In this document: positions 1 to 63,562 of the stretch, piece after piece
How positions within the stretch are numbered: the first letter of the stretch is position 1
Layout: every line of letters begins with the position of its first letter
From: Mizuhopecten yessoensis
Taxonomy: Eukaryota
Direction of reading: 5' to 3'
Length of the DNA stretch: 63,562 nt
Assembly (NCBI RefSeq): GCF_002113885.1
Contig: NW_018407979.1
Span: forward strand, 592,226 to 655,787
Notes under the pieces: model-generated
The model's database searches: none
Seen by the model: the letters and a program-made list of their open reading frames with translations, nothing else
Told to the model about the DNA's origin: nothing
Made by a program: the position numbers and the translations under genes

Positions 1-1525
1 TCATTATATTATAGGAGCGGATATTGGCCTCACCCTCTCTCCCACTTTAGGACTAAAATTGCCTTAAGGAAGTATGTGTCCATTCCACTGCAAAACACCC
101 TCCCCCGACGTTCTCGCATCACGCTTAAGTGTACTTACCTACTGTTCCTGATTTCACAGCCAACACGGGCGGTTCACAAACATTTTTCTAATGAACTTCA
201 AAACTGAAACGTCATACTTAACAAGTCGTATTGACATACAAACTCATCCATGCCTATCGTCAGAGCGTCTCTCGTGTATACTAAATGTTCACGCAGTGTG
301 TGGAGTCACTCATCGGAACGTCTATGAAGATCGTCACTACCCATCGCCGCATATAACTCTAGCGTTAATAACAAATTGTAAAGATACAAACATCACGTTT
401 CAGGGTCGTTTAAATTACCAATAGTCATACGCTCAAGGTGGTATGTCTACAATGGGCCATACAGCTCTCTATTAATTTGATAACGAGCGCACGTTTACAC
501 CACTTAACTTACTTGGTTACGAGTATATTGTATTCTCTATTGATTTGAAGTTGTTTTTGCATCATAAAAATATACAAATTTAAAACTTATTAAAAGTGTC
601 ACGTAACAATTTTGCATAAAATTTGAAATGTACAAAGTAAGATCACCACCCAGCCTAATAAACCTACCACGCCTACAAGGCACCTATATTCAATTACCGC
701 TGTAATATTGATACGTCTACCTAATTCTACCTAAACGACCAATATATCATTGTATTAGTCGGATCTCTGTAAGGTAATTTACATATTTAAAAATGTAAAT
801 ACTTGTAGATGACAAAGTAACTGCTCCAAATCTGATGAAGACGTCACGAGGACCGGTGTATGTAGTGCCCATGTCATAAATCTTCCACGTTACGTCATTT
901 TCAATCGGATTCTATATCAAATAATGTTAATTATACTGTTCTCCTTTAGGTAATATTTATATAATTATCCGCTTCTTAGAAATATACATGAATGAGTAAA
1001 ATTGAAAAACATTCCTGGTGGTGTCTATCGGAAAGACGTCAGCATTGACTTAAGAGATGAAAAGTGATTTCTCAATAACAGGGCAACAGATAATTATATA
1101 ATTATAATACTAGGAAAAAATGTAATTCTCTGACAGCATGTAAACTCTTATGAAAACGGACTATCGAACAAAATCCTAAAAACTTATTTGAAAAAGCAAT
1201 TGACACAGAATCCAATTGGAAAATGACTCGCGAAAGATTTGAGACTAGCAGCACTCTGCACAACATGTGTTCCTGGAGGCCAAATCTTCGCAAACATCAT
1301 ATAATGCTTCCTCGTTGGAAGTGCTTGTAAGAGATTGCTTCTCAGGAACGAAGGTTTAAAGTCAAGGTCACTGTTACTACAAATAAACACTTAGTTTCCG
1401 CAGTGACGTATATACCCGATATAAGAAACGGCCTCTTTCCCTTACCGTAGCACATCCGTGTCGCTGATCAATTGGGATGGAATATAGTCCATTTATTTAT
1501 TGGTCTTTGGTTTCCGCACACTATG

Positions 1526-1624
1526 CACAGGGGCTCGGTTTTGGGTATTTGAGTAATATATGTGTTTGTACATATTATAAAACCTTATAAACCTTACTCA
1601 ATATCCCGAAACCGAGCCCCTGTG
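1526..1624. repeat. Inverted repeat with 31-bp arms (CACAGGGGCTCGGTTTTGGGTATTTGAGTAA / TTACTCAATATCCCGAAACCGAGCCCCTGTG) and an AT-rich spacer of about 37 bp. MITE-like.
   Basis: Reverse-complement identity. Confidence 0.6.
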
Positions 1625-3149
1625 ACAAAAACTTCAGTTGCCATGCACAGGTCAAACCCAAACGTCATATACTGCTTCATCACTGCTTCAGATTGGTTTT
1701 CAAGTCTTAAGATCAAAGGTCTGCGCCACTGTTATTATACTTGTAAATAGTAAACTGTTTTCTCCTCAGTAGCTCGATAACATTGAAAATGTATACACTG
1801 CTTCCTTAAGTGTTTGCGTATGACTGAGCTATTGATCAGAAACCATTTTTTACACGGTAATTGTGACCTTGACCTATATTTGCGGACCTGAAAAATGATC
1901 TATCGCTAACACTTTTTGTAAGGGAGCAGTGTATGAACTTTTGATGTTATCGATCTTGGTTAATTTCAGGAACGTTCCTTGACTTTTGTTTTGTTTTTGT
2001 TCTTTATTTTAAAGAAAAATGTGTTGGCGACTCGTCAAGGTTCAACAAGTCCCCTGAAAGAGGCTATGGTCGCTCTATATTTCAACCCATCATTTAAAAT
2101 ATTTCATGAAAAAAATTCATTCTGGAGTTGTCATTTGAATTTTTAACACACTTGAACGTTGTAATCTTGTAATAAGGTGATTTTTTTTGGCATTTTTGTG
2201 GAAAGTTTAAAGTCTCCATCTGTTGGTCAAAACGACTTATCACGGTGCATATTCCTATGTCATCCAATGCAGACTACTAAACAATTGACCACAGCTAGCT
2301 GTTCCCTTAGGGGTGTGACATAGGTCTCCCCTAAACAGTTTTCAAAAAATAAATATTACTATACACTTAATGCCCTGGTGTGAGGTAAACCTGAAGAGTT
2401 GTTCCCCGAGGGCGATATAACCGTGCATATTCGAATTTTGTCCACTGCAGGTTATGGAACACTTAACCATAACCGTGTTTCCACAGTTGTGCTGCTAGGC
2501 GTTTGATGTCACTCTCCCTTCACAGTTTTCCTACACATATGTTTAGGAGGAACACTCCCGATTCTGGACCCTTACAGTTAGTATTTTCAACAAGTGAGTT
2601 AGCTAAACTGTTCCTATACTCTCAAATGAAATGCTTTCATCTAACAGAACAACTTAATATGCCTCATTTTAAAGGGTTATTTTGTCTCTAGGGTGTATAC
2701 ACACATTTTATTTATGTTCTAATTTTGAGTATGCAGAATCTCCCGGTGGACATTTCAAAAAGTGGGCAAGTATGTGGACCCTATTGTCAATTAAGTTTTG
2801 TTATACATTTTACGATGTTTTATAAACCCCAAACTGCCTTCTGCTGAGAGCACTACTACATTCTGTAATGTGTTATTATAAGGAGCAGTATTGTGGGAGC
2901 TGATTCACATGACAGGGTCAGTAGATATACATATATATGATTTAATATTGCTGGTAACAAGCATTTTAATTGGCTTCAAAAATTATGTTATCAGCCCATA
3001 ACGTAAAAAATTACGTCGCCGTTTGTAACGTCGCTTTTGATTGGCTGATACAGCAGCGTAACAATTTCTAAGAGAAAAGAGTCCATCAATAAAAGTGGAT
3101 TTCCACAGGGATTGTGTATAGTAGATTAAATTATAAGGATTAACATGAA

Positions 3150-3270
3150 TATATTTTTCATGTTATGGAAATATAACACAAAAAACCCCGGAGTGTACTC
3201 TCGTCATAAACCGCTTCAGGGTTTATTTAGAGTACCCTCTGTTCTTGTGTTATATCTCCATAACATAAAA
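3150..3270. repeat. Nested palindrome (outer arms ATGTTATGGAAATATAACACAA / TTGTGTTATATCTCCATAACAT; inner arms GGAGTGTACTCT / AGAGTACCCTC)
   Basis: Reverse-complement arms. Confidence 0.5.
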
Positions 3271-3627
3271 AAGTATATTAAAGTTAATCCTTAAATAATT
3301 TCTTTCATCTTAAAATATCTTTCTTGATACTGGGTTCCTGTATGAATGATGTTTCAGTGGCTGTAAAGCATCTGTAAATAAAAATACACAAGAAGAACGC
3401 CATTTTGAGAATATGATATTTTTTAATGTTGACATGAATAATTAGAAGAATGTCTCCTCTTCTCTATACATAATGATAATGATGAGAATAAGGTCACTAC
3501 CTCATAATCTATTAACCAACACTGACCATTGTGAGGGATATCTTTACCTCCCACACACAGTACATACAATATGCTATGGCCTCAATAACTCCAGGTTTCC
3601 TCTGGGGCAGGGTAATACTATTATACT

Positions 3628-3718
3628 GAACTCATTTACCCCTAAAGACACATGTGAGCTCTTCCAATTCAAAGGTTGGAATAGTTCATTAAGCAATTTC
3701 AGGGGTGAATGAGTTAAT
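3628..3718. mobile_element. MITE family A copy (about 90-bp palindromic element with TIR CTCATTCACCCCTGAA and TTAA at both ends)
   Basis: Terminal inverted repeats. Recurs 10 times in the window. Confidence 0.7.
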
Positions 3719-4152
3719 CAAATTTTCATCAATAATGACATTTTCACAAAAAAACCCCACCAATTTGTGAGTTCTTGAAAAGACAATGATTATGTTTGTC
3801 CTTTGTCTAATCTCATGCCTGTGATTCGTCCCAGAAATAGCTTTACAGAACAAAATGTGATTTAAACACATGATGTAGTGAAACTCTGGTATGGTCAAAC
3901 AGAGACCTATAAAGCCATATAAATGAAGTATATTCGTCTCTGGGTCAAAAGAACAATAACTGACCATAGCAGACCGGTAATGTAATTTTACTTAGTCTAC
4001 AATTGTTATTTTCTGATTTACAGAAATTTATACCAAATAAAATGTTGACACTTTAGCAGAGACTTCCAATTCACACAGTCTTTGTGAGGGAGATGCAAGT
4101 CCACTAGGTCCACAAAATCAAGAATGTGCATACAAACATGAAAATCAGTTGG

Positions 4153-4243
4153 TTAACCCTTTCACCACTGTAGACCATAATGGACTTATCCAGATCAATG
4201 CATGGTAGAGTCTATTAAAGTTACATAGGGGTGAAAGGGTTAA
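4153..4243. mobile_element. MITE family B copy (piggyBac-like: TTAA|CCCTTTCACC...GGTGAAAGGG|TTAA, about 90 bp)
   Basis: CCC/GGG termini with TTAA flanks. 8 copies in the window. Confidence 0.7.
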
Positions 4244-4705
4244 ACCAAAGTCTGTGACAGTAACAAAAGTGAATTTCTGTTTGGAACATCATGACAACTA
4301 GAAACTGGAGCATGACTCTAGTGACTTCCTAATACATAATATCTATTTATGTTCTGGGGTACGAGAGTTATGCTTTAGATCCCTATGTTCATGATTCCCT
4401 GATCTGTCCAATAGACATGTACAAAGATAACGGCTAAATGAAGAAAATCTCCTAGATCCGAAAAAAACCAAAACAATTAAAAGTCATGTGATGTAGTTCT
4501 CCGGCCAATAAAAACTTGTGTAACATCAAGAATGGGACTGGAAACAATATTATTATGTTTAACAACAAGTCAATGGTACAATTCTATAAAAAAAACATTT
4601 CACTTGCTAACAATAAACATGATGAATTCAGCAAAATGACAATGGTTACATTATGTAAATAGTCAATCTGAAGAAATTTTCGATTCCATCAAAATGTCAA
4701 TGGTA

Positions 4706-4796
4706 AACTCATTCACCCTTGAATACACATTTGAACTCTTCCAAAATCAAATGTTGGAATAGTTCATTATGAAATTGAAGGGATAAATGACTTAAC
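4706..4796. mobile_element. MITE family A copy (degenerate)
   Basis: Alignment to the other family A copies. Confidence 0.55.
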
Positions 4797-4929
4797 AATA
4801 CTTGTCTGGCAATCATAACATGCATAGTAATATTTTGAACACCAACACAAGTCCAACAATAGAAATAAGATGGTTTCATTTTAGCTGCCGGACTTTAACT
4901 CCCCACGTGCGGCTAACAAGGTTGATGAT

Positions 4930-5650
4930 GTCTGGGTGCCCACACAAACGTACACATGCATGTGTGATTATGCAACATCACTATCGTACACATGCACATG
5001 TGATTTCATGGTATCACTGATGTACATTTAACAATGCATGTGTGGCATTTTCTGATGTCACTAACATGATCACAAGCATGTGATTTTTGTAATATCACTG
5101 AATTTTACACGCATGTATAGGAATTCGTGATATCACCGAAACTTGAGCTGCACGGTTGTAACATTGGTTGACAGAAACCCTTATGCAACTGACAGCAGTC
5201 GGAATACATTGGATGTTCTTTACCTGCAATGTGCCATCAATGCCACTCATATGCACGTGTATGAATTCTGTGACGACAATGACGTTCACATGCACGATGT
5301 ATGACTTCATGATGTCACGGAAGTTCCCATACACATATGTAATTTCATGTGTCGCTGACGTGCATGTGTCAGTTTTTGTGACCTCACTAAATTAAGGGAT
5401 ATCACTGAAGTTCACAACCTTGGGCGTGATTTTTTAATACATGTACATACATTACTGACCATCCTGTGCATGCATTGGAATTTGTGATATCACTCATACT
5501 TAAGCTGGCAGGCTGGAGTATTGATTGAAAAAATACCCCATGCATATCACAAAACTTATAATGTCACCATTGTATGATCTTTAACTGCCAAGTGCCATCA
5601 CCGAAATGCACATACAAGTGTGTGATTTGGTAATGTCACTGATGTTTACA
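4930..5650. repeat. Degenerate satellite-like block built from the motif CATGTGTGATT(T)...(G)TAATATCACTGA. It shows a higher-order duplication of about 330 bp (5100-5400 against 5440-5650).
   Basis: Recurring motif every 40-80 bp. Confidence 0.5.
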
Positions 5651-5903
5651 ATTATCAGTATGTATGTTGCAAATAAGAAAAGGAAACGAGTGTAATCAAG
5701 TGTTAAGTGTTACAGATCAACATAGAACTACCTCAGAATTAACAAAATGTCTTTGGTAATAATATTATAGCAGAATATTCACATAGAACAACTGTGATCC
5801 GGACCAAATAAGGCATTTAAAACATGATCTCAAACACAATTCTACTCGACTCCATCACTGACAAAAAAATAGCGCCTAGCTATTGCGAAACAGACCAGAA
5901 CAT

Positions 5904-5992
5904 TAACTCATTCACCCCTAAAGACACATTTGAACTCTTCCAATTCAAAGGTTGGAATAGTTCATTATGAAATTTCAGGGGTGAATGAGTAA
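5904..5992. mobile_element. MITE family A copy
   Basis: TTAACTCATTCACCCCT...AGGGGTGAATGAGT. Confidence 0.7.
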
Positions 5993-6195
5993 ATACCACA
6001 ACTAGAGTTTATATACACTAAAAAATGTCTCCGACAATACCTGACTGGCTAATACGACCATGAATTTCATGGATTTCAGTCACTTTTGCCAAAATGCCTG
6101 CTTTACAGGTTGTAACCAATGGTATTTTTTTCGGAGTGCCTCAGCTATATTGGAGATGAATCCAGGACCACAGACTAGGTCCAGTGCTCTGCAGA

Positions 6196-6306
6196 TTGAA
6201 CTAAAGAGCACTTCCCTCTGGCCGAGTCGGTAACAAGTGACTCGATGGTTCATTAGTCACTTCCCTCTGGCCGAGTCGGTAACAAGTGACTCGATGCTTC
6301 ATTAGT
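6196..6306. repeat. Two tandem copies of a 53-bp unit (CACTTCCCTCTGGCCGAGTCGGTAACAAGTGACTCGATG(G/C)TTCATTAGT)
   Basis: Direct duplication. Confidence 0.8.
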
Positions 6307-6673
6307 CACTTCTCCATCATTCGCTATAAACATTCTTCACATATTTTGATGTACAAACAACATAATCCACATCAAACATGACGCTTCAAAAACATATATA
6401 AAATTCACTGGTATCAATGTATGTATGCCAAACCAAAATCTACTGACCCTGTCATGTGAATCAGATCACTCAACTTGAACTTGTTACTCCAAAAAATAAT
6501 TCTGGGATAAACTATTTATTTCTAGTTGATGCTTTGACGTTTTGGTGTATCATTCAGAAAAATACTGAGACAAAATTGATTTCGACCTGATGCGAAATTG
6601 TGAGATTCTATGAGTCAAGAATAACTGAAGTTATGTTGAAAACACATGATGACCACTATATTGTAGCAGTATG

Positions 6674-6765
6674 TTAACTCTATCACCCCTGAAATTTCAT
6701 AATGAACTATTCCAACCTTTGAATGGGAGGAGTTCAAATGTGTCTTCAGGGGTGAATGAGTTAAC
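6674..6765. mobile_element. MITE family A copy (opposite internal orientation)
   Basis: TIRs with TTAA flanks. Confidence 0.7.
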
Positions 6766-7530
6766 GTTAGTTAGGCCTTAAATGACAACATGATAAGGTT
6801 TCAGGCAATACATACAATAAGTAAAATACTACATGAGTGTATACAATTTATATATAATATGGCAACAACAAGTGGTTTAAGGTCTTCTTGACCTCTGGCA
6901 TGGATTAGTTTGTGACTCACTTACAGAAATGACGGGATGATAATTACAGATCTATTGGAACAGCACACAAGTATTTACGGGATCATACTTTCTATATACA
7001 TGTATGTATAACTACTGTATAAATACAGCACTACTTCTGAGAAATAAAAGGGTTATAACAATGAAACAAATTGTGAAAAGCACTGAAGGAAAGAGAGAAA
7101 GAAAAACAAAATTACACACACAAACAAAGGTGAAAAAAGGATGAATAAAAACCAACAAAATAAACAAAAAGATGTTTTCGTGGAAATACTTTCACCTGTA
7201 ACTAAAGAAATCACCAGTCATATCAGAAAATATGTATAGTTAACAACAAACAATGAACGTTTGTAATTCAGACACTATTGAAAGAAAACCCAGAAGTGTG
7301 AGGTTGTACCACAGTAGACTTGTCATCCATCTTATTAGCGATTCATTTTAAATGAGTAATTTCTGTAATATGTGTTTTGATAATAATTTCTCTTGTCGTT
7401 TGAAAGGCATATAACAGATTTATACCTTTAATACAATTTCTGGTCATTTCTACAATGGATGACATAACCAATAACACAGTTGGATTTATGACTTTGCATA
7501 TAACTCTTCAAAATTAGAATTGGTTATTAG

Positions 7531-7880
7531 GAGGCACAGTAGTCAAGTGGTAGGAAGCTGGGCTCGTGACCGAAGGGTGAGGGTTCGAATTACAGCACGG
7601 CACTGTATTGTAACTTTGAGCAAGATACTTTACTCTGCTTGTTCCAGTCTACTCAGCTGTAAATGAGTACGTGGTTGGGCAGTGCTAGCAATGTTAAATG
7701 CTAGCTGTGAGCGCCGAAATGGCAGCTCCGGCTGTAGGCTACCAAGGGAATTGAGAAAGATATTGATTGCGAAGGCCCTATAACAAGGGATAATACTTTG
7801 TGAACCGCTTTGAGAAGACCTACGAACTATAGATTGTGATAAAGCGGTATATAAGAACCTCAAATTACTATTCTTAATTA
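7531..7880 (+). mobile_element. tRNA-derived SINE, full length (about 350 bp). tRNA-like head with A box TAGTCAAGTGG and B box GGTTCGAATTA. Conserved body ...CCGCTTTGAGAAGACC...GATAAAGCGGTATATAAGAACCTCAAATTA. (ATT)n-type tail.
   Basis: Pol III box motifs. Two more copies at 8945 and 44111 share 85-90% identity over the body. Confidence 0.6.
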
Positions 7881-8353
7881 TATGTTATTACTGGGAACAT
7901 GAGGAGCTGAGGAAACTTCTACAATATTTGATGTAATAAATGCCCTGGGCACATAACAATTCAACAAAGAAAGCATGATTGTAGAACCTTCTAGATGTCT
8001 CAAATACGGCCATAATAGATCAGTGAAAACTACCTAGTTTACTAGTCTGGGGTGTTCAGACCAGAAAAAGGATTGGGAGCGCTTCAGTAAGTAATGAGTT
8101 GCTTTTTATGAGGAAAACTATATCTTAAAGGTCTTTCCCGTCATCTATTGATTATTAATATTTTTTTCAAGAATGAAAAATGCAAGATCTGCAAATGCAA
8201 GAATGAATTAACATCTATTTATTTTCTATCTATCAGGATTTGGATAAGACATTGTGTTGCAGAAAAAATTGAAATTTTAATTCAAATAAGAGGTAATTTA
8301 TTATAAATATAACATATAGTAACAAATACACATGTAGGCTTTGTTCAGTTTTA

Positions 8354-8445
8354 TTAACTCATTCCCCCCTGAAAAATTATAATGTGCTATTCCAACCTTT
8401 GGGTTGGAAGAGTTCAAATATGTCTTCAGGGCTGAATGAGTTAAC
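8354..8445. mobile_element. MITE family A copy
   Basis: TIRs with TTAA flanks. Confidence 0.7.
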
Positions 8446-8944
8446 AAAAAAAGTGTTTTTTTATCGTTACAAACGAAAGCTAAGTTCTATTGACCACTTT
8501 TAAAAAGAAAAAAATCCTCTGAGGCATTTGTGAGTGGTGTATGCAAATAATGGTTTTGTTGAAAATAAAATTTTGTTCACAGAATAATAACATATCAACA
8601 TTCATAACAAGGTTTTGCATTTTGATCAGATTAAATATATTCAATATCGTATTTATATTAAGGTTTGTTGGCTTTTTGATTTGTTCACACTTCACATGAA
8701 CATATAAAATAATATGTAAACAGATAATTTTCAGGTAATCAAACTTTGTAAAATATGAAATATGTCTGCAAAAAAAAAAAAAGGTGCAGACCTTTATACG
8801 GCAGCGTGATGTCATTATGTGATATTTCAGGTAAGATCCTAAGTCAGTTCAGTCTAATGATAATTCTTCAAAAGCTTTGTGCATCAGACACAAACTTGGG
8901 GCGAGTGATTTGGTTAAAAATCTTCAATATCTACATAATATAGC

Positions 8945-9092
8945 AGGGAGTTAAGAAAGTTATTGACTGATTGCAAAGGCCCTATAACCACGGATAATAA
9001 TTTGTGAACTGCTTTGAGACGACCTACAAACTAGGTTGTGATAAAGCAGTATATAAGAACCTCAAATTATTATTATTATTTTTTTTTTTTTG
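8945..9092 (+). mobile_element. SINE 3' fragment (body plus ATTATTATTATT/T-rich tail)
   Basis: Alignment with 7740-7880 and 44270-44410. Confidence 0.55.
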
Positions 9093-10985
9093 CATCGCTT
9101 AAGCAAATAAAACAGTGTGTCTTTCAATAATCACTGTTATTGAAAACACTATCTTATAAAGTTTTATAGAACATTCATTGGACAGAGAGGCAAATGGAGT
9201 GTAGAGGTTCCTTACCAGGGAAAAAACGCTGTGTTAGTTGGAGATATGGCCATAACCTATTAGAATGTCATGAAAATGGGAGATAACTCATGTTACCTTT
9301 CTTGGAAATACTGTGCAATACGGATAAAAAATGGTTTCTTACCTAAAATCTATTGTTAATTGCTGACATTTTAAGACATTCAAATATTATACATGTAACA
9401 AATACATTTATTTTGATAATCTGCCAAGCCGACACTTTAAACGAAGGAAACATAAATATTGACCTGTGAAAATCAAACAGTGACACGGAAATGATATGGT
9501 TTTCTACACTTTCAATTGAACAAATAGCTGAAATAATGGGAAATTAAATAACAAATAAAGCACTTGAAGTAATAGTAGAAATAAAATTCAGCAAGAAAAA
9601 GAAGAATTATTTACATTAAATGAACTTCAATTATCTACTCTAAACAATTTGTGAATAACACAAGGTCTAATGTCAGCTAAATACAAATTCAACAGGTTTA
9701 TGCTTCAATTCTGCAAAATCTCAAGAACTCTTTCTTTAACTGGTTTTATATATGGTCAGAACTATTACTACACCTTTCCAATTTAGAGCCAGCTGTCCAC
9801 CAAAGAGAATATTTTAACAGACTGATAAGAAATTTCAGGGGCAATGGCTGCTTAAAGAGATAGATTGAGATACCTGCACGTACTAGAAGCAGGCAGCATG
9901 TCCTCAAGTGAAATTTTAGAACACCAATGGAAAATTAAAATGCTTAAAAAGAGATGATACGCCTAAATCCCATTTCTAGAGGTGCAAAATTATCATAAGG
10001 AGGTGCCTGCTGGCCCCAAAGGAACTGTTTTGGGGGTCCATGGCTCCTAAATAAAGAGTTTATTTGAGACCTGAAGTAATCAAATCTTCTGAGACTTACA
10101 GGGTACATACTGGTACAGATATAAGTCCTTTTCAGAGACCATATTTATTATTCCAGAAAATGTAACCCATTTCGGATTCAAATCGTATCAGATTCCTAAC
10201 ATGTCAAATTATACACCTGTACCAACCTTAGAGAAAACTAAAATTGCCCTTATTAAACTTTGAACCGTATACTTTAAATCCGTTTTTAATTTCCATGTTG
10301 TTTCAGATATAAGGCTGTGCACTTATGTTTTTTTTACGAGTGATGAATTATTTTGTACACCTTGCCATTTAACTTACAACATACAATATACATTATAGAG
10401 AGTGTTAATGATACACATGCTGTTCATCAAAATGTGACGTCTAGTAATATGTCATCAAGTGGAATACATTGTAATACTTTTGGTTAAACAAGAGGAAACT
10501 CCATGGTTAAACCACATTTACATACAATAAAACACAAAAAATGACATTAGCTCTTTTGTCCATGCTTTTCACAATGACATGAACGTTCATGAAAACTAAT
10601 ACAACTTTTTTGATTTCTTTACCCGACATGATCATGTTCATCATAATCATAACTAAACAAAACAAACCCAGAAAAACAAAAAACAAACGTAGATTAAATC
10701 TGGAAACATCATTCAATACTAACACATATCTACAACCTAAACAAAACCTGTTTTATAAATACTGACAATCAAATCATGTTCAATCAAATCATGTTCCCTC
10801 AGGTGAGATTCCATCAATTCTAATTCTGCAAAATTGGCATAAGCTCTAGATCTACACCAACAAACACCGTTTTGACAATATTACATGTTTCACACTGTTT
10901 GCAAAACAAATGGGTCAAATTGACAACTTTCATTTTACTTGAAGGATTTCTGATAAACATAACAAAATGATGTCAATCAATTCTC

Positions 10986-11794
10986 TCACATTTGCTGAAG
11001 GCTGTTGCCAAATCTATGAATATAGTCCGTGAACTGTTTCCTTGTCAGCATGTCCATGTTCAGGGTTCGGACCCCGAAGTTTGACAGGATTGTGTCCAGA
11101 TCGTCCAGACTAGACTGGAATGTGTCGTGGAGCTTGACCTGACTGGCCCCTAGACTGGCTACCAGAGGGGTCAGGGGGTTGGAGAAGGGTTTACATATCC
11201 GTAATTTGCTGGATGCCACCGGCTTATCAGCAGGACAGACGGTCTTTGTAACCCTATCCTCCTCGTTGTCTGACTGAGTGGAGAAATGAGACAGCGTTAC
11301 TTTATGAGGCTGCACAGACAGAACACCAATGTTTACATCCTTAGCAACCCCACTCTCTTTTAACGACTTGTCTTTGATAGGAAGTTCTTCGTGTTGATTT
11401 TTAGTGTCAAGACAGTTATCTCCCTTTTTTGTTTCTTCTCCTCTTAAACTGACATCCTCCTTGTCTTCTGAAGCAGGGTCATTATTCCACTTGATGATTC
11501 TCTGCACACGCTCCTTGTCTGAAAACATCTCCTTCTTGCCATTACCCAGCTCAGATTTTAAGGGTTTTCCCTTGTCAGTTAATTTCATAAGAGATTTGTC
11601 CCCAAGAAAGTCCATCACAGTGGTGTCCTTGGTAAATTCCATGAGACACGCTGGGTGATTTGTGTGCTTATCGTAACAGTGTAAATGGAGCTGGTGACGC
11701 AGTGGGGCAGCATAGAAACAGTATACACAGCTGAAGCCAACCTCCAATGCCTCCATCTTTCTTGGATGTAATGTATAGGATGTGGACGATTTTT
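10986..11794 (-). CDS. Probable 3'-terminal coding exon of the same zinc-finger gene. It encodes a further C2H2 finger (FSCVYCFYAAPLRHQLHLHCYDKH) and a Lys/Glu/Asp-rich tail. Stop at 10986-10988.
   Basis: Acceptor ttgtttttgcag|CAG (NAGNAG) at about 11795-11797 on the minus strand. The 266-codon open frame lies downstream of the big exon on the same strand. The exon phase does not match a direct join to 13944, so an intervening exon is expected. Confidence 0.5.
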
Positions 11795-12178
11795 CTGCTG
11801 CAAAAACAATGAATGTACTTTAAAAATAAAATATGAAAAGTGCTGTTGTTTTTGGACTTATTGCACATTTTTACTTCAGATTACATGCTACCTAACACAT
11901 GTACAAATTTATCTCCCTTATTTAGAAAAACAAACAAATTTGTAGAATATATATCCCTCACTTTCATGCAATTTTGTAGCTCTGGACAATGGTTGAGATG
12001 TTCATACTTATTGTACATTTTGCATATACTCTAAAACATGAATTAACAATTAAGCTGACATTTTTAGGGGCATTTACTTCATAGAAAGATGGAAACCAGT
12101 AAACAATCAGAATTTGATAGCCTTATTAATGATACACAACATGCATACATGACATTAGGGATCAACCTTATCATGTGA

Positions 12179-12272
12179 CTTAACCCTTTCATCCCTAGGT
12201 AACCTTAGTAGACTCTACCATACAATTATCTGGATGAGTCCATTTTGGTCCACAGTGGTGAAAGCTGGGTTA
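12179..12272. mobile_element. MITE family B copy (degenerate 3' end)
   Basis: Alignment to the family B consensus. Confidence 0.55.
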
Positions 12273-12292
12273 TGCTTGCCACTTTGTGTGTG

Positions 12293-12374
12293 AACTCATT
12301 CACCCCTGAATACACTCTTCCAATTTAAAGGTTGGAATAGTTCATTATGAAATTTCAGGGGTGAAATAGTTAAT
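12293..12374. mobile_element. MITE family A copy, lying 20 bp from a family B copy (composite insertion site)
   Basis: TIRs. Confidence 0.6.
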
Positions 12375-13314
12375 ACTCAACAAATCAGAATCAAGTACAT
12401 CATGTAGACTTATTACTGTATACGAGGAAACATTCACCCAAATTTTCACACTTGCTGGTAAAATCCATTTTTGCCAAATGTCAGTTTCCCCCTTCACATT
12501 TGAGTATTGTGTTGATACTATCGCTTACTTCTGTTCGATGTAATGATAAATTCGCCCTCATTACGGAGGGTGAAAAAGGCAAAACTTAAACTGAGGCGAA
12601 AATTTCCCGCTATACAGTAATTAATACCTATAGAAATTAGCTTGAGACTCGTAATCATTTATGTGTGTACCAAATTTGGTTCAAATCAAAGCATTTCTGG
12701 GCAGTTACTAAAGTGTATACAGATCTAAACAGATGGACACATCTAAACTAGTACATAATATCCCACTAAACTTGGAATAATAAAAAAAAATACTTTGAAC
12801 AATCGATGCATATTTACATACTATCCATATGGGTATGAAATCATCTTGCCACAAAATACATTTTGAAAAAAGTTATGTATAAATTACAGTACACCTACTC
12901 TTCTGTTCATTAAATTAACTGTATATCTACTGACAAGCATCCTCGAAACTCCAGCAGTTACGTTCTCATACTCTCTGCATCCCTATAGAATACTGTATGT
13001 CATGACGAAACTGAAGGCTCTGTAAGTGCCACGTTATACTTTGTGGATGATCCGATCCCTTGATGTACATGAATCTAAAGAATCTCTAGCGACATTACAA
13101 TTAAACTGATTGGTTTTGAAGTTGGGTGTTGCTCCTCGATAATCTTCAAAGGACAAGTATCGGTCTAGCAATGGGTCATTTTTTTTACCTGAAACTTATC
13201 AACTAGCTAACCATGTGCCTTCCGTTTGTCGTGACATTTTCCTGGGGTGCACAGAACACAAGTGAGCATGACCCCCTATAATTCCGAGGATGACTTTCAG
13301 GTTGATTTAAGTCT

Positions 13315-13516
13315 TGGGGACTGTTTGTTTATGCGGATCAACTGTTTCGTCTGTTTTTAAATGTAAATTTTCAGGTGTAAATCCTGGCCGACCTGCAAAA
13401 GTTTATGCTGGCCTTGCAAGGCTTTGTGAAGGTTGGCCAGTATCGGACCTTATTTCATAAACAAACAACTCTGGTCCGACTGTTTCAACCTTGATCGCGA
13501 TAAACGAAAACGGCCC
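13315..13516 (-). repeat. Interspersed repeat family F (about 210 bp; GGCCGTTTTCGTTTA...TGCTTTCAGGCGAGCC...GCAGGTCCGCCAG...)
   Basis: Three copies (13315-13516 reverse, 26003-26216, 38931-39150) with about 75-80% identity. Confidence 0.5.
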
Positions 13517-13943
13517 TGGTCTTGTTAAAGTAAACATTCATCTTGATCAATATTTTGTTGAATGAGTTGTATTCGTAGGAACTTAAACTAACTTTTCTAC
13601 AATATATGATGTCATCAAACATACACAAACGCGTGCCAAAGAATAACAAAGTTTCGCTGTTAATCTTACTGATACTCAATTGACATTGGTCAGGATTTAC
13701 CGCCAAAAAATAACACTTGGATGAAGGACCATAAAAGAATTGTTTTACCAACTTTGGTTAATATTTTGTGGAGCTTATAGTAAAGTTGAAAATATATAAA
13801 CCAATTACTACATTTGTCATTTAAATTCACTAATGAACAGATTATATCCATTATGGATTTTTTTTATCCATAATCAGAATCGGGAATGGCAATCGGATTG
13901 ATTTTTGATTGTAATAAATTATAATTCTACAGTGTAACTTACC

Positions 13944-16900
13944 TGCTGGTACTATCTCTGATGTCTTGACCTTTCCTGTCTTTCCCTTGCGCTTTGCAAT
14001 AAGCTGCTTGAGATTTTCCCGATCTTTCATAGAATTTAGTTTCATTTTCCACGTCTTAGGAAACTTCTTCAATTTTGGCATAGTCGGAGAAAGATCAGAA
14101 ACAGTAGAATCTGGCTCGATACTACCTTTAGAAGACTTTGGTGTAGACGAACCTTTTGGTGAGGAGATTTCTAAGTTGAGTTCTGGATCTGGTTTGACCA
14201 AGATTGCTTTTCTGTAAACTATTGGCTGCTTGTCTTTGTGATTGCGTCGAATGTGTTGAATGGTGAGAGATTTGGAGTGCGATTTATACTTGCACTCTTT
14301 ACATACCCAGTTCATGGTGTCATGTGCTAGCATCAGGTGCTGCCCAACGCCACGTACTGTCGACTCAAACGGACACTTAGGGCAACGGCCTTTCAACACC
14401 CTGGCTCTGTCTTCAGTATTTGTTATGTCCGGTGCTCCAGTTGACTTGGAAGGTGAGGATTCTGAAGAAAGATTGTACTCATAGACGTCGATCTTACTTG
14501 GAGTCTGTTGTTTGGAGGGTGATGTTTGTCCGTCGATTGATAAGGTCATGACCTTTCCCTGTAGTCCTGGAGTAGTGTCTACCTCAAGGTCTTTTAACAG
14601 ACAGAAACTCCGTACAAGGCTCACCGTCTTTCCGGGGTGCTCCTCCTTGTAGTGTGCGAGACCCTCGTATCTGTTAAGTGTGAAGTAAGTACACTCTGTA
14701 CAGGTGTACTTACACATCTTGTGTACCCAGAAGGCATGAAGCCTCACCCCGTTAATGGACTTTGACTGGTAATCACAAAGAGGACACTTTATCTTCTGTG
14801 GGTCTTTGGCTTTCACCATCACTTTAGCCTGAGACTTGGCCTTAGCTAGCTTCGAATATTTCTGACTGTACTTTTTCACATAGTTTGTCATTCTAGTGGA
14901 CTTCAGCAGGGTTGGTTTCTTCACTGAGGTTCTGGGGTTTTCTCCGTCACCTTCACTTGTGGCACAGTGACAGTTAGCCCTCCCAGGACTGGTACTCATC
15001 CTTTTTCTCTTCACATCTACTGAGCCTTCCTCTGAGGGACACTTATCACAACCTGAATGTATAACTGTTTTCTGTTCACTTTCAGAAACTTGCAATGCTA
15101 ACTTCAGCTTTTTCTTGTAAGGTCCTCTCACCATGTGTCTTTTTTCTAAATCTATGTTAGGTTTCTTTGATAACGCTGGTCTTCCTCTTTTTCGTTTTTC
15201 TGGACTGGCAGGAACGGATATTCCTGTCTCATTAAGGTCTCGCTGTTCCTCCATTGTGCTACTTGTACTGCTGGTAGAAAGTAATGAAGATGCATTATTG
15301 GATTCTGTGCGACTTCTGTTTCTCTTCGGTGGCATTGTAAGACTTTTTGTTCGCTTAACATACTTCCGTTTCACACGAGTGCCTGTGGCTGTAATGCTGT
15401 CCTGTCGCCTCTTCAGGGCTAGCAGACTATTGTTGATGGTTTCTTCTGTAAGAATACCAGTTTCGCTTGCCATTTTTCTCTGTTTCTCTAAACCCCTTGT
15501 AGCTGGGTCTGTCACACAGTCAATCTTTCTCTTTCGCCCCACCCTCTTCTTCTCTGATGACAGGGAAATTTCGGCACCTGCATTTACTTCTTCTTTCAAA
15601 TCTGAGTCTGTTTTTTTCCTTTTTGTCTCCACTAACTTTTCCTTATTTTGGATATTAACAGAAACTCCGGATCCTCTCTTAGATTTCATGACAAAGTGCT
15701 CCTGTGAACTTCCTGTAAGCTTCATTCTCATATATTTACGTTTCAAAGGACCAATGCCATGACCCCTCCCGATCCCCCTGCCCCTTCTCTTTTCTGTAGG
15801 ATCTCTCCAGGTTGGATCACCATCAGATCCACTCACTTCACTTTCCGGTACAGAGTTATCTGTTGAAGACTGGTCAGTTTCTATTTCAAATCTCCTTGAA
15901 CTTCCTCTCTTCCTACCTCTTCCACGACCAGCTTTATAGCCCAACGAATACCTCAAACTTCCTGCTGTGCTTGCTTTTGCCTCCACCATTTGACCATGGG
16001 AAAGTTTCTGTCGACGAACACCATTGTCTAAATTCAAAATTTCTCTTATGGTTTTTGTTCGTCCTTTCTTTTTCTTGTCCTCATTCTCTGTTGGTTGTCG
16101 GGTTGTATCAGGAAGCTTGGTCTGAGAGGCTTGGGAAGCCACTTGTGGACGAACCACGGTCTGTGGCTGTACAGCCATCTGTGCTGGAATTTGTGTTGGT
16201 ATCTGGGCTGGTACTTGTATAGGAATCGGCAATGGCATCTGCATTGGTACTGGAATCGCAATTCCACCAAAAGTTTGGATGAGATTGATTCTGCCGGCTT
16301 GGGTTGCTGCTTGAGCAGACATTACAGCCTCAGCATGAGGAACAGCTATCAAAGGAGTCTGGTTTCTTTGACTTATCATTTGTGGACTTACATTAACATT
16401 TCCTGTGATCTGTGATGCATTTTCTGCAGTAGAAACAACAGGATATGATCCAAGCTCAATCTTTTTCTTTCTACCCGGCCCTCTTCTTCTTGGTCCAACA
16501 ACAGGACTGATTTCAGTGACATCACCTGTAGATTGTACAGTGGGTTCATCTGGGTAAGTTACATACACATGTTCCTTTGTTTTCATAATTTTACTCTTCT
16601 TCTCTGCATGAATTTTCTTTTCCAAGCCTGACTCTGATGAATTTAATTCACCTTCGCCATCTCCAGAATGATCCATATCCTTCTTCCCTGTTGATGTCTT
16701 TGGATTTGTACTTTTGAAATGTTTGAACATGTCAAATGTCACAAGATTGCAGTCTTTGTACTTGGAAGGATTCCTTAGCACTCCACCTTCGGATTTCACC
16801 TTGCCTTCAAGGCGGATACACATTTCCAAGTACTTATCCAAGGCATTGTCCTTCTCTTTCTCAGGAGAAAACTCGTAGTTTTCAAAGCCACTGTGTCTTT

Positions 16901-18377
16901 TCTTGTTGTGGAAATTAAGTGTGGATTTGTCGGTGAACTTGTGACCACATAAGTTACACAGGAAAGGTTTATATTCAATGTTGATAGAAGCATGACGCCG
17001 GAGGTTGGTCTTGATAGGAGTGTTATACTTGCACCCTTTACACTTGTAGGACCTATAGAGTCCAGAGCCTCGGCTGTTTCGATCTGGTGTTGACAAATTT
17101 GAACAATCTGTACTGTTTGATTCATCCAGTCCAGAAGTATCGGATACATTCGGCTCAGCTTCGCCTGTGCTTTTCTCGACCACTTGTCTATCACTAGTTT
17201 CATCCAGAACAACTGCAGGCTTTTCAGTACTTGTAGGCTGTTCATCTGGTAGTGATGGTTTTGTTTGGTCATTCGTTCTAGGTTTGGTGACTAAAGCCAA
17301 GGGTTCCTCTTGTATATCTGGTATTATCTGTCCTTGATCTTTAGAGTCAGTCATTCTAGATGCACTGGATCTTTGCCCTCTACTCTGCTTTTGAACTTTG
17401 CCTCCATCCTGTGCAATATCACTCTCCTTTGAAGCTTGTGTTTCACATGTACTTTTGCCTTCATTTACTGTTTGATTCGTGGGCAATGATTGTTCTGTTT
17501 GTTGTTCAGTCAATACAGCTGAGGTTTTATCATTCGTAGTTTCTTCTTCTGTGTCTTTTTCCTGTTTGTTTTTATCGTCCGTACATATTGTTTCGGATTC
17601 TGATTCTTTTTCTTGTATGTCTGCATCTTTAGGACCACCATTGATTTTGTCTGTTGTTTCTCCCTCGGTTGCATTGCTTTCGTCTTTCTGTTGTAGAGCT
17701 GTTTTCTCTGTCGCCTCATTCACTGATGTCACATCTGGTTTTTCATCTGCCGGTTCCTTCTGTGGTAAAATTTCACATGGTGTCTCTTTGTTTGATAACA
17801 CTTCTTGTTCACTGGGTGTTGTCACTTGAGGTGTTTTTGCTTCATGTAAAATAGGTGATGTAACTTCCGGTGTATCAAGTGATGTCACTTCTTGTGTATC
17901 AAGTGATGTCACTTCCTGTGTACTGGATGATGTCACATCCTGTGAGTTTGATGATGACACTTCCTGTTTATTATCTATTTCAGTGTTGTCTACCGATGGC
18001 AGGCTTTGTTCGACATTTTGATCATTTGAGTTCTCTTCAGTGGTTTTTATAATGGCTGAACAGGGATCAGATTCTTTAATTTTCTGCTCCAACTTTTCCT
18101 CAGAACTGGCTTCCATGTCCTTTTTCTCAATTGGAGAAGGTTCGGTGCTTTGTTTTTGGTTTTCATCTTTTTTTGGATCTTCTTTCGGTTCTGTCACATT
18201 TTCCTTACTTTCAGCATCAGACTTTGCCTCTTCATTCTCTGTACCAGCACTGCCACATTGGTCAGTTACCACGCTCTCCGAGGTTGAAGTATCCGAAGAG
18301 GTTTTCTGGTCCGAGACTGGTTGCTCGCTACTGACATCATTGGCGGCTTTTTCAGCAATTGTATCAGACGTTGCCAT
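13944..18377 (-). CDS. Main coding exon (about 1478 codons) of a large nuclear AT-hook plus C2H2 zinc-finger protein. It has an acidic Ser/Thr/Glu-rich N-terminus with QEVTSLDT repeats and multiple GRP/RGRG/KRKRGRP AT-hook-like motifs. A Pro/Gln-rich block (PVPMQMPLPIPIQVPAQIPTQIP) is present. Three pairs of C2H2 fingers occur (YKCKGCKY...HNKKRH, CPLCDYQ...HYKEEH, CPKCPFE...RRNH).
   Basis: Uninterrupted 4.4-kb ORF in a 35%-GC genome. ATG at 18377 is preceded by an acceptor-like tgttttttcag (about 18437), suggesting an upstream 5'UTR exon. Consensus donor AG|GTAAGT at 13943/13942 ends the exon in phase 0. The remaining 93 nt of the raw ORF are intronic read-through. Confidence 0.8.
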
Positions 18378-19453
18378 ACTAGTCAGTGGAACAGGTAGTA
18401 TGGATATTAAGCTCCCTCTGTGTCAACAGTCAGCTGAAAAAACAAACATTTTTTTTTTTTAATTTGTTCAAAACGTTTAAAATAAGAACACAATTACTAG
18501 GCTAAAAATATTTCTTTTTCTTAAAATCATAAGACCCACATACCCATACTCTCAACTGTTGTTTTCAAAACTAATAAAAACACATCAAATCTGATGCCAA
18601 AATATTTTCATCCTGTTGTTCCACCCATTTAATTACAAATAAATTTTAGAAGGCCTAAGAAATTTTCAAAACTTGTGTCCAATTCATTTGAGATTTTTTG
18701 TTTGATAAAATGGCTTGAATGGGAGCAATAGGCTAGTTATGTTATAACAGATTAAAGTTGGTCTTTCTGCCTTTCTTGTGAGCACAATGACCAGCATATG
18801 GAAAAGGTTTGTACCTCAGCATTCAAGATTGATATGTAGAGGTTGAAATATGCATTTGTGTCACTTACAGCATTTTGCTAAAAGGTGATCAAAATGGGAA
18901 ATATCTATATGCTGAAAATGGCAATGTCATTTAGGGAATATTTTGACAATTGTCCTGCAAAAGGTAAAACTTCGATGATTTTTGTGTGTTTTTAAATTAG
19001 TCAATTTTAAACGCCCATATAGTCGCAACTGGATGTGAGAAAAGTTAACATTGCTAGCATTTTTAGAAGAAGAATGCATTAATTTGTTTAATTGCATTTT
19101 AGTTTTTGTTTGGGGTGGGGCCTCAAATCAAATTCATTCGTTGCATTAAATACCTCAAACTGAAGAAGTTCACACAATTACTTTCTTAAATAGCGGCCAA
19201 TAAAAAATGGAAGAATTTGTAAGTTTATAATGAACACTAGCATAACAGTGTCACTAGTAGAAACTGCAAGCAAACAATGATGGAGAATCATATTGGAATG
19301 TCTTTCCCCTACTGCAATTAGTTTCAATGTTTTTGCTTCATTTCTTTTGGAAATAATAGCACTAAACAGTTTGATCTTTTCTTTGTAATCAGTACATATA
19401 TATGTCAAAAAACATTCAAAGTCCTTGTGGTGGTTATATACAAAAAAAACAAA

Positions 19454-19558
19454 TGCAAAGAGTGTCTTAGTACCTCCCTAGTGCTTTCATCTCTTTAGAG
19501 GTCATGAACCTCTAAAGAGCTGAAAGCACTAGGGAGGTACACTAAGACACTCTTTGCA
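19454..19558. repeat. Near-perfect hairpin: 48-bp arms (GCAAAGAGTGTCTTAGTACCTCCCTAGTGCTTTCA.CTCTTTAGAGGT) around a 5-nt loop
   Basis: Reverse-complement identity of the arms. Confidence 0.8.
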
Positions 19559-22500
19559 TATGCTACTTATATAATATATGTTATGCAGATATTTTTATTG
19601 CCTTTCTTTGTAATGGCTGTTTAATAGAAAATTACTCAATTGGTTTATTATAATCAGTTAATATAATAATTTCTGTTTTGTTGTCTAGATTTTTCTCAGT
19701 CATGGTGTTTTGCACCTTGATTTCAGATTACTAGGTATTGTTGAGCCTTCCATATTAACTGAAGTGTAGCTGGCTAAAATATTGTTCGTAATAAGTTGCA
19801 TGTCATATTGGGACTTATAATAATAGGCTTTAGGCCAAACAAACAAATAAGTGTGTTTCATGTTATACTTTTGAAAAAATTAGGGTAGGTTAAAGGTAGG
19901 TAGGAAGGTAACTAAAAATAATTTCATATGGTTTCTATAGGAGAGTGATCTTGACTTTAACATGGTTTCTTTGATAATTGCCTGAAAAGTTTAGGGTAGG
20001 CACATAAAATTAGGGTAGGTAGGGTTACCTGGAAACACAAAATATTTTTAGTTCAGCCTTGCTGTATACACAAACCTGGTATTATTAATCAGTTATACTT
20101 GGGTGTTTATGACACCTCAATAGAAAACTGCGAGTATACAAACATCTAATTTTGTTTATTTATATATCTATACCTACACATCAATAATTCATGCCTCCTA
20201 AGTTTGAAAAGCAATGGTTATGAGCCGACACAACTCCTTATCATTCTATTTTGAATATTTTTAAATATCTCATTATTTACCCTTAATATACAGTACATCA
20301 CTGTACATGATGAATCACCTATGGTAAGTACAGTATATGTTATTTAGATAGTTGCCTCAGGTGATACATTTAAATACATGTTTAATCAGAAAAATATGCA
20401 GGGATTTTCTTATATATGCTATTTATGTCAGAATTCCTCCTTGCTATTTCCATTAAGACTTTGTATCATTTTACATAACAATCCATACAAAAAAATAGCA
20501 GTAATTTTCTTACAATGTTTTCAATCATGACAAAAAAATCATGATCTATATATAATAGCATTTACATCATACGTATGTATGCATACTTTATTCTTAAGTC
20601 TTAATAAATAAAAGTTAAAATAAAATTATGTAGCTTATAGCAGGAAGTAAAGTAGGTCAATATTGAATTATTCAATTAATCAACAGCAGCTGTACAGATC
20701 GAGACATCTGTTGTCTGTTAGCAGTATATCATGCTGAATAACTGACTAATTACTTTGCAGCAAGTTACATCATGCAGCATGTAATTCACATGCTATAAAA
20801 TAAGATTTACCTACATTTGCATACCAGCATGTCTACACATATCCTGCCATTATATACACGTAATGCAGTAGCATCATCATGTAGTACTGTAAAATATTCT
20901 TCATGTGTGAAGCAATACAACAGACTTGTAATACATATATACATAGGCATAATGAGAGAAGTATTGATTGTCAGTGGTGATTGACATAAGGCAAAGGAAG
21001 CCTGCAGTGCACTGTTATGTATACGTTAACAAAGGCACCATTTTTAGAACTAATATTATATTTATACTAATCAATATATAATATAGCGTTGCAAAGGAAC
21101 GAAACATTTCAGAGCTGTTCTGGTATTATGTATGCTATCTGTGCACACATTTATTAAAACTTTGCCGTTGAACCTGCATAGACACATCAGGTATTTAACA
21201 CTATACGGTATCCATTCACGTGTACAGTATACGTAATGGCATGTATGTAATCATACATAAACAATAATGAGTCAGAAATATTCATCCACCCGAATTACCA
21301 TTTCACGAAATTAACGCATATGGTCGCCTTTTATCGTGTGCATTATGACTATGTGAAACGCATATGTGTGTATGCATGTTGCAAATATTTGTTTATGTCA
21401 ACGAAATATGCCAATAGCTCAAATAAGGATAAGGTCATGTCCGACCGCGAGAGAGTAAGTTATTGTTTACAAGTGTAAACTGATGAGCGGAAATGGTCAA
21501 GGAGTGAAATTTGCTGCTCGCATTTATATACGCACGACCATGGTACATTATTTCATTCAACCTCTAAGCAAGAGCCACAAAACCGATCACCAGAAACTTA
21601 TATTTACCTGATTAAGTCTTGCATATTAGCTGACGTTCAGGACGTGGTCGACGAGCGTCTCTTCGGATTGGGTTGTGTATTGTGAATTTTCAAGCACTTT
21701 TCTGATCAAGAATGATTGAGTGCAGCATCAACACAAGTCTACCGATTCTCGCGATGAAAACACGTAGATGACCCAGAAAAGGGGAGATTATCAGTATTTT
21801 TTGGCGGAATATTTCAAGGTGCTACCAAAGGAGTTAAAATCAATATAACTATAACAATGAGTGAATCTGGATATAAAAATATCCCTTATACTATAACCCC
21901 CTCAGTTTTTTTTATAGTATAATGGATACTTTTTATATACATATTGCTATAGTTATATTGATTAAACGTCAGACTACAAAAAAACCACCCCTTACAGGGA
22001 CGTTTCTAGGATATTTGAAAGAGAATGAAATATTTTTTGGACCTTTTTTTTGCTAAAATACATAAAATAATTGTGAAATGCACTAATGTAACGGTTTCTG
22101 ACTTGGAGCCCATTACACCCTCACCTGGACCCGCCCCTGCCTTACACTGGTAGTTACTAACTTTTAGTGTGTACAGTATATTGATTTAACGTCAGGCTTC
22201 GAGGAACATGCAAATATGAATTATCATTTTTGTTTCTAGAACATTTGCTGCCGGACCTATGCCGACAAAATAAATAACAAATAACTGCTTCAGACGGAAC
22301 TGATGCAGACGGTATGCCTCTGAATGTTTCAAATCGTCTTTTATGTAGACCGCGGACGTAGATGACTGAGCTAATTCCGTGATATTTATAAGACCTTTTT
22401 CTTTGTGACATCGATTAATATAGACCTAATAGGGCACTAGTAGGCGCGGAGTGAAACCGTCGTAATCTGTCGACTGCAACTTTCTTATATACGGTTCGAG

Positions 22501-23395
22501 ACACCTCGGCACTTTTTTTAGCCTCGGATCACCTCGGCACTTTTTTTTAGGTCACTTCGGCATATTTGATTTTTTTTCTGATACTTCTTAAAATAAATTA
22601 ATATTGTTCCAATAACACAAATCAACATGCTAATTTCTTTCAGTACGTCGTGTTTACATGTTCAAAACATGTACGTGTATAGAACTGATGTACTTTTATT
22701 GTCATTCTTGTTTATTTTCTTTATTTTGTCATGAAAGGTTTTGGTTTAGGTTAAAATATAAAGCAAGGAAGTCTTGTGGCAGCAAGGGGTAGAGCGTTAG
22801 TTACAGAAAGTGATTGTTTCCACATTCATGTAAATATCTTGTCATCACGCAAAGCGGGTACCAGTGGTTGTGATTATCAAGAAAAAAACGAAGTCATGCT
22901 CATACAAGATGTGGAACGATATATTTGTAGGCGTGTTATCGGTATTCGTCTTATCGTAATAATTTTCTCAGTTATGTATACCAATTTAAAATAGATTTTA
23001 AATTCTAATTATGTTTAAATTTTTAAATTCATAATCACGTTAATTTTTTATATCTTCAATTTTTGTTCAGTACACGTTACCATACCCGTATTCTTGACGT
23101 ATACAATCCACAGTTGAATGACATCAGAAGATAGCCATGCATACATAAATATATGCATAACTTATTGAAAAAAATCATTAACTCCTTGAAAACCGTTATA
23201 TAATTAGCACATACCGTAGAAAACTTTGTCAGATAATTGAAAAGGATAACTTGTATCCAAAACATATAAAAAGCGTTTTGTTTAAATATCAATAGATTCA
23301 GTTCAATTCTTTTTTTACTTTAGACCTTTTGGTCCATCAGTAAAACCACGGACTTATAGTATGGCGTACAGAGTATAATCTTATAGAGAATGAGG

Positions 23396-23650
23396 TTCAC
23401 GTGCCGTTAATAGATAGTTGTAGGTATACTGACCACGTGCCGTTCATAGATAGTTGTAGTTGCTGACCACGTGCCATTAATAGATAATTGAATGTACTTA
23501 CAACTTGCCGTTAATAGATAGTTGTATGTATACTGACCACGTGCCGTTAATAAATAGTTGTAGTTGCTGACCACGTGCTATTAATAGATAATTGAATGTA
23601 CTGACCACGTGCCGTTAATAGATAGTTGTAGGTACTGACCACTTGTCATT
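23396..23650. repeat. Tandem repeat, about 6 copies of a 40-60-bp unit (ACTGACCACGTGCCGTTAATAGATAGTTGTAG...)
   Basis: Direct repeats. Each unit contains the CACGTG E-box palindrome. Confidence 0.7.
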
Positions 23651-25329
23651 GATAAACACAGAAAACGTTATGTAATGTTCATGTTATATATACGTCACTA
23701 TATTGTAAGGAAAACCTTATTTAATGTTCATGTTATATACGTTACGATATAACACGGACTTAGATAATCTAATTCCGTGTATATACTTAGAAATCTTCAT
23801 TTAATTATTATAATTATATATAAAATTTCATCTTTACGGCACATTATTCATTTTTTAATTGCTATCTTTATGGACTGGCGTTATTCTGTTTATAATTTCA
23901 ACGTTATAATGCTTCCAATTTGATATAAAACATTGTTATATTTTAACAATTATTGTTTCTATTGAGGGTCTTCAAAGTGGACGAGTGGAGCGTGTACGGT
24001 CAATGTTAGTGTTGTGTTAGTATTTCGGTGAAATAGCGTCCACGAATGACTTTTCATGCATCACAGAGGGGCGTCGCATGTATGCCCCCTCACTTTGATG
24101 TCTAGAACGACGCATGGACATAATGCATTATATACATAGGTATAATATACATATGTAGACCAACAAACATCACTCTTTCAAATGTATTTCATTGCGTTTT
24201 TCACATTTGTGTTTTTAAGATTATTTTTCGTTCAACTTAACTTTTGACATCACAACTGTTGGCCAGACCTTTTTATGTCATATTTTCTAAAAGAAGATCG
24301 ACATATGTCCATCGGCATCATGTGATCTGATATGTAAATTAGGAATTCTTAACTTATCTATTTATGGCATTGTTTAGGCATTACAAATTCCCAATGATAA
24401 CTCGAAAGATCCCATTTTCCTACCGGGGCTGGGGACGCTAGCCTCTATATTAAACTGTCACTTGAATGAGGAAAGTGGGTCTGATACAGGTCATTGACGG
24501 AACCAGAGACCTATCTGGGGGGTGGGGGTTCCAAATGTCCAGGGGGGGTTCCATGTGGGGGAAAAATTGAGGAAAATGATGAAAAAACATGGTTTTTAAA
24601 GAAAATTCGCAGGTTGGGGGGTTTCCTGAAGCCCAAAAAAACCTCTGGATCCGCCACTGCAGGGTATACTGTATGTTGAGTGTCACGCAAAATGTTCATT
24701 GCATGCTGTATAGTCTTTGATTTATATAAAACTTATAACATATATATATATATCCTTGAAATATTCATCTTTTTTCTTTCACCAGCTTACTTTGTTAGTA
24801 CGTACGATTGTACGAATATACAATTTGAAAACGATATGCATGATCTCATGTAAGAAATGTTCATGTATCAAAGGGTGATTAATCTTGAACCTCACAATTT
24901 GATAAAGTGCTAGAAGCAATTTATTGATTCTTCTAAATATGTATTTACCCAAGGGAAACTATATAAAATCTATATGAAATATTAAAAAAGGTAAGTTGCA
25001 ATATAGAAATTATAACAATAAAACACTCTAACGTTACAGGTCAATGTTATATTTTAAAGAAAATAATAAAACATAGGGAAAGTGTAGTGAACTCCCCGAT
25101 CCCCCGTAGATTTATTAATACAACGACTCCTTTCATCAATTTTGGGGGAAAAAATGTTACCTTAATTTAGATCGTCTACTGGTGCGCATATTCAAAGACC
25201 TTGCCCTAAGCAGTAATACTTCAAGTGCTTATTAATCATTATACGCTTATCAAAGAAAGAACGCAAATGAAACTACGACGCACCGTACTTCTATTATCTA
25301 GGTGTCATTGATATATTTAGCTAGCATAG

Positions 25330-25500
25330 TTAACGCGTACTATAAGAGTTGTCTCCCTTAGAACGTAAACGGTCATCGATAAAAATAGAAGCAATGGAAC
25401 GCAATGTGATTGGTCAATCGAATGGCCACGCCCCCCTCACCGGCCTGCAGGATCTTGCTCAACATTCAGAAACTCTGCTGACGCAGCTTCAAGAACAGGT
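25330..25500 (+). promoter_or_regulatory. CpG-rich segment with an inverted CCAAT box and GC/CACCC box (TGATTGGTCAATCGAATGGCCACGCCCCCCTCACCGG), followed by a consensus splice donor (CAG|GTAAGC at about 25498). Candidate promoter plus non-coding first exon.
   Basis: Local CpG density is much higher than the flanking sequence, and the motifs are present. No long ORF. Confidence 0.3.
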
Positions 25501-26002
25501 AAGCATTCAGCATTTTTTAATTGATTTTATTTAAGTAAATCAGTGTTTTTAAATGGCTTTTAGTTTAGTGTTTAGAGTAAACTTAGTTTTAGTTATTGAC
25601 ATTTTATAAAACTGCACAGAAAATCGTCCCGAAAACGCTGCAAAACGCACGATTTTTTTTTTTACTTCCGCTTTATCGATCTGTGGAAGGGACGGACATG
25701 TTTATAAGCGTGTACTTGGAGACGCAACAACATAATTACACCGTCAGCAATTATTGTTAATATATAATAAACTTAACATTGATTAGTGTTACAATTGTTA
25801 GTGAATTGACCAATTATTGAAACTTCGTCACAATGAATTTTTCAGAACAGTGCATAATGTTAACATTTTTGAAGTTAAATTTATAGAATTTAGTAGGCCT
25901 TAGGAATTATAGAATGCACGAATTTGTCATGGAGATATATTCTTTACGAAGGTACAAAATACTGTTTTGATATCGTACATAACCCGCATTTCCTTCGGCC
26001 TA

Positions 26003-26216
26003 GGCCGTTTTCGTTTAAACGGTCAAACCGGTCGGACCACTGTTGTTCGTTTATCAAATAAGGTCGGACCTTGTAATCTGATGCTGCTTTCAGGCGAGCC
26101 TTGGCAAAGCCTTGCAAGTCCTGCATACACATTTGCAGGTCCGCCAGGATTTATACCCGACATTGTTACATTTATAAACGGTCAAACCGGCTGTTCCGCA
26201 TAAACGAACAGACCCC
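26003..26216 (+). repeat. Interspersed repeat family F copy (with subterminal inverted repeat AAACGGTCAAACCGG)
   Basis: Alignment to the other F copies. Confidence 0.5.
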
Positions 26217-27425
26217 TAATCACACAGGTACATTCTTGCACAACATTTCAGTATGACGTCACTAAGTGATCATTGCTATATTTACACACGGGTTTGTCCC
26301 AAGTACATCCCACAAAGACCTTTGATTGACATTTGAACATTTACACGGATTGCCAGAGCGTTGTGAAATATGTGTTTGTATGGTTAACATATACTGGTTG
26401 TCAGTGGCCTGTGAATAAAATAAAATAACAAATGCTGACAAAGCGCTGAATATACGTCATTCTGACAGGCTAGCACTTTTGTACCTTTAAAACCGGGAGG
26501 CATCTGAATATAGAAGTCAGTATGGGTGAATATATTTTCGCGTGAACATATACCACTGGGACACCATGACTTGACTGAAGACGACTCCCCCCTTCCCACA
26601 AGTCGCCGGCTTGTTGCTTACTATTTGGAGCTGATTTTTTTTTACTTGTGTACTGGTATTATATATAGGTAAGATTTTTTTTCGTAACTTTATTTGTCAC
26701 ATGCACAAGATCAGGACACCATTTTAAAGTAATAACTTAAAAATATTTATCAATATCAGCGGCAGTATATTCTGTAGAGGTACATCGTTATAAATATTTT
26801 ATGGTAGCGATATAGGTCTCAGATTTGTCTTTTTATATAATATATACATGTAAGTGCAATGCTGGATAAATCTATTCTAAACACTTTTCTGAGTGGTTAA
26901 GTTTGTGTTCTTATCGTCCTTTGTATGATAACATCTTAACACTTAACAGAGGATGAGGGATGCATGTAATTACACTTAATTAATACACAGTATGATATCT
27001 ATATTGGTATATCTAACATTACAGTTCAGTGTTGCTAAGTATTTTCATCCTTGTCATTTACTCAAGCAGTATTGACATTGTATCATTATCTATACATACA
27101 TGTACATTATAATGACATTTAAAATAGATTGTCAAAATATCCTTTCATATATTAGCATCCTGCAGAATTTCTAATTGTTACCAAAGTCATTTATATTTCA
27201 CGATGTATATTTCTGATTTTCTGCACATTTCTCAGTCATATATGGGTATACAATGTATATGTTCACCAACTGTGGCTTATATATCATCTTTAAACAATAC
27301 AGCAGAAAAAATTGTGATTGTAATATTCTGCTTGTTGCATCATACGGAGTGGAAGTCAGGTCTTTATCCGAAAAATAATGTATGTGTTGAACCATATCAC
27401 TAAATGTTGCATCATACTCCAGCCT

Positions 27426-27516
27426 TTAACTCATTCACCCCTGAAATTTCTTAATGAACTGTTCCAACCTTTGAACTAGAAGAGTTCAAATGTGTCTTCA
27501 GGGGTGAATGAGTTAA
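27426..27516. mobile_element. MITE family A copy
   Basis: TIRs with TTAA flanks. Confidence 0.7.
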
Positions 27517-30100
27517 TTGTGAGAGAAGTTAAGGTTTATTGAGTGAAACTTTAATATAAATATGATGCCTGTCATTTCACTTCTCACCTCACTTTATGTG
27601 ACAAACTTTCCAGATTATCTGTACTTTGTAATGCAAACACTTTAATTTCTATGTGTACCTGCATGATATACCACCAAACCAGCAATCCTGTTTCCTCTCA
27701 TATAAAGCCCCCTATGCTCTTCCATCAAGACCAAGATTGATTAAACTTGTTGATAATTGTTGTAAAATATTTATATTTAACTTGACTTAAGGTATGACAA
27801 GGGGAAGTATAAAAGGAGTACCTATTTCAATAGACGTTTATTTTTAAAAGCGAGCCAGGGGGAAGGAAGTACCCGTAATATTACCAGCTTACAGTACCTA
27901 AAAAGATAAATGTGCCGTTTGACAGTAATGTTGTACACTTGTAATCAGTGATACAGCATATAATATTTCCTTGTGAATGACTCATTCAAGGGCCTTAATG
28001 GTTGTCTATTTCCTCATTATTATCAAATAACTTCTTCCTGTATACCTGTCACTGGAGTCGCACAGTAATATCAAATAATAAGTAAATATATATTGGATAT
28101 GTTACATCCTGACTTGCTATAAGCTGCTCGAAAGCACAACACAGTACATTCATATACAATCAGTGCTAGGGCTGCAGCGATACATTAACATGACAATACG
28201 ATATGTATCACGAAACTGTGGTCACGATACGATACATATCATGATACATATAGTAACAGTAGAAGCAAGGCGAAAAGATCTGTTGCAAATTTTAATGGCA
28301 ATATTACAACTGAAAATAGACTTGGTCCTTAATGGGCATCACTTTTAAAGTTTCACTTAATTCACATCTTTTGACGTGCATGCCAAGTTTGAGCTGTCAC
28401 TCAGCATGTTTGCACCGATATGAGTAGACTAAATTCAGAATCGACAAATCCGGAAAATATTGTATGTGTATCGTAACCTCTGAACAAATATTATGTATTG
28501 TACTGCATTCAAAATATCACGTTGCAGTCCTAATCAATACAGTATTGTGTTATTAGGCACTAACTACTCAGGTTCTATGCCACCTGACTAATGTCTCCAC
28601 ATGTGTGTATGCATGTTTTTGTACTGGAGATGTGTTTTGTTCTGATTTGTAGTGGGACTTTGTTTCCAATAGGCAAAATAAATCACTGGTTGATAATGCG
28701 GTCAAATCAACCAGTAAAAATATATTCACTACAGGCTGTCGTACACGTACATGCTGTTTCATTGCATCGTAATATATGTATGTGTGTTGATTTGGGATAA
28801 TTTACTTGGTGAGGGTGCCAGCGACAGGTGTTGGGGAGCATGACTTAATTATTGATGTGAAACAAATTGGGAACTAGGTAGGCGTAAGATTTATGAAAAT
28901 TATATACAATTACTCTCGAGACAAGTTGTAATCTGTAGTCATGGTTTGATCCCTAGCGGAGGCATTCAAAAAGATAACTTGAAAAGAGGACTTGGCTTAG
29001 CCTATTATCCAATCCTTTTGTTATTTCCCCCTGGTATCAATAAGATCTGTTGAAACAAAATGAAGAGAGTAACCTTATTACAGAGCACAAGACTTGGTAC
29101 AGTATAATGTACCGTACATGTGTTTGATTCCTTTTGTCATATCAGGTAAAATTGATTATCGGATACTTGCTGTGTCATCAACAACATAAAAGCTATTGAT
29201 TTAACTATATACCAAGTACTCTTTATATAAAGTATAGAAGGGTACCTGTATAACACACATATATAAAGTAGAAGGTCGCCTGACACCTGTATACATGTGT
29301 ATCAGGTATTATCTGTTGCCCTAAAATGTTGGCACAGATCCAGATTAGTGACTCTATATAATTACACATAACTGTCTGTGCCAGACATTTCAATCTTTTG
29401 AACTTACAATAAATAAATGGTGAGCCCAATAAACGGTGTACTTTGTTAGTGTAAGGTATTTCAAAGTAGAATTATTTTTACCCTGAGTGACCTTACTCGA
29501 ATGTTCTGTCTCGCAATGTCACAAGCTTGTATGTGTACACACCTGTCTAAATTGGATATTGTATAGTTTGGAAGCTCATCAAAAACACTTCATTCATAAC
29601 TTAAGTGAATCCTACAAAATCCTTAACCTGAAGGCTGCTTTCATTTTATGTGGTCCAAAATTTTCGACCATTTTTTCTTTTTTATCGGAGTTGTTCGTTT
29701 ACGAAATAGTGACGGGCCTAGTGATTTGATGTAGCTTCCTGGTGAGCCCTAGCACTAACTTTGAAGGACTGCATCTACAGGTCTGACTGGCTTTATTCCT
29801 AAAAATAGTACATTTATAAATAGGTGAACCAGTTTGTCTGCTTAAACAAGCAGGCACTTAATAATTATAATTGCCAAACTGCTGTTGCATGGTCACTTAA
29901 ACAAAATGTCAAACTTCGTGGTAGTCAAATGTCAGATGATATTTATATTCATGCATGAACAAAAAATGATCCTAGAAGATTGACAAACATTGAAAAAGTT
30001 ATCTATATTCAGTGAAAATAGGAAGTCTAAAATCATTCACTTGTGACTACAATTTTACAAACTGAATACCTGTTTGTTTGGGCCAGGTGGAACGTGACAG

Positions 30101-30500
30101 TCACCAATCAGAATGATTTTTTTTCCAGATAAAACTTTATTTAGTCTATTATGAAACAAGTTTTATCAAATACCATTTATCAATCAGGATGTCTGTAACA
30201 GCAGATTTTCATATTGACTTGTGTCTGTATAGTACGTACCAGGAAACCAATAAAAAAACTAATGTTTGTTACTTTCGTTTCCAAAAAATATTCAAATTAA
30301 CCAATCAGAATGTCTTTTTGTTGTAAATAACCAATCAAAATGTAAGTTGTCATATCTTACCAATTATTGAATTAATAATGTCTGCGTTATATACACTACC
30401 AATCAGAATAATGTCCTATACATGTTTGATGCAAAAAATCATAAAATCATACAACCAATCAAAACGTCTTATTTGTTACAGATAACCAATCAAAATGTCC
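30101..30500 (+). promoter_or_regulatory. Array of seven CCAAT (NF-Y Y-box-like) motifs of the form AACCAATCA(G/A)AATG at about 30103, 30181 (variant ATCAATCAGGATG), 30299, 30329, 30397, 30453 and 30485. The last copy contains the MVP start codon.
   Basis: Direct motif recurrence. CCAATCAG is the classic NF-Y site. The 45-bp segment 30299-30344 is duplicated at 30453-30500. Confidence 0.5.
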
Positions 30501-30637
30501 GTCTCTCGTCGTGGAGGAGAGGAGCTGTCCTTGTTTAGGATCCCTCCCTACTACTACCTCCATGTCCTCGACCAAAACCTTAATGTTACCCGTTTGGAGA
30601 TCGGGCCCCAGACCTACATCCGCCAGGACAATGAAAG
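30495..30637 (+). CDS. MVP: Major vault protein exon 1 ([47 protein letters not shown] + first two bases of the Arg codon), phase-2 end.
   Basis: ATG at 30495 is the first in-frame ATG after a TAA stop. Donor AG|GTGAGG at 30638. The N-terminus aligns with the vertebrate MVP N-terminus (IPPYHYIHVLDQN...YIRQDNER). Confidence 0.85.
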
Positions 30638-31132
30638 GTGAGGCTTTTGCACAAAATTTACTGCAGAGGATAAACAGGTTTCTTCTGAATGTAGAATCCT
30701 GACTTGACAAGTAGCTTTTCTCTTGTTTACATTCATGGCTGATAATTCATTTTTGAAGGAGCATTTGTGGACATTTTTTTAATTGATGTACAAATTATAT
30801 TTACACTGCAAAAATGGATGTAGGGCCGGCCGGTTGCTCACAGGAACAAAAGCTCTGCCATATTTATCCTACAATAAGCCCGGGGGGCTAGTGCATAATT
30901 TCTGACTCAAAATAGGGATGGGCTTATTACAGAGAAGTTAAAATGTATTTGTTGAAATTTTATTTAAACTGAAATAGATGTGGATGGGCAGATAAATTTG
31001 GTTTCCTATTCGATTTATTATAGTGCAAACTTTTAACTGAATCGGTATATAGTGAAACATGTTTTTATTTAATTCTGTAATTCTTCAAAATCTTTGAACT
31101 CCTGTCTTATAAGAAGTGTCTCGTGTCTACAG

Positions 31133-31328
31133 GGTGGTGTTTGGGCCGGAGAAGATGATCACAGTTCCCCCGAGGAACTACTGTCTGATCGAGAACCCCC
31201 ATGTCCGCGACAAGGACAACAAGGTTGTACTGGACAACAGCGGCCAAGCCAAACTTCTCCACGCTGACCAGGAGATTCGTCTTGCTCAGGACCCTTTCCC
31301 TCTCTACCCTGGTGAGGTCTTGAAACAG
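31133..31328 (+). CDS. MVP: MVP exon 2 (R)[17 protein letters not shown]...[12 protein letters not shown]
   Basis: Acceptor tctacag|G completes the Arg codon. Donor CAG|GTAAGA at 31329. Conserved with MVP repeat 1-2 sequence ([31 protein letters not shown]). Confidence 0.85.
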
Positions 31329-31581
31329 GTAAGACAGCTTAAAATTTTCATATTTGATTGACTGAGTTCGTTTAAAGTTTAGAACATAATTGAAAGTATT
31401 TTTATATCAAATTAGCATTAATGACACCAGCATTATATAAGAATCAATGTTTTATTTCATTGAAGTTGATCTATCCAAAATATATAGGAATAAAAGTCAC
31501 TCTCTGCCATCTAGTTGTCCTTAAATGTATTTGTGAAGGTGTAATTCATTATATATTGATGATGTAAATTTGTTACTTTAG

Positions 31582-31932
31582 GTTGTGACACCCCTAAAAG
31601 TTGTGAATGCTAACTCAGCTCTCCGTCTCCGATCCATTCTCGACTTTGAAGCTGAGGATGACATTAAGAGGACTGCTGGTGATGAATGGTTATTTGAAGG
31701 ACCCGGGACTTACATCCCTCGCAAGGAGGTGGTGATTGATGAAACTGTTCGCGCCACTGTGATCCGTCCTAACCAGGCAATCCGTCTCCGGGCTCGTAAG
31801 GAGACGATCGACCGTCAGGGAACACCCCGTGTCACTGGGGAGGAGTGGCTTGTTAAGAAGACGGGAGCCTACCTTCCCGGGGCCTATGAGGAGGTGGTCG
31901 ACATCGTCAATGCTTTCGTCCTCACAGACAAG
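31582..31932 (+). CDS. MVP: MVP exon 3 [17 protein letters not shown]...[18 protein letters not shown]...[16 protein letters not shown]...AFVLTDK (117 codons)
   Basis: Acceptor ttactttag|GTT. Donor AAG|GTATGG at 31933. Diagnostic MVP repeat motifs [18 protein letters not shown] and VTGEEWLV. Confidence 0.9.
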
Positions 31933-32212
31933 GTATGGCATTGTATATCACTTACAAATAGTCATAAATGTCAGTAAAATCAAGATCTCACCTCAAATTT
32001 CTTTTCTTGGGTTATTGGAAAATTTTACTATTGGGTAAACGGGGAAATATTCACATAATGTTATTGTAATTTCACTCTGAAGTACAATATATATATACAG
32101 TGGACAGATATTGATAAAAAGTCAAGTGAAGCTGTATGCTATACTAAACAAATATAATGATGTAGTATTGATTTGCACAACTCTGTACAAAAATAAGCTG
32201 TAACTGTCAAAA

Positions 32213-32303
32213 TTAACTCATTCACCCCTGAAGACACATTTGAACCTTTCCAACTCAAAGGTTGGAAGAGTTCATTATGAAGTTTCAGGGGTGAATGGGT
32301 TAA
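32213..32303. mobile_element. MITE family A copy inside MVP intron 3
   Basis: TIRs with TTAA flanks. Confidence 0.7.
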
Positions 32304-32434
32304 GGGGGTAAAGAAGCTTTATCACCTTAAGAGACGACCAGCGATAAAGTAAATCGAGTAAATCGGGTAAAACAGGTAAAGGACATTTATTTTGAACTCA
32401 ATATTAACTTACCATTTGTTTTGGCGTATTGCAG

Positions 32435-32560
32435 AAAGCCCTTCACATGAGGTCCCTGAGAACTTTCAAGGACGACTTTGGTGTTGTGAGGAAAAACGGA
32501 GAGGAATGGTTGATCACCATGACCGAGACAGAAACTCACATCCCCAATGTTTACGAAGAG
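32435..32560 (+). CDS. MVP: MVP exon 4 KALHMRSLRTFKDDFGVVRKNGEEWLITMTETETHIPNVYEE (42 codons)
   Basis: Acceptor tattgcag|AAA. Donor GAG|GTTCGT at 32561. Aligns with vertebrate [27 protein letters not shown]...HEEV. Confidence 0.85.
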
Positions 32561-33006
32561 GTTCGTATAAAATATCTACAATTCACATATATATCTATTA
32601 TGTTGAAATATTATTTTTGATTGATTGTATATCTAAAAATTTAAGTTTAGAAATTCACAATTTCCAAACAACTTAATAATGCAGAAATATTCATATTTTT
32701 TTGGTCGCAAATTGCAATTTTGAGTGATTAATTTCCACAATCTGCAAAAAAACCCCATAAAGAATACAAGCTTAAAATCTTGGGGAAAACCTTAGAAATC
32801 TAAAACAGGAAGTACAAGTGCAAGTAATTACTGTTAGCAGCTGAAGTTAACAAGAAAGCAAGGCGAAATGTTTACATTGTTTAAACTATCACAGAAATAT
32901 ATTTGCATATCAGACGTAGCATGGAAACTTATCAGTAAGATATTGAAAATGTTTCCTGGTGTTTATCCTTTGAGTCATATCGGTTATATTCTTTCCATGA
33001 TGACAG

Positions 33007-33117
33007 GTTGTGGGTGTGGTCTCCATTACGACCTTGACCTCCCGTCAGTACTGTGTTCTTTTGGATCCCTGTGATGATTCTGGAAGGCCACAGCTCGGCA
33101 GAAAGAGGCTGGTCAAG
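33007..33117 (+). CDS. MVP: MVP exon 5 [37 protein letters not shown] (37 codons)
   Basis: Acceptor gatgacag|GTT. Donor AAG|GTAAGA at 33118. Aligns with [21 protein letters not shown]...QLGQKRVVK. Confidence 0.85.
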
Positions 33118-33235
33118 GTAAGATTTGTCGATGTCATAGAATTTGTCAGGTTTTTGGGTTGAAAGATAACAGAATATGATATCATATAATGATTATAAAA
33201 GTGAGACTATAATACTTTCATTTTGCTTAGGAATT

Positions 33236-33365
33236 TAGAATTCAATTCAAGGTCATCTGCTACAAATCATTGCATTTCAAGGTCGTCTGCTACAAATCGT
33301 TGCATTTCTAGGTCGCCTGCTACAAATCGTTGCAGTTCAAGGTCATCTGCTGCAAATCATTGCAC
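33236..33365. repeat. Minisatellite, 4 copies of a 30-bp unit (TTCAAGGTC(A/G)TCTGCTACAAATC(A/G)TTGCA) in MVP intron 5
   Basis: Direct tandem copies. Confidence 0.8.
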
Positions 33366-33633
33366 TTGAAGTATATTATGAAGATGTGGGTTGTAAATTA
33401 CATAAAAAAGTTCAGGACCGAAAAGGCCTTTGAAATTAACTGTTATCAAGACATCCCAATTTGTAATAAAAAGTCTTCAGACTGATTTTGTTTCCGTATT
33501 GAATCGAGTAAGATTAATTGAAGGGAGTGAAACTTTTTCACAGAATTTGAATAATGAGATAGATTCTAATGGATATTGATAATTGACATGGAATATATTT
33601 TGATGTTTTCCATGTTTTTACTTTTAAATTTAG

Positions 33634-33909
33634 GGAGAGAAATCTTTCTTCCTCCTGCCTGGCGAGAGTCTTGAGAGGGGTATCCAAAACATTTATGTGC
33701 TTGGTGAAGAGGAAGGTCTCATTCTCAAGGCTACTGAAACATTCAAGGACGCAGACACAGGGGAAGACCGTCGTCCCGGTGACCGGTGGATGATCCGAGG
33801 ACCTAAGGAGTATGTACCACCCACAGAGGTGGAGGTCGTCCTCAAGAGACGGGCAATCCCATTGGACGAGAATGAGGGTATCTACGTCAGGGACATCAAA
33901 AATGGAAAG
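33634..33909 (+). CDS. MVP: MVP exon 6 [33 protein letters not shown]...[21 protein letters not shown]...[19 protein letters not shown] (92 codons)
   Basis: Acceptor aaatttag|GGA. Donor AAG|GTGAGC at 33910. The near-invariant MVP motif [12 protein letters not shown] is present. Confidence 0.9.
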
Positions 33910-34383
33910 GTGAGCATCATCTCTGTGAAACAATCTTCCATCTTTACAGAAGTTCTCGGAATAATAGGGGACAATATCAACACACTTTTTAATCTTTGTC
34001 TCTCTAACTGCAATATAGACTTTATAGATATCAGGATGAGGACTTTTTAAGCCAGATTCGATTAAGCAATCATTCTGGCAAATTTTCCAAATGCTGTTTT
34101 TAAGAAATTCAAAAGAATTGATGGTTATATTATTTGCATACCTAAAATCAGTCAATTTTATCGTTTCATTCAGTGAACTTAATGAATTTCTTTGGAAATT
34201 TTGAGGGAGCATCTTTACCATTTTCAATAACTGCCTTAATAGGGTTAGTTTAAAAAACGATTTCATTATGTTTTTAGTGAATACACATGAAAATCATGTT
34301 TAAGAAAATCTGTTGTACTATTGATGCTGATAAAATATTTTGAATGGTGTAAAACGTTCACGGATCAATGTTTGTTGTTTTAG

Positions 34384-34965
34384 GTGCGTGCGGTTACTGC
34401 AGAGACTTACATGCTGAGTCACGATGAGGAATTGTGGGAGAAAGCCCTTCCCCCAGCAGTTGAGACCCTCCTAGCCCAAGGGAAGGACCCTATGGCTGAT
34501 CGGGGTGCGCGAGGACAGAGCACAGATACCACAAAGGCTCGGGACAAGACGAGGGTCATCACTTTCCGTGTACCACATAATGCTGCAGTGCAGATATACG
34601 ATTACAAAGAGAAGAAAGCTAGAGTTGTATTTGGCCCTGAACTGGTCATGCTTGGCCCTGACGAACAATTCACCCAGCTCAGTCTGTCCGGTGGTAAACC
34701 AAAGAAACCCAATTCTATCAAATCCCTTTGTCTGTTGCTTGGTCCCGACTTCATGACCGACATCATTGTCGTGGAGACCGCCGATCACGCACGACTCAGC
34801 CTCCAACTATCTTACAACTGGCATTTTGATATCAAAGACAAACTTGATGAAAAGGATGCTCACAAAATCTTCAGTGTACCAGATTTTGTTGGTGATGCCT
34901 GCAAGGCGATCGCATCCCGGGTTAGAGGAGCTGTGGCTCAAGTCCAGTTTGATGACTTCCACAAG
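34384..34965 (+). CDS. MVP: MVP exon 7 [20 protein letters not shown]...[27 protein letters not shown]...LLGPDF...[18 protein letters not shown]...[23 protein letters not shown]...FDDFHK (194 codons)
   Basis: Acceptor tgttttag|GTG. Donor AAG|GTAAGG at 34966. Long stretch nearly identical to vertebrate MVP ([49 protein letters not shown]). Confidence 0.92.
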
Positions 34966-35259
34966 GTAAGGACCATCGTCATTTTACTTCCTCTTCTACT
35001 ATTCAAACCTCCTCTCCAGAGATCACGCTTATATATTTTGTATAATTACCTGAACCTATATATGGAGGCCACATGAATAAAATAAAATCGACATGGAATT
35101 CCTAAGGGTAGTTTTGTACACAGGCTTGACTTTATCATGTTTATATATGATGAAGATCAGAAAGTGTGCTTCAGGGTCCTGGTTTTGTTGTCTGGTGGAA
35201 AGCAATGCAAAATATAGCAAAATAGCCCATATTCTTAAAATCCTTCATTCTGTGTACAT

Positions 35260-35349
35260 TTAAGCCTTTCAACACTGTGACCATAATGGACTCATCCAGA
35301 TCAATGCATGGTAGAGTCTACTAAAGTTGCATAGGGGTGAAAGGGTTAA
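35260..35349. mobile_element. MITE family B copy inside MVP intron 7
   Basis: TIRs. Confidence 0.65.
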
Positions 35350-35781
35350 ACCTGTATTCAGAGACCGCACTTTTGGTCTCATATCCCATATTCTAAATCT
35401 TATTTAGAATAAGACCTTCAGAAATTATTGGAGTGATCTATGATCGCAGGTGTTGAATCTCTCATTGATGTATGAGTCATCACAGAAATAGCGGCAATTG
35501 GGAAAGTAGAGGTGTTCTATTGAACAGGTTTTTTTAACAGTCATAGAATTTTCCCATCCATAAATTACTAAACTTTTAACTAGCTTACAAAATTATAAAA
35601 AAACATGCTTTTTGGATGTCTAGATATTACAGTAAATGTCGGTAATGAAGATATGGATAACTAATTTGCTATCTGCATCAGTTATCATTTGAAATCATGT
35701 AACAAAAACTACACCTTCAGGTTGTTGAACATTTCTTTGTGTAAGACTTTTAATATATTTGACTGTTTGATTTTCCTCTAG

Positions 35782-36237
35782 AACTCCGCCAGGATTATCC
35801 GATCCTCTGTGTTTGGTTTCGATGCGAAGGACAAGGTGCGGGACCAGTTCGTGTTTGGTCAGAACTGTCTGGTGATGACAAGCATTGACATTCAGTCTGT
35901 GGAGCCAGTCGACCAGAGGACACGTGATGCCTTGCAAAAGTCAGTCCAGCTCGCCATCGAAATCACCACCAACTCACAGGAGGCTACAGCTAGACACGAG
36001 GCTGAGCGTCTTGAACAGGAAGCCAAGGGCCGTTTGGAACGACAGAAAATCAGCGATGAGGCAGAAGCTGAAAAGTCGCGTAAGGAACTTCTGGAACTGC
36101 AGGCCAACAGTGCGGCCGTGGAGAGTACCGGTCAGGCCAAGGCAGAGGCTCAGTCCCGGGCTGAGGCCTCGAGGATCGAGGGAGAGGCTGCCGTTGAGCA
36201 GGCCAAACTCAAGTCCATGGCTATGAAGATTGAAGCC
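35782..36237 (+). CDS. MVP: MVP exon 8 [18 protein letters not shown]...[31 protein letters not shown]...[18 protein letters not shown]...KIEA (152 codons; shoulder/cap-helix region)
   Basis: Acceptor tcctctag|AAC. Donor GCC|GTAAGT at 36238. [37 protein letters not shown] and [14 protein letters not shown] match vertebrate MVP almost residue for residue. Confidence 0.92.
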
Positions 36238-36419
36238 GTAAGTATTTTGTAGAGATCAAGACATAGTTGTATTAAATGTCATAGCTTATTGGTATGTTAG
36301 GAAAATATTGAATTATCTTAAAAATTAAACCAGTGCATTTTGGTATTATTCAAAATACTCTCTTTTCAAATATTTAATAAATAACTGATAAAAGACTTTT
36401 GAGATGCTTTAGGAAAAAT

Positions 36420-36860
36420 CCAAAATTTTATTTATAGCATATGCCAACCTGTCTATAAAGGGAAGTTACTCCTCTTTTATCAAATACAGCCTGTAAACCT
36501 GGCTGTCTATAAAAGGGAGCCAAATCATGTTATCTTTATATAATAATAAACAACATTTGACAAAGCCCCTTATCTAGCTAACATAAGCCACTCTAAAGCG
36601 CTTTACAATGAGTAAAGCTCTTTAAATAGGAGTGTATTGACTTTTATTCCATATAACATTCTATAATAGGAAATGAATTCAGTTTTAATATAAGGGAATA
36701 AACCTACCTGCCTTTAACAGGAGCAACTTTTTTATTCCTTATATCTCCCTGTAAACAGGGTTAACTGTTTATTCCCTAGGTTTACCTGTCTATGAAGGGG
36801 AGATAATACCACTTCAGTATAATGTCTGCCTGTCTATAAAGGAGACCTGTCTATAAAGGT
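36420..36860. repeat. Six dispersed copies of the motif (G)CCTGTCTATAAAGG(G/A)GA within MVP intron 8
   Basis: Motif recurrence at 36452, 36503, 36782, 36829 and twice around 36840-36870. Confidence 0.6.
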
Positions 36861-36951
36861 GACCTGTCTTTGAAGCACAAGATTTTTGTATGAACATTTT
36901 GACTTCTTTTAACACAAATATCTTCAACTATAATCTGATTACATTTTATAG

Positions 36952-37290
36952 GAGTCTGAGTTGGAGAGACTGACCAGTGCCCGGGAGGCTGAACTGAAAT
37001 ACGTCCGTGAGCAGAATGACATGGAACTCACAAAATCAAAGGAAATGTCCAACATCGAAACCGATAAGTTCAAGAAGATGGTGGATGCTATTGGAGCCAA
37101 CACACTCCAGTCCATTGCAGTGTCTGGACCGGAGATGCAGGTCAAGATGTTGACTGCGCTTGGGCTAAAGTCCACACTTATCACAGATGGTAGCAGTCCA
37201 ATCAATCTATTCAACACGGCCAACGGGTTAATTGGAGGCCTAGTTCCATCTAAGAGGCGTCATGCTCCCGCGGACTCTGATGAGGATTAA
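36952..37290 (+). CDS. MVP: MVP exon 9 (terminal) [18 protein letters not shown]...[74 protein letters not shown], stop TAA 37288-37290
   Basis: Acceptor ttttatag|GAG. Conserved C-terminal coiled-coil motif [28 protein letters not shown]. Total CDS about 859 aa against 893 aa for human MVP. Confidence 0.9.
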
Positions 37291-38930
37291 AGGGTAGATA
37301 ATTTGAAGAGTAATTAATCTCCCCTGAAACCTCTCGGTGAAGACTGTGTGACAGAGTATGTGTATAGATATCATTTTAACTCTATTTAACATAATTTATA
37401 CCGTTTGTTGAAGCCTGTTGTTCCTCTCATATTTTTGTGTTCTACAATCAAATGTGAGAGTTGTATCAAATAATTGTGATACAAGTTACTTTTCAAGAGT
37501 GTTTGTCGGATCAAAGATTAATCATGCTCCGGCATTCATTGGGACCATGAAGACACTTGAAGCTAAATGAGGTTTCGAGATTATGCTTGTTTAATATATT
37601 TGGGAACAAGGAATGGCTTGTAATACCAGAATATATCTACTTTTTAAATCATATTCTGTTATGTATGATTGCTAAGGACACAAACAACAGTCATTCACTC
37701 AACTTATGGGTTGTAGGAACTTCTCGAAATTTCTTGTGCATTTAAAATTTACATTTATACATGCATGACAGTCTTGTTACAAATACAAAAAAAAAAGGTA
37801 TACTGCATCTTTTAATTTTGTACTTTTTATTGAATTCTTGTGTTAATTGTTTTCATTTTTTGATGCATGATTAGAGGGTAAAATTGTGTATTAAAGGTTT
37901 TACTATAAGTGCAATTACTACATTGAGAGAAGAGCATGTGTGATAGACTAGGGTTTAATTTTCATTTTCATAACTCGGACAAATAATATATATATGTATA
38001 TATTTAAAATCGACCCCTTGACTTCAGCTGGAGAGCTTGAATATTAGTTAGCAAACCTCCAAATGACAACTGAATATGATGGACACAGAAATGTAAAATA
38101 AACAATAATGATGATGACATGCCAGCTAAGTTGACAGTCCCCAGTTATAGTGAAAGGGTCTATGTGATGCATGATAACCTAGTGATTAATTTCATTTTCA
38201 TAATCATGGAAAAAAACTAGATATTGATTCCTATCCTGCTTATTAAGCCTCCCAACTGCTTTCATAATATATATAAATATCATTTTTGTGATTCTGTTGT
38301 TGGTATTGACTTTCATGATAGTGCTGACAAGTTTTTGTTGTTGTTTATAGGTTTGAAGTTGTTTCTGTTTTGATATCGTTTTTGTACAATCTTGGACAAT
38401 TGTCCTTTCTCTGTGATAGAATCAGTGCACTACTCTCATGACAATATATTTACTTGTATCAACAAGGTATCGAGACAACATTTATATTTATATTTCCTTT
38501 AATTTATACACATCCGTTAACACTCCAGTCGTGAGTTAAATGGACATATGTTGACAAACTGAATTAGTGTTTGTGAATTCTATTAAAATCTGAAACTAAA
38601 TTATTGTTCAGTGTTTTTATTTATCATAAATGTAACTTATACTGAAAAACTTTTGCGTAGTAAAATATTCGACCGTTCACTGGTGAAAATCTTTTCTGCC
38701 GTCTTTATTGCTAAATTTGGAATATTGTGCACTATTATTTGCTGTAGAATGCAAAGGGCGACCAAGGCTGAAGTTAAACTGCGGTTAAAGTTACCCATAT
38801 ACATCTATCCGTCACTTTAGTGCCTGTTCAACAGAATTGTATAAAAAATGAATATAGTATGCACTTACATGACAGCATGACTCCAGCAACGTGACCTACC
38901 CAGGGATTACCCTTACCCTGGGCCGTTTTC

Positions 38931-39150
38931 GTTTATTGCAATCCAAATAGTTGGACCAGCTGGACCAGAGTTATTCGTTAATGAAATAAGGGCGGACTTA
39001 TTAACCTCTCGCTGCTTTCAGGCGAGCATTGACAAAGCCTTGCAAGGCCTGCATGAAGATTCGCAGGTCCGCCAGCATTTGTACCCGAAAATGTTAATTT
39101 AAAAACGGATGTACCCTTTGTTACACATAAATAGCCAATGAACAAGCCCC
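38931..39150 (+). repeat. Interspersed repeat family F copy
   Basis: Alignment to the other F copies. Confidence 0.5.
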
Positions 39151-39729
39151 CCAAGTGCTATTGTGATTCCAGTCATTGATATACCTGGTAATATCTTTAA
39201 AGTGATTGCAAAATGCATTTTAATAAAAAAACAAACAAAAAAGGACAAAAATCACGTTTCAAATTCAATTTTTATTTAGTGAAAAATTATATTTGACATA
39301 ATACCACTGCATTACCTATGTTTTAATATATGACTATAACAATGAAAACAGATAGCTGGATTAATGGTGGACGAACCATGTTTTGTATGGAGATGACCAT
39401 GGTATATGGGGAAGTGGCGAGAACAATGGGCGACGGAGGTGTTAGGATGGGAGTCAGGAGATTGGACAGGATGTGTCTGGGGTGGAACGTGGGAAAGCCA
39501 TTCTGATTCAACAGTATCTTGTGTTAAAAGTTTTAATGTAATATGTTAGAACTGGACTGGGTCATTTGCATGTTGAAATGCTCCAGATGGCACATAAATA
39601 TGCTATAATTGAATAATGCACTTCCAAATTTGGCCGATATAACTATCAAATAAAATTAACAACAAGCCAAACCATAGATAAGCCTTGGTCCCAAGCTGTA
39701 CCTGTTGCTTCTTCTCCAGGTTTATCAGC

Positions 39730-39820
39730 TTAACCCTTTCACCCATATGTAACTTTAGTAGACTCTACCATGCATTGATATGGATGAGTTCATTATGGTT
39801 TACAGTGATGAAAGGGTTAA
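39730..39820. mobile_element. MITE family B copy
   Basis: TTAACCCTTTCACCC...ATGAAAGGGTTAA. Confidence 0.7.
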
Positions 39821-40459
39821 ATTGTTGAACAGGATAAATGAAAGCAGCCCTGGTTAGCTCAATAGGATAAATCTCTGTTGGAAACATTATTTCAAACTAC
39901 TGTGGTGACCAGGAAATGTATATACAGTTGAATCTGTATCAAGCGATCACCCAAGGGAAATTAAAAAAACGGTCGTTTAATAAAAGTGGTCGTTTAATAA
40001 AGTATGACCATATTTTGTACACACATTCGACTATAACCAAATGCCTCCTTATTCAAACAACTGTAAACAGACCACCGCCCCAGGCGCACGTACAGGTAGT
40101 TTAAAACAACATCGTTCAACAGATCAGCTGAATAACTAACAATAGTCGAGGGATAATTATGACAGTAAACAAACAACAAACAGTGTTTGAAAAGAATTTT
40201 CATTTCACTAGGAACAAAAGATCGACTGAGACTTGATGAAGTTTTCAACTTACACGACTGTTTTCGGTAATACCATGATTTAAGCTAACCTAATTGTTAC
40301 GAAATATATTGCTGTTGAAATGAGAGCTGTTCCCGTGTTGGTCCAGCAGACTTGTACTGAGGTGAACTGGTCTTTGGGGGGCTAACATATTTAGAAAGGA
40401 GGGAGTATTGTGGGAAGTTTGTATTGCACTTGCGCTAAGTTGATTTTTCCTTGAGCTCA

Positions 40460-40649
40460 ATTCCGTCTTTGCGTATTGCAGAGTTATCTTCTCTTGGGAA
40501 CAGGTATTGATTGTTACGTCATTGGTTTGTGTGAGAAAATCACGTCGTTTTCTCAAAAATTGATGACGTTACTCTCACAAACAAGTGACGTAACAATCAA
40601 TCCCTGCTCCCAAGAGAAGATAACTCTGCAATATGCAAAGACGGAATAG
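40460..40649. mobile_element. Fold-back/MITE family E copy (about 190 bp, nearly perfect palindrome). Arms begin ATTCCGTCTTTGC(G/T)TATTGCAGAGTTATCTTCTCTTG. Core carries TTACGTCA bZIP-like motifs.
   Basis: Second copy at 62255-62447 with about 90% identity. Confidence 0.6.
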
Positions 40650-41392
40650 TCAGAGCGACGGGCTGGGTATCTCGATCGAAAGAGGAAGCAGTAGTTTACA
40701 CTACAATATTCCAGTAACACAAAGGTATCTGTGGCCCTCCTTGTGACAGAAAACTCTTTAATAAGGGTTAAATTCTTAAAACATGGGACAGTACTGTGGC
40801 TTTGTGCTTGAGGGAATTTCTCTTAGTAGCAGCTCAACTGTGGATGTTGCAGAATGTTACATTGCAGAAGAATCAACCTGTTGATGGAGGCAATTACTGG
40901 AGGACGAAGATGTGGAGACTGGATAGCTGGGAGGTGCGGGTTCAATCTTAACTGGAAATGGTATATTTTATGCTTTCCTTATCCTGATGGATTAAAGGTG
41001 AAAGTGAGTCAGGCCAGTCAGATACAACACTACAAAATGTCTATCCGACAGGTTTAAAATTACACATACTCTGTATAAAACCTTCGGGCCAGGTGAGCTA
41101 AAAATCTTGTCCATCAGCAATTTAAATCTTCTACTGCTTTTGTTTTACCATTTGCACCTCTCTCTTGGAAATTGGTTGTAGAGTTGGTAAAATATGCCAA
41201 AAAATTCCACTTCATAGTTTGAAGTAGTTTTAATAGGAAAGATTTGAAAGGTGAAGTCAGTGCCTGTTTTCAGGCCTGTGAAACTTGATGTGGAAAGGAA
41301 TGGAAGTGAGGATTGTAGTGATGGGTCAATCACACTATATATTCTCACACTGGGTAAAAACACGGGACGGGAGTGAGGAAAAGATCACACCA

Positions 41393-41411
41393 TATATATA
41401 TATATATATAC
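41393..41411. repeat. (AT)n microsatellite
   Basis: Simple repeat. Confidence 0.9.
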
Positions 41412-41933
41412 AAGTAAATCTCACACATTGTGAACACCGAGACGGCCCTTACATGGAGGGTATACATGTCAAGACTTAAAACACATTGTGCGTCTATACA
41501 ATTTCTATTATTTTCTATACATGATTGGCACAATCACAGAAAAAAAAAATATTTTAAAAATAATTGCACATTCTAATTATGATACAAATTGTTCTGTTCA
41601 GCCTCTACTTCACATCATTTTTTTTCTTTTTTTTTTTGATTTCGGGGTGGGTGTTTATTGAAATATCCAACAGATTTACATAAATTCTTACAGGTACCTC
41701 AATTTACTATACTAGCCAGGTTTTCCCAAGGCAATGTATTACAAATTTGAAAAGAAATCCCCTGTGACTAGTAATTCTGTGTGAAGGATATTTACATTTT
41801 GGAATTGTACAGGGATATTGTCACTGGTACATCTTATGTTCTTGTAAATACAGGAATGTTATCAAATTCTAGAGTTGTTCCTGGAATGACTTCAGAATTT
41901 GAGTAAAATGTGGTAAGAATTGAGACATTTGGT

Positions 41934-42024
41934 TTAACCCTTTCAACACTGTAGACTATAATAGACTCATCCAGATCAATTTATGGTACAGGTTATTAAA
42001 AGTTACATAGGGGTGAAAGGGTGA
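41934..42024. mobile_element. MITE family B copy
   Basis: TIRs. Confidence 0.65.
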
Positions 42025-42915
42025 AGATCCCAAAAGCAGAGCAATCAGATAGGAAGTTGGGTAACTTTTAAGGATGCCAGAACAAATATATACCGTACAG
42101 TAACACAATCAAAATTGACAATGATTATTACATCTAGATACAAAAACATCTTAATAAAAAGTTTGTTGACAATTATAAAAAAAAATAAAAAATCAATAAT
42201 GGTATATATTAAATAACATTATTTATCACAATCTAACTATTAATACTTATTATGATACCCCACTGGACGTCCCACAGAGTGGCACCATATTCAGACAATT
42301 TTACTCCGGAAATCATTTTGGGATACCTGAAATAATAATAGTTTCACTTCCTCAAATTCATATGAGCAACGATCTGTTTGTAAATGTGCCTCCACTAATA
42401 TATTTCTTCATGATGGAAGATTTATTGGAAACTTGTGATGTAAATATTTTCTCTCATAAGTGTAAGAAGATCTTTTATTGGTAGAAGATATAGCATTTCC
42501 AATGTAAATTCAAATTGATTTCTAAAACAGTTAAGTTTCAAATTGCTGTGTAAAATACCAGAAGAAACACAAATGATATATGATAATTCTTAATAATTTC
42601 AAATTATTAAAAAAATGTGTCATTGCTTTTAACCTCAGTTGGGAATTCTGCAATTCTTTTTTTTTTTTGCGTAACAAAATGTGATATAATATAATTATTA
42701 TCATAATCGGTAATCTCAAAAATAATATCTTTTATTACTTATCTTTGTTTATACATGACAGGCTTCATTTGATTTTAACTTAAGTCAGCAGAATTTTATT
42801 TTGAATTTAAAATGTGAAAAAATCACCTGTTTTATGGAATAACTGTTTATATAGTTTCTGCAACAGTAACACTTCTAAAAATAGTCTTCCTTAAATACAA
42901 AATATAAATTTTATG

Positions 42916-43000
42916 TTAACCCTTTCACCCCTATGTAACTTTAGTACCATGCACTGATCTGGATGAGTCCATTACAGTTTACAGTGGTGAAAAGGTTAAC
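42916..43000. mobile_element. MITE family B copy
   Basis: TIRs with TTAA flanks. Confidence 0.7.
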
Positions 43001-44110
43001 CTTCCAACAATCCACTCTGAACAAATTATCTGTACTGTTTCTAATTACTGCAAAACAGGAAGAGGAAAAATTGTCCTTTTATTTTCTATTTTCTATTTTT
43101 GATTTTTTCTACCCTTTTCATAGTTACATCAAAAATTGTAAAACAGAATTTTGACGGATTTTTTTTTACTACATTTCGTTCATAGTAAAAGAGTCTTTCT
43201 GAATTTTCTAAGCTGTACTCCATAAACTCACACCTACTTTTCATATTTTTGAAAAATGTGCTTCTCCTCAATAACAAAATTAGGAGAAAAACATTTTTTT
43301 CATGATATTCCTTATAAATGAACAAAATAGCAAAAATGCAGATACCAGGGGTAATTTCTTGTTTATTTCCTTGTCAGCTTGGCTAAGGTCACAGAATATG
43401 AAAACTTTTTTTATTTTTATTTTTTAAAAACATGATGCTATATTTCATTTATGAATTAAAACATCATTCAATAGCAATTATAATTGGTCCTCTCATGATT
43501 GTAACGTTACAATTTTCCATATTTGTGGCCCAAAGAACTCGTTCATTGTCAAAATAATCTCATATAATAATTATATGCAAGACATAACAAAATAATTGAT
43601 GGAAATAAAACCAAAACATAAACAATTTCAAGGTCTATCAAAAGTAATCAGTAATCTTGCAAGAAAACATGTGAAATATTTTTGCAGTATAAAATGAACA
43701 AAAAAATGAAAAAAAATAAAAAGGTTTATCAGTTCAAATAAACTTATATTCTTACTAGAATATACATGTATCAAAATACTAGTTTAGGATAAAATCATGA
43801 TCAACACACCACAATTATAGGATCTGCTAGCTCCAATATTACATTATAATAATTTGAACCCAATTATTTGTTATCTAAAAGAAAAAAGAAATACATTTTA
43901 AAAATCTGTATCAGAATATCAAATCAGGATTTTATCATTTTAATTGAAGATGTTTGATATTCATGCTTCGTGCCCAGGTAAAACTGTAACATGTTCACCA
44001 ACTGAAATATCCAACAGTGAGGTAATTTACTGTCATGGGGAAGACATTCATTAATTCAAACATCTCATGCATTATATTTAGATATATTATTGAACTAGCA
44101 ACATACAGCA

Positions 44111-44410
44111 GCAGGGGGTGGGCTCGTGTCCGAAGGTTCGAGTCATTGCACTCCGCTTGTTCCAGTCTACTTAGCTGTAAATGAGTACGTGTTTGGGCAG
44201 TGCCAGAATTGTTGAATGCTAGCTGTGAGCCCCGAAATGGCAGCACCGGCTGTATGCTCCCCAGGGAGTTGAAAAAGATATTGGCTGGTTGCAAAGGCCC
44301 TATAACCACGGATAATAATTTGTGAACCGCTTTGAGACGACCTACAAATTAACTGGGTTGTGATAAAGCGGTATATGAGAACCTCGAATTACTTATTATT
44401 ATTAGTAGTA
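44111..44410 (+). mobile_element. SINE copy, 5'-truncated (B box retained)
   Basis: Alignment with 7570-7880. Confidence 0.6.
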
Positions 44411-46691
44411 GAGTGCCTTGTTTCCAAAAATATCAGGGGACTAGAACTCGTATTTATGCTGTCGTTGTGTTGATGTAAATTTTAATATAAACATGTACAA
44501 TTGCTCAGTAACTGCATGTAGTTGTGGTCAGGTCATTCTCTCATAGCCATTGAAATTTAAATACATTTGGATCAAGGTCACTATATTATGTCACCAATTA
44601 AATAATCACTGCCAAAATTATACAAGCAAGCACTGTTATGCTACCTTATATTTGTACTGCTTTGTGCCTTTAATGACTGTTTCTGAATTCCTAATATAAC
44701 TTGATTGAAAATACGAATTTTCATAATAGCTTGATTGAAAATACTGTTTTTTGTGTCTCATGATTATTACCCCGTACACCGCAGTGTACACGCACATACT
44801 GTGTAAATGTCTGGCCTTCCCAGAGTTTTTATGTTCTAGAAATGCGATACAGATTTAAAACAGGACTATTAACTCCGGGGACACACCTGAGGTGTTAGGA
44901 TATGTAGCATTCTACTGTATATCTGTTCCTGTCGTTAATTAAAAAATTCTCATTAATATCTTTAATGCAATGAAGTATTTACAGAACAGTCAACTGTGAA
45001 TTTAAAAAAACATAAAGATAAAAAAACAATACTGTGACATTTTTACACTATTTCAAAATTCAAATTTTAAAAATTTTAAAATATCTGGTCACCCATTTTT
45101 TTTTTTAAATTCCCCACAGTTCCCACAATGATTCATAGTAAAAATATGAACTTATTGTTTTTAAAGTAACAACTCATGTTTTCATTTGTTTTAAATTATT
45201 TTTTTAATACTAAAATCAAGGAAGATAGAATTCCATACAAATATAAGATAAACAATTATCCACTCGACCAATTATTTATCGTTAGTCATAATAAAAAAGT
45301 CAATACAAAATTTAGCAGACATTAACAAAGCACAGTTTTGTTTTACAATAATAACTATATACACCATACACTAAAGTGTTGCTTGTAAGCTGTAAAGATT
45401 ATGGTAAGTTATTGTTGATCATTACAGCTATTGTTTTCCATACAGAACACAATACAATATGTACACACAAAGTACTTGGTACCTTTAAAAACACACCAAA
45501 AATAAATAAATATCATATGTTATTGGAACTTCCGACAATTCAATATTGTTAAAAAATTATCAAAATTTTAAACATAAATATGCTCCAAATATTTCTACGT
45601 TCATCAAATTCGATATAAAACAGAAAAAAAAATGAAATAAACATAAAATCTACTGAAAAAAATTGATGGCACACAATCTGATCAATAACAAAGATAATTA
45701 TTACAGAAATTATTCACATAATAAAACATGAAAGGTTGTACGTGACATTACATTGTGCAATCGTCAAGGTAGTCAAAAAAATCAATTAAAGACTGATTTA
45801 TATATTTCTTACAACTCATAACACAGTATTTGTTCTTTAAAAAAAAAAGAGAAAAAAAACCCCTGTCTCAGATTGAACTAAATAAAACTTTGCATGAATC
45901 ATTAGTATTACTGCAGACAGAAATCCTCTTTGATTTCCAAAATGCATCACCTTAGCTAGAGATGGTTTTACAGTTTGTTAATTGATGGATTAAAGCATCA
46001 GGCCACCCTACAATGACTTACTTGGCATTTTCAAGACCATGTTTATGAGATTGTGAAATTCAGGGACACATGCATGCTTGAAATATACACAAGAATCCAT
46101 ACAATGAAAACACCCTAATGATACTGAATCCTTGGATATCTAATATTCATATCTAAAGAATGCAACATTAACTCTATGGATAATTTCCGTTTATATTTTT
46201 AACACATTGATAATCCTCCGTCATTGGATAATTTACATCTTTAACACTCTGGTAATTCAGAGTTAAAGGATACATTTTGTTCATATTTTAACTCTTGGAT
46301 AATTCTGAGACATTGGATAACGTCCATTTATAGTTATAACATAAAACAACTCAAGCACAAATATTAAGTATAAGTTTTTTTTATCTATCCTTCAAAGACA
46401 CCCAATATCGTTCATACCTTATTATTAACATCTGTACATAATTAACACATACCTATCTACATGAACAGCAGGTAAAGAAGAATGACGATAATATTTACGC
46501 ATGCATTGAGTCCAAGTGTTCAAACCATAATTATCTATAATTGAACAAACTTAAAAAATTTAATATACTACTGCATTGATTGTAGTAAGAAAAGAAAATA
46601 TTTATAGTTCAATAGAAGGTGGGTTCTTGCTTAATTCTGGTGTATTGTTTGTGGTTTGCTTAGGACTTAAAAATGGTTCAATAATATATAA

Positions 46692-46779
46692 ACTTATTCA
46701 CCCCTGAAATTTTATAATGAACTATTCCAACCTCTGAGTTGGAAGAGTTCAAATGTGTCTTCAGGGGTGAATGAGTTAA
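46692..46779. mobile_element. MITE family A copy (5' end truncated)
   Basis: TIRs. Confidence 0.6.
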
Positions 46780-46944
46780 GGGTAAAATATATGTAGCAAC
46801 ATCTCTGTACCTTGATATACTGTAAAATCCCATCTTGATAGTTTGTAACCTGTACCATGGCCATCATATTTCTATGCATGGATACAGGAGAAGTCTATTT
46901 TATCATAGGTGAAATAGAATTTACTGGGAGTGGATGTGCGCAGT

Positions 46945-47340
46945 GATTAAACAGGTGACATGAGAAGCCACATCATGACATGTGAAGCCACATCATGACA
47001 TGAGAAGCCACATCAGAAGCTACATCATGACATCTGAAGCCACATCAGAAGCCACATCAGGACATGTGAAGCCACATCATGACATGGGGAGCCACATCAA
47101 AAGCCACATCATGACATGTGAAGCCGCATCAGAAGCCATATCATGACATGTGAAGCCACATAAGAAGCTACATCATGACATGGGAAGCCACATCATGACA
47201 TGGGAAGCCACATCATGACATGGGAAGCCACATCAAAAGCCATATCATGACATGTGAAGCCACATAAGAAGCTACATCATGACATGGGAAGCCACATCAG
47301 AAGCTACATCATGACATGTGAAGCCACATCATGACATGTG
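46945..47340. repeat. Minisatellite, about 20 copies of an 11/22-bp unit GAAGCCACATCATGACATG(T/G)
   Basis: Visible tandem periodicity. Confidence 0.8.
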
Positions 47341-47738
47341 AATTTACTTCTAACATAAACTTTCACAATTATTTTGTAATAAATAAAGCAATTATTATGA
47401 GTACCAAGTCTAAAAGTCTAACCTAAACTTAAATTGACTTTTTTTTCCCAACGATCCCCAACATCCAAGTGGAACCATAGTCCTCTCTGCCTGTAGGTCT
47501 TGGACAACGATTCCCCAAGGTTTTTTCACAGCATGTGGAAACATGATTTTGATAATTTCCCAATAGTTTCTAAATGAATATTCATGGATGAAGTGATATT
47601 CAATCCCAATTTAATTATTTTTTTGAGATTGATTCCCTTATACCTGATGTCCATTTCTTAAAAAAGAAAAAAAACCACCAAAAAACAAACCTCAGTTGTC
47701 CACGAAAGTCTATACCCTTGGAAAGAAATGTATACAGG

Positions 47739-47829
47739 TTAACCCTTTCACCTCTATGTAGCTTTAGTAGACTCTACCGTGCATTGATCTGGATGAATCC
47801 ATTATGGTCTACAGTGATGAAAGGGTTAA
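47739..47829. mobile_element. MITE family B copy
   Basis: TIRs with TTAA flanks. Confidence 0.7.
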
Positions 47830-48394
47830 TTAATGAAGTCTGACGAATTGAATGATTTACTTGAGACCAGAATCCTTGCAAATATACACGTACAGGCGCA
47901 CACAAAACAAATTCACTACAAACTTCAGTAGTTCACGTCACTAATTTATCAAAAATGAGCCAGTGTGTTTAATATCATCATATGGGGGAAATTTACAAAT
48001 GGAATCATGACTTTTGAAGTTTCATCACCTTCAACTGTTATTTGTGTGCTACAAAAATAAACATTTTAAATTTCGTCTTCACCATAATTTGACAAAGCTT
48101 ACCTGGTAAACTTGTATATACACAGACATTAAATCATCACAATAGATTCTTCACCTAAAGTAACATTTATCATTAACAGAAAAAAATTCATTAAATTATT
48201 AATTTTGATTGGATGATAATATAATGAATAGTTTTATCAATATCTATTATATATTAAAAAGTAAAAAAAAATCAAAACATTCTTTTATGACAGAGACTTA
48301 GTTTTGATATACATTTATGTATGTATGATTCAGGAGTAAATCCATTCATAGTAGACAAGTAACACATTTGCATCCAAAGTTCATGATAAAAGAA

Positions 48395-48830
48395 ACAAGC
48401 CATTCGGATTGATATGTCTCGCCTATGACCTGCTTTGACCTTCAATGCACATATCAGAGAAACTAACTTAAACGCAAAAACTTCATGTTGACGGAGATGC
48501 TGACAAAGTCAATGGACCATGAAAGGTAGGCCGCATCCAGCATTTAATGCATGGGTTGAGATGTACTACCTAAGATGCATCTATGGTCCAAGTTTGGTGT
48601 AACACTTCTACTTTCAGTGAAACTAACTTAAACGCAAAACAAATCATGTTGATGGAGATGCTGACCAAGTCAATGGACCCTGAAAGGTAGGCCGCATCCA
48701 GCATTTAATGCATGGGTTGAGATGTACTACCTAAGATGCGTCTATGGTCCAAGTTTGGTTGGTGTAGCACTTATACTTTCAGAGAAACTAACTTACACAC
48801 AAAATCGTAATGTTGACGCCGCCATCACCA
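48395..48830. repeat. About 2.5 tandem copies of a roughly 165-bp unit (GAGAAACTAACTTAAACGCAAAA...GTCAATGGACC(A/C)TGAAAGGTAGGCCGCATCCAGCATTTAATGCATGGGTTGAGATGTACTACCTAAGATGC...). Its first 80 bp recur at 53370-53450.
   Basis: Direct alignment of 48455-48617 with 48620-48790. Confidence 0.65.
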
Positions 48831-49024
48831 GAAAAGCAACACCTAGGGTATGTCTTGCTTCCACTTCGTGGCGGCGAGACAAAAAATATTGGAAGAGAAG
48901 GAAAATGCATGATTTTTATCTTAGTCCATGAATGCATATAATCTTGATATAATTTCAATGTTCCATTTCGCCACCTAGAGCTAGCTTACCAAATTGTTTT
49001 CTACAATCCCCTTTTCCATTCTTA

Positions 49025-49115
49025 TTAATCCTTTCACCACCATAGACCATAATGGACTCACCCAGATAAATGTAAGGTAGAGTCTACTAAAGTTACCTAG
49101 GGGTGAAAGGGTTAA
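49025..49115. mobile_element. MITE family B copy
   Basis: TIRs with TTAA flanks. Confidence 0.65.
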
Positions 49116-49568
49116 TAGTTTCTTTATTTGTCTTCTTTGACTTACAAATGTATTGCAAAACTGTTTCATATTGCAAAAAATGTGCAGGATAAAATCATGG
49201 TGGGCAAATCATAGAGTGCTACTATGCATATTTATATCTATAACAAGTAAATGATAGATTACGAGACAGATTCCGGTGGTATAGCTATCACAATGTTCTA
49301 CTAACATTTCTACCTCCATACTTGAAGAGTGATTTGTTTAGATCTTGTACATATTGAAACAGGAAGACTGTCGTGGTGTTAAACCAAGATGACCTTACTT
49401 CAACATAACAGCATCGTATTATAAACTAGAAATCATTGTTAAAATCGCTCCATTGTCTTTTTGTAAAAACTGACAAAAATGTCCCTAAACAACATACACC
49501 ATGAGGACAGGTCGCTAGGTAAGGGGTACTGTATACCAGTAATTTGACATTCTTCCTTTTTCAAAGTT

Positions 49569-49664
49569 ACTAACTCATTCACCCCTGAAGTTTCAAAATG
49601 AACTACATATTCCAACCTTTGAATGGGAGAGTTCAAATGTGTCTTCAGGGGTAAATGAGTTAAC
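49569..49664. mobile_element. MITE family A copy
   Basis: TIRs with TTAA flanks. Confidence 0.7.
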
Positions 49665-50298
49665 TTAATTTCAAAAGAGGTGCATGTAAACCCCTCAAAT
49701 AAATGTCTTCTTATGTCTAAACCTATATGTTTTGTACAATATGTAGTTATACATAACAAAATGTTTCAATTCAATTTCTTCAAAAAGAGCAAAATCTTTC
49801 CTGAGTATCTGCCACTTTCCTTGATTCAGTGATAAATTATAGCCTATTAAAGTATCTTATTACATTTTCTTTTTTTTTACAGTGCCTTGACATTAATTTT
49901 TATTGGAATTCTTTTGTTTTTACTGGTTATTTTTAATCATATAGGGAGAAAAAATATCCATAAAGGTACTAAAATCCAATCCGATTTGAAATGGGTCCAA
50001 ATAAGAAAGGAATGCTCTTGAATACATACAGTGATGGTAATTAAGTATATTTACAAAATTTCTCCACAAATACCCACAAATCTTCATTACAGTATCTTAA
50101 GTTTATATTGAACTTAAAAATAAAATTGTTCCTTTAACATTTATTGTCTCTGATTCCCGACAAATATATTGTTACTCCAGATAGCCAGTTTATAGTATGT
50201 ATTGAAAATTAAGATACAAATTACTGATTTCAGATGTAAATGATTATCGTAGCAAATGCGTCAACAAAACATTTATACAAAATTATATAACCAGGCCC

Positions 50299-50460
50299 CG
50301 AGGCCGCAGTGGCTGAGTGGTTAAGGCGTCTTGATCATCCATGATCACCAGCCAATCACCACTGGGCTGCAGCTTTGAGGCCTAAGTGGGGCAGTTGTCA
50401 GGTACTTGACGCAGGTCAGTGATTTTTTCCCTAGTCGGGAGGGGGAAAAGCGAAAAATGA
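50299..50460 (+). mobile_element. tRNA-related (tRNA-Ser-like 5' half GCAGTGGCTGAGTGGTTAAGGCG) SINE-like fragment. No intact B box or acceptor stem, so it is not a functional tRNA.
   Basis: A-box/D-arm similarity only. Confidence 0.3.
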
Positions 50461-50828
50461 AACATGTGAATTATTTCTGTTTTTACAGTGTAGCAGATAT
50501 CTACCCTAGGCTATAGTTTCTTACCAATATCGATGTCCAAAAATTTTAACAAATATCACTACCCTTCAACTTTCTGACATATATATCACTGCCTTTACAA
50601 ACAGCTTTCAAACAAACACTGATCAATAATTTTCTAACCAATTTACTGCCCCTATACAATTTTCAAACCAATTTCGCCGCAAACTTTTTCACCAATACAG
50701 TGTATTTGGTGCCCCTATATCCTTCTAACCAATATTGCTGCTCGACAGCTTTGTAGGCCCCTGTCAGATACAAATACATAAATAATCACACCATACACAA
50801 ACCATGGTCCTTATATCCACAACTGTCC

Positions 50829-51028
50829 TTAGCTCTTGAAGGTATGTACGACTCGCACCACATACTGTCGACAAATCGGACACTCATTGAGGCGACGCCC
50901 ACATTGTGTGCAGGAGATCATGTGACCGCACTCCAGGAGCACACAGTCGATCGCGGCGTCCATACAGATCTTACAGATATCATCCTCCGGCTTCTCTCCA
51001 GTTACTGGCTCCGCCTTCTGATCTTTAG
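50829..51028 (-). CDS. RNF34: RNF34/RFFL-like exon 5 (terminal): (A)[65 protein letters not shown] - the C3HC4 RING finger
   Basis: Acceptor tgtcctttccag|CT (phase 2, completes the GCT codon). Stop TAA at 50829-50831. Near-identical to the human RNF34/RFFL RING ([47 protein letters not shown](K/R)S). Confidence 0.85.
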
Positions 51029-52362
51029 CTGGAAAGGACAAATATTGAACTTTGATTTTCTACTGATTACACATATAAGGAAAGCCAAATAATAAGTGTT
51101 GTTTGTTTCAGGTAACCCTACCTACCCTCATTTTTTGTGCCTATCCAAAACTCTTCTGAAAATATTCATTGAGGCACTGTTGAAGTGTAAATTACTCTCC
51201 TATATAAACTTTATACAAAAAAAAAAAAAAAATACAATTTTTTTTTATTACCTACATGTATTTACCCCTTTTTTTTTACAGATTGTGTGTAAGTGAAAAG
51301 TTATTTATAGTGGAACATATCACAAAAAGTATGAAATTAATAAGAGTTTTCAGCACACAAAAACAACCCCTATATGCTTTGGTCTAACTATTGCTGAGTT
51401 TGAACAGTCAATTATTTATACCTTTTTAATAATATTATTCTAAAAAGACGGTTTTTATATAAGTCTACTTAAAAGTCTACTTACATTCTGGTGAGTCTAT
51501 ATCTTTTACTGTAAAAAGAAAATGCAAAATTATTTAAATTGCTATCCATATCTCACATACATGTTCTTTTAAAGTTGATTTTTATTCTTCAAATTTAAAA
51601 TATTTACGTGTTATTTGAGAGTGACAATTTAGAGTAAGGTAATGTTGTTCTTAATTTTGCAATAAAGGAAGAACCAGTTGATAAAATGAATGTTTACATG
51701 TCGTTAAACCTGTCCAGCTTGATCAGATAAACATGTTCTTTCAAAGGATCAAGGCAGTATTGGTTTCTGATCTTTACTCAAAACTTGAAAGCCATATAAT
51801 ATATGAATCTAGTCCATACAGGTATACATGCACATATTGTTCATATTATACTTATATAAGAATGATTTGAGAGAGAATTAGAACTCTAAGTCAAAGAAAC
51901 CAATAAAGATTTTATGAAAAGGGCATAAGTTCCGTAAAATTGTACACAAAATAGAAAAAGGGGTATTTCTCTGGGAAAAACTGGTTGAAATGACAAAAAT
52001 TTTTTTGTGCCAACCATGTGGAAGTCACTGACGTCACATAGGGATCCTTCTATATCGTTTCTGCTTTGTGGGCGACACATACAAACTAGGGCACATAACT
52101 TCCTATCATAACGAGCATTATAATTGGTCAAGAATAGCAGAAGTAGCATGCTGAACCATATTTATATTGTAACAGAAATCAGAAAAGGGACATAACTCGA
52201 ACAAAAATTGTTAAAACGAAAATCTGATCACTCCATATCATAATGATCATTTTGACTTTGTTTCATTAAAATCAATCATTTATAAAATTCGGCTGCAGAT
52301 CGCACGCTGTTTTAATGATTCCCATTCTATAAAACGTTAACAGAAAACTTTACTTCTTTTAC

Positions 52363-52567
52363 CTTTTTGTTCGTTGGTCTTGTGTTCCCGCCACAACCTC
52401 TTGACTCTATCGACCAGCTCTGGTTTCTCGCAGCAGCCTTTGTAATTGACAAAGTTTGTGACCAGGACTTCCTTTAGCTGCCGGACTGTGAGGTTGTCAA
52501 CATCCTCCAGTGAGTTGATTTGGCCCAGATTCATCCTCACGCGAGGTGTGGCCGTCTCCCGAGGAAC
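52363..52567 (-). CDS. RNF34: RNF34/RFFL-like exon 4: VPRETATPRVRMNLGQINSLEDVDNLTVRQLKEVLVTNFVNYKGCCEKPELVDRVKRLWREHKTNEQK(+1 nt)
   Basis: Acceptor ttaccattatag|GTT. Donor AAAG|GTAAAAG, ending in phase 1. Matches human RNF34/RFFL L(E/D)D(V/I)EG(M/L)(S/T)VRQLKEILARNFVNY(S/K)GCCEKWEL(V/M)E(K/R)V(N/T)RLYK. Confidence 0.8.
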
Positions 52568-54100
52568 CTATAATGGTAATAAGGATACAATGTAATCTTA
52601 ACATACATGTGTACAACGGAACCTCGTAATGCCACCCAATCCCTTTGCCACCTCGTTTACTGCCATCATATGTGAAGTTCCTTTTTGCTTCTTTCCTTAA
52701 GAATTCCATACATGTTTCCCTCAATGCTAATTTTTCTCATGATAAATGGTATCAGTATAACAAGGTTTTACTGCAGTTACATCAGGGCAATAAAATTGCC
52801 ATTCGTCTGATACAATTTTTCAGGTAACGAACATTGTTTTTTGATCACTACAGCTACATCATTCCTATAACATGAAGAAAAGAATTGATTTTGATACTTT
52901 ACCGTTATTTATAATGAGCTAATACATGATAAATTTCTAAATAAGTATGTAACCATTTTTTTTTTTTATTTTTTTTTATAATACACTGCGTGGATACATA
53001 AACATCCAAAGACATAACAATAAATCTCCTTATTTGAAACAATCTTTCCTTCCTTACTCATTTACAGGGTCTCCTGTATCTTACAATGGTTGGACAGATG
53101 AATGAGATATATATATGGGTGGTTATCATGTTTGTCCAACTTCAGTTAGTTAATTTTCAGATTGTACAAGGTTTAATGAACTAGTTAAACATGATAATCA
53201 ACCGTCACAAGTTTGGGGTCCTTTTTCTCCCACAATGTTCAGATAACCATGTTCCTCTTTGGAGTACATTATTCCTCTTTCTGATCGGGGAAACAATTGC
53301 CACAAACTTTGACGTCACAAAGTATTGTTATGTGACGTCATAATAAGAAGATTGACCACTGAAAAACAAGCCATTCGTATTGATATGCCTCGCCTATGCC
53401 CGCCCTCCTTTGACCATCAATGGACATAACAGAGAAACAAACTTAAAAGCTAACCAACTGAGGTACTTGGTCAATGGTAGTTGAGCTACTGTTTAGCCAG
53501 GGTCTCCTCTGGCCCTGACACCAGACTTTGACATTTTGACAGATAGATGTCTGTTGTGGGACCAGAGCGCACTGCTATATGAAAACCATCGTACAAAATG
53601 TACCAATCCGGACCGGAAAAAGAAAATATCATTCTTGTTTATAGGAATTCCGGACCGTCTCTTTTTGTTGATTAGTCACTTCCTTGACTTACAAAATGAG
53701 CGTTCACTCGGGTGGAAAATTTTGACCAATTGAAAACCGAGGACTCTACTGATTGAATTGTGAAGCTGTTGGTGATAATAAGAACGGAGTTGGATCAATA
53801 AATAATCCATTTATCGATATATGCGTTGTGTCATAAACAATTTTTGTTGTCAACACCTGAAAACTTTCTAATACGAAAAATTCCACATTTTCATATAGTA
53901 GTGCGCTCTGGCCCAATGCCAGACATCTACAGTATATCTGTCAAAATGACGAAGTCTGGTGTCAGGGCCAGAGGAAACTCGGACTACGCTACAGTTATAT
54001 CCAATGAAATTAACGGGAGGTTACTGTATTTATAGAAAACCCACAGAAGAACTCTCTAGTGTTTTGCCTGCAGTGGGACGTGGATCCTTAAACACATTAC

Positions 54101-54343
54101 CTCTTCATCTTCCTCCTCCCCAAAAATTTCTTGTCGAAACATGGCTTGTCTCATTTCCGCCTCCTGTCTCTGTCTTAGCCTATCTCCCCGTTCTGCCTCA
54201 GACTCTGGCGCGGGGGGTTGGGTTGGCTGCTGGGGGGCGGGGGTTTGCGGTCCCTGGGGTTGGTGGGAGTTGTGGGTGTCCTGAGTGCCTCCACTGCTTA
54301 TTGTACTACCAGACAGGCTACTTGGCTGTCTAGATAGTGACTC
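54101..54343 (-). CDS. RNF34: RNF34/RFFL-like exon 3: Ser-rich then Pro/Gln-rich then acidic linker (ESLSRQPSSLSGSTISSGGTQDTHNSHQPQGPQTPAPQQPTQPPAPESEAERGDRLRQRQEAEMRQAMFRQEIFGEEEDEE), 81 codons, phase 0 to 0
   Basis: Only one of the three minus-strand frames is open. Acceptor ttgtattgtaacaaatgtag|GAG. Donor GAG|GTAATG at 54100. The composition matches the Ser-rich/acidic middle region of CARP proteins, and the phase is compatible with both neighbouring exons. Confidence 0.55.
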
Positions 54344-54635
54344 CTACATTTGTTACAATACAAAACAATTTCATTAAGTTCTTCTTTTATGCAACATTAG
54401 ATTCACATTAAATTGAAGTCATAGAGCCAACATGGTATGAGTTACAGGTAGGTAGAACAGTCTGGCACTGCTCTGAGTATGGATACCGAAGCGTATGCAG
54501 GGTGATAGGTATTGAATATGTAAATACAAGAGGCCCAATGGGCCTGCATCGCTCACCTGGTATTAATCTCACAATTGTTAACTTAAAAGTGAACTAAAAT
54601 AAAGCTACAGGCAAAATATCAGTGTCTTGACTTCA

Positions 54636-55450
54636 GAAGAACCTGTTAAATGATTAAAACACATTTGACCCCTGTGACCTTGAAAGTCAAACATGGACAT
54701 TTAAAGTTGAACAAACGTCATAGCCCTTCCTACAAGAATGCAACTTGCCAAATATCACCACCTTATATCTTTTGTTTATTGAGAAGATGACTTTTAAAGA
54801 TTTATACACTATGGACCAGATGTGACCATGAAAGTGTGTCATGGTCAATTCAGAAGAAGTCGTTTAAAGATTTCAACATATTTGACCTCTATGACCTTGA
54901 ATTGGGCAAAAGTCATTAATTTGAACAAACTTTGTAGCCATTCATGCCAACATCCTACTGGCCAAATATCATCATCCTGGACCTTTTGGTTATACAGAAG
55001 AAGTTGTTTAATGGTTTTTAAGACAATTGACCCCTTTGACCTTGAATATGAGTGAAGGTCATCTGTTTGAACAAACTTGGTAGCCCTTTATCCAAGCATG
55101 CTACTGGCTAAATATCAACACCCTAGACATTTTGGTTATTTAGAAGAAGTTATTTAAAGATTTCTACATATTTGACCCCCCTGTGACCTTGAATATAGGC
55201 AAAGGTCATTCATTAGAACAAACTTGGTAGTGCTTCATTCCAGCATGTTAATGGCAATATATCATCATCCTCGGCCTTCTGCTTATTCAGAAGATGTTGT
55301 TTAAAGATTTTAACATATTTGACCCCTGTGCCCTTGAAAATGGGCAAAGGTCATTCATTTGAACAAACTTGGTAGCCCTTTATCCCAGCATGCTACTGAC
55401 TAAATATCATTATCCTGGGCCTCTGGGTTATTCAGAAGATGTTGTTTAAG
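54636..55450. repeat. Satellite-like tandem array, about 5.5 copies of a roughly 145-bp unit (...TTTGACC(C)CTGTGACCTTGAA...GGTCATTCATTTGAACAAACTTGGTAGCCCTT...CATCATCCTGG...TTCAGAAGA(A/T)GTTGTTTAAAGATTT...)
   Basis: Direct periodicity of about 143-147 bp. Lies in the intron between RNF34-like exons 2 and 3. Confidence 0.75.
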
Positions 55451-56107
55451 TAAAAAGTTGACGATGGACGACGGACGCCGCACCATGGCATAAGCTCACT
55501 TGGCCAGGTGAGCTAATAAGAAGGGGATTCCAATCACAACACAGCCGACACGCCTGAACTTTGTTGTCACTGTAACCTCTCTCAATATATCAAATCCACA
55601 TGATGCTAATACATGTATACCTTTACACAAAATGAGTGCATTATCAGATTGGTTTATTTTCGATACAAGTACCAGCAAATGGGAAATTTTCACCCTCATA
55701 ATGCTTTTCTTTCTTATATCCACTCATCAACTGGAGAGTGAATTCAACCTTGGCTCAAAATGTGGAATTAGGGTGATTACCTCAGTATTGATTTTCTTTC
55801 CAAATTTACTTTATATATATATATATACAATGTACATATAGGGCTATTTCTCGAAATAACTCATCTACAAAATCTGTTTAAAAACCAGAGTTATGGGCTT
55901 ATAAAGGACAAGTCATATAAAAGATGTATTTTGAGTTGGTGCTCTAACATCAATCGGTACAATTTTCCAAACTATTATTTCAAAAAACTGAATGATATAC
56001 ATGTACTTGATTAATTCAGTATTCATGCAGAAATTTGAATTACATGTATTACAGTGTAGGAGATTTAAAGAGACCAAAGAAAGTATGTTTAACAGTTGAC
56101 AACTTAC

Positions 56108-56398
56108 CAAGTCTTCTACTTCCGCAGACTCTTGGGTAGGGGATTTGGCGAAGTTGACAAACAACAGATCTATGAGATCGTGTTTCTCTTTACACGTGTT
56201 TGTCGAGACGTTCCGTTTATTGAGCAAGATTCGTAATTCCTTTACCTTCCATTTCATCAGGTCAGACCGGGTGAATTTTCCCGACATTAGCACTTTACAA
56301 GTGTTACATTGTCTGTATGTCGATCGGTTATTGACCGGGTCCCGATAACGATGCACACAGCTTGAACAAAAGTTTCTATCACAGTATCGACAAATTTT
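56108..56398 (-). CDS. RNF34: RNF34/RFFL-like exon 2: KICRYCDRNFCSSCVHRYRDPVNNRSTYRQCNTCKVLMSGKFTRSDLMKWKVKELRILLNKRNVSTNTCKEKHDLIDLLFVNFAKSP...VEDL (97 codons)
   Basis: Acceptor cacttttacag|AAA. Donor TTG|GTAAGT at 56107. Matches the human RNF34/RFFL segment CCDCKKDFCSVCS...LMRLKVKDLRQYL...CREKEDLVDLVL. Confidence 0.75.
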
Positions 56399-57051
56399 CT
56401 GTAAAAGTGAAATAAAAAAATAGTCAATTTTTTAAAAATATAATAATGTTTTATAAAATGGTTATGATTTGGAGAAAAAAAATGATTTTCTGTCATCTAG
56501 AATTTTTGAACTGTCATAATCTTGTTCCTATCCCCGATCTTTATATTTTTGGCAGAGCTATTGTGATCTTGTTATGGCCAAATATATCAGCAGAACCCCT
56601 CACTTTCCATCAAGAAGAGAAATAATGAGTTCCATAATTTAAAACAATTCTAGATTTATTTAATACTATATTTAAAGGTCAAGTTTACCAATTTTATTAA
56701 ACTACTCCATTGAAACAGCGTCATGAAGTAATTAAATCATCTGTACATCAATGAAATATTTTCATGAAAAATATAATTTCATGAAAAAATCATCCCAAAT
56801 AGCAGTTGTGAAATGATATACACAAGTAAATGTTAGTAGGATGTTTCTTTGTTATAAAATTTTTTCCAATGTATTTATTTTCTGATATGCAATAAAACTT
56901 GAAGTAGACACATAAAAATATTAAGAAACTTTTCAAATCTTATAAATTTAATTATCATTCATTGTATGCCTACCAATGCAAGCTCTTTAGATTACGATCT
57001 GGTGTATTGAAAGAGGTTGACCCGTCACTTTTAGGTTTTTGAAAAATTTAC

Positions 57052-57219
57052 CTTTCTCTTGAAAAGATTGAAGTTTGTTTGGCAAGCTTCACACGTCATG
57101 ATGTTTGGAGCAGTCGACTGTTGTTGGCCCCGATTAAAGTTCACATTGGTTGTGTAGCCCGAAGATTGAAAGGTGAAGGTCGCTGTGCCATTTTGCCCTC
57201 GCACTGCTGCTGCACCCAT
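57052..57219 (-). CDS. RNF34: RNF34/RFFL-like (CARP family) E3 ligase exon 1: MGAAAVRGQNGTATFTFQSSGYTTNVNFNRGQQQSTAPNIMTCEACQTNFNLFKRK (first half of the FYVE-like zinc finger)
   Basis: In-frame ATG at 57219 (minus). The upstream stop is 5 codons away. Donor AAG|GTAAAT at 57051. Aligns with human RNF34 residues about 20-75 (MGTGAVRGQQSAF...NIVCKACGLSFSVFRKK). Confidence 0.65.
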
Positions 57220-59173
57220 CAGATCATACACTCAAGGTCAGTCAAACAAAATCTCAAGGTCATTCAGGAAATCAATTCAAGGGCATATGTTCGTTAATAA
57301 TTCAGCTTGTTGATATCCAGATTGATTGTTTGGCACAATTTGTTTATTAGCAGCTAGGGGCTATACACTTGTATCATCTGAAAAGAAGTGAAAACAAAAT
57401 CACAGTAAGATTCAAACTTGTTTTACCACACTAGAACTACGTATAATATAGGTCTTCACATCAACTTCATGTAGGCCTAGGGCTGCAACAATATTGTCTC
57501 GTATCTTATTGTGAAATTATCTTGTGTATCAAATTGAATCAATTTGTTTGCCTGTATCGCGATACACGAACAGTATCAAATTATCAATCAATTTTCTTTA
57601 TCAAACTGTAAATATTATTATTTTTATAATTATTCAGAATATATGGTCCACTGTATAGTCACACCCAAAAGTACTAAAAATTATACAAAATTATTTCAAT
57701 AGTATTACTATTGAAGTCTGACGAATTTGATATTTGTATCGTGATATGTATCGTATGATAAGCATACCATGGTACCATGAGTTAGGCAGCTCTAGTTTCA
57801 TATAATGTTAGTCTGTAATATGATTTTGAGAAGATTATATTGATTAAAATTATGGATGAAAATATCAGGTGGAGTAGAATAGTCTTTAAAGTAATGTCAT
57901 AAGGAGAATATTACCCTTCAATTTCTAGAAACCCATCCAATGGTACAGAGGAAGAAGGATTTTAAAGACTTATGCCTCAAATTTGGGCCCCATCCCTCTG
58001 GACCCAGAGGGGCAACACCCTTCGTTTATTCAAAATTAAGACCCCATTGGCCAAGGATGCTCCTGAGAGTCAATATCACAAATAACAAACCTCCACATGA
58101 TTATAATTCAACCAATGAGAATATTGGAAAAAATGGTGTGTTATCGTCTTATATAACATTTCATTGAATGGTAATAGGATGGTCACCGTGACACGTTACT
58201 TTGTTCTATAGAGACATTGATTTCAAGCACCTGTTGTCAATACTTTCCACTCTACTGAATAGTCACAATATGATCCAACCAAGTTAACATGGCATTCAAA
58301 CTGACTATGAATGCAATGACCCATGCTGTAATGTCATCATTGTTATGACGTCATAAATGTAACATTTCCATACCACTAATCCTCTTTTGAATATGGCTGT
58401 TCAATAAATTAAACAAGCCAGCTACACAATGCAAGTATTGAACAGCATTTAATTGGCATTCATAGACAATATGAATGCTAGCTGGAACATGACAAATTAG
58501 ACATGAAACGCTAGCAGCCTGCTTCACAGAATTGGTAATATTCCAGTTGGTGTTTATTATGCTTCATGCTTAATTTGTCAATTTACAGTTGGCATTCATG
58601 TTGACAATGAATGCCAACTGAAAACAGTATTTTTGTTTAGTGTTTACTGACTATTGAAATATAATTGCGTGATTTTCTTTCCTCTAATGTAGACATTTTT
58701 GAACATGTTTTTGTAGGTTATTACAGTAAAAACGCGAAGAAACTATCCATAATCATTGAGAACCTTTGAATTGTATATACGTGCAAAGATTGACCAGAAC
58801 TTATCTGTCATATATTAAATATTATGTTATATTACATAAATGTCTGCATTTAGATCTTTTGTAAATAATTTCATATATTTATTGTATGTGGACAACATTT
58901 ATTAACAATTTATATGTACATATATATATATGAAATAAATTGCAACAAGCATGAATATATACGTTTCCACATGAACAAACAAGTGGTATCTTCTGCCTGA
59001 AAGCATATTATCCTAAACTATTTCATTTAAAATAATAATAATAATAATCTTTTTATTTAACGTCGTGTACAATTTGACACAATATTGTAAAAATGTGATT
59101 CATATATATGAATATAGGCAACAGATTTTGCTTCACAGAAATTAAATTGTTTACTTCAATCACAGATACTGTC

Positions 59174-59250
59174 CTAGCCTTGTCTGTCAATACACCCATA
59201 ATATAATATGAGTATATATATTATATTATGAGTGTATTGACAGACGAGGC
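59174..59250. repeat. Hairpin with about 36-bp arms (CTAGCCTTGTCTGTCAATACACCCATAATATAATAT / ATATTATATTATGAGTGTATTGACAGACGAGGCTAG)
   Basis: Reverse-complement identity. Confidence 0.75.
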
Positions 59251-62200
59251 TAGACCTTGGATATTTTCACAAAAGTATTTTGTCTAAATCAATAGTTTTT
59301 TTTTAATTATATCATAACCTCATCCAACTCAATAATTTTGTTTAAACATTATTTTTCGATCTTACCTTTAATAGCTGTTAATTTTCTGAATTTCCTGTTA
59401 TACAGAATAACTGACAAGGAAGTAAAACGTCTAATCTAATTCCGTGCCAAAACGGTGCTTTCTAGAACTCTGGTGTTATACAGGGGTCATCAACTTACTA
59501 GTGTATACCGAAAATAGCATAATAATGTACAGCAAAATGCATATATCATCTGATATACCTGTACAGGGCTAATTCCAAACTAGGGCAGTAGGGGACAAAA
59601 TCACATGACAAAGACGAAGTCAATGTGAAAACAAGTGACTGCTGGCAGATGTGTACACACGTCTGTGTATATATCACATATATACACTGCAGACAACAGT
59701 AGACACTATGTAATACAGTACACAAGTACACGCGTACGCACCCATGTAAACACAAGGGACTTTTCATAATAATTTCAGTAAAAATTCTGAGAACGACGGC
59801 CAATAAACATGCACAGGTCTGTCACCGTTTTATGAAGGAAATGGTGAACTCAAAATAATCCTTAAAGGAATAGCGTACCGGAATTATCAAACCAAGTCCT
59901 CTGCTATGTCTGCTGTATGTTGTGAGTGTCACTTATTACGTTTCGACAGTCCGTCACGGTTCAGTTGTTCCACCATACCTTTTCTTCCCGTTACCAATTG
60001 TCACCAATGCCGCGTACGTCAATAATCGTGGTCAATCGTAAACTTCAATCGAAGCTCTTACTCTGTCTCGAACGTTCAAGCGTATTGGAAACCACGAACT
60101 CGTGGATGTGAGGCACCAAGGGATATTATGAGAAATTATAATGTAGGGTTATCGCGTGTGTGTACAGTGCTATGCAATCTGTGAAACCCGTCAGCTAAAA
60201 TTAAAGCTGACGAGACTCATTCTGAACCAAATGAATAATTATCTAACTATTTAATGAAAAGATCACCATCTTAAATATTATTCATTAATTTTGTTAAAAA
60301 GTATCTGATAAAAAAAGTTCAATGTCTTGACAGGTGCTGCATGTAACTTACCCACATATAATTTCCATCAGAACAGCTAATCTATTGCCTTTCAACAGAG
60401 ACGTATATATTACATGTATATACGTCTTTGCGTTCAATGACATATTTTTCTATATGATAACTATACTGTGTTTTGTCCTAAATTCGGTTAGTGCTAATTC
60501 TAATAATTTACAAAGTATATCCTATATACTGGTTTTTTATGTCTCTGGTTTCTCTTTCTGGGCGAAACGACTTCATCCTGAACAGCAGTCATTACTATTA
60601 GAGCAGTGCATAATATGTAAACCAAAATCCCCACTATGTCAACATAAGATATATGTATAACTGGAGTGGTACTCCGATACCTATACACGTGACTTATTAA
60701 TTCTAGACTAAATGATATACATTTAAATATATATTGTTTTAGTATATTCACGGTTAGATAAATCTATTTCTGTGGTATTTTTTTTTATTCCATTTTTTTT
60801 TTACAATACAAGACATATATGACATTATACATAAGTATACATGGCTGTTCATATACATATTTTTTTAATTTTATTTAAATAAATTACTCTGATCTCATTT
60901 ATCAATCAATGTACATGTATACATTTTGACAAGAAAAAATTAAATATCTTTATATAATTTAATTTTGCCTGTCTCCCCCATAATATTGTTTTTTGGTAAC
61001 AACTGATGACGGAACTAATTTTTACACTTTAGAATGCAAAATTACAACACAGCTTTTGTTTAGCGCAATTGTTTAGTTTACGTAAAAAATAAATAAATCT
61101 TTAACTGTGCATTTACAACGTGTTTGTCTATTATTTTTAAATTAAATTATAAAGAATGCCCAAGATTTTGTTTTGGTATATACGGTATATACCGAAAATA
61201 AATTGTGCACTTTTTTGCATAAACCTTAAGTACATTAAAATTAGAAGATTTGTATCGATCTCCCGTTTCCTACTTTCAGAGGAACAGTGATTCATGACTT
61301 AAAAATGAAGTGTTTTAGAAGGAAAAGACACTTAAATAAATCCTTTATAATTCATGATTACTCATGCAAATTAGTAACCCGGACACGAACAATTATATCA
61401 ACGTTTTACTAGCATATATATATATAATGTATCTCCTCTCGGTACATATGATTTTTTACTTGCAAATTGAATATGAAAGCAAATGAGAAAGAGTTACTGA
61501 CAAAGAGTAAAAAATATGTAACAGGAAAGAGAGAAGGGTTAGTAGAAAGGTAATTTATCACAACCAGTAAGTGTTTCTATGTGACGTTTCCGTGACTAGT
61601 ACGGTACGTACCTTGTCACCTTCATCAGACAAATGACCAGCGAAGAAGCGCACGGTAGTTGTTAGACTGGCTACCTGCAGCCCCTAAGTTTTTATGAAGA
61701 ATTTCTCAACTGCATTTTACTACTACCTTATCTCCCTCTAGTTTAGAACTTCCAAGTGATAAAAAATTTTTGAGTTAATATTTTTTTCTTAATAATTCAA
61801 TATTCTAGAGACGGGGGCCAGTCTAGGTAGTTTTTTTTGTTGATTAAAAAAAAAAAATATTCAAAATTAAACTGCCAAAAAATGTTAAAACTCTTTTATT
61901 GGCATGGCTTTGTAAATCATAAATCATATTTCAAGAACCCCATATGAAACATATGAACTTTTATGAAACATAACAAAGATAAAATAGTACACAATCAAAA
62001 TATGAAACGTTTGTTGTAAGCAGATTCTGTACTGTGTAAACATAAAATTAACAGTTTCGCCGTCAGTTTCACAGGTGCTAAACAGTTTTAAACACGATTT
62101 AATAGCATAGACAGTTTCATAACAGCCAAGTTACACATGAGTCCACATATCTATCTATGTCATCAGCCATTATTAAATGTATATTACGGGGACGGTATCA

Positions 62201-62254
62201 CTGCGCCAGTTATTATCACGAAGGAGATCACCATTCAATTTTACTTGGAATATC

Positions 62255-62447
62255 CTCCGTCTTTGCTTATTGCAGAGTTATCTTCTCTTGTGAGCATGCA
62301 TGTATTGATTGTTACGTCATTTGTTTGTGAGAGTAACGTCATCATTTTTTGAGAAAAAGACGTAATTTTCTCACACAAACCAATGACGTAACAATCAATA
62401 CCTGCTCACAAGAGAAGATAACTCTGCAATACGCAAAGACGGAATAG
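62255..62447. mobile_element. Fold-back/MITE family E copy
   Basis: Same termini and palindromic structure as 40460-40649. Confidence 0.6.
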
Positions 62448-63562
62448 AAGATGAACGAACCAAACCGATTTTTTTCTGACTTATAGTAATTTTCCCTGTC
62501 AAATTATCAATGGGCTTTTCGGCCTTTCCCTTCGAGATGTGAATATGGTTGCTGTGACAACGTTTGTAAAGTGCATGGTTCGCAATGTAAAGGTCATGAG
62601 TTCGACCCCTGCAATTTTTCTGTTTTCTGTTTTATTTGTATTTTCAAACTTTCATCAAATTTTGAACCATTTTGATTCTGAAAAAATGCAAGGCAGTATG
62701 TGATTTTTATAGAATAGTTCTTTTGAAAAGGACTAAAACAAATATTTTGCAATAGTGACAAATGTTATATATTTTGACTAGGTGGTACCCTTAATTTACC
62801 TTAAATGCTTAATGCTCTTATACATAATTTGTAAAAGAATACTTTATGATTTATTTACTGAATACTTATTAAAACTGTAATTTCAGGACATTTCCTTTAT
62901 TCAACATCAACACGTTCCTCCCTTTTAATTTATACAAAATCTTCCCTTCACCTAGTTAGAAACTCACAAGGTATCCCCTAACAAACAGTCTATCAACACG
63001 AAGTAACATCAGGTCGCTCTAGACAACTGAGTCTGCATAATCAGCACGTTAGGCTAATACAGTTACAGTTGCGCTCAAATTTCATACAATAAAAAAGTCT
63101 TTTTGATACACATAACACACTATGGATACACTTGTTAACAATAACATGAGCGTAGGGTACCTATGCTGGTAAACGATCGAGCGCAATCTGAGACGTCAAA
63201 TGGACATGTGTAATTTTGTATCTTTTTTTTTTATTCGAAGGCATATGGTTTTTCTGTACAAGTTGACTCATCACTGTCCCGTTTTAATGTTCAAATTACT
63301 TCCCGAAATGTTGAACTGAACAAGAATGCCCCCCCCCCCCAAAAAAAAAACCAACCCCCCCGACATTGGCGATCAATTAATGACGTCACGTTATCATAGT
63401 GTAAAATGATGCTAAAATGATCGGAACCCATACCTTTTTCAGTTCGTCGATTTGATCAGTGGATAACAACTGATGAGTTTCAAGCGAAACTAGGATATCT
63501 TTGGCTCATTCTGCCTCTATTGAAAGCACTGCTTGTAGCGAGGCAGGATCGTGTTTTCCCGA

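Follow-up and report, generated by a model that had tools for sequence, protein, structure and literature searches.

MITEs of the piggyBac superfamily are known by name from human (MER85 and MER75) and Xenopus (Uribo/Kobuta-related), with sizes of ~140–240 bp, and moth piggyBac is generally said to need ~100 bp of end sequence. The repeats described here, from the scallop Mizuhopecten yessoensis, resemble these named MITEs in their putative TTAA target-site duplication (TSD), their termini of the 5'-CCC(TTT)...GGG-3' type, their lack of coding sequence, their small uniform size and many dispersed copies, and a transposase presumably supplied in trans. They differ in being only 83 bp long, shorter than the named MITEs and than the end sequence of moth piggyBac, and in forming two co-resident subfamilies, ~61% identical over their full length, one of which starts with CTC instead of CCC.

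Two other groups of bivalve repeats invite comparison. Kolobok and KolobokP elements have been reported in bivalves including M. yessoensis (PMC9587614, PMC10294476), and are like the present repeats in their TTAA TSD and in their abundance in bivalve genomes; however, Kolobok termini are 5'-RR...YY-3' (PMC9587614), whereas those found here are YY...RR and the cognate transposase identified for such ends is piggyBac. The MITE-like elements of the CvA/pearl type are non-autonomous interspersed repeats in scallops, again including M. yessoensis (PMC5874043), with subterminal inverted repeats, a tandem-repeat core and a microsatellite, none of which is present in the 83-bp elements. The literature retrieved on scallop and bivalve MITEs, piggyBac and TTAA consists of surveys of bivalve transposable elements (TEs) and work on CvA/pearl, in which the 83-bp elements are undescribed, and querying the literature with the terminal sequences gave nothing but chance matches to primers. 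On the evidence presented below, the 18 repeats are very probably non-autonomous piggyBac-superfamily MITEs, representing two subfamilies of one 83-bp element that is served by a transposase in trans and inserts at TTAA.

Copies and their distribution

The window, the whole 63.5-kb stretch of DNA that was analyzed (63,562 nucleotides) and that a 1508-aa ORF identified as M. yessoensis, contains 10 copies of family A and 8 copies of family B, all of full length (Table 1). The window was searched for fuzzy matches to the termini and, by blastn, with the two consensus sequences; this recovered exactly the numbers given in a preliminary description of this DNA, with no extra copies or fragments of either family. 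The element core is 83 bp, or 91 bp with both TTAAs, and ranges from 75 to 86 bp in copies with indels. Copies are 86–99% identical to their own consensus. Flanking DNA differs from copy to copy and is unique for all 18, which indicates dispersed insertions rather than segmental duplications. Short, uniform in length, non-coding and dispersed in 18 copies, the repeats have the general properties of MITEs.

Table 1. Copies of families A and B in the window. Intervals include the flanking tetranucleotides; identity is to the consensus of the family.
Family	Interval	Strand	Core	5' / 3' flank	Remarks
A	3627..3717	+	3631-3713	TGAA (decayed TTAA) / TTAA	93% identity
A	4704..4795	+	4708-4791	TAAA / TTAA	1-bp insertion; 88% identity
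A	5903..5993	+	5907-5989	TTAA / TAAA	99% identity
A	6674..6764	-	6678-6760	TTAA / TTAA	
A	8354..8444	-	8358-8440	TTAA / TTAA	
A	12291..12373	+	12295-12369	TGAA / TTAA	8-bp internal deletion; LOC110457723 intron
A	27426..27516	-	27430-27512	TTAA / TTAA	perfect 20-nt terminal inverted repeat including TTAA
A	32213..32303	+	32217-32299	TTAA / TTAA	non-coding, between two MVP-region ORFs, read as MVP intron
A	46689..46779	-	46693-46775	TAAA / TTAA	
A	49570..49663	-	49574-49659	CTAA / TTAA	3-bp insertion
B	4153..4243	+	4157-4239	TTAA / TTAA	98% identity
B	12180..12273	-	12184-12269	TTAA / TTAT	2-bp insertion near one end; LOC110457723 intron
B	35260..35349	+	35264-35345	TTAA / TTAA	MVP intron
B	39730..39820	-	39734-39816	TTAA / TTAA	
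B	41934..42025	+	41938-42021	TTAA / TGAA	
B	42916..42999	-	42920-42995	TTAA / TTAA	7-bp internal deletion
B	47739..47829	-	47743-47825	TTAA / TTAA	
B	49025..49115	+	49029-49111	TTAA / TTAA	

All 18 copies are intronic or intergenic in M. yessoensis, and those near mapped genes occupy LOC110457723 introns or non-coding parts of the major vault protein (MVP) region. None of the copies is crossed by a long reading frame, the longest run without a stop being 108 codons, at one copy on one strand. A very high genome-wide copy number, as put forward in the preliminary description, would be an extrapolation. Neither family is present in the orthologous region of Ylistrum balloti (L129, 26.6 kb), the one other pectinid locus covered by the analysis. 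This region can be aligned to the window in exons only, and the intron holding the B copy at 12184 and the A copy at 12295, the latter 21 bp (12270–12290) from the core of the former, cannot be aligned to its introns. The repeats are also absent from eight loci of other organisms, with short introns, that were obtained from MVP matches (L001–L008); the best match to the MVP exon was only 78% identical.

The preliminary description drew attention to A and B copies situated close together and suggested an insertion hotspot or a composite element. Three such pairs do exist, with an A copy no more than 600 bp away for three of the eight B copies, but this is a number that chance can produce (1.45 expected; P = 0.16 for random B positions, 0.15 when both families are random and 0.27 for label shuffling), and the overall dispersion of the copies is likewise unexceptional (P = 0.18). 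Moreover, the DNA between the copies at 4157 and 4708 has no similarity to that between the copies at 49029 and 49574. Since the proximity is not significant and the intervening DNA is not homologous, both the hotspot and the composite element were rejected.

Termini shared with piggyBac elements

Family B has the ends CCCTTTCACC...GGTGAAAGGG, of the CCC...GGG type, and family A the ends CTCATTCACC...GGTGAATGAG, starting with CTC. The first base is C and the last base G in all 18 copies, with consensus termini CC/CT...GG/AG (YY...RR). These inverted repeats are of the piggyBac type, 5'-CC[C/T]...[G/A]GG-3', and autonomous elements belonging to the same clade likewise have CTC ends (L137, L138 and the right end of L132; see below), as does family A. 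The two consensus sequences align colinearly over the whole 83 bp, and their internal 51 bp align with a score of 10, compared to -6.5 ± 3.9 in shuffles (maximum of 5 in 500); A and B are two subfamilies of one 83-bp element. The shared core proposed earlier, the 9-mer TTCACCCCT, does occur 18 times in the window (0.40 expected; maximum of 3 in 100 shuffles); however, the homology spans all 83 bp, and in family B the 9-mer is exact at just one of the two ends, the opposite one reading TTCACCACT.

A metagenome was scanned for the MITE terminus. The 120 pattern matches include many that are apparently due to chance in seemingly bacterial coding DNA, and by our own estimate a collection this large would yield ~100 chance matches to a degenerate 18-mer; the matches used were only those that recur as termini of repeat families. 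Many unrelated repeat families in the metagenome start with TTAA followed by CCCTTTCACC[A/C]CTG. One of them is a 2729-bp element (L019, 1610–4338) that is bounded by TTAA and CCCTTTCACCACTGGCC on one side and by GGCCAGTAGTGGTGAAAGGG and TTAA on the other, with a 606-aa ORF matching Pfam family DDE_Tnp_1_7 (PF13843) over the whole profile (E = 9.5e-71). Thus, cognate termini (CCCTTTCACCACTGG) are present on a PF13843-encoding element of another species; the host-associated contig with this full piggyBac element is taken to be coral-derived. Contig L044 has A-type and B-type termini on elements of one family. An apparent element of 1.4–2.2 kb in L095 turned out to be two independent element starts rather than one long element.

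In Pinctada imbricata, a bivalve of another order, a 2630-bp element (L132, 2731–5360) encodes a 597-aa PF13843 transposase (P0146) and contains subterminal repeats of the terminal inverted repeat (TIR) motif. Its left end is TTAA followed by CCCTTTCAACACTGCAGACC, and its right end, reverse-complemented, is TTAA followed by CTCTTTCAACACTGAGTAACTTT; the left and right ends of family B are identical to these at 22 and 19 of 24 positions, respectively. The scallop repeats share with this element and its relatives (L133, L137 and L138) a terminal class consisting of TTAA followed by C[C/T]CTTTCA[A/C]C[A/C]CT. Family B additionally shares CTG[C/T]AGACC at the left end and GTAACTT at the right end, each at the corresponding end, and the right-end-specific GTAACTT, contained in CCCTTTCACCCCTATGTAACTTT, is also found in L133 and L137. 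The 14-bp terminus CCCTTTCACC[A/C]CTG is carried by piggyBac elements of bivalves and of presumed coral-derived contigs, the transposases of which are ~36% identical. The likeness of the MITEs to autonomous elements is confined to the terminal 24–30 bp, and their interior has no similarity to the 2.6-kb Pinctada element past that distance from either end. None of the fetched loci contains an autonomous element with ends exactly matching family A, no piggyBac transposase was detected in the window by tblastn, and the last homologue search gave no match named M. yessoensis.

TTAA flanks, folding and alternative readings

TTAA is present on the 5' side of 13 of the 18 copies and on the 3' side of 15, compared to a background frequency in the window of 0.84% per position, and every other flank (TGAA, TAAA, CTAA or TTAT) is one substitution away. 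Because TTAA is a palindrome, TIR and TSD can be separated by sequence only with an empty site, and when the two flanks of each of the 18 copies are joined, they match only themselves in the window, where no paralogous empty site was found. The same ambiguity has been discussed for Spy elements (PMC4122938), and it would permit TTAA to be partly inverted repeat, with a true TSD of TA (Tc1/mariner, Stowaway-like), of 3 bp, TWA (PIF/Harbinger, Tourist-like), or none at all (Spy-like). Such an arrangement is very improbable. The outermost bases (T at -4 and A at +4) are kept in 17 of the 18 copies on each side, contrary to a TSD of TA alone, and a 3-bp TSD would make the element ends asymmetric; furthermore, the homologous ends are found on elements that encode piggyBac transposases and are themselves flanked by TTAA, while no Tc1/mariner or PIF transposase with these ends is present in any fetched locus. 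The flanks and the homologous autonomous elements instead suggest that the whole TTAA is duplicated on insertion of a piggyBac MITE.

Both consensus sequences fold as strong DNA hairpins (z = -10.1 for A and -6.0 for B), although the families are not fully palindromic as first described: the terminal inverted repeats extend for 16–20 bp, the interior is partly complementary, overall, A is 77% and B 70% self-complementary, and the orientation of every copy can be recognized. The very stable folds, and four stem positions at which A and B differ by compensatory changes, could be taken to indicate dispersed functional hairpins, such as microRNA or small-RNA precursors or regulatory palindromes, instead of, or by now in addition to, selfish transposons. 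The probability of this is slighter still. The covariation amounts to one split between A and B, mostly in the transposase-binding ends, and compensatory changes are expected if a single transposase has to fit both ends. In addition, covariance models of Rfam 15 gave no match at gathering score in the whole window, the copies diverge by 1–14% from consensus and several have indels, both orientations occur in the same gene, and none is found in the orthologous Ylistrum locus. Least probable of all is that the repeats are MITEs of Kolobok, the other TTAA-duplicating eukaryotic superfamily, which has the TTAA flanks in common and is on record in this species, since Kolobok ends are RR...YY, which the termini CC/CT...GG/AG exclude, and the terminal 14–24 bp match, exactly or almost exactly, those of PF13843-encoding elements.

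Proposed mobilization and significance

The piggyBac assignment follows from the TTAA flanks, the YY...RR termini and the presence of the same ends on PF13843-encoding elements; these data, obtained in part from other species, bear out the original proposal of two related piggyBac-type families, including the class of the CCC...GGG termini of family B. Each copy would consist of ~20–30 bp of a piggyBac left end and of a right end, with a short non-coding spacer between them. A piggyBac transposase encoded elsewhere in the scallop genome would recognize the terminal inverted repeats, C[C/T]C[A/T]TTCACC[A/C]CT..., excise the element by precise cut-and-paste and insert it at TTAA, which would be duplicated on both sides; inserted copies would then decay neutrally to their present identities. 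One transposase, or two close relatives, probably serves both A and B.

With ends that match those of true piggyBac elements from other bivalves and from coral-associated DNA, the repeats are ordinary members of a well-known class that are unusually short and dense, and they do not challenge current understanding. A bolder proposal, which we regard as unlikely, is that they are among the shortest naturally amplified piggyBac substrates, present ~10^5 times in a scallop genome otherwise described as TE-poor, and that the paired changes at their subfamily ends, together with the 14-bp terminus kept by elements whose transposases are only ~36% identical, define an ancient, unusually constrained module of transposase-end recognition and a natural minimal set of ends. 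On a small scale, they also allow a comparison in nature of the minimum of end sequence required by a piggyBac transposase, and of the conservation of left- and right-end motifs from bivalve elements to coral-like contigs. Their significance is mainly for annotation: the two families make up ~2.6% of the window and occupy introns of MVP and a zinc-finger gene, and should therefore be masked under the label of piggyBac MITEs rather than left as unclassified MITEs. The genes that host the intronic copies, MVP and the zinc-finger gene, are themselves ordinary genes.

Copies and structure of the 83-bp element

The 9-mer TTCACCCCT occurs 18 times in the window, against an expectation of 0.4. Terminus searches and blastn with both consensus sequences recovered ten copies of family A and eight of family B, all full length, and no further copies or fragments in the window. 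The repeat family is real, and these searches bear out the two TTAA-flanked MITE families with 18 copies that the preliminary description had correctly spotted. The element core measures 83 bp, a very small and mildly notable size, with small indels in five copies, and mean pairwise identity within a family is 88%. TTAA flanks the left end of 13 of the 18 copies and the right end of 15; each of the other flanks is one substitution away from TTAA, which has a background frequency of 0.84% per position. Since the flanking DNA of all 18 copies is unique within the window, the copies represent independent insertions. None is spanned by a long reading frame.

Families A and B can be aligned colinearly from end to end with no real gaps, and their consensus sequences share 61% identity; individual copies are 86–99% identical to their own consensus and 53–63% to that of the other family. 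For the 51-bp interior, outside the 16-bp ends, A and B align with a score of 10, compared with −6.5±3.9 for shuffled sequences (maximum 5 in 500). Because of this significant interior similarity and the colinear alignment, A and B are two subfamilies of a single 83-bp element. The relationship proposed earlier thus holds, but it is not limited to a shared 9-mer, as the homology spans the full element, interior included.

Both subfamilies are prone to form hairpins, with single-strand DNA folding energies of −30.2 (A) and −18.8 (B) kcal/mol (z = −10.1 and −6.0). They had been described as fully palindromic; they are, however, only partly self-complementary (A, 77%; B, 70%), and the orientation of each copy is clear. 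Paired changes between A and B are found at four stem positions, mostly within the terminal repeats and all belonging to one single A/B split, a pattern expected where one protein has to accommodate both ends.

Relationship to piggyBac elements

TTAA duplications are made by two eukaryotic superfamilies, piggyBac and Kolobok. Kolobok elements have 5'-RR...YY-3' termini (PMC9587614), in contrast to the CC/CT...GG/AG termini of the scallop elements, and a Kolobok assignment was therefore rejected.

Metagenome contigs were scanned for TTAACYCWTTCACCMCTG, giving at least 120 matches, where approximately 100 were expected by chance according to our own estimate. Many matches look like chance occurrences in apparently bacterial coding DNA. 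Many others mark the start of repeat families present on several independent contigs; the accession series of these contigs presumably belong to host-associated metagenomes, from corals and other marine sources. One locus (L019) holds a 2729-bp element with the ends TTAA|CCCTTTCACCACTGGCC ... GGCCAGTAGTGGTGAAAGGG|TTAA and an ORF of 606 aa, which matches the piggyBac transposase domain DDE_Tnp_1_7 across the entire Pfam profile (E = 9.5e-71). A decayed copy of this element is present at L028, whereas L021, L024 and L098 hold a second lineage of piggyBac that shares the terminus.

With the L019 transposase as a query, a group of 595–599-aa piggyBac transposases was identified (36–37% identical to the query) that includes P0146 of the pearl oyster Pinctada imbricata. 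The P0146 locus (L132) contains a 2630-bp element with the left end TTAA|CCCTTTCAACACTGCAGACC and, reverse-complemented, the right end TTAA|CTCTTTCAACACTGAGTAACTTT. The family B left end (TTAACCCTTTCACCACTGTAGACC) matches the Pinctada left end at 22 of 24 positions, and its right end (TTAACCCTTTCACCCCTATGTAACTTT) matches the Pinctada right end at 19 of 24. The right-end-specific GTAACTT is common to both right ends and is also found in the relatives L133 and L137. Because its ends match in this way, family B looks like the left end joined to the right end of a piggyBac of the P0146 clade. The CTC terminus of family A also occurs on autonomous ends (the L132 right end, L137 and L138). Autonomous elements with cognate ends thus exist in other species. 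It is mildly notable that the terminal 14-mer is conserved in elements with transposases of only ~36% identity. With TTAA flanks and ends matching elements that encode a DDE_Tnp_1_7 transposase, the 83-bp family had been correctly assigned to the piggyBac superfamily.

Among the matches listed for L009–L128, TTAA+CCCTTTCACC[A/C]CTG begins many unrelated MITE-like families of 96–574 bp (for example at L029, L080, L018, L052, L063 and L070), on contigs from several sample series that presumably represent different hosts. This piggyBac end motif appears to be widespread and conserved. Four contigs from the Ga0308011/Ga0308012 metagenomes (L013, L015, L044 and L095) carry elements of ~200 bp that share ~80% identity with one half of family A and probably derive from a related mollusc. 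In L044, A-type and B-type termini occur on members of one single repeat family, and an A-type end abuts a B-type end as ...GAATGAGTTAA|TTAACCCTTTC....

Bivalve genomes are rich in MITEs, and both piggyBac and Kolobok elements are present in them. M. yessoensis has been described as comparatively TE-poor (PMC10294476). The MITE-like CvA/pearl elements described from scallops (PMC5874043) differ in structure from the 83-bp elements. Our literature search found no paper describing the latter; Repbase or Dfam may already list them.

Mobilisation and distribution

The standard MITE mechanism is the best explanation for the 83-bp elements. A piggyBac transposase encoded elsewhere (none was found within the window) would bind the terminal repeats and excise the element, which would go in at a TTAA, duplicating it, and the inserted copies would then decay. 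No paralogous empty site for any of the 18 copies turned up in the window. We infer that the scallop elements are mobilised in trans; their excision would be precise, and A and B may be cross-mobilised.

A–B proximity had been taken to suggest insertion hotspots or a composite element. Three B copies lie less than 600 bp from an A copy, which is unremarkable (P = 0.15–0.27), and the copies overall are not over-dispersed (P = 0.18), so hotspots fail as an explanation. The composite element fails on the same proximity values and since the ~465-bp stretches between two similarly spaced B–A pairs are unrelated.

The window is animal DNA with a G+C content of ~35%. A 1508-aa ORF (13851–18377, minus strand) is 100% identical to the NCBI entry 'uncharacterized protein LOC110457723 isoform X2 [Mizuhopecten yessoensis]', and tblastn with major vault protein (MVP) homologues placed MVP exons at 33.6–36.1 kb. 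These matches identify the window as nuclear DNA from the Yesso scallop. The LOC110457723 intron contains copies B12184 and A12295, and the MVP region contains A32217 and B35264; all copies near mapped genes are in introns or non-coding DNA.

The zinc-finger gene LOC110457723 has an orthologue in Ylistrum balloti (L129, JAUZWB010000736.1; 65% protein identity; compared with window positions 10939–25760). No copies or such termini were found in the 26.6 kb around this orthologue, the only other pectinid region covered; at this single locus, their absence points to lineage-specific amplification. The intron of the zinc-finger gene spans 2.1 kb in M. yessoensis and 1.3 kb in Ylistrum. Upstream lie short blocks of conserved non-coding or exon sequence.

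Other repeats in the window

Coordinates of mapped genes, repeats and metagenome elements
Feature	Position	Strand	Remark
LOC110457723 protein, two exons	18377-13938 + 11816-10989	minus	protein mapped onto window
MVP segments	ORFs between ~31.6 and 36.3 kb	plus	
Blocks conserved with L129	20961-21817; 25253-25760		
188-bp repeat	40460-40647; 62256-62443		
SINE-like repeat	7632-7889; 8944-9091; 44150-44413		
Dispersed repeat	26027-26177; 29690-29779; 38955-39105		around/within MVP region
34-bp tandem array	23399-23674		
30-bp tandem array	33213-33392		MVP region
Complex tandem array	46926-47377		12/20/32-bp spacings; adjoins A46693
~160-bp tandem array	48434-48804		just upstream of B49029
145-147-bp tandem array	54632-55449		4-5 units
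Palindrome 1	19470-19540		within inverted repeat 19439-19573
Palindrome 2	59174-59253		
~200-bp family-A-like elements	L044 2439-2556; L013 1-69 + 241-437; L015 607-817; L095 from 66		metagenome
TTAA+CCCTTTCACC[A/C]CTG families	L029 57-154; L080 559-654		metagenome

The 188-bp hairpin-type repeat is distinct from the 83-bp element and is probably another MITE family. Its arms of 79–85 nt are 78–91% complementary, its ends read ...TCCGTCTTTGC[G/T]TATTGCAGAGT...ACTCTGCAATA[T/C]GCAAAGACGGA..., and its flanks are not TTAA. The three copies of an interspersed repeat (73–92% identical) have 3' ends that pass into A/T-rich simple sequence, and this repeat looks SINE-like; the three copies of the dispersed repeat are 71–81% identical. 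Two near-perfect palindromes, one with 33-nt arms (97% complementary) within a 135-bp inverted repeat and the other with 36-nt arms (94% complementary), occur once each in the window.

What the first reader, a model, noticed from the sequence alone, without database searches (positions are those of the whole stretch)
25330..25750. CpG-rich block with an inverted CCAAT box plus GC box and a consensus splice donor 5 kb upstream of MVP
In a genome otherwise depleted of CpG, 25330-25750 is CpG-dense. It contains TGATTGGTCAATCG-GGCCACGCCCC and ends an open stretch with CAG|GTAAGC at 25498. The MVP ATG is preceded by a strong acceptor at 30482. Together this fits a model in which MVP has a non-coding exon 1 here, as vertebrate MVP genes do. 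The CCAAT array at 30100-30480 would then be intronic or an alternative promoter. Otherwise the block is the promoter of another, unannotated transcript.
Basis: inference. Interest (0 to 1): 0.5.

Follow-up and report, generated by a model that had tools for sequence, protein, structure and literature searches.

The report
Non-coding first exon of scallop MVP

Summary
The window is from Mizuhopecten yessoensis; my 9-exon MVP model equals XP_021364753.1/XP_021364754.1. In detail: 25330-25750 has 21 CpG at o/e 1.32, against 0.58 for the window, and the motif string, donor (25498|GT) and acceptor (AG|30482) are exactly where stated. Three RNA-derived contigs from the related scallop Argopecten irradians carry the full MVP CDS plus a 5'UTR that matches, with 0-2 mismatches, a spliced model of their own genome: an 87-nt exon 1, a 3.4-kb intron, and an exon 2 starting 13 nt before the ATG. 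That exon 1 is orthologous to window ~25412-25498. Donor and acceptor are conserved in four scallop genera.

- The 35-codon open stretch is not coding. Its ATG lies in a Mizuhopecten-only 10-nt insertion.
- GATTGG and the GC box are conserved but sit at or inside the transcript 5' end. An invariant GGTCATCGATAAAAATAGAA lies upstream.
- The block is part of a 5-kb CpG-undepleted domain (21.6-26.7 kb) between two divergent genes. It is not a GC-rich island.
- The CCAAT array is intronic and lineage-specific.

The exon-1 core is unusually conserved: 83-94% identity against 44-57% at neutral sites. Overall the feature is ordinary and of low interest.

The parts
25352..25391 (+). Conserved promoter footprint: TCTCCCTT ... 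GGTCATCGATAAAAATAGAA. It combines an ATCGAT core with an A/T-rich TATA-like run. It is the probable core promoter of MVP.
   Evidence: Nearly invariant in four scallop genera, while the flanking sequence is 35-42% identical. It lies 22-36 nt upstream of the 5' ends of the Argopecten RNA contigs. The bipartite pattern TCTCCC-N(4-20)-GGTCATC has only 2 hits in the window, with 0.00 expected.
25394..25403 (+). Mizuhopecten-only insertion of about 10 nt, within the run 25392-25403.
   Evidence: In the alignment the other three genera have a 10-column gap here. The ORF has no homologue. If spliced to 30482 it would give a 53-codon out-of-frame uORF overlapping the MVP ATG.
25408..25413 (+). Inverted CCAAT box (GATTGG).
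   Evidence: Invariant in all four genera amid variable spacers. The longest Argopecten transcript (L003) begins at the final GG of this motif.
25426..25433 (+). GC/CACCC-type box (CCACGCCC). It lies inside exon 1 as defined by the orthologous transcripts.
   Evidence: Unique in the window. CACGCCC is conserved in 3 genera and reads CACACCC in Ylistrum. It is present within the Argopecten mRNA contigs L003 and L004.
25412..25498 (+). MVP exon 1, non-coding. The 5' end is inferred by orthology and the true TSS may lie a few nt upstream. The 3' end is exact.
   Evidence: Orthologous to L001:6496-6582, which three Argopecten RNA contigs join to the ATG-containing exon. Core 25436-25498 is 83-94% identical across genera, against 44-57% at 4-fold sites.
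25499..30481 (+). MVP intron 1 (4983 nt, GT..AG).
   Evidence: Donor GTAAGC and acceptor TGTTACAG are conserved in four genera. Orthologous introns are 3405, 3768 and 4417 nt.
25657..25750 (+). Conserved block in proximal intron 1: TTTACTTCCGCTT (ETS-like), TATCGATC, CTTGGAGACG, GTCAGCAA. It is a possible downstream promoter element or alternative TSS.
   Evidence: The motifs are conserved in all four genera. No transcript evidence was available.
26225..26494 (+). Second conserved module in intron 1: TGACGTCA (26254), GCTATATTTA[A/C]AC (TATA-like), TGCTGACAAAGC (26433). It is a candidate intronic enhancer or alternative promoter.
   Evidence: blastn hits in all three orthologous loci. The alignment shows these motifs are invariant or nearly so. 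TGCTGACNNNGC has only 2 hits in the window.
30100..30497 (+). Array of ACCAATCARAATG-type CCAAT motifs (8 CCAAT). It occupies the 3' end of intron 1 and runs into exon 2. The last copy contains the MVP start codon.
   Evidence: Mizuhopecten has 8 copies, Pecten 2, and Argopecten and Ylistrum none proximally. It contains a degenerate duplicate (30317-30343) of the acceptor and ATG segment 30472-30498, 89% identical, in which the AG is lost.
30482..30637 (+). MVP exon 2: 13 nt of 5'UTR plus the first coding segment. The ATG is at 30495.
   Evidence: The spliced 9-exon model translates to exactly XP_021364753.1/XP_021364754.1. The acceptor is conserved.
21608..21817 (-). Conserved first exon of the divergent minus-strand gene, a large protein with weak C2H2 zinc-finger matches whose big exon is 13851-18377. 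It marks the other edge of the CpG-undepleted domain.
   Evidence: Conserved in Argopecten and Ylistrum, with a conserved minus-strand donor ATCAG|GTAAAT. It carries TCTCCCCTTTTCTGGGTCATC at 21767-21787 on the minus strand.
21600..26700 (.). CpG-undepleted domain (o/e 0.9-1.17). It spans both divergent first exons, the intergenic DNA and the first 1.2 kb of MVP intron 1.
   Evidence: CpG o/e computed by compartment. In this species CG methylation is concentrated in gene bodies (PMC13333978).

Best explanation
Window ~25350-25500 is the promoter and the untranslated first exon of the major vault protein gene of Mizuhopecten yessoensis.

Proposed mechanism, step by step:
1. RNA polymerase II starts at about 25405-25415. 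This is inferred.
2. That start point is 25-35 nt downstream of a conserved GGTCATCGATAAAAATAGAA element and coincides with a conserved inverted CCAAT box.
3. The ~87-nt exon 1 contains a CCACGCCC box and a highly conserved 63-nt core. It ends at 25498.
4. Exon 1 is spliced (CAG|GTAAGC ... TTACAG|ATAACC) across a 4983-nt intron to 30482, 13 nt before the MVP ATG. This is shown for the orthologue and inferred here by conservation.
5. The local CpG richness probably reflects a germline-unmethylated promoter and intergenic domain (21.6-26.7 kb) between two divergently transcribed genes whose methylated bodies have lost CpG. This is inferred from CpG o/e and published scallop methylomes.
6. The CCAAT array just upstream of the ATG is intronic. 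It arose by local duplication in this lineage.
For: Species and gene: the spliced MVP model is identical to XP_021364753.1/XP_021364754.1 of M. yessoensis.

Transcripts: three Argopecten irradians RNA contigs hold the full MVP CDS plus 5'UTR. They match exon 1 (L001:6496-6582) joined to exon 2 (L001:9988 onwards) with 0, 0 and 2 mismatches, and they do not continue into the intron.

Orthology: Argopecten exon 1 aligns to window 25412-25509, and exon 2 to 30478-30638.

Conservation:
- The exon, the GTAAGC donor and the acceptor are conserved in four genera.
- Exon-1 core identity is 0.83-0.94. The comparison values are 0.44-0.57 at 4-fold degenerate sites, 0.51-0.61 for the first 150 nt of the intron, and 0.35-0.42 far upstream.

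The ORF is not coding: the ATG at 25394 lies in a species-specific insertion, no homologue exists, and there is no conserved uORF.

CpG o/e by compartment: 0.41-0.58 in gene bodies and 0.9-1.17 in 21608-26700. Gene-body CG methylation in this scallop is reported in PMC13333978.

The CCAAT array is not conserved and includes a duplicated acceptor and ATG segment.
Against: - No RNA from Mizuhopecten itself could be examined. The exact MVP protein is not on record in the contig index. No N-terminal fragment more than 81% identical was listed in the protein search, though that search was not exhaustive: it also failed to list the ~90%-identical Argopecten protein P0122.
- The TSS is only bounded by the 5' ends of assembled contigs, which are not cap-defined.
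- GATTGG and the GC box lie at or downstream of the longest contig's 5' end, which is atypical for NF-Y and Sp sites, so their role is unclear.
- If the Mizuhopecten TSS lay upstream of 25394, a well-contexted uATG would open a 53-codon uORF overlapping the MVP start.
- Each scallop RefSeq MVP protein carries two accessions. That hints at a second UTR isoform that I could not locate.
Confidence: 0.9

Rival explanations
1. The block is the promoter and first coding exon of a separate, unannotated gene that starts at ATG 25394 (MERNVIGQSNGHAPLTGLQDLAQHSETLLTQLQEQ) and splices from 25498 to its own downstream exons.
For: There are 35 in-frame codons from an ATG in good context (gcaATGg) up to a consensus donor.
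Against: The ATG lies in a 10-nt insertion absent from Pecten, Argopecten and Ylistrum. No protein among 5.8 billion shares even three 5-residue words with the ORF. In Argopecten the orthologous exon is joined to MVP exon 2 in three RNA contigs. There is no conserved uORF in any frame.
Confidence: 0.02
2. In Mizuhopecten the main MVP promoter is the CCAAT array at 30100-30490, immediately upstream of the ATG. The upstream block would then be only a minor alternative promoter or an enhancer.
For: There are eight NF-Y-type CCAAT motifs within 400 nt. A GTAAGT lies inside the array at 30341. MVP has two RefSeq accessions for one protein, which suggests alternative UTRs.
Against: The array is absent from Argopecten and Ylistrum, and Pecten has only 2 copies. 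Those species also have two accessions per protein. The array looks like local duplication of the acceptor and ATG segment. This region is CpG-depleted like a methylated gene body, with o/e 0.47. All three Argopecten contigs, including the shortest, use the upstream exon. The upstream exon and its splice sites are under strong constraint in Mizuhopecten as well.
Confidence: 0.06
3. The block is a tight bidirectional promoter shared by MVP and the minus-strand zinc-finger gene.
For: The two genes are head to head, and the whole interval between them is CpG-undepleted. Both first-exon regions carry TCTCCC-N-GGTCATC in their own orientation.
Against: The conserved minus-strand first exon, with its conserved donor, lies at 21608-~21817. 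That is about 3.6 kb from MVP exon 1, well beyond the <1 kb usually used to define bidirectional promoters (my own knowledge).
Confidence: 0.02

Closest known systems
Human and rodent MVP (LRP) promoter and 5' leader
   Same: As summarised in PMC7916137, section 3.4, the human core promoter contains an inverted CCAAT box (Y-box) and a GC box bound by Sp1. The scallop block has a conserved GATTGG and CCACGCCC. The mammalian mRNA has an untranslated, spliced leader with variants (title of Holzmann et al. 2001, FEBS Lett 494:99, cited in PMC3875758). That the ATG lies in exon 2 in vertebrates is my own recollection.
   Different: There is no detectable sequence homology; the resemblance is only at the level of common motifs. 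The human promoter is described as TATA-less, whereas scallops conserve an ATCGATAAAAATAG element about 25-35 nt upstream of the transcript ends. In scallops the CCAAT and GC boxes lie at or inside the transcript 5' end. The scallop uATGs are not conserved, unlike the functional human uORF variant.
Invertebrate mosaic methylation: unmethylated promoter and intergenic DNA between gene-body-methylated genes
   Same: CpG o/e is about 1 across 21.6-26.7 kb and 0.41-0.58 in the flanking gene bodies. That fits the gene-body CG methylation reported for this scallop (PMC13333978) and for oyster (PMC3840415, listed).
   Different: Methylation was not measured here. The link from CpG o/e to germline methylation is an inference.
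Vertebrate CpG-island promoters
   Same: There is a local CpG excess at a TSS with Sp/KLF-type and CCAAT motifs. It passes the o/e and length criteria.
   Different: GC is 0.39, below the 0.50 criterion. The CpG-rich zone is a 5-kb inter-gene domain and not a discrete island. The genomic background is mosaic methylation, not global methylation.
Drosophila DRE (TATCGATA) and Ohler-type housekeeping core-promoter motifs
   Same: ATCGAT cores occur at 25375 (CATCGATAA) and 25675 (TATCGATC). Both lie in conserved footprints next to the TSS region.
   Different: This resemblance is recalled from memory only. ATCGAT is not enriched in the window (8 found, 10.7 expected). No factor binding was tested.

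Membership tests
Non-coding (5'UTR) first exon of MVP | It is transcribed and spliced to the exon that carries the MVP start codon. | tested here: met
   Met in the orthologue: three Argopecten RNA contigs equal exon 1 plus exon 2 of their own genome with 0-2 mismatches. For Mizuhopecten itself this is inferred from conservation of the exon, donor and acceptor. No Mizuhopecten RNA was available.
Non-coding (5'UTR) first exon of MVP | Canonical GT-AG splice sites at the proposed junction. | tested here: met
   CAG|GTAAGC at 25498/25499 and TTACAG|ATAACC at 30481/30482. Both are conserved in four genera.
Non-coding (5'UTR) first exon of MVP | It carries no conserved protein-coding capacity. | tested here: met
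   ATG 25394 is species-specific. There is no homologue. Argopecten and Pecten UTRs have no uATG, and the Mizuhopecten and Ylistrum uATGs are in different positions and frames. The exon is out of frame with MVP.
Vertebrate-type CpG island (Gardiner-Garden and Frommer criteria, from memory) | Length of at least 200 bp and CpG o/e of at least 0.6. | tested here: met
   421 nt with o/e 1.32.
Vertebrate-type CpG island (Gardiner-Garden and Frommer criteria, from memory) | G+C of at least 50%. | tested here: not met
   GC is 0.39 for 25330-25750 and 0.34-0.49 across the domain.
Human-MVP-type TATA-less CCAAT/GC-box promoter | Inverted CCAAT box and GC box are present and conserved. | tested here: met
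   GATTGG is invariant. CACGCCC is conserved in 3 of 4 genera, with CACACCC in the fourth. The motif string is unique in the window.
Human-MVP-type TATA-less CCAAT/GC-box promoter | These boxes lie upstream of the transcription start. | tested here: inconclusive
   The longest Argopecten contig starts at the GG of GATTGG and includes the GC box. Contig ends are not cap-mapped TSSs, and downstream TSSs cannot be excluded.
Human-MVP-type TATA-less CCAAT/GC-box promoter | There is no TATA element. | tested here: inconclusive
   A conserved ATCGATAAAAATAG lies 22-36 nt upstream of the contig 5' ends. In Ylistrum it reads TAAGAATAG, so only the ATCGATAA part is invariant.
Human-MVP-type TATA-less CCAAT/GC-box promoter | NF-Y/YB-1 and Sp1 bind and are required for activity. 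| not testable with these tools
   This needs EMSA, ChIP or reporter mutagenesis.
Bidirectional promoter | Head-to-head TSSs less than about 1 kb apart. | tested here: not met
   The divergent gene's conserved first exon is at 21608-~21817, about 3.6 kb from MVP exon 1.
uORF-regulated MVP leader (as in the human splice variant) | A conserved upstream ORF in the leader. | tested here: not met
   Only Mizuhopecten (ATG 25422, 19 codons) and Ylistrum have a uATG inside the inferred UTR, and the two are not homologous.

The most novel reading that the evidence does not exclude
The 63-nt core of MVP exon 1 (25436-25498) is a sequence-specific regulatory element conserved across Pectinidae well beyond neutral expectation, and is not just a passive leader. 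It would act together with two other features: the intron-1 module at 26225-26494, which carries a second TGCTGACnnnGC (MARE/ARE-like) site and a CRE, and the TCTCCC...GGTCATC element shared, in matching orientation, with the divergent neighbour gene. On this reading the module would give MVP a conserved bZIP (CNC/Maf/CREB-type) stress-responsive control in scallops. The shared element would be a previously undescribed molluscan core-promoter motif.
Probability: 0.2. Interest if true: 0.4.

Novelty: new member of a known kind. Interest (0 to 1): 0.2.

Why it matters
The result fixes the 5' structure of the scallop MVP gene: the promoter is 5 kb upstream of the start codon, not at the CCAAT array next to it. 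It also shows that in this genome a CpG-rich stretch marks an unmethylated-type promoter and intergenic domain, not a vertebrate-style island. Both points are useful for annotation and for anyone designing reporter or expression studies of vault genes in bivalves. Neither overturns anything. The only mildly surprising aspect is how strongly the untranslated exon is conserved, more than the coding sequence, with no RNA structure or uORF to account for it.

Tried and rejected
I obtained the species and orthologues through the exact cluster look-up instead.
- The Mizuhopecten protein P0121 is not on record in the contig index, so no same-species transcripts were available.
- The 35-aa ORF was too short to search. 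The extended 47-aa query found nothing.
- Rfam and tRNA scans of the whole window found nothing.
- I looked for deeper conservation. Blast of the exon-1, block-2 and block-3 sequences against the Patella vulgata MVP locus (L008) and two other mollusc contigs (L007, L009) gave only chance-level short matches.
- RNA structure does not explain the exon-1 conservation. The MFE z-score is +0.54, the consensus fold is -6.6 kcal/mol, and there are 0 compensatory pairs.
- The repeat explanation is rejected for the finding itself. Only 26003-26220 is a dispersed repeat; 25330-25750 is single-copy.
- ATCGAT is not enriched in the window.
- The bipartite TCTCCC...GGTCATC motif is not found at the third CpG-rich promoter-like block (59.7-60.3 kb), so it is not a general promoter signature.
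- No paper on a scallop MVP cDNA or promoter is in the library.
- I looked for a conserved donor that would define an alternative exon 1b in the conserved intron blocks and found nothing convincing.

Full report
**What the window is.**
- Base composition (about 35% GC), intron-like sequence and an MVP-like ORF at 30495 showed the window to be eukaryotic.
I fixed the boundaries by GT-AG and reading frame.
- The resulting 9-exon, 859-aa model runs from 30495 to 37290. It is identical to XP_021364753.1/XP_021364754.1 of the Yesso scallop, Mizuhopecten yessoensis.
- The same cluster gave orthologues from Argopecten irradians, Pecten maximus and Ylistrum balloti. In Mizuhopecten, Argopecten and Pecten the single protein carries two RefSeq accessions. 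That suggests isoforms differing only in their UTRs.

**Checking the observation.**
- 25330-25750 contains 21 CpG, with o/e 1.32 and GC 0.39. The window as a whole has o/e 0.58. The block is at about the 98th percentile of equal-sized windows.
- The motif string TGATTGGTCAATCG-AAT-GGCCACGCCCC is at 25407-25434 and is unique.
- The donor CAG|GTAAGC ends the exon at 25498.
- The acceptor TTACAG|ATAACC starts an exon at 30482, 13 nt before the ATG at 30495.
The CpG-rich zone extends well beyond the stated coordinates.

**The decisive evidence.**
- The contig index returned the Argopecten genomic locus (L001). It also returned three Logan contigs assembled from separate sequencing runs (L002, L003, L004). 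Each holds the complete MVP CDS, uninterrupted by introns, with 20, 100 and 87 nt of 5'UTR.
- Those 5'UTRs map to the Argopecten genome as an upstream exon (L001:6496-6582, donor CAG|GTAAGC), a 3405-nt intron, and an exon starting 13 nt before the ATG (acceptor TTTCAG|ATAATC).
- L003 and L002 match this spliced model with no mismatch and L004 with two. None continues into the intron.
- The Argopecten exon 1 aligns to window 25412-25498. The same exon is found 3.8 kb upstream of the MVP ATG in Pecten and 4.4 kb upstream in Ylistrum.
- Exon, donor and acceptor are conserved in all four genera.
For Mizuhopecten it rests on orthology, because no Mizuhopecten RNA could be reached.

- *The 'open stretch' is not coding.* Its ATG (25394) lies in a 10-nt insertion unique to Mizuhopecten. 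The ORF has no homologue. Joined to 30482 it would be a 53-codon out-of-frame uORF overlapping the MVP start. No uORF is conserved among the four leaders.
- *The CCAAT and GC boxes.* GATTGG is invariant. The GC/CACCC box is nearly so. However, the longest Argopecten transcript begins at the GG of GATTGG and contains the GC box.
- *The best-conserved upstream footprint* is TCTCCCTT...GGTCATCGATAAAAATAGAA (25352-25391). It lies 22-36 nt upstream of the two longer contig ends. I infer that this element positions a TSS at about 25405-25415. In Mizuhopecten that would leave ATG 25394 out of the mRNA. The TSS position is an inference from assembled contig ends and is not cap mapping.
- *The CCAAT array* (30100-30497) is the 3' end of intron 1. 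Mizuhopecten has 8 copies, Pecten 2, and Argopecten and Ylistrum none proximally. It includes a degenerate duplicate of the acceptor and ATG segment that has lost its AG. It is a lineage-specific expansion. An additional Mizuhopecten-specific promoter role cannot be excluded but is not favoured.

**Why the block is CpG-rich.**
- With the gene models in place, I computed CpG o/e by compartment.
- It is 0.41-0.58 in the bodies of MVP, the upstream minus-strand zinc-finger gene and the RNF34/RFFL-like gene.
- It is 0.9-1.17 over one continuous stretch of about 5.1 kb. That stretch runs from the first exon of the divergent gene, through the intergenic DNA and MVP exon 1, to about 1.2 kb into MVP intron 1.
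- The divergent gene's first exon is a conserved minus-strand exon at 21608-~21817 with a conserved donor.
- The distal part of intron 1 is depleted again, at 0.47.
- In this scallop, CG methylation is concentrated in gene bodies (PMC13333978). The simplest reading is therefore a germline-unmethylated promoter and intergenic domain between two divergent, body-methylated genes.
- The block fails the GC criterion for a vertebrate CpG island. The two first exons are about 3.6 kb apart, so this is not a tight bidirectional promoter.
- Only 26003-26220 within the domain is a dispersed repeat.

**The unusual conservation of exon 1.**
- The core of exon 1 (25436-25498) is 83-94% identical between genera.
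- For comparison, identity is 44-57% at 4-fold degenerate sites of the MVP CDS, 81-84% for the CDS overall, and 35-42% far upstream.
- RNA structure does not explain this: z-score +0.54 and no compensatory pairs. Neither does a conserved uORF.
- The core contains TGCTGACGCAGC. A second conserved module in intron 1 (26225-26494) contains TGCTGACAAAGC, a perfect TGACGTCA and a TATA-like GCTATATTTA[A/C]AC.
- TGCTGACNNNGC occurs only at these two places in the window, with 0.22 expected. It is kept at the orthologous sites in Pecten and Ylistrum.
- TCTCCC-N(4-20)-GGTCATC occurs only twice, with 0.00 expected. One copy lies ahead of each of the two divergent first exons, each in its gene's orientation, and both are conserved. 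It is absent from the third promoter-like block.
- Both patterns were defined after seeing the sites, so the chance estimates are optimistic. The transcription-factor assignments (MARE/ARE, CRE, ETS, DRE) are resemblances from memory and are not tests.

**Comparison with what is known.**
- According to PMC7916137, the human MVP promoter is TATA-less and has an inverted CCAAT (Y-box) and an Sp1-bound GC box. Human MVP mRNA has leader splice variants, one with an inhibitory uORF (Holzmann 2001, cited in PMC3875758).
- The scallop gene shares the general layout: an untranslated exon 1, and CCAAT and GC motifs near the start. It shares no sequence.
- Outside the Pectinidae I found no similarity to exon 1. 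A genomic contig from another mollusc does, however, have an acceptor 18 nt before the MVP ATG. The 'ATG just inside exon 2' layout is therefore older than the scallops.

**Verdict.**
- This is an ordinary promoter plus non-coding first exon, very likely already captured by RefSeq gene models that I could not inspect.
- Interest is low. The strongly constrained leader and the shared promoter motif are modest leads.

Noticed in passing
window 21767-21787 (-) and 25352-25377 (+); L001 819-839 (-), L005 6083-6107 (+), L006 1954-1974 (-) and 5427-5452 (+): The bipartite motif TCTCCC-N(4-20)-GGTCATC occurs only twice in 63.5 kb, with 0.00 expected. One copy lies ahead of each of the two divergent first exons (zinc-finger gene and MVP), each in its own gene's orientation. 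Both are conserved in other scallops. The pattern was defined post hoc.
   Followed up: partly
window 25476-25487 and 26433-26444: The MARE/ARE-like pattern TGCTGACnnnGC occurs only at these two sites in the window, with 0.22 expected. One is in MVP exon 1 and one is in a conserved intron-1 module. Both are retained at the orthologous positions in Pecten and Ylistrum, and each has one mismatch in Argopecten.
   Followed up: partly
window 26225-26494: A conserved intron-1 module carries a perfect CRE palindrome (TGACGTCA at 26254) followed about 20 nt later by a TATA-like GCTATATTTA[A/C]AC. It could be an alternative MVP promoter, which would explain the two RefSeq accessions per protein, or an enhancer. 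No transcript evidence is available.
   Followed up: partly
window 30100-30497: This is an array of 8 ACCAATCARAATG-type motifs. The last copy contains the MVP start codon. 30317-30343 is an 89% duplicate of the acceptor and ATG segment 30472-30498 in which the AG is lost. The array is specific to Mizuhopecten; Pecten has 2 copies and Argopecten and Ylistrum have none proximally.
   Followed up: yes
window 25436-25498: The untranslated exon-1 core is more conserved between scallop genera (83-94%) than the MVP coding sequence (81-84%), and far more than 4-fold sites (44-57%). No RNA structure or conserved uORF explains this.
   Followed up: yes
window 25394, 25404, 25422: Mizuhopecten has three upstream ATGs. 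ATG 25394 would open a 53-codon uORF overlapping the MVP start, if transcribed. ATG 25404 gives ATG-TGA, a one-codon ORF. ATG 25422 opens a 19-codon uORF ending 17 nt before the end of exon 1. None is conserved in Pecten or Argopecten.
   Followed up: yes
window 26003-26220; copies at 38962-39131, 13316-13515 (-), 29690-29862: This is a dispersed repeat of about 200 nt (67-80% identity between copies), CpG-rich at 26.0-26.2 kb. It is probably a SINE or MITE-like element. It accounts for part of the CpG-rich signal just downstream of the finding.
   Followed up: partly
window 21608-21817 (-), 13851-18377 (-), 10986-11756 (-): There is a large minus-strand gene. It has a 1508-aa single-exon ORF that is Ser/Glu/Lys-rich, with C2H2-like zinc fingers that are only weak in Pfam. 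It also has a conserved first exon ending ...ATATGCAAGACTTAATCAG|GTAAAT, which may hold the true start codon. The gene's identity was not established.
   Followed up: partly
window 50829-57231 (-); CpG-rich block 59680-60300: An RNF34/RFFL-like E3 ligase gene lies on the minus strand. Pfam matches are RNF34L-like_3rd, SAP_RNF34_RFFL and a C-terminal RING. A CpG-undepleted block about 2.5 kb upstream is probably its promoter; on the minus strand it contains two ATTGG motifs near 60000.
   Followed up: partly
window 52029, 53310, 53333, 58346, 63381 (and 26254): The perfect CRE palindrome TGACGTCA occurs 6 times in the window against 0.6 expected. No shuffle out of 100 reached 6. Five of the six are in or near the RNF34-like gene region.
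   Followed up: no
window 22500-22570: A short tandem-like repeat of CACCTCGGCACTTTTTTT units (three copies) lies in the CpG-rich intergenic DNA. It was not among the blocks blastn detected as conserved in the other scallops.
   Followed up: no
L007 60-110: A genomic contig from another mollusc (SRR6063060; about 80% MVP identity) shows an acceptor, ttacatttcag|AGTGAAGAAGAATCAAAATG, 18 nt before the MVP ATG. It shares the AATCAAAATGTC context with the scallops. MVP start codons a few nt inside exon 2 therefore appear to predate the Pectinidae.
   Followed up: partly

Follow-up and report, generated by a model that had tools for sequence, protein, structure and literature searches.

The 63,562-nt stretch of Mizuhopecten yessoensis (Yesso scallop) DNA analysed here, referred to below as the window, carries on its plus strand a major vault protein (MVP) coding sequence of 2580 nt, which is divided among nine exons (30495-37290) and spliced in frame to give 859 aa plus a stop codon. 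The first coding exon (30495-30637) begins at the ATG and belongs to an exon that starts at 30482 and so includes 13 nt of 5' UTR, with an in-frame TAA 12 nt upstream of the ATG. It is followed by exons at 31133-31328 (196 nt), 31582-31932 (351 nt), 32435-32560 (126 nt), 33007-33117 (111 nt), 33634-33909 (276 nt), 34384-34965 (582 nt), 35782-36237 (456 nt, encoding the last part of the shoulder domain and running into the cap-helix coiled coil) and 36952-37290 (339 nt, including the TAA stop). All eight coding introns have GT...AG boundaries. An earlier note had reconstructed these nine exons exactly from the sequence alone, without tools, and its model of consistent phase, GT/AG sites and an 859-aa product was reproduced by an independent exon search in which the spliced translation had to equal the database protein exactly. 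We estimate a probability of about 97% that the interval from 25.4 to 38.1 kb, plus strand, represents the single-copy MVP gene of this scallop.

Several lines of evidence agree with these exon boundaries. Three independent transcript assemblies of the scallop Argopecten irradians map to that species' own genome with junctions at orthologous positions, and intron positions and phases are identical across four scallop genera. Nucleotide identity with other scallops is 80-89% in exons, whereas the introns are unalignable, i.e., conservation is exon-restricted. The GC content is 52.0% in exons and 31.5% in introns. An antisense ORF of 242 aa (33538-34266) overlaps exon 6 and matches nothing in Pfam; it was treated as spurious.

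The 859-aa product is identical, residue for residue, to the M. yessoensis MVP entries of RefSeq (XP_021364753.1, XP_021364754.1), GenBank (OWF44899.1) and UniProt (A0A210Q890), a match that also identifies the window as DNA of this species. The MVP gene was therefore already known, and the sequence-only model reproduces the public annotation over 859/859 residues with no difference at the protein level. Pfam searches matched Vault (1.6e-64, four stretches), Vault_2 (3.6e-34, two stretches), Vault_3 (2e-35), Vault_4 (4.8e-21) and MVP_shoulder (PF11978; 8e-53, aa 521-639, covering the full 118-position profile), all five families scoring far above their gathering cut-offs. The five MVP peptides quoted in the earlier note are present, at aa 146, 383, 532, 564 and 636. 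There are 2891 homologs at E<=1e-50; all five MVP Pfam domains occur in each of the best 120 of these, and among those with names most are annotated as MVP or MVP-like. Identity is 94% to Argopecten MVP and 80-85% to other mollusc MVPs. The Pfam domains and orthologue alignments, the solved structures (below) and the exact RefSeq/GenBank match all agree that the locus encodes MVP, and the exon structure, protein identity and domain content of the gene are established.

The description of the gene as complete at nine exons holds for the coding sequence, but not for the gene as a whole, since some 5 kb upstream there is a conserved leader exon that is non-coding (5' UTR). We place this exon at ~25412-25498 (plus strand; ~87 nt), based on A. 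irradians transcripts and conservation; its 5' end is approximate and its 3' end (AACAG/GTAAGC) exact. The upstream leader exon is used in each of the three A. irradians assemblies, and in transcript contigs L003 and L004 its ortholog (L001 6496-6589) is spliced to the exon bearing the ATG. The homolog in the window is 85.7% identical to that of A. irradians, and a 58-nt core of the exon has 82-95% identity among genera, versus 48-66% in the flanks. The leader intron (25499-30481, plus strand, 4983 nt, GT...AG) has a conserved donor and acceptor, the latter 13 nt before the MVP ATG. In the proposed order of events, the ~87-nt leader exon would be spliced over the 4983-bp intron to the ATG exon and the eight GT-AG introns would then be removed. 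The sequence of the leader exon hardly varies and includes a Maf/ARE-like TGCTGACGCA, with TGCTGACGCAGC at 25476-25487. An ARE reading of TGCTGACGCAGC is weakened by Argopecten, in which ...GCACC disrupts the GC that ends the TGACnnnGC core. RNA structure was considered as the cause of the conservation of this exon and set aside, as the consensus fold is weak (-7.95 kcal/mol) and has no compensatory pair.

Because the leader exon is at ~25412-25498, the promoter is expected near 25.4 kb. The predicted core promoter (25375-25436, plus strand) is made up of three consensus matches: ATCGATAAAAATAG at 25375-25388 is TATA-like, GATTGG (within 25406-25415) corresponds to an inverted CCAAT box and GGCCACGCCCCCC at 25424-25436 to a GC box. 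All three have been retained in four scallop genera amid otherwise diverging sequence, and the A. irradians transcripts have their 5' ends at the ATTGG. In Argopecten, the conserved ATAAAAATAG lies ~23 nt upstream of the 5' end of the longest transcript; the corresponding distance, to the homologous point, is ~33 nt in the M. yessoensis window. Based on these orthologous transcripts and on conservation, the most likely start of transcription is near 25.41 kb, at the predicted TATA-like, inverted CCAAT and GC box promoter. The human MVP/LRP promoter, in the account of Lange et al. (2000) as relayed in PMC3216873, has an inverted CCAAT box and a GC box and is TATA-less. On that account, the CCAAT and GC boxes have conserved counterparts at the scallop leader exon, whereas the scallops conserve the TATA-like ATAAAAATAG, and the likeness is at the level of motifs. 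A scan for sigma-70 promoters and terminators was uninformative at this eukaryotic locus.

An alternative is that the gene is indeed complete at nine exons, that transcription starts just upstream of 30495, within an array of CCAAT motifs that would serve as its promoter, and that the element at 25.4 kb is unrelated. Six same-strand ACCAATCARAATG motifs (30103-30497, plus strand), CCAAT-box-like and NF-Y-type, are clustered where the leader intron ends, in the 400 bp before the ATG; the last copy contains the start codon. Six matches compare with 0.45 expected, and there are none elsewhere in the window. In addition, RefSeq lists two transcript products for the same protein, which makes a second 5' end possible. 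Against a start in this array is the use of the upstream leader exon by the A. irradians transcripts, along with the conservation in the window of both the acceptor, TTGTTACAG/ATAACC, and the leader-exon donor. Furthermore, Pecten has only two copies of the motif and no strict copy is present in Argopecten or Ylistrum, and each upstream motif contains an ATG, so that the array would supply upstream start codons if it were transcribed. We consider this alternative quite unlikely and retain the leader exon as the 5' end of the gene. The six-copy NF-Y-type array, specific to Mizuhopecten, may have arisen by repeated duplication of the acceptor/start-codon module, and could act as a promoter or enhancer peculiar to this lineage that drives the second RefSeq transcript.

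The leader intron also contains a conserved non-coding block (~26225-26370, plus strand) with an invariant TGACGTCA, a CRE match that adjoins a TATA-like element. This block is a candidate enhancer or second promoter. That the leader exon, the intron block and the CCAAT array together place scallop MVP under a conserved, undescribed regulatory module of the stress type is a tentative and rather unlikely idea.

Downstream of the stop codon, the probable 3' UTR (37291-38120, plus strand) is of inferred extent. Two motif matches on the plus strand, ATTAAA (37890) and AATAAA (38097), are candidate poly(A) signals, and Pecten and Ylistrum share a conserved block at 37875-38484; the 3' end and poly(A) site are accordingly placed as probable on conservation and cross-species evidence. 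Neither this block nor a second conserved block at 21585-21817 contains an ORF of >=60 aa, and both were rejected as missed coding exons. No snoRNA or other Rfam family was found in or near the MVP gene, at gathering or at E<=1, and sub-threshold "miRNA" matches corresponded to hairpins of MITEs or other inverted repeats.

To place the nine coding exons in context we compared the MVP intron maps of nine animals. Each of the eight scallop coding introns has a position and phase common to at least two non-scallop species in this panel, and by this comparison the eight are ancestral. Higher numbers of coding exons are found in Solemya (14), Lottia (13), Saccoglossus (13), Mytilus (12) and Nematostella (17). 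Five Solemya introns (154.1, 351.0, 480.2, 546.2 and 665.2) are missing in the scallops, four of which also occur in deuterostomes and cnidarians, and scallop exon 7 spans the sites of two of the lost introns, 480.2 and 546.2. Since the scallops lost five ancestral introns, the nine coding exons would represent a derived, intron-poor state. Four of the five lost introns are not in phase 0, versus one of the eight in the scallop set (Fisher p=0.03), and the loss in Pectinidae may have fallen preferentially on non-phase-0 introns.

The earlier note had also stated that every MVP intron has its own repeat. The four repeats it named are real: a family A MITE in coding intron 3 (32213-32303; 91 bp with TTAA at both ends and 20-nt terminal inverted repeats that are 95% complementary), a minisatellite in intron 5 (33246-33371; 30-bp unit, 4.2 copies, 87% matches), a family B MITE in intron 7 (35260-35349; 90 bp) and five dispersed CCTGTCTATAAAGG-like motifs in intron 8 (36448-36859, plus strand; 0.36 expected by chance). 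The generalization fails for coding introns 1, 2, 4 and 6, in which no repeat exceeded trivial TRF scores. Intron 8 also contains a 17-bp unit tandemly repeated 2.4 times (36829-36869), and another family A MITE lies in the leader intron (27426-27516). The division into two MITE families is borne out by the 16 copies in the window, of which nine group as family A and seven as family B. Nearly all 16 begin and end with TTAA, the termini being TTAA-CCC...GGG-TTAA in family B and CTC...GAG/GGG in family A. A TTAA target-site duplication around terminal inverted repeats, with a CCC start and a GGG end, is the signature of piggyBac elements, and by analogy TTAA may be the target-site duplication of the intronic MITEs. 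The intronic MITEs, minisatellite and motif arrays are species-specific insertions with no sign of function.

Two further readings of the locus are both very improbable. The first, that it is a non-functional or redundant MVP copy (a pseudogene or assembly duplicate), draws on XP_021344753.1, a partial protein of 230 aa from a 4.5-kb contig that is 100% identical to aa 1-230; because of this identity, part of the MVP gene is represented twice in the assembly. The gene in the window, however, lies on a 1.1-Mb contig, making the short fragment the redundant piece, and it has an intact ORF with neither frameshift nor stop, canonical splice sites throughout and the exon-restricted conservation described above.

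The protein has the complete MVP architecture, in which an N-terminal MVP repeat array is followed by an SPFH-like shoulder, then by a long cap-helix coiled coil and finally by the cap-ring tail. Compared with the rat and human MVP structures (e.g., PDB 4V60, 4HL8, 2QZV and 7PKR), scallop aa 10-842 align with residues 4-850 in one uninterrupted alignment (E=0, ~1238 bits), with the repeat domains, shoulder, cap-helix and cap-ring in the same order, and the C-terminal MVP fragment 9z5n_B gives a separate match to scallop aa 744-842. The scallop protein differs in having six additional N-terminal residues, a loop after aa 608 that is 10 residues shorter (two gaps) and an unrelated C-terminal tail after aa 842. 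By homology to rat/human MVP, it should assemble into a 78-mer vault shell. MVP is reportedly part of the extracellular cement of a crustacean, the salmon louse, which lends some support to the second reading, that the scallop homolog functions chiefly outside cytoplasmic vaults, for example as secreted or structural material, but the highly conserved shoulder and cap-helix (lateral docking) regions, colinear with rat MVP end to end, and the lack of any extra domain or N-terminal extension beyond the six residues speak against it. Within the 63.5-kb window there was no Rfam match to vault RNA, at gathering or at E<=1, and TEP1 and PARP4 were not present; vault partners need not be linked to MVP. 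Vaults have been lost in insects, fungi and probably plants (Daly et al., 2013; PMC3762200), consistent with the remark in the earlier note that they are absent from some model groups.

Overall, this is an intact, already annotated and ordinary MVP gene of the Yesso scallop. The leader exon, promoter position, intron-loss history and conserved non-coding blocks are refinements of its annotation, not discoveries. MVP has been reported repeatedly in stress and pollutant proteomics of this group of animals, for which the locus offers a clean reference.

[quoted passage not shown] A brute-force splice search, in which only combinations translating to the exact database protein were kept, returned identical coordinates and so reproduced the in-frame nine-exon model proposed in the earlier note. 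GC content at the locus is 52.0% in the exons versus 31.5% in the introns. An antisense ORF across exon 6 had no family match and was rejected.

The assignment of the product as MVP is supported by Pfam matches to Vault (1.6e-64, four stretches), MVP_shoulder (8e-53), Vault_3, Vault_2 (two stretches), and Vault_4, each scoring well over its gathering cut-off, and by single-piece alignment of aa 10-842 with the rat and human MVP structure chains (E=0, ~1238 bits). The five peptides that had been quoted as typical of the family are all present, at aa 146, 383, 532, 564, and 636. A protein search identified 2891 relatives at E<=1e-50 and, among the matches listed, the best relative is an MVP-like protein of Argopecten irradians (94% identity), with other mollusc proteins at 80-85%. 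The exact sequence is the Mizuhopecten yessoensis major vault protein (OWF44899.1, XP_021364753.1, XP_021364754.1, and A0A210Q890), so the window is DNA of the Yesso scallop and the model equals the public annotation. We rejected XP_021344753.1 (230 aa, "partial", from a 4.5-kb contig) as a paralog: it matches coding exons 1-3 at 100% identity and represents a redundant piece of the assembly.

Transcript evidence came from a stand-in species, as three independent A. irradians transcriptome contigs (L002-L004) mapped to their own genomic locus (L001). These transcripts splice nine coding exons at orthologous positions, which upholds the junctions, but the claim that the gene is complete with nine exons held for its coding part only, as the transcripts also have a non-coding leader exon (L001 6496-6589), whose counterpart in the window lies ~5 kb upstream. 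In L001 this exon ends ...AGAACAG/GTAAGC and is joined to the acceptor side ...TGTTTCAG/ATAATCAATCAAAATG; L003 and L004 carry it, and L002 has just its last seven bases, crossing the same junction. The Argopecten transcript matches the window at 25412-25509 (85.7% identity), where the donor ...CAAGAACAG/GTAAGC places the exon end at 25498, and the sequence before the ATG exon, TATTTGTTACAG/ATAACCAATCAAAATG, places the acceptor at 30481 and the exon start at 30482. There is an in-frame TAA 12 nt 5' of the ATG. The MVP gene therefore has at least 10 exons, with a leader intron of 4983 bp, and its promoter should be near 25.4 kb rather than directly 5' of 30495. At the other end of the gene, candidate poly(A) signals at 37890 and 38097 are both inside an ORF-less block conserved with Pecten and Ylistrum. 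The A. irradians transcripts omit 727 bp of 3' UTR (L001 16899-17626) and the flanking alignments overlap by 32 nt, a pattern more suggestive of a direct-repeat-bounded indel or insertion polymorphism than of an ordinary intron.

Alignment of the promoter region of four scallop genera (Mizuhopecten, Argopecten, Pecten, and Ylistrum) identified conserved elements amid poorly conserved flanks: a TATA-like ATCGATAAAAATAG (25375-25388), GATTGG, CACGCCC, and the leader exon itself. Based on their match to consensus sequences, the first three would be a TATA element, an inverted CCAAT box, and a GC box. The human MVP promoter, as described in PMC3216873, likewise combines a GC box with an inverted CCAAT box, but is TATA-less, whereas the scallop region has the TATA-like element. 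The 58-nt core of the leader exon (25441-25498) has 82-95% identity between the four genera, at least as high as the coding exons (80-89%), while its flanks (the preceding 80 bp and the first 40 intronic nt) have 48-66%. Since no compensatory pairs were found in a consensus fold of the leader exon, constraint on DNA or protein-binding sequence is more likely than constraint on RNA structure. Within the exon, TGCTGACGCA is invariant in the four genera, occurs once in the window, and resembles a Maf/ARE half-site; in Argopecten, however, the full TGACnnnGC core is not preserved. For human MVP/LRP, an NRF2 link has been proposed solely on the basis of in-silico sites (PMC8992493).

Two further non-coding blocks are conserved. 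One, in the leader intron (26225-26370; L001 7162-7217; Pecten locus L005 6746-6880), has an invariant CRE palindrome, TGACGTCA, with a TATA-like GCTATATTTAMACA ~15 nt downstream and then GGGTTTGTCCCA, and could be an intronic enhancer or alternative promoter. The other (21585-21817), ~3.6 kb upstream of the leader exon, is shared with Argopecten (74%) and Ylistrum (79%). No ORF in it reaches 60 aa, and it may be either a distal regulatory element or a neighboring gene's UTR. Directly before the coding region, the motif ACCAATCARAATG, in which an NF-Y-type CCAAT box precedes an ATG, occurs six times on the same strand at 30103-30497, versus 0.45 expected, and nowhere else in the 63.5-kb window; the MVP start codon is inside the last copy. 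Units such as TTGTTGTAAATAACCAATCAAAATGT look as if the acceptor and the start codon had been duplicated together as a module. In Pecten there are two copies, spaced 31 nt apart; no strict copies were found in Argopecten or Ylistrum.

Every MVP intron had been said to carry its own repeat. The four repeats named are real, in coding introns 3, 5, 7, and 8, but notable repeats are absent from coding introns 1, 2, 4, and 6. The terminal motif of the MITEs, TTAACCCWTTCACCCCT, occurs 34 times in the window (0.39 expected). These sites pair into 16 elements of ~91 bp, which split cleanly into the two families described earlier, nine A and seven B. Coding intron 3 holds one family A copy, coding intron 7 one family B copy, and the leader intron a family A copy (27426-27516). 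The two families are related; both start and end with TTAA and have CCC/GGG-type termini, and the family B termini, TTAA/CCC...GGG/TTAA, are what we take to be the piggyBac signature, making a piggyBac-type assignment plausible. The elements span 3627-49663 (e.g., 4153-4243), at a density of about one per 4 kb. An element in the Pecten maximus locus (L005 24718-24809) shares 89% identity with one family A copy, and the family is therefore older than the split of these genera. None of the window's intron repeats was found at orthologous positions in the other scallops, whose alignable sequence is limited to the exons and a few non-coding blocks, and the insertions are therefore lineage-specific.

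No Rfam family was detected in the window at the gathering threshold, and no vault RNA at that threshold or at E<=1, where the only hits were sub-threshold miRNA-like hairpins coinciding with MITEs or other inverted repeats. On both strands, an ~85-nt hairpin at 59168-59256 has sub-threshold similarity to several miRNA families that are unrelated to one another (43.6 bits at best; gathering score 100); most likely it is a further inverted repeat and not a miRNA. On the reverse strand, an uninterrupted 1508-aa ORF (13851-18377) encodes a Ser/Thr/Lys-rich product whose only domain hint is a weak, below-cut-off C2H2 zinc-finger match (zf-H2C2_5, E=0.007). The ORF coincides with the strongly negative AT skew found at 14-18 kb, and it may form one gene with a same-strand ORF of 256 aa further downstream (10986-11756). 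Also on that strand, an ORF at 55913-56356 scores above cut-off for the SAP_RNF34_RFFL domain (6.4e-12) and probably represents one exon of a gene for an RNF34/RFFL-like E3 ligase.

Exact spliced models for nine species were projected onto one protein alignment. The four scallop genera have nine coding exons, compared to 12 in Mytilus, 13 in Lottia and Saccoglossus, 14 in Solemya, and 17 in Nematostella. All eight coding introns common to the scallops (47.2, 113.0, 230.0, 272.0, 309.0, 401.0, 595.0, and 747.0; amino acid and phase) also occur in non-scallop species. Solemya, a protobranch bivalve, has these eight plus 154.1, 351.0, 480.2, 546.2, and 665.2; all five extra introns are present in Lottia, and four in Saccoglossus and Nematostella, which lack 351.0 (nearest introns 349.0 and 352.0). 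Based on these shared introns, the nine coding exons are a derived state that arose as the scallop lineage lost five introns. Of these five, four are non-phase-0, versus one of the eight retained (Fisher one-sided p=0.03), a curiosity and not a firm result.

MVP is widespread among eukaryotes, with losses in insects, fungi, and probably plants, and bivalve sequences were already known (Daly et al., 2013, PMC3762200). Our analyses support the locus as an already annotated, typical, and intact MVP ortholog. They contribute corrections, namely the leader exon and the restriction of notable repeats to four of the eight coding introns, and, as context, the loss of introns and the conserved, putatively regulatory blocks.

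Follow-up and report, generated by a model that had tools for sequence, protein, structure and literature searches.

The start codon of MVP in the scallop Mizuhopecten yessoensis is preceded by a dense series of CCAAT boxes, each of which carries a copy of the sequence context in which the start codon itself is set. The question raised by this locus is whether the array is a promoter driven by NF-Y, as its motifs would lead one to expect, or whether it arose in some other way. The analysis covered the whole stretch of DNA presented above (63,562 nucleotides, hereafter the window), together with the corresponding region in other scallops.

The MVP gene and its first exon

The spliced translation of the window is identical in all 859 residues to the M. 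yessoensis protein XP_021364753 (P0121), and because this match is exact, the window can be taken as Yesso scallop DNA or something extremely near to it. The protein is 94%–95% identical to MVP of Argopecten irradians, Pecten maximus, and Ylistrum balloti, and Vault repeat and MVP-shoulder Pfam domains are on record for MVP homologues. NCBI holds two mRNA products with an identical protein for MVP in three scallops, and therefore some alternative UTR exists; the two M. yessoensis mRNAs encode XP_021364753 and XP_021364754. Look-ups of M. yessoensis MVP transcripts—using the full protein, the partial XP_021344753, and the 48-residue open reading frame of exon 2—returned none. A protein search with the N-terminal 113 residues gave nothing above 89% identity, a metagenome scan with the leader and start-codon sequence gave no match, and a literature search on scallop MVP yielded no account of its promoter or 5′UTR.

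Evidence on the 5′ end of the transcript comes from the closest-homologue cluster, which comprises a genomic locus of Argopecten irradians (L001) and three RNA-derived Logan contigs (L002–L004), with the full MVP coding sequence. The 5′UTRs of L003 and L004 are 100 nt and 87 nt long, respectively. The first 87 nt of L003 (74 nt in L004) match positions 6496–6582 of L001 at 100%, and in the genome these are followed by a GT...AG intron of 3405 nt (L001 6583–9987). Exon 2 begins at L001 9988, 13 nt 5′ of the ATG, and the mRNA junction reads ...GAAGAACAG/ATAATCAATCAAAATG (the slash marking the splice boundary, here and below), with AACAG as the ending before ATAATCAATCAAAATG. L002 starts 7 nt upstream of this exon-1/exon-2 junction, and each of the three contigs either begins in exon 1 or is spliced from it, exon 1 being joined directly to exon 2.

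Argopecten exon 1 is 86%–89% identical to positions 25412–25509 of the window, where it is bounded by the donor CAG/GTAAGC (boundary between 25498 and 25499, with the GT at 25499–25500). Between Mizuhopecten and the three other pectinids, the exon 1 block shows 80%–94% identity, and in Pecten and Ylistrum it also lies 3.4–4.5 kb upstream of the MVP ATG. The four-pectinid alignment shows no variation in the donor or in most of exon 1, and at the far end of the intron, all four species have kept the acceptor (Y)AG/ATAA and the leader of 13 nt. At 4-fold sites, Mizuhopecten differs from the other three at 45%–55% of positions, and most of intron 1, which holds dispersed repeats at 26003–26216 and 27426–27517, is unalignable among pectinids; hence, the conservation of exon 1, its donor, and the block upstream of it reflects constraint and is not neutral. 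As in Argopecten, M. yessoensis is expected to splice exon 1 (ending at 25498) to exon 2 (starting at 30482).

The original prediction had raised the possibility of a 5′UTR intron whose donor sits in an upstream copy of the repeat. The intron and the acceptor that it named are borne out by the Argopecten mRNA, but the donor that the evidence supports is not the one within a repeat copy; it is the one offered as an alternative, at 25498 in a CpG-rich block, where it ends the conserved non-coding exon 1. The acceptor itself had been recognised correctly (AG at 30480–30481, exon 2 from 30482), but the ATG follows 13 nt into the exon rather than 10 nt.

Exon 1 sits within a CpG-undepleted domain that runs from ~21.2 to 26 kb, the CpG observed/expected ratio being 1.35 at exon 1, as compared with 0.58 for the window as a whole and 0.49 across the array. 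Three motifs of the adjoining block—ATCGATAAAA, GATTGG, and CAC(G/A)CCC—are conserved across the four pectinids. The ATCGATA in this block is DRE-like, and no TATA-like sequence was seen in the block. The promoter is most likely this conserved block at ~25.37–25.43 kb, which would give a non-coding exon 1 of ~87 nt. The putative TSS most likely lies near 25412–25430, about 4.7–5.1 kb upstream of the array; the accuracy of this placement is limited by that of the 5′ ends of the assembled Argopecten contigs, the 5′ end of exon 1 having been set at the position that matches the 5′ end of the longest of them. Coordinates are collected in Table 1.

Table 1. Features of the promoter block, 5′ leader, CCAAT array, and MVP coding region, in positions of the window.
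Feature	Position	Strand	Basis
Conserved promoter block	25372–25433	+	Motifs invariant in four-pectinid alignment
GTCATCGATAAAAATAGAA, containing ATCGATA	25372–25390	+	
Inverted CCAAT box ATTGG (GATTGG in alignment)	25409–25413	+	
CACGCCC box	25427–25433	+	
Putative non-coding exon 1 of MVP (5′ end approximate)	25412–25498	+	Orthology to Argopecten transcripts L003 and L004
Putative intron 1 (5′UTR intron), 4983 nt, GT...AG	25499–30481	+	Orthologous Argopecten intron
Array of nine same-orientation box units	30102–30499	+	Motif scan, unit alignment, simulation
Box starts, U1–U5	U1 30104, U2 30180 (TCAAT), U3 30247, U4 30301, U5 30331	+	
Box starts, U6–U9	U6 30360, U7 30399, U8 30455 (box B), U9 30486 (box A)	+	
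U1 copy with acceptor-like TTTTTTTTCCAG/ATAA (AG 30127–30128)	30103–30132	+	Local alignment to 30454–30485
Upstream copy U4–U5 of the two-box acceptor/start-codon segment	30299–30343	+	41/46 match to 30453–30498
Donor-like sites GTT/GTAAAT (30323) and AAT/GTAAGT (30342)	30323–30347	+	Sequence match
Functional two-box segment: box B, T-rich tract, acceptor AG 30480–30481, leader ATAACCAATCAAA, ATG 30495–30497	30453–30498	+	Alignable in 4/4 pectinids
Exon 2: 13-nt leader, then first coding segment	30482–30637	+	Gene model; ATG 30495–30497
MVP coding region, nine coding segments	30495–37290	+	Reconstructed gene model; translation = P0121
MVP coding segments 1–5	30495–30637, 31133–31328, 31582–31932, 32435–32560, 33007–33117	+	
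MVP coding segments 6–9	33634–33909, 34384–34965, 35782–36237, 36952–37290	+	

Composition and origin of the array

Between 30104 and 30490, there are eight CCAAT and no ATTGG, all eight boxes lying on the + strand. Six of the eight extend to CCAATCA; as a match of sequence, six read CCAATCA(G/A), mostly preceded by A/A. Intervals from box to box are 76, 67, 54, 30, 29, 39, 56, and 31 nt, and the region is AT-rich (GC ~0.29–0.36). The seven copies of a CCAAT box joined to the start-codon context that had been counted at the outset are indeed present: matches to AACCAATCARAATG are exact at 30299, 30329, and 30484 (n = 3) and number five at ≤1 mismatch and six at ≤2, all within 30102–30497 on the + strand, and the seventh copy, TATCAATCAGGATG at 30178–30191, has three mismatches. 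Two more bare CCAAT, at 30247 and 30360, come in addition.

Over the whole window, 13 matches to AACCAATCARAATG occur at ≤2 mismatches against 2.75 expected, a number reached in none of 100 shuffles. The densest 400-bp cluster in simulations (n = 500; second-order Markov, window-based) held at most six CCAAT against the eight observed and at most three CCAATCA against the six observed. Tandem Repeats Finder (TRF), even at a score of 30, does not call the array and reports only an unrelated 8-nt repeat, because the units are too degenerate and too irregularly spaced.

Alignment of the nine units, together with a search using the functional segment, yields a repeat unit of ~30 nt, consisting of (T)AACCAATCA(G/A)AATGTC, a T-rich run, GTTAC, and AG/ATAA. 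In composition, this unit is box B together with the polypyrimidine tract and acceptor of intron 1, and box A, which opens exon 2, comes next; within the array, box B is U8, in the final 30 nt of intron 1, and box A is U9, in exon 2. The start-codon context recurs at every box because the box and the ATG are both part of a single leader sequence, ATAACCAATCAAAATG, that was duplicated.

The 45-bp duplication reported earlier likewise holds, with 41 of 46 positions alike between 30299–30343 and 30453–30498 and one gap, and it can be extended to 67 nt at 79% identity. In this U4–U5 copy, GTAAAT stands where the functional segment has ACAG/AT, and the ATG continues directly as GTAAGT; the donor-like CAAAAT/GTAAGT that had been noted here is present, but its GT lies at 30342–30343 and not at 30339. 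U1 retains ACCAATCAGAATGATTTTTTTTCCAG/ATAA, and the pyrimidine fraction of its acceptor-like site (0.65) equals that of the real MVP acceptors. U2 retains GGATGTCTGTAACAGCAG/AT, and the end of U6–U7 is AATAATGTCC, which copies the first codons.

Self-comparison found no similarity to the array elsewhere in the window, Rfam gave no hits at the gathering threshold (and, at E up to 1, only two sub-threshold matches elsewhere in intron 1), and ARAGORN found no tRNA; these results therefore point to local duplication and not to a transposon or an RNA gene. The array is most likely a degenerate, same-orientation tandem duplication of the segment that runs from the 3′ end of intron 1 into the beginning of exon 2, and its placement and its origin by duplication can be stated with considerable confidence. 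It would fill the last ~380 nt of intron 1, and only the last box, within the 13-nt leader of exon 2, would reach the mature mRNA.

Box B contains a conserved TAAC ~25–28 nt from the acceptor; box B was considered as a candidate branch point, an idea that was dropped. Judging selection on the CCAAT core by conservation among the paralogous units was also abandoned, the units having been found via the box (ascertainment bias).

The array among scallops

Four pectinid genomes were compared (Mizuhopecten, Argopecten, Pecten, and Ylistrum). All four possess the proximal box pair, 31 nt apart and flanking the acceptor. Both Mizuhopecten and Pecten have CCAAT/CCAAT as boxes B/A; Argopecten has CGAAT/TCAAT, and Ylistrum has CTGAT/CTGAT. 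In the comparison with orthologous regions, which the original prediction had proposed as a check, the two-box core is found in 4/4 pectinids, but the CCAAT pentamer in only 2/4. The MVP start of Mytilus is without such a motif.

A PWM of the unit (cut-off ≥9 bits; background ~0.2 per kb per strand) gave seven hits upstream of the ATG in Mizuhopecten, a count that is partly circular in that the matrix comes from Mizuhopecten's own units. It gave four in Pecten (at −730, −471, −43, and −12), two in Ylistrum (−267 and −12), two in Argopecten, and none in Mytilus. The array is biggest in Mizuhopecten, yet it is partly present in other scallops and so is not wholly lineage-specific. Alignments of the array with the other scallops (global and local-pair) disagree in placement, so that U1–U3 and U6–U7 carry no one-to-one orthology assignment.

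One upstream copy does find counterparts in other species. Pecten L005 9253–9285, AATGTTCTTTGTTGTAAGTAACCAATCAGAAT, matches Mizuhopecten 30309–30341 at ~30 of 33 positions, and a similar copy, CCAATCAGATTGTCTATTTGATGTAAC, lies at Ylistrum L006 9737–9762. The upstream copies of these three scallops have GTTGTAA(A/G/C)T in common, where the functional copy has GTTACAG/AT. Local-alignment scores this high were reached by one of 93 background segments of 1.3 kb. This suggests that an old upstream duplicate has been kept better than neutral DNA, either by selection or by gene conversion, with the constrained proximal pair as its source. The CTGAT state is found in both proximal boxes of Ylistrum and in one Pecten copy (L005 9352–9376), and this common state suggests concerted evolution among the copies.

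A history that would account for these observations begins with an ancestor of the four scallops in which a pair of direct repeats, spaced 31 nt apart, already flanked the acceptor. Direct repeats invite replication slippage or unequal exchange, through which the array may have expanded, and in Mizuhopecten the CCAAT-type unit would have come to hold eight positions. Transcription would start ~5.1 kb upstream, at the CpG-rich conserved block, and after exon 1 the array would be spliced out together with intron 1. This composite explanation—tandem duplication in a 5′UTR intron, a promoter ~5 kb upstream, and no required promoter role for the array—is probably correct. That the array is without required function is slightly favoured.

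Alternative readings and known systems

RRCCAATCAG is the preferred NF-Y site, and the flanks of the array boxes match it. The array might accordingly be read as a functional NF-Y platform, serving either as an internal alternative MVP promoter (its TSS lying inside the array or a short way downstream) or as an intronic enhancer, its number of sites multiplied by duplication in the Mizuhopecten lineage; such a role appears unlikely. It would draw on eight intact CCAAT, six of them with the CCAATCA(G/A) flank, and on three intervals of 29–31 nt, which come close to the 26–30 bp at which NF-Y binds double CCAAT in vivo in human cells, the spacings of such pairs peaking at 24–30, 36, and 43 bp (PMC4889920). 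There is also precedent in ERV9/LTR12, whose CCAAT tandem repeats bind NF-Y and are important for the expression of beta-globin (PMC3730095). Three species have kept at least one upstream copy containing a box, and two mRNA isoforms are annotated for the one protein.

Several observations stand against this role, however. The array is CpG-depleted and gene-body-like, unlike exon 1; the 5′ ends of all three Argopecten contigs lead back to exon 1; no conserved TATA-like element lies beside the array in Pecten (by inspection); and single-strand orientation and common flanks are expected from duplication alone. Promoter sites of NF-Y lie 40–100 bp upstream of the TSS (PMC3730095), and the array falls outside this range when the TSS is placed by orthology with Argopecten. 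The ancestral boxes, 9 and 40 nt upstream of the ATG, straddle the splice acceptor and are too near the ATG to serve a TSS. CCAAT is absent from the orthologous proximal positions in Argopecten and Ylistrum, and two of the four species are thus non-CCAAT there. The ancestral box pair is unlike a conserved NF-Y promoter element in its behaviour. The array had been proposed as an NF-Y-driven core promoter built by local duplication; the duplication is supported, the units being alike beyond the box, but the core promoter is not, the array lying, by orthology with the Argopecten transcripts, in intron 1 and the first nucleotides of exon 2.

The upstream copies might also constitute a conserved regulatory module of scallop MVP, in which an old duplicate of the acceptor/start-codon segment was retained throughout the divergence of Mizuhopecten, Pecten, and Ylistrum while its acceptor turned into the donor-like GTAA(G/A/C)T beside a CCAAT. 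The retention of a copy between species would agree with this, and gene conversion is the other source suggested above for that retention; overall, such a module is quite unlikely. If it were real, it could act as an NF-Y-driven internal promoter, supply an alternative 5′ exon, or provide a decoy splice site with uATG-laden leaders; the output of vault protein could be stress-responsive, analogous to the human uORF-containing MVP variant, and the copies would evolve in concert as CCAAT or CTGAT type. Should the GTTGTAAGTAACCAATCAG copy truly be fixed and conserved across pectinids, selection would be favoured, and if its retention were functional, the locus would offer a small, tractable case of splice-site duplication co-opted for 5′UTR regulation.

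It is very unlikely that the array is a module for alternative splicing in the 5′ leader. In one version, the donor GTAAAT at 30323 or GTAAGT at 30342 would end an alternative 5′ exon; in the other, use of the acceptor-like site at 30128/30129 would produce a uATG-rich leader with lower translation, like the human uORF variant. The region does contain the acceptor-like TTTTTTTTCCAG/ATAA, two donor-like sites, and nine upstream ATGs between 30129 and 30494. The GTAA(G/A/C)-type motif is common to the upstream copies of Mizuhopecten, Pecten, and Ylistrum, a similar GATGTAAGAT lies ~85 nt upstream of the Argopecten ATG, and the two annotated isoforms have an identical protein. A human MVP splice variant with a small uORF that inhibits expression is on record, to go by the title given in PMC3875758 (Holzmann et al. 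2001, FEBS Lett 494:99). Against both versions, all three Argopecten contigs join exon 1 straight to exon 2 and have no such junction; the exon side of the donor-like sites is poor (GTT/ and AAT/), whereas AG precedes eight of nine real MVP donors; and the four species share no conserved acceptor/donor pair in a consistent position. A recursive splice site was considered separately and ruled out, the upstream copies being without the AG needed before GT.

The chance build-up of an AT-rich motif, or an assembly artefact, has a negligible likelihood and is effectively refuted already: the region is AT-rich and TRF makes no call, but none of the 500 simulations attained the observed density and none of the 100 shuffles the observed motif count, the units have common flanks beyond the motif, and the proximal pair and some upstream copies also occur in independently assembled scallop genomes.

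The array is a fresh example of intronic tandem duplication that incidentally multiplies a promoter-like motif. Its chief value lies in a correction, namely that what pass for textbook promoter boxes before a start codon appear to be duplicated sequence of an intron/exon boundary, and this is a caution for promoter calls made by motif in invertebrate genomes.

In human MVP, exon 1 is non-coding and the start codon is found in exon 2; this 5′ architecture, with its early exon-2 ATG, appears to hold in scallops as well, where MVP has a non-coding exon 1 and an ATG 13 nt into exon 2. The human promoter is TATA-less and contains a GC box together with an inverted CCAAT box (PMC3216873, PMC7916137); the scallop block has, in like manner, an inverted CCAAT (25409–25413) with a GC-type box, CACGCCC (25427–25433), alongside. 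Unlike its human counterpart, the putative promoter block of the scallops also has an invariant ATCGATA-containing motif. The repeat array at the 3′ end of the scallop intron is without a described human counterpart.

With multi-CCAAT NF-Y promoters, such as the double CCAAT modules of cell-cycle genes, and with ERV9/LTR12, the scallop array shares boxes that are in one orientation, well flanked, and in some cases 29–31 nt apart. It differs from them in being intronic, ~5 kb downstream of the putative TSS, in that its boxes, which are candidate NF-Y sites, are not conserved as CCAAT at orthologous positions, and in that the source of its unit is not a retroviral LTR but the acceptor/start-codon segment of MVP itself. 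Minisatellite-like intronic repeats, which evolve through slippage or unequal exchange and whose units show concerted evolution, offer a further comparison: the scallop units are likewise head-to-tail in one orientation, with a core period of ~30 nt, their copy number varies among relatives, and the CCAAT and CTGAT variants have spread differently by lineage. Unlike such repeats, however, the scallop array is very degenerate, irregular, and unscored by TRF; its terminal unit is a functional acceptor, leader, and ATG, and one or more of the internal copies seem to be conserved from species to species.

Variation among repeat copies and CCAAT clusters

In Ylistrum, CTGAT replaces CCAAT in both of the proximal boxes—the last two units of the array, which flank the intron-1 acceptor—with the same two changes in each. 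An upstream copy in Pecten maximus also reads CTGAT where the CCAAT type would be expected. This shared variant suggests that gene conversion or concerted evolution has acted among the repeat copies. Between its upstream copies and the proximal pair, P. maximus additionally carries some 320 bp without a Mizuhopecten counterpart, which, judged by eye, is likely to be a SINE insertion.

The window contains another cluster of CCAAT boxes on the same strand, comprising five boxes in units of the type (T)TCTAACCAAT(A/T)T, with the last four spaced 24–37 nt apart. Upstream of this cluster lies a sequence resembling the head of a tRNA-derived SINE (GGCCGCAGTGGCTGAGTGGTTAAGGCG), at which ARAGORN identified no tRNA. 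The cluster is probably a piece of a transposable element.

Positions of features in the M. yessoensis window and in the MVP loci of other scallops (− denotes the minus strand)
Feature	Sequence	Position	Other copies
CTGAT proximal boxes	Ylistrum (L006)	9958-10003	
CTGAT upstream copy	P. maximus (L005)	9352-9376	
Segment lacking Mizuhopecten counterpart	P. maximus (L005)	about 9560-9880	
Recurring 13-nt string	Argopecten irradians (L001)	18594-20642	
Second CCAAT cluster	window	50524-50733	
SINE-head-like sequence	window	50301-50340	
Dispersed ~90-bp repeat	window	27426-27517	e.g. 5902-5993, 6674-6764, 32204-32306, 46691-46779
Further repeat	window	26003-26216	13316-13515, 38962-39131, 29690-29862
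mir-3931 match	window (−)	29321-29393	
Open reading segment	window (−)	13854-18422	
CpG-undepleted stretch	window	21.2-26 kb	
Conserved block	window	21585-21817	
Intron-1 island	window	26225-26370	
CRE-like palindrome	window	about 26254-26261	
Promoter-block motif	window	25372-25390	

Dispersed and tandem repeats

The dispersed repeat of approximately 90 bp, which looks MITE- or SINE-like, is present in more than 10 copies across the window, in both orientations and at 82%–93% identity. Downstream of MVP in A. irradians, a 13-nt string corresponding to positions 48-60 of an Argopecten transcript contig (L003) recurs about 11 times at intervals of 73–657 nt, many of them near 145 nt, which indicates a tandem satellite-like repeat 3′ of the gene. 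Rfam also gave a weak hit to mir-3931, which is probably due to chance: at 26.5 bits (E = 0.03) it falls well short of the gathering score of 49.

Conserved sequence around the probable MVP promoter

A minus-strand gene, oriented away from MVP, is represented by an open reading segment of 1523 codons that is of low complexity and rich in serine and lysine; its Pfam matches are all sub-threshold and include a C2H2-type zinc finger. Between this gene and MVP lies a CpG-undepleted stretch containing a conserved block, and both promoters may reside within this stretch.

Inside MVP intron 1, a second island is conserved in all four pectinids. Within it, a CRE-like palindrome, TGACGTCA, is invariant and is followed about 15 nt in the 3′ direction by GCTATATTTA(A/C)ACA(T/C)GGGT(T/A)TGTCCCA, which has the look of a TATA box. 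The island could be an alternative TATA-plus-CRE promoter or an exon 1b, or else an intronic enhancer, and it may be linked to the two annotated mRNA isoforms of MVP.

In the promoter block itself, GTCATCGATAAAAATAGAA is near-invariant in the four scallops and lies a short distance 5′ of the inverted CCAAT; its ATCGATA core presumably resembles the insect DRE, a housekeeping-promoter motif.
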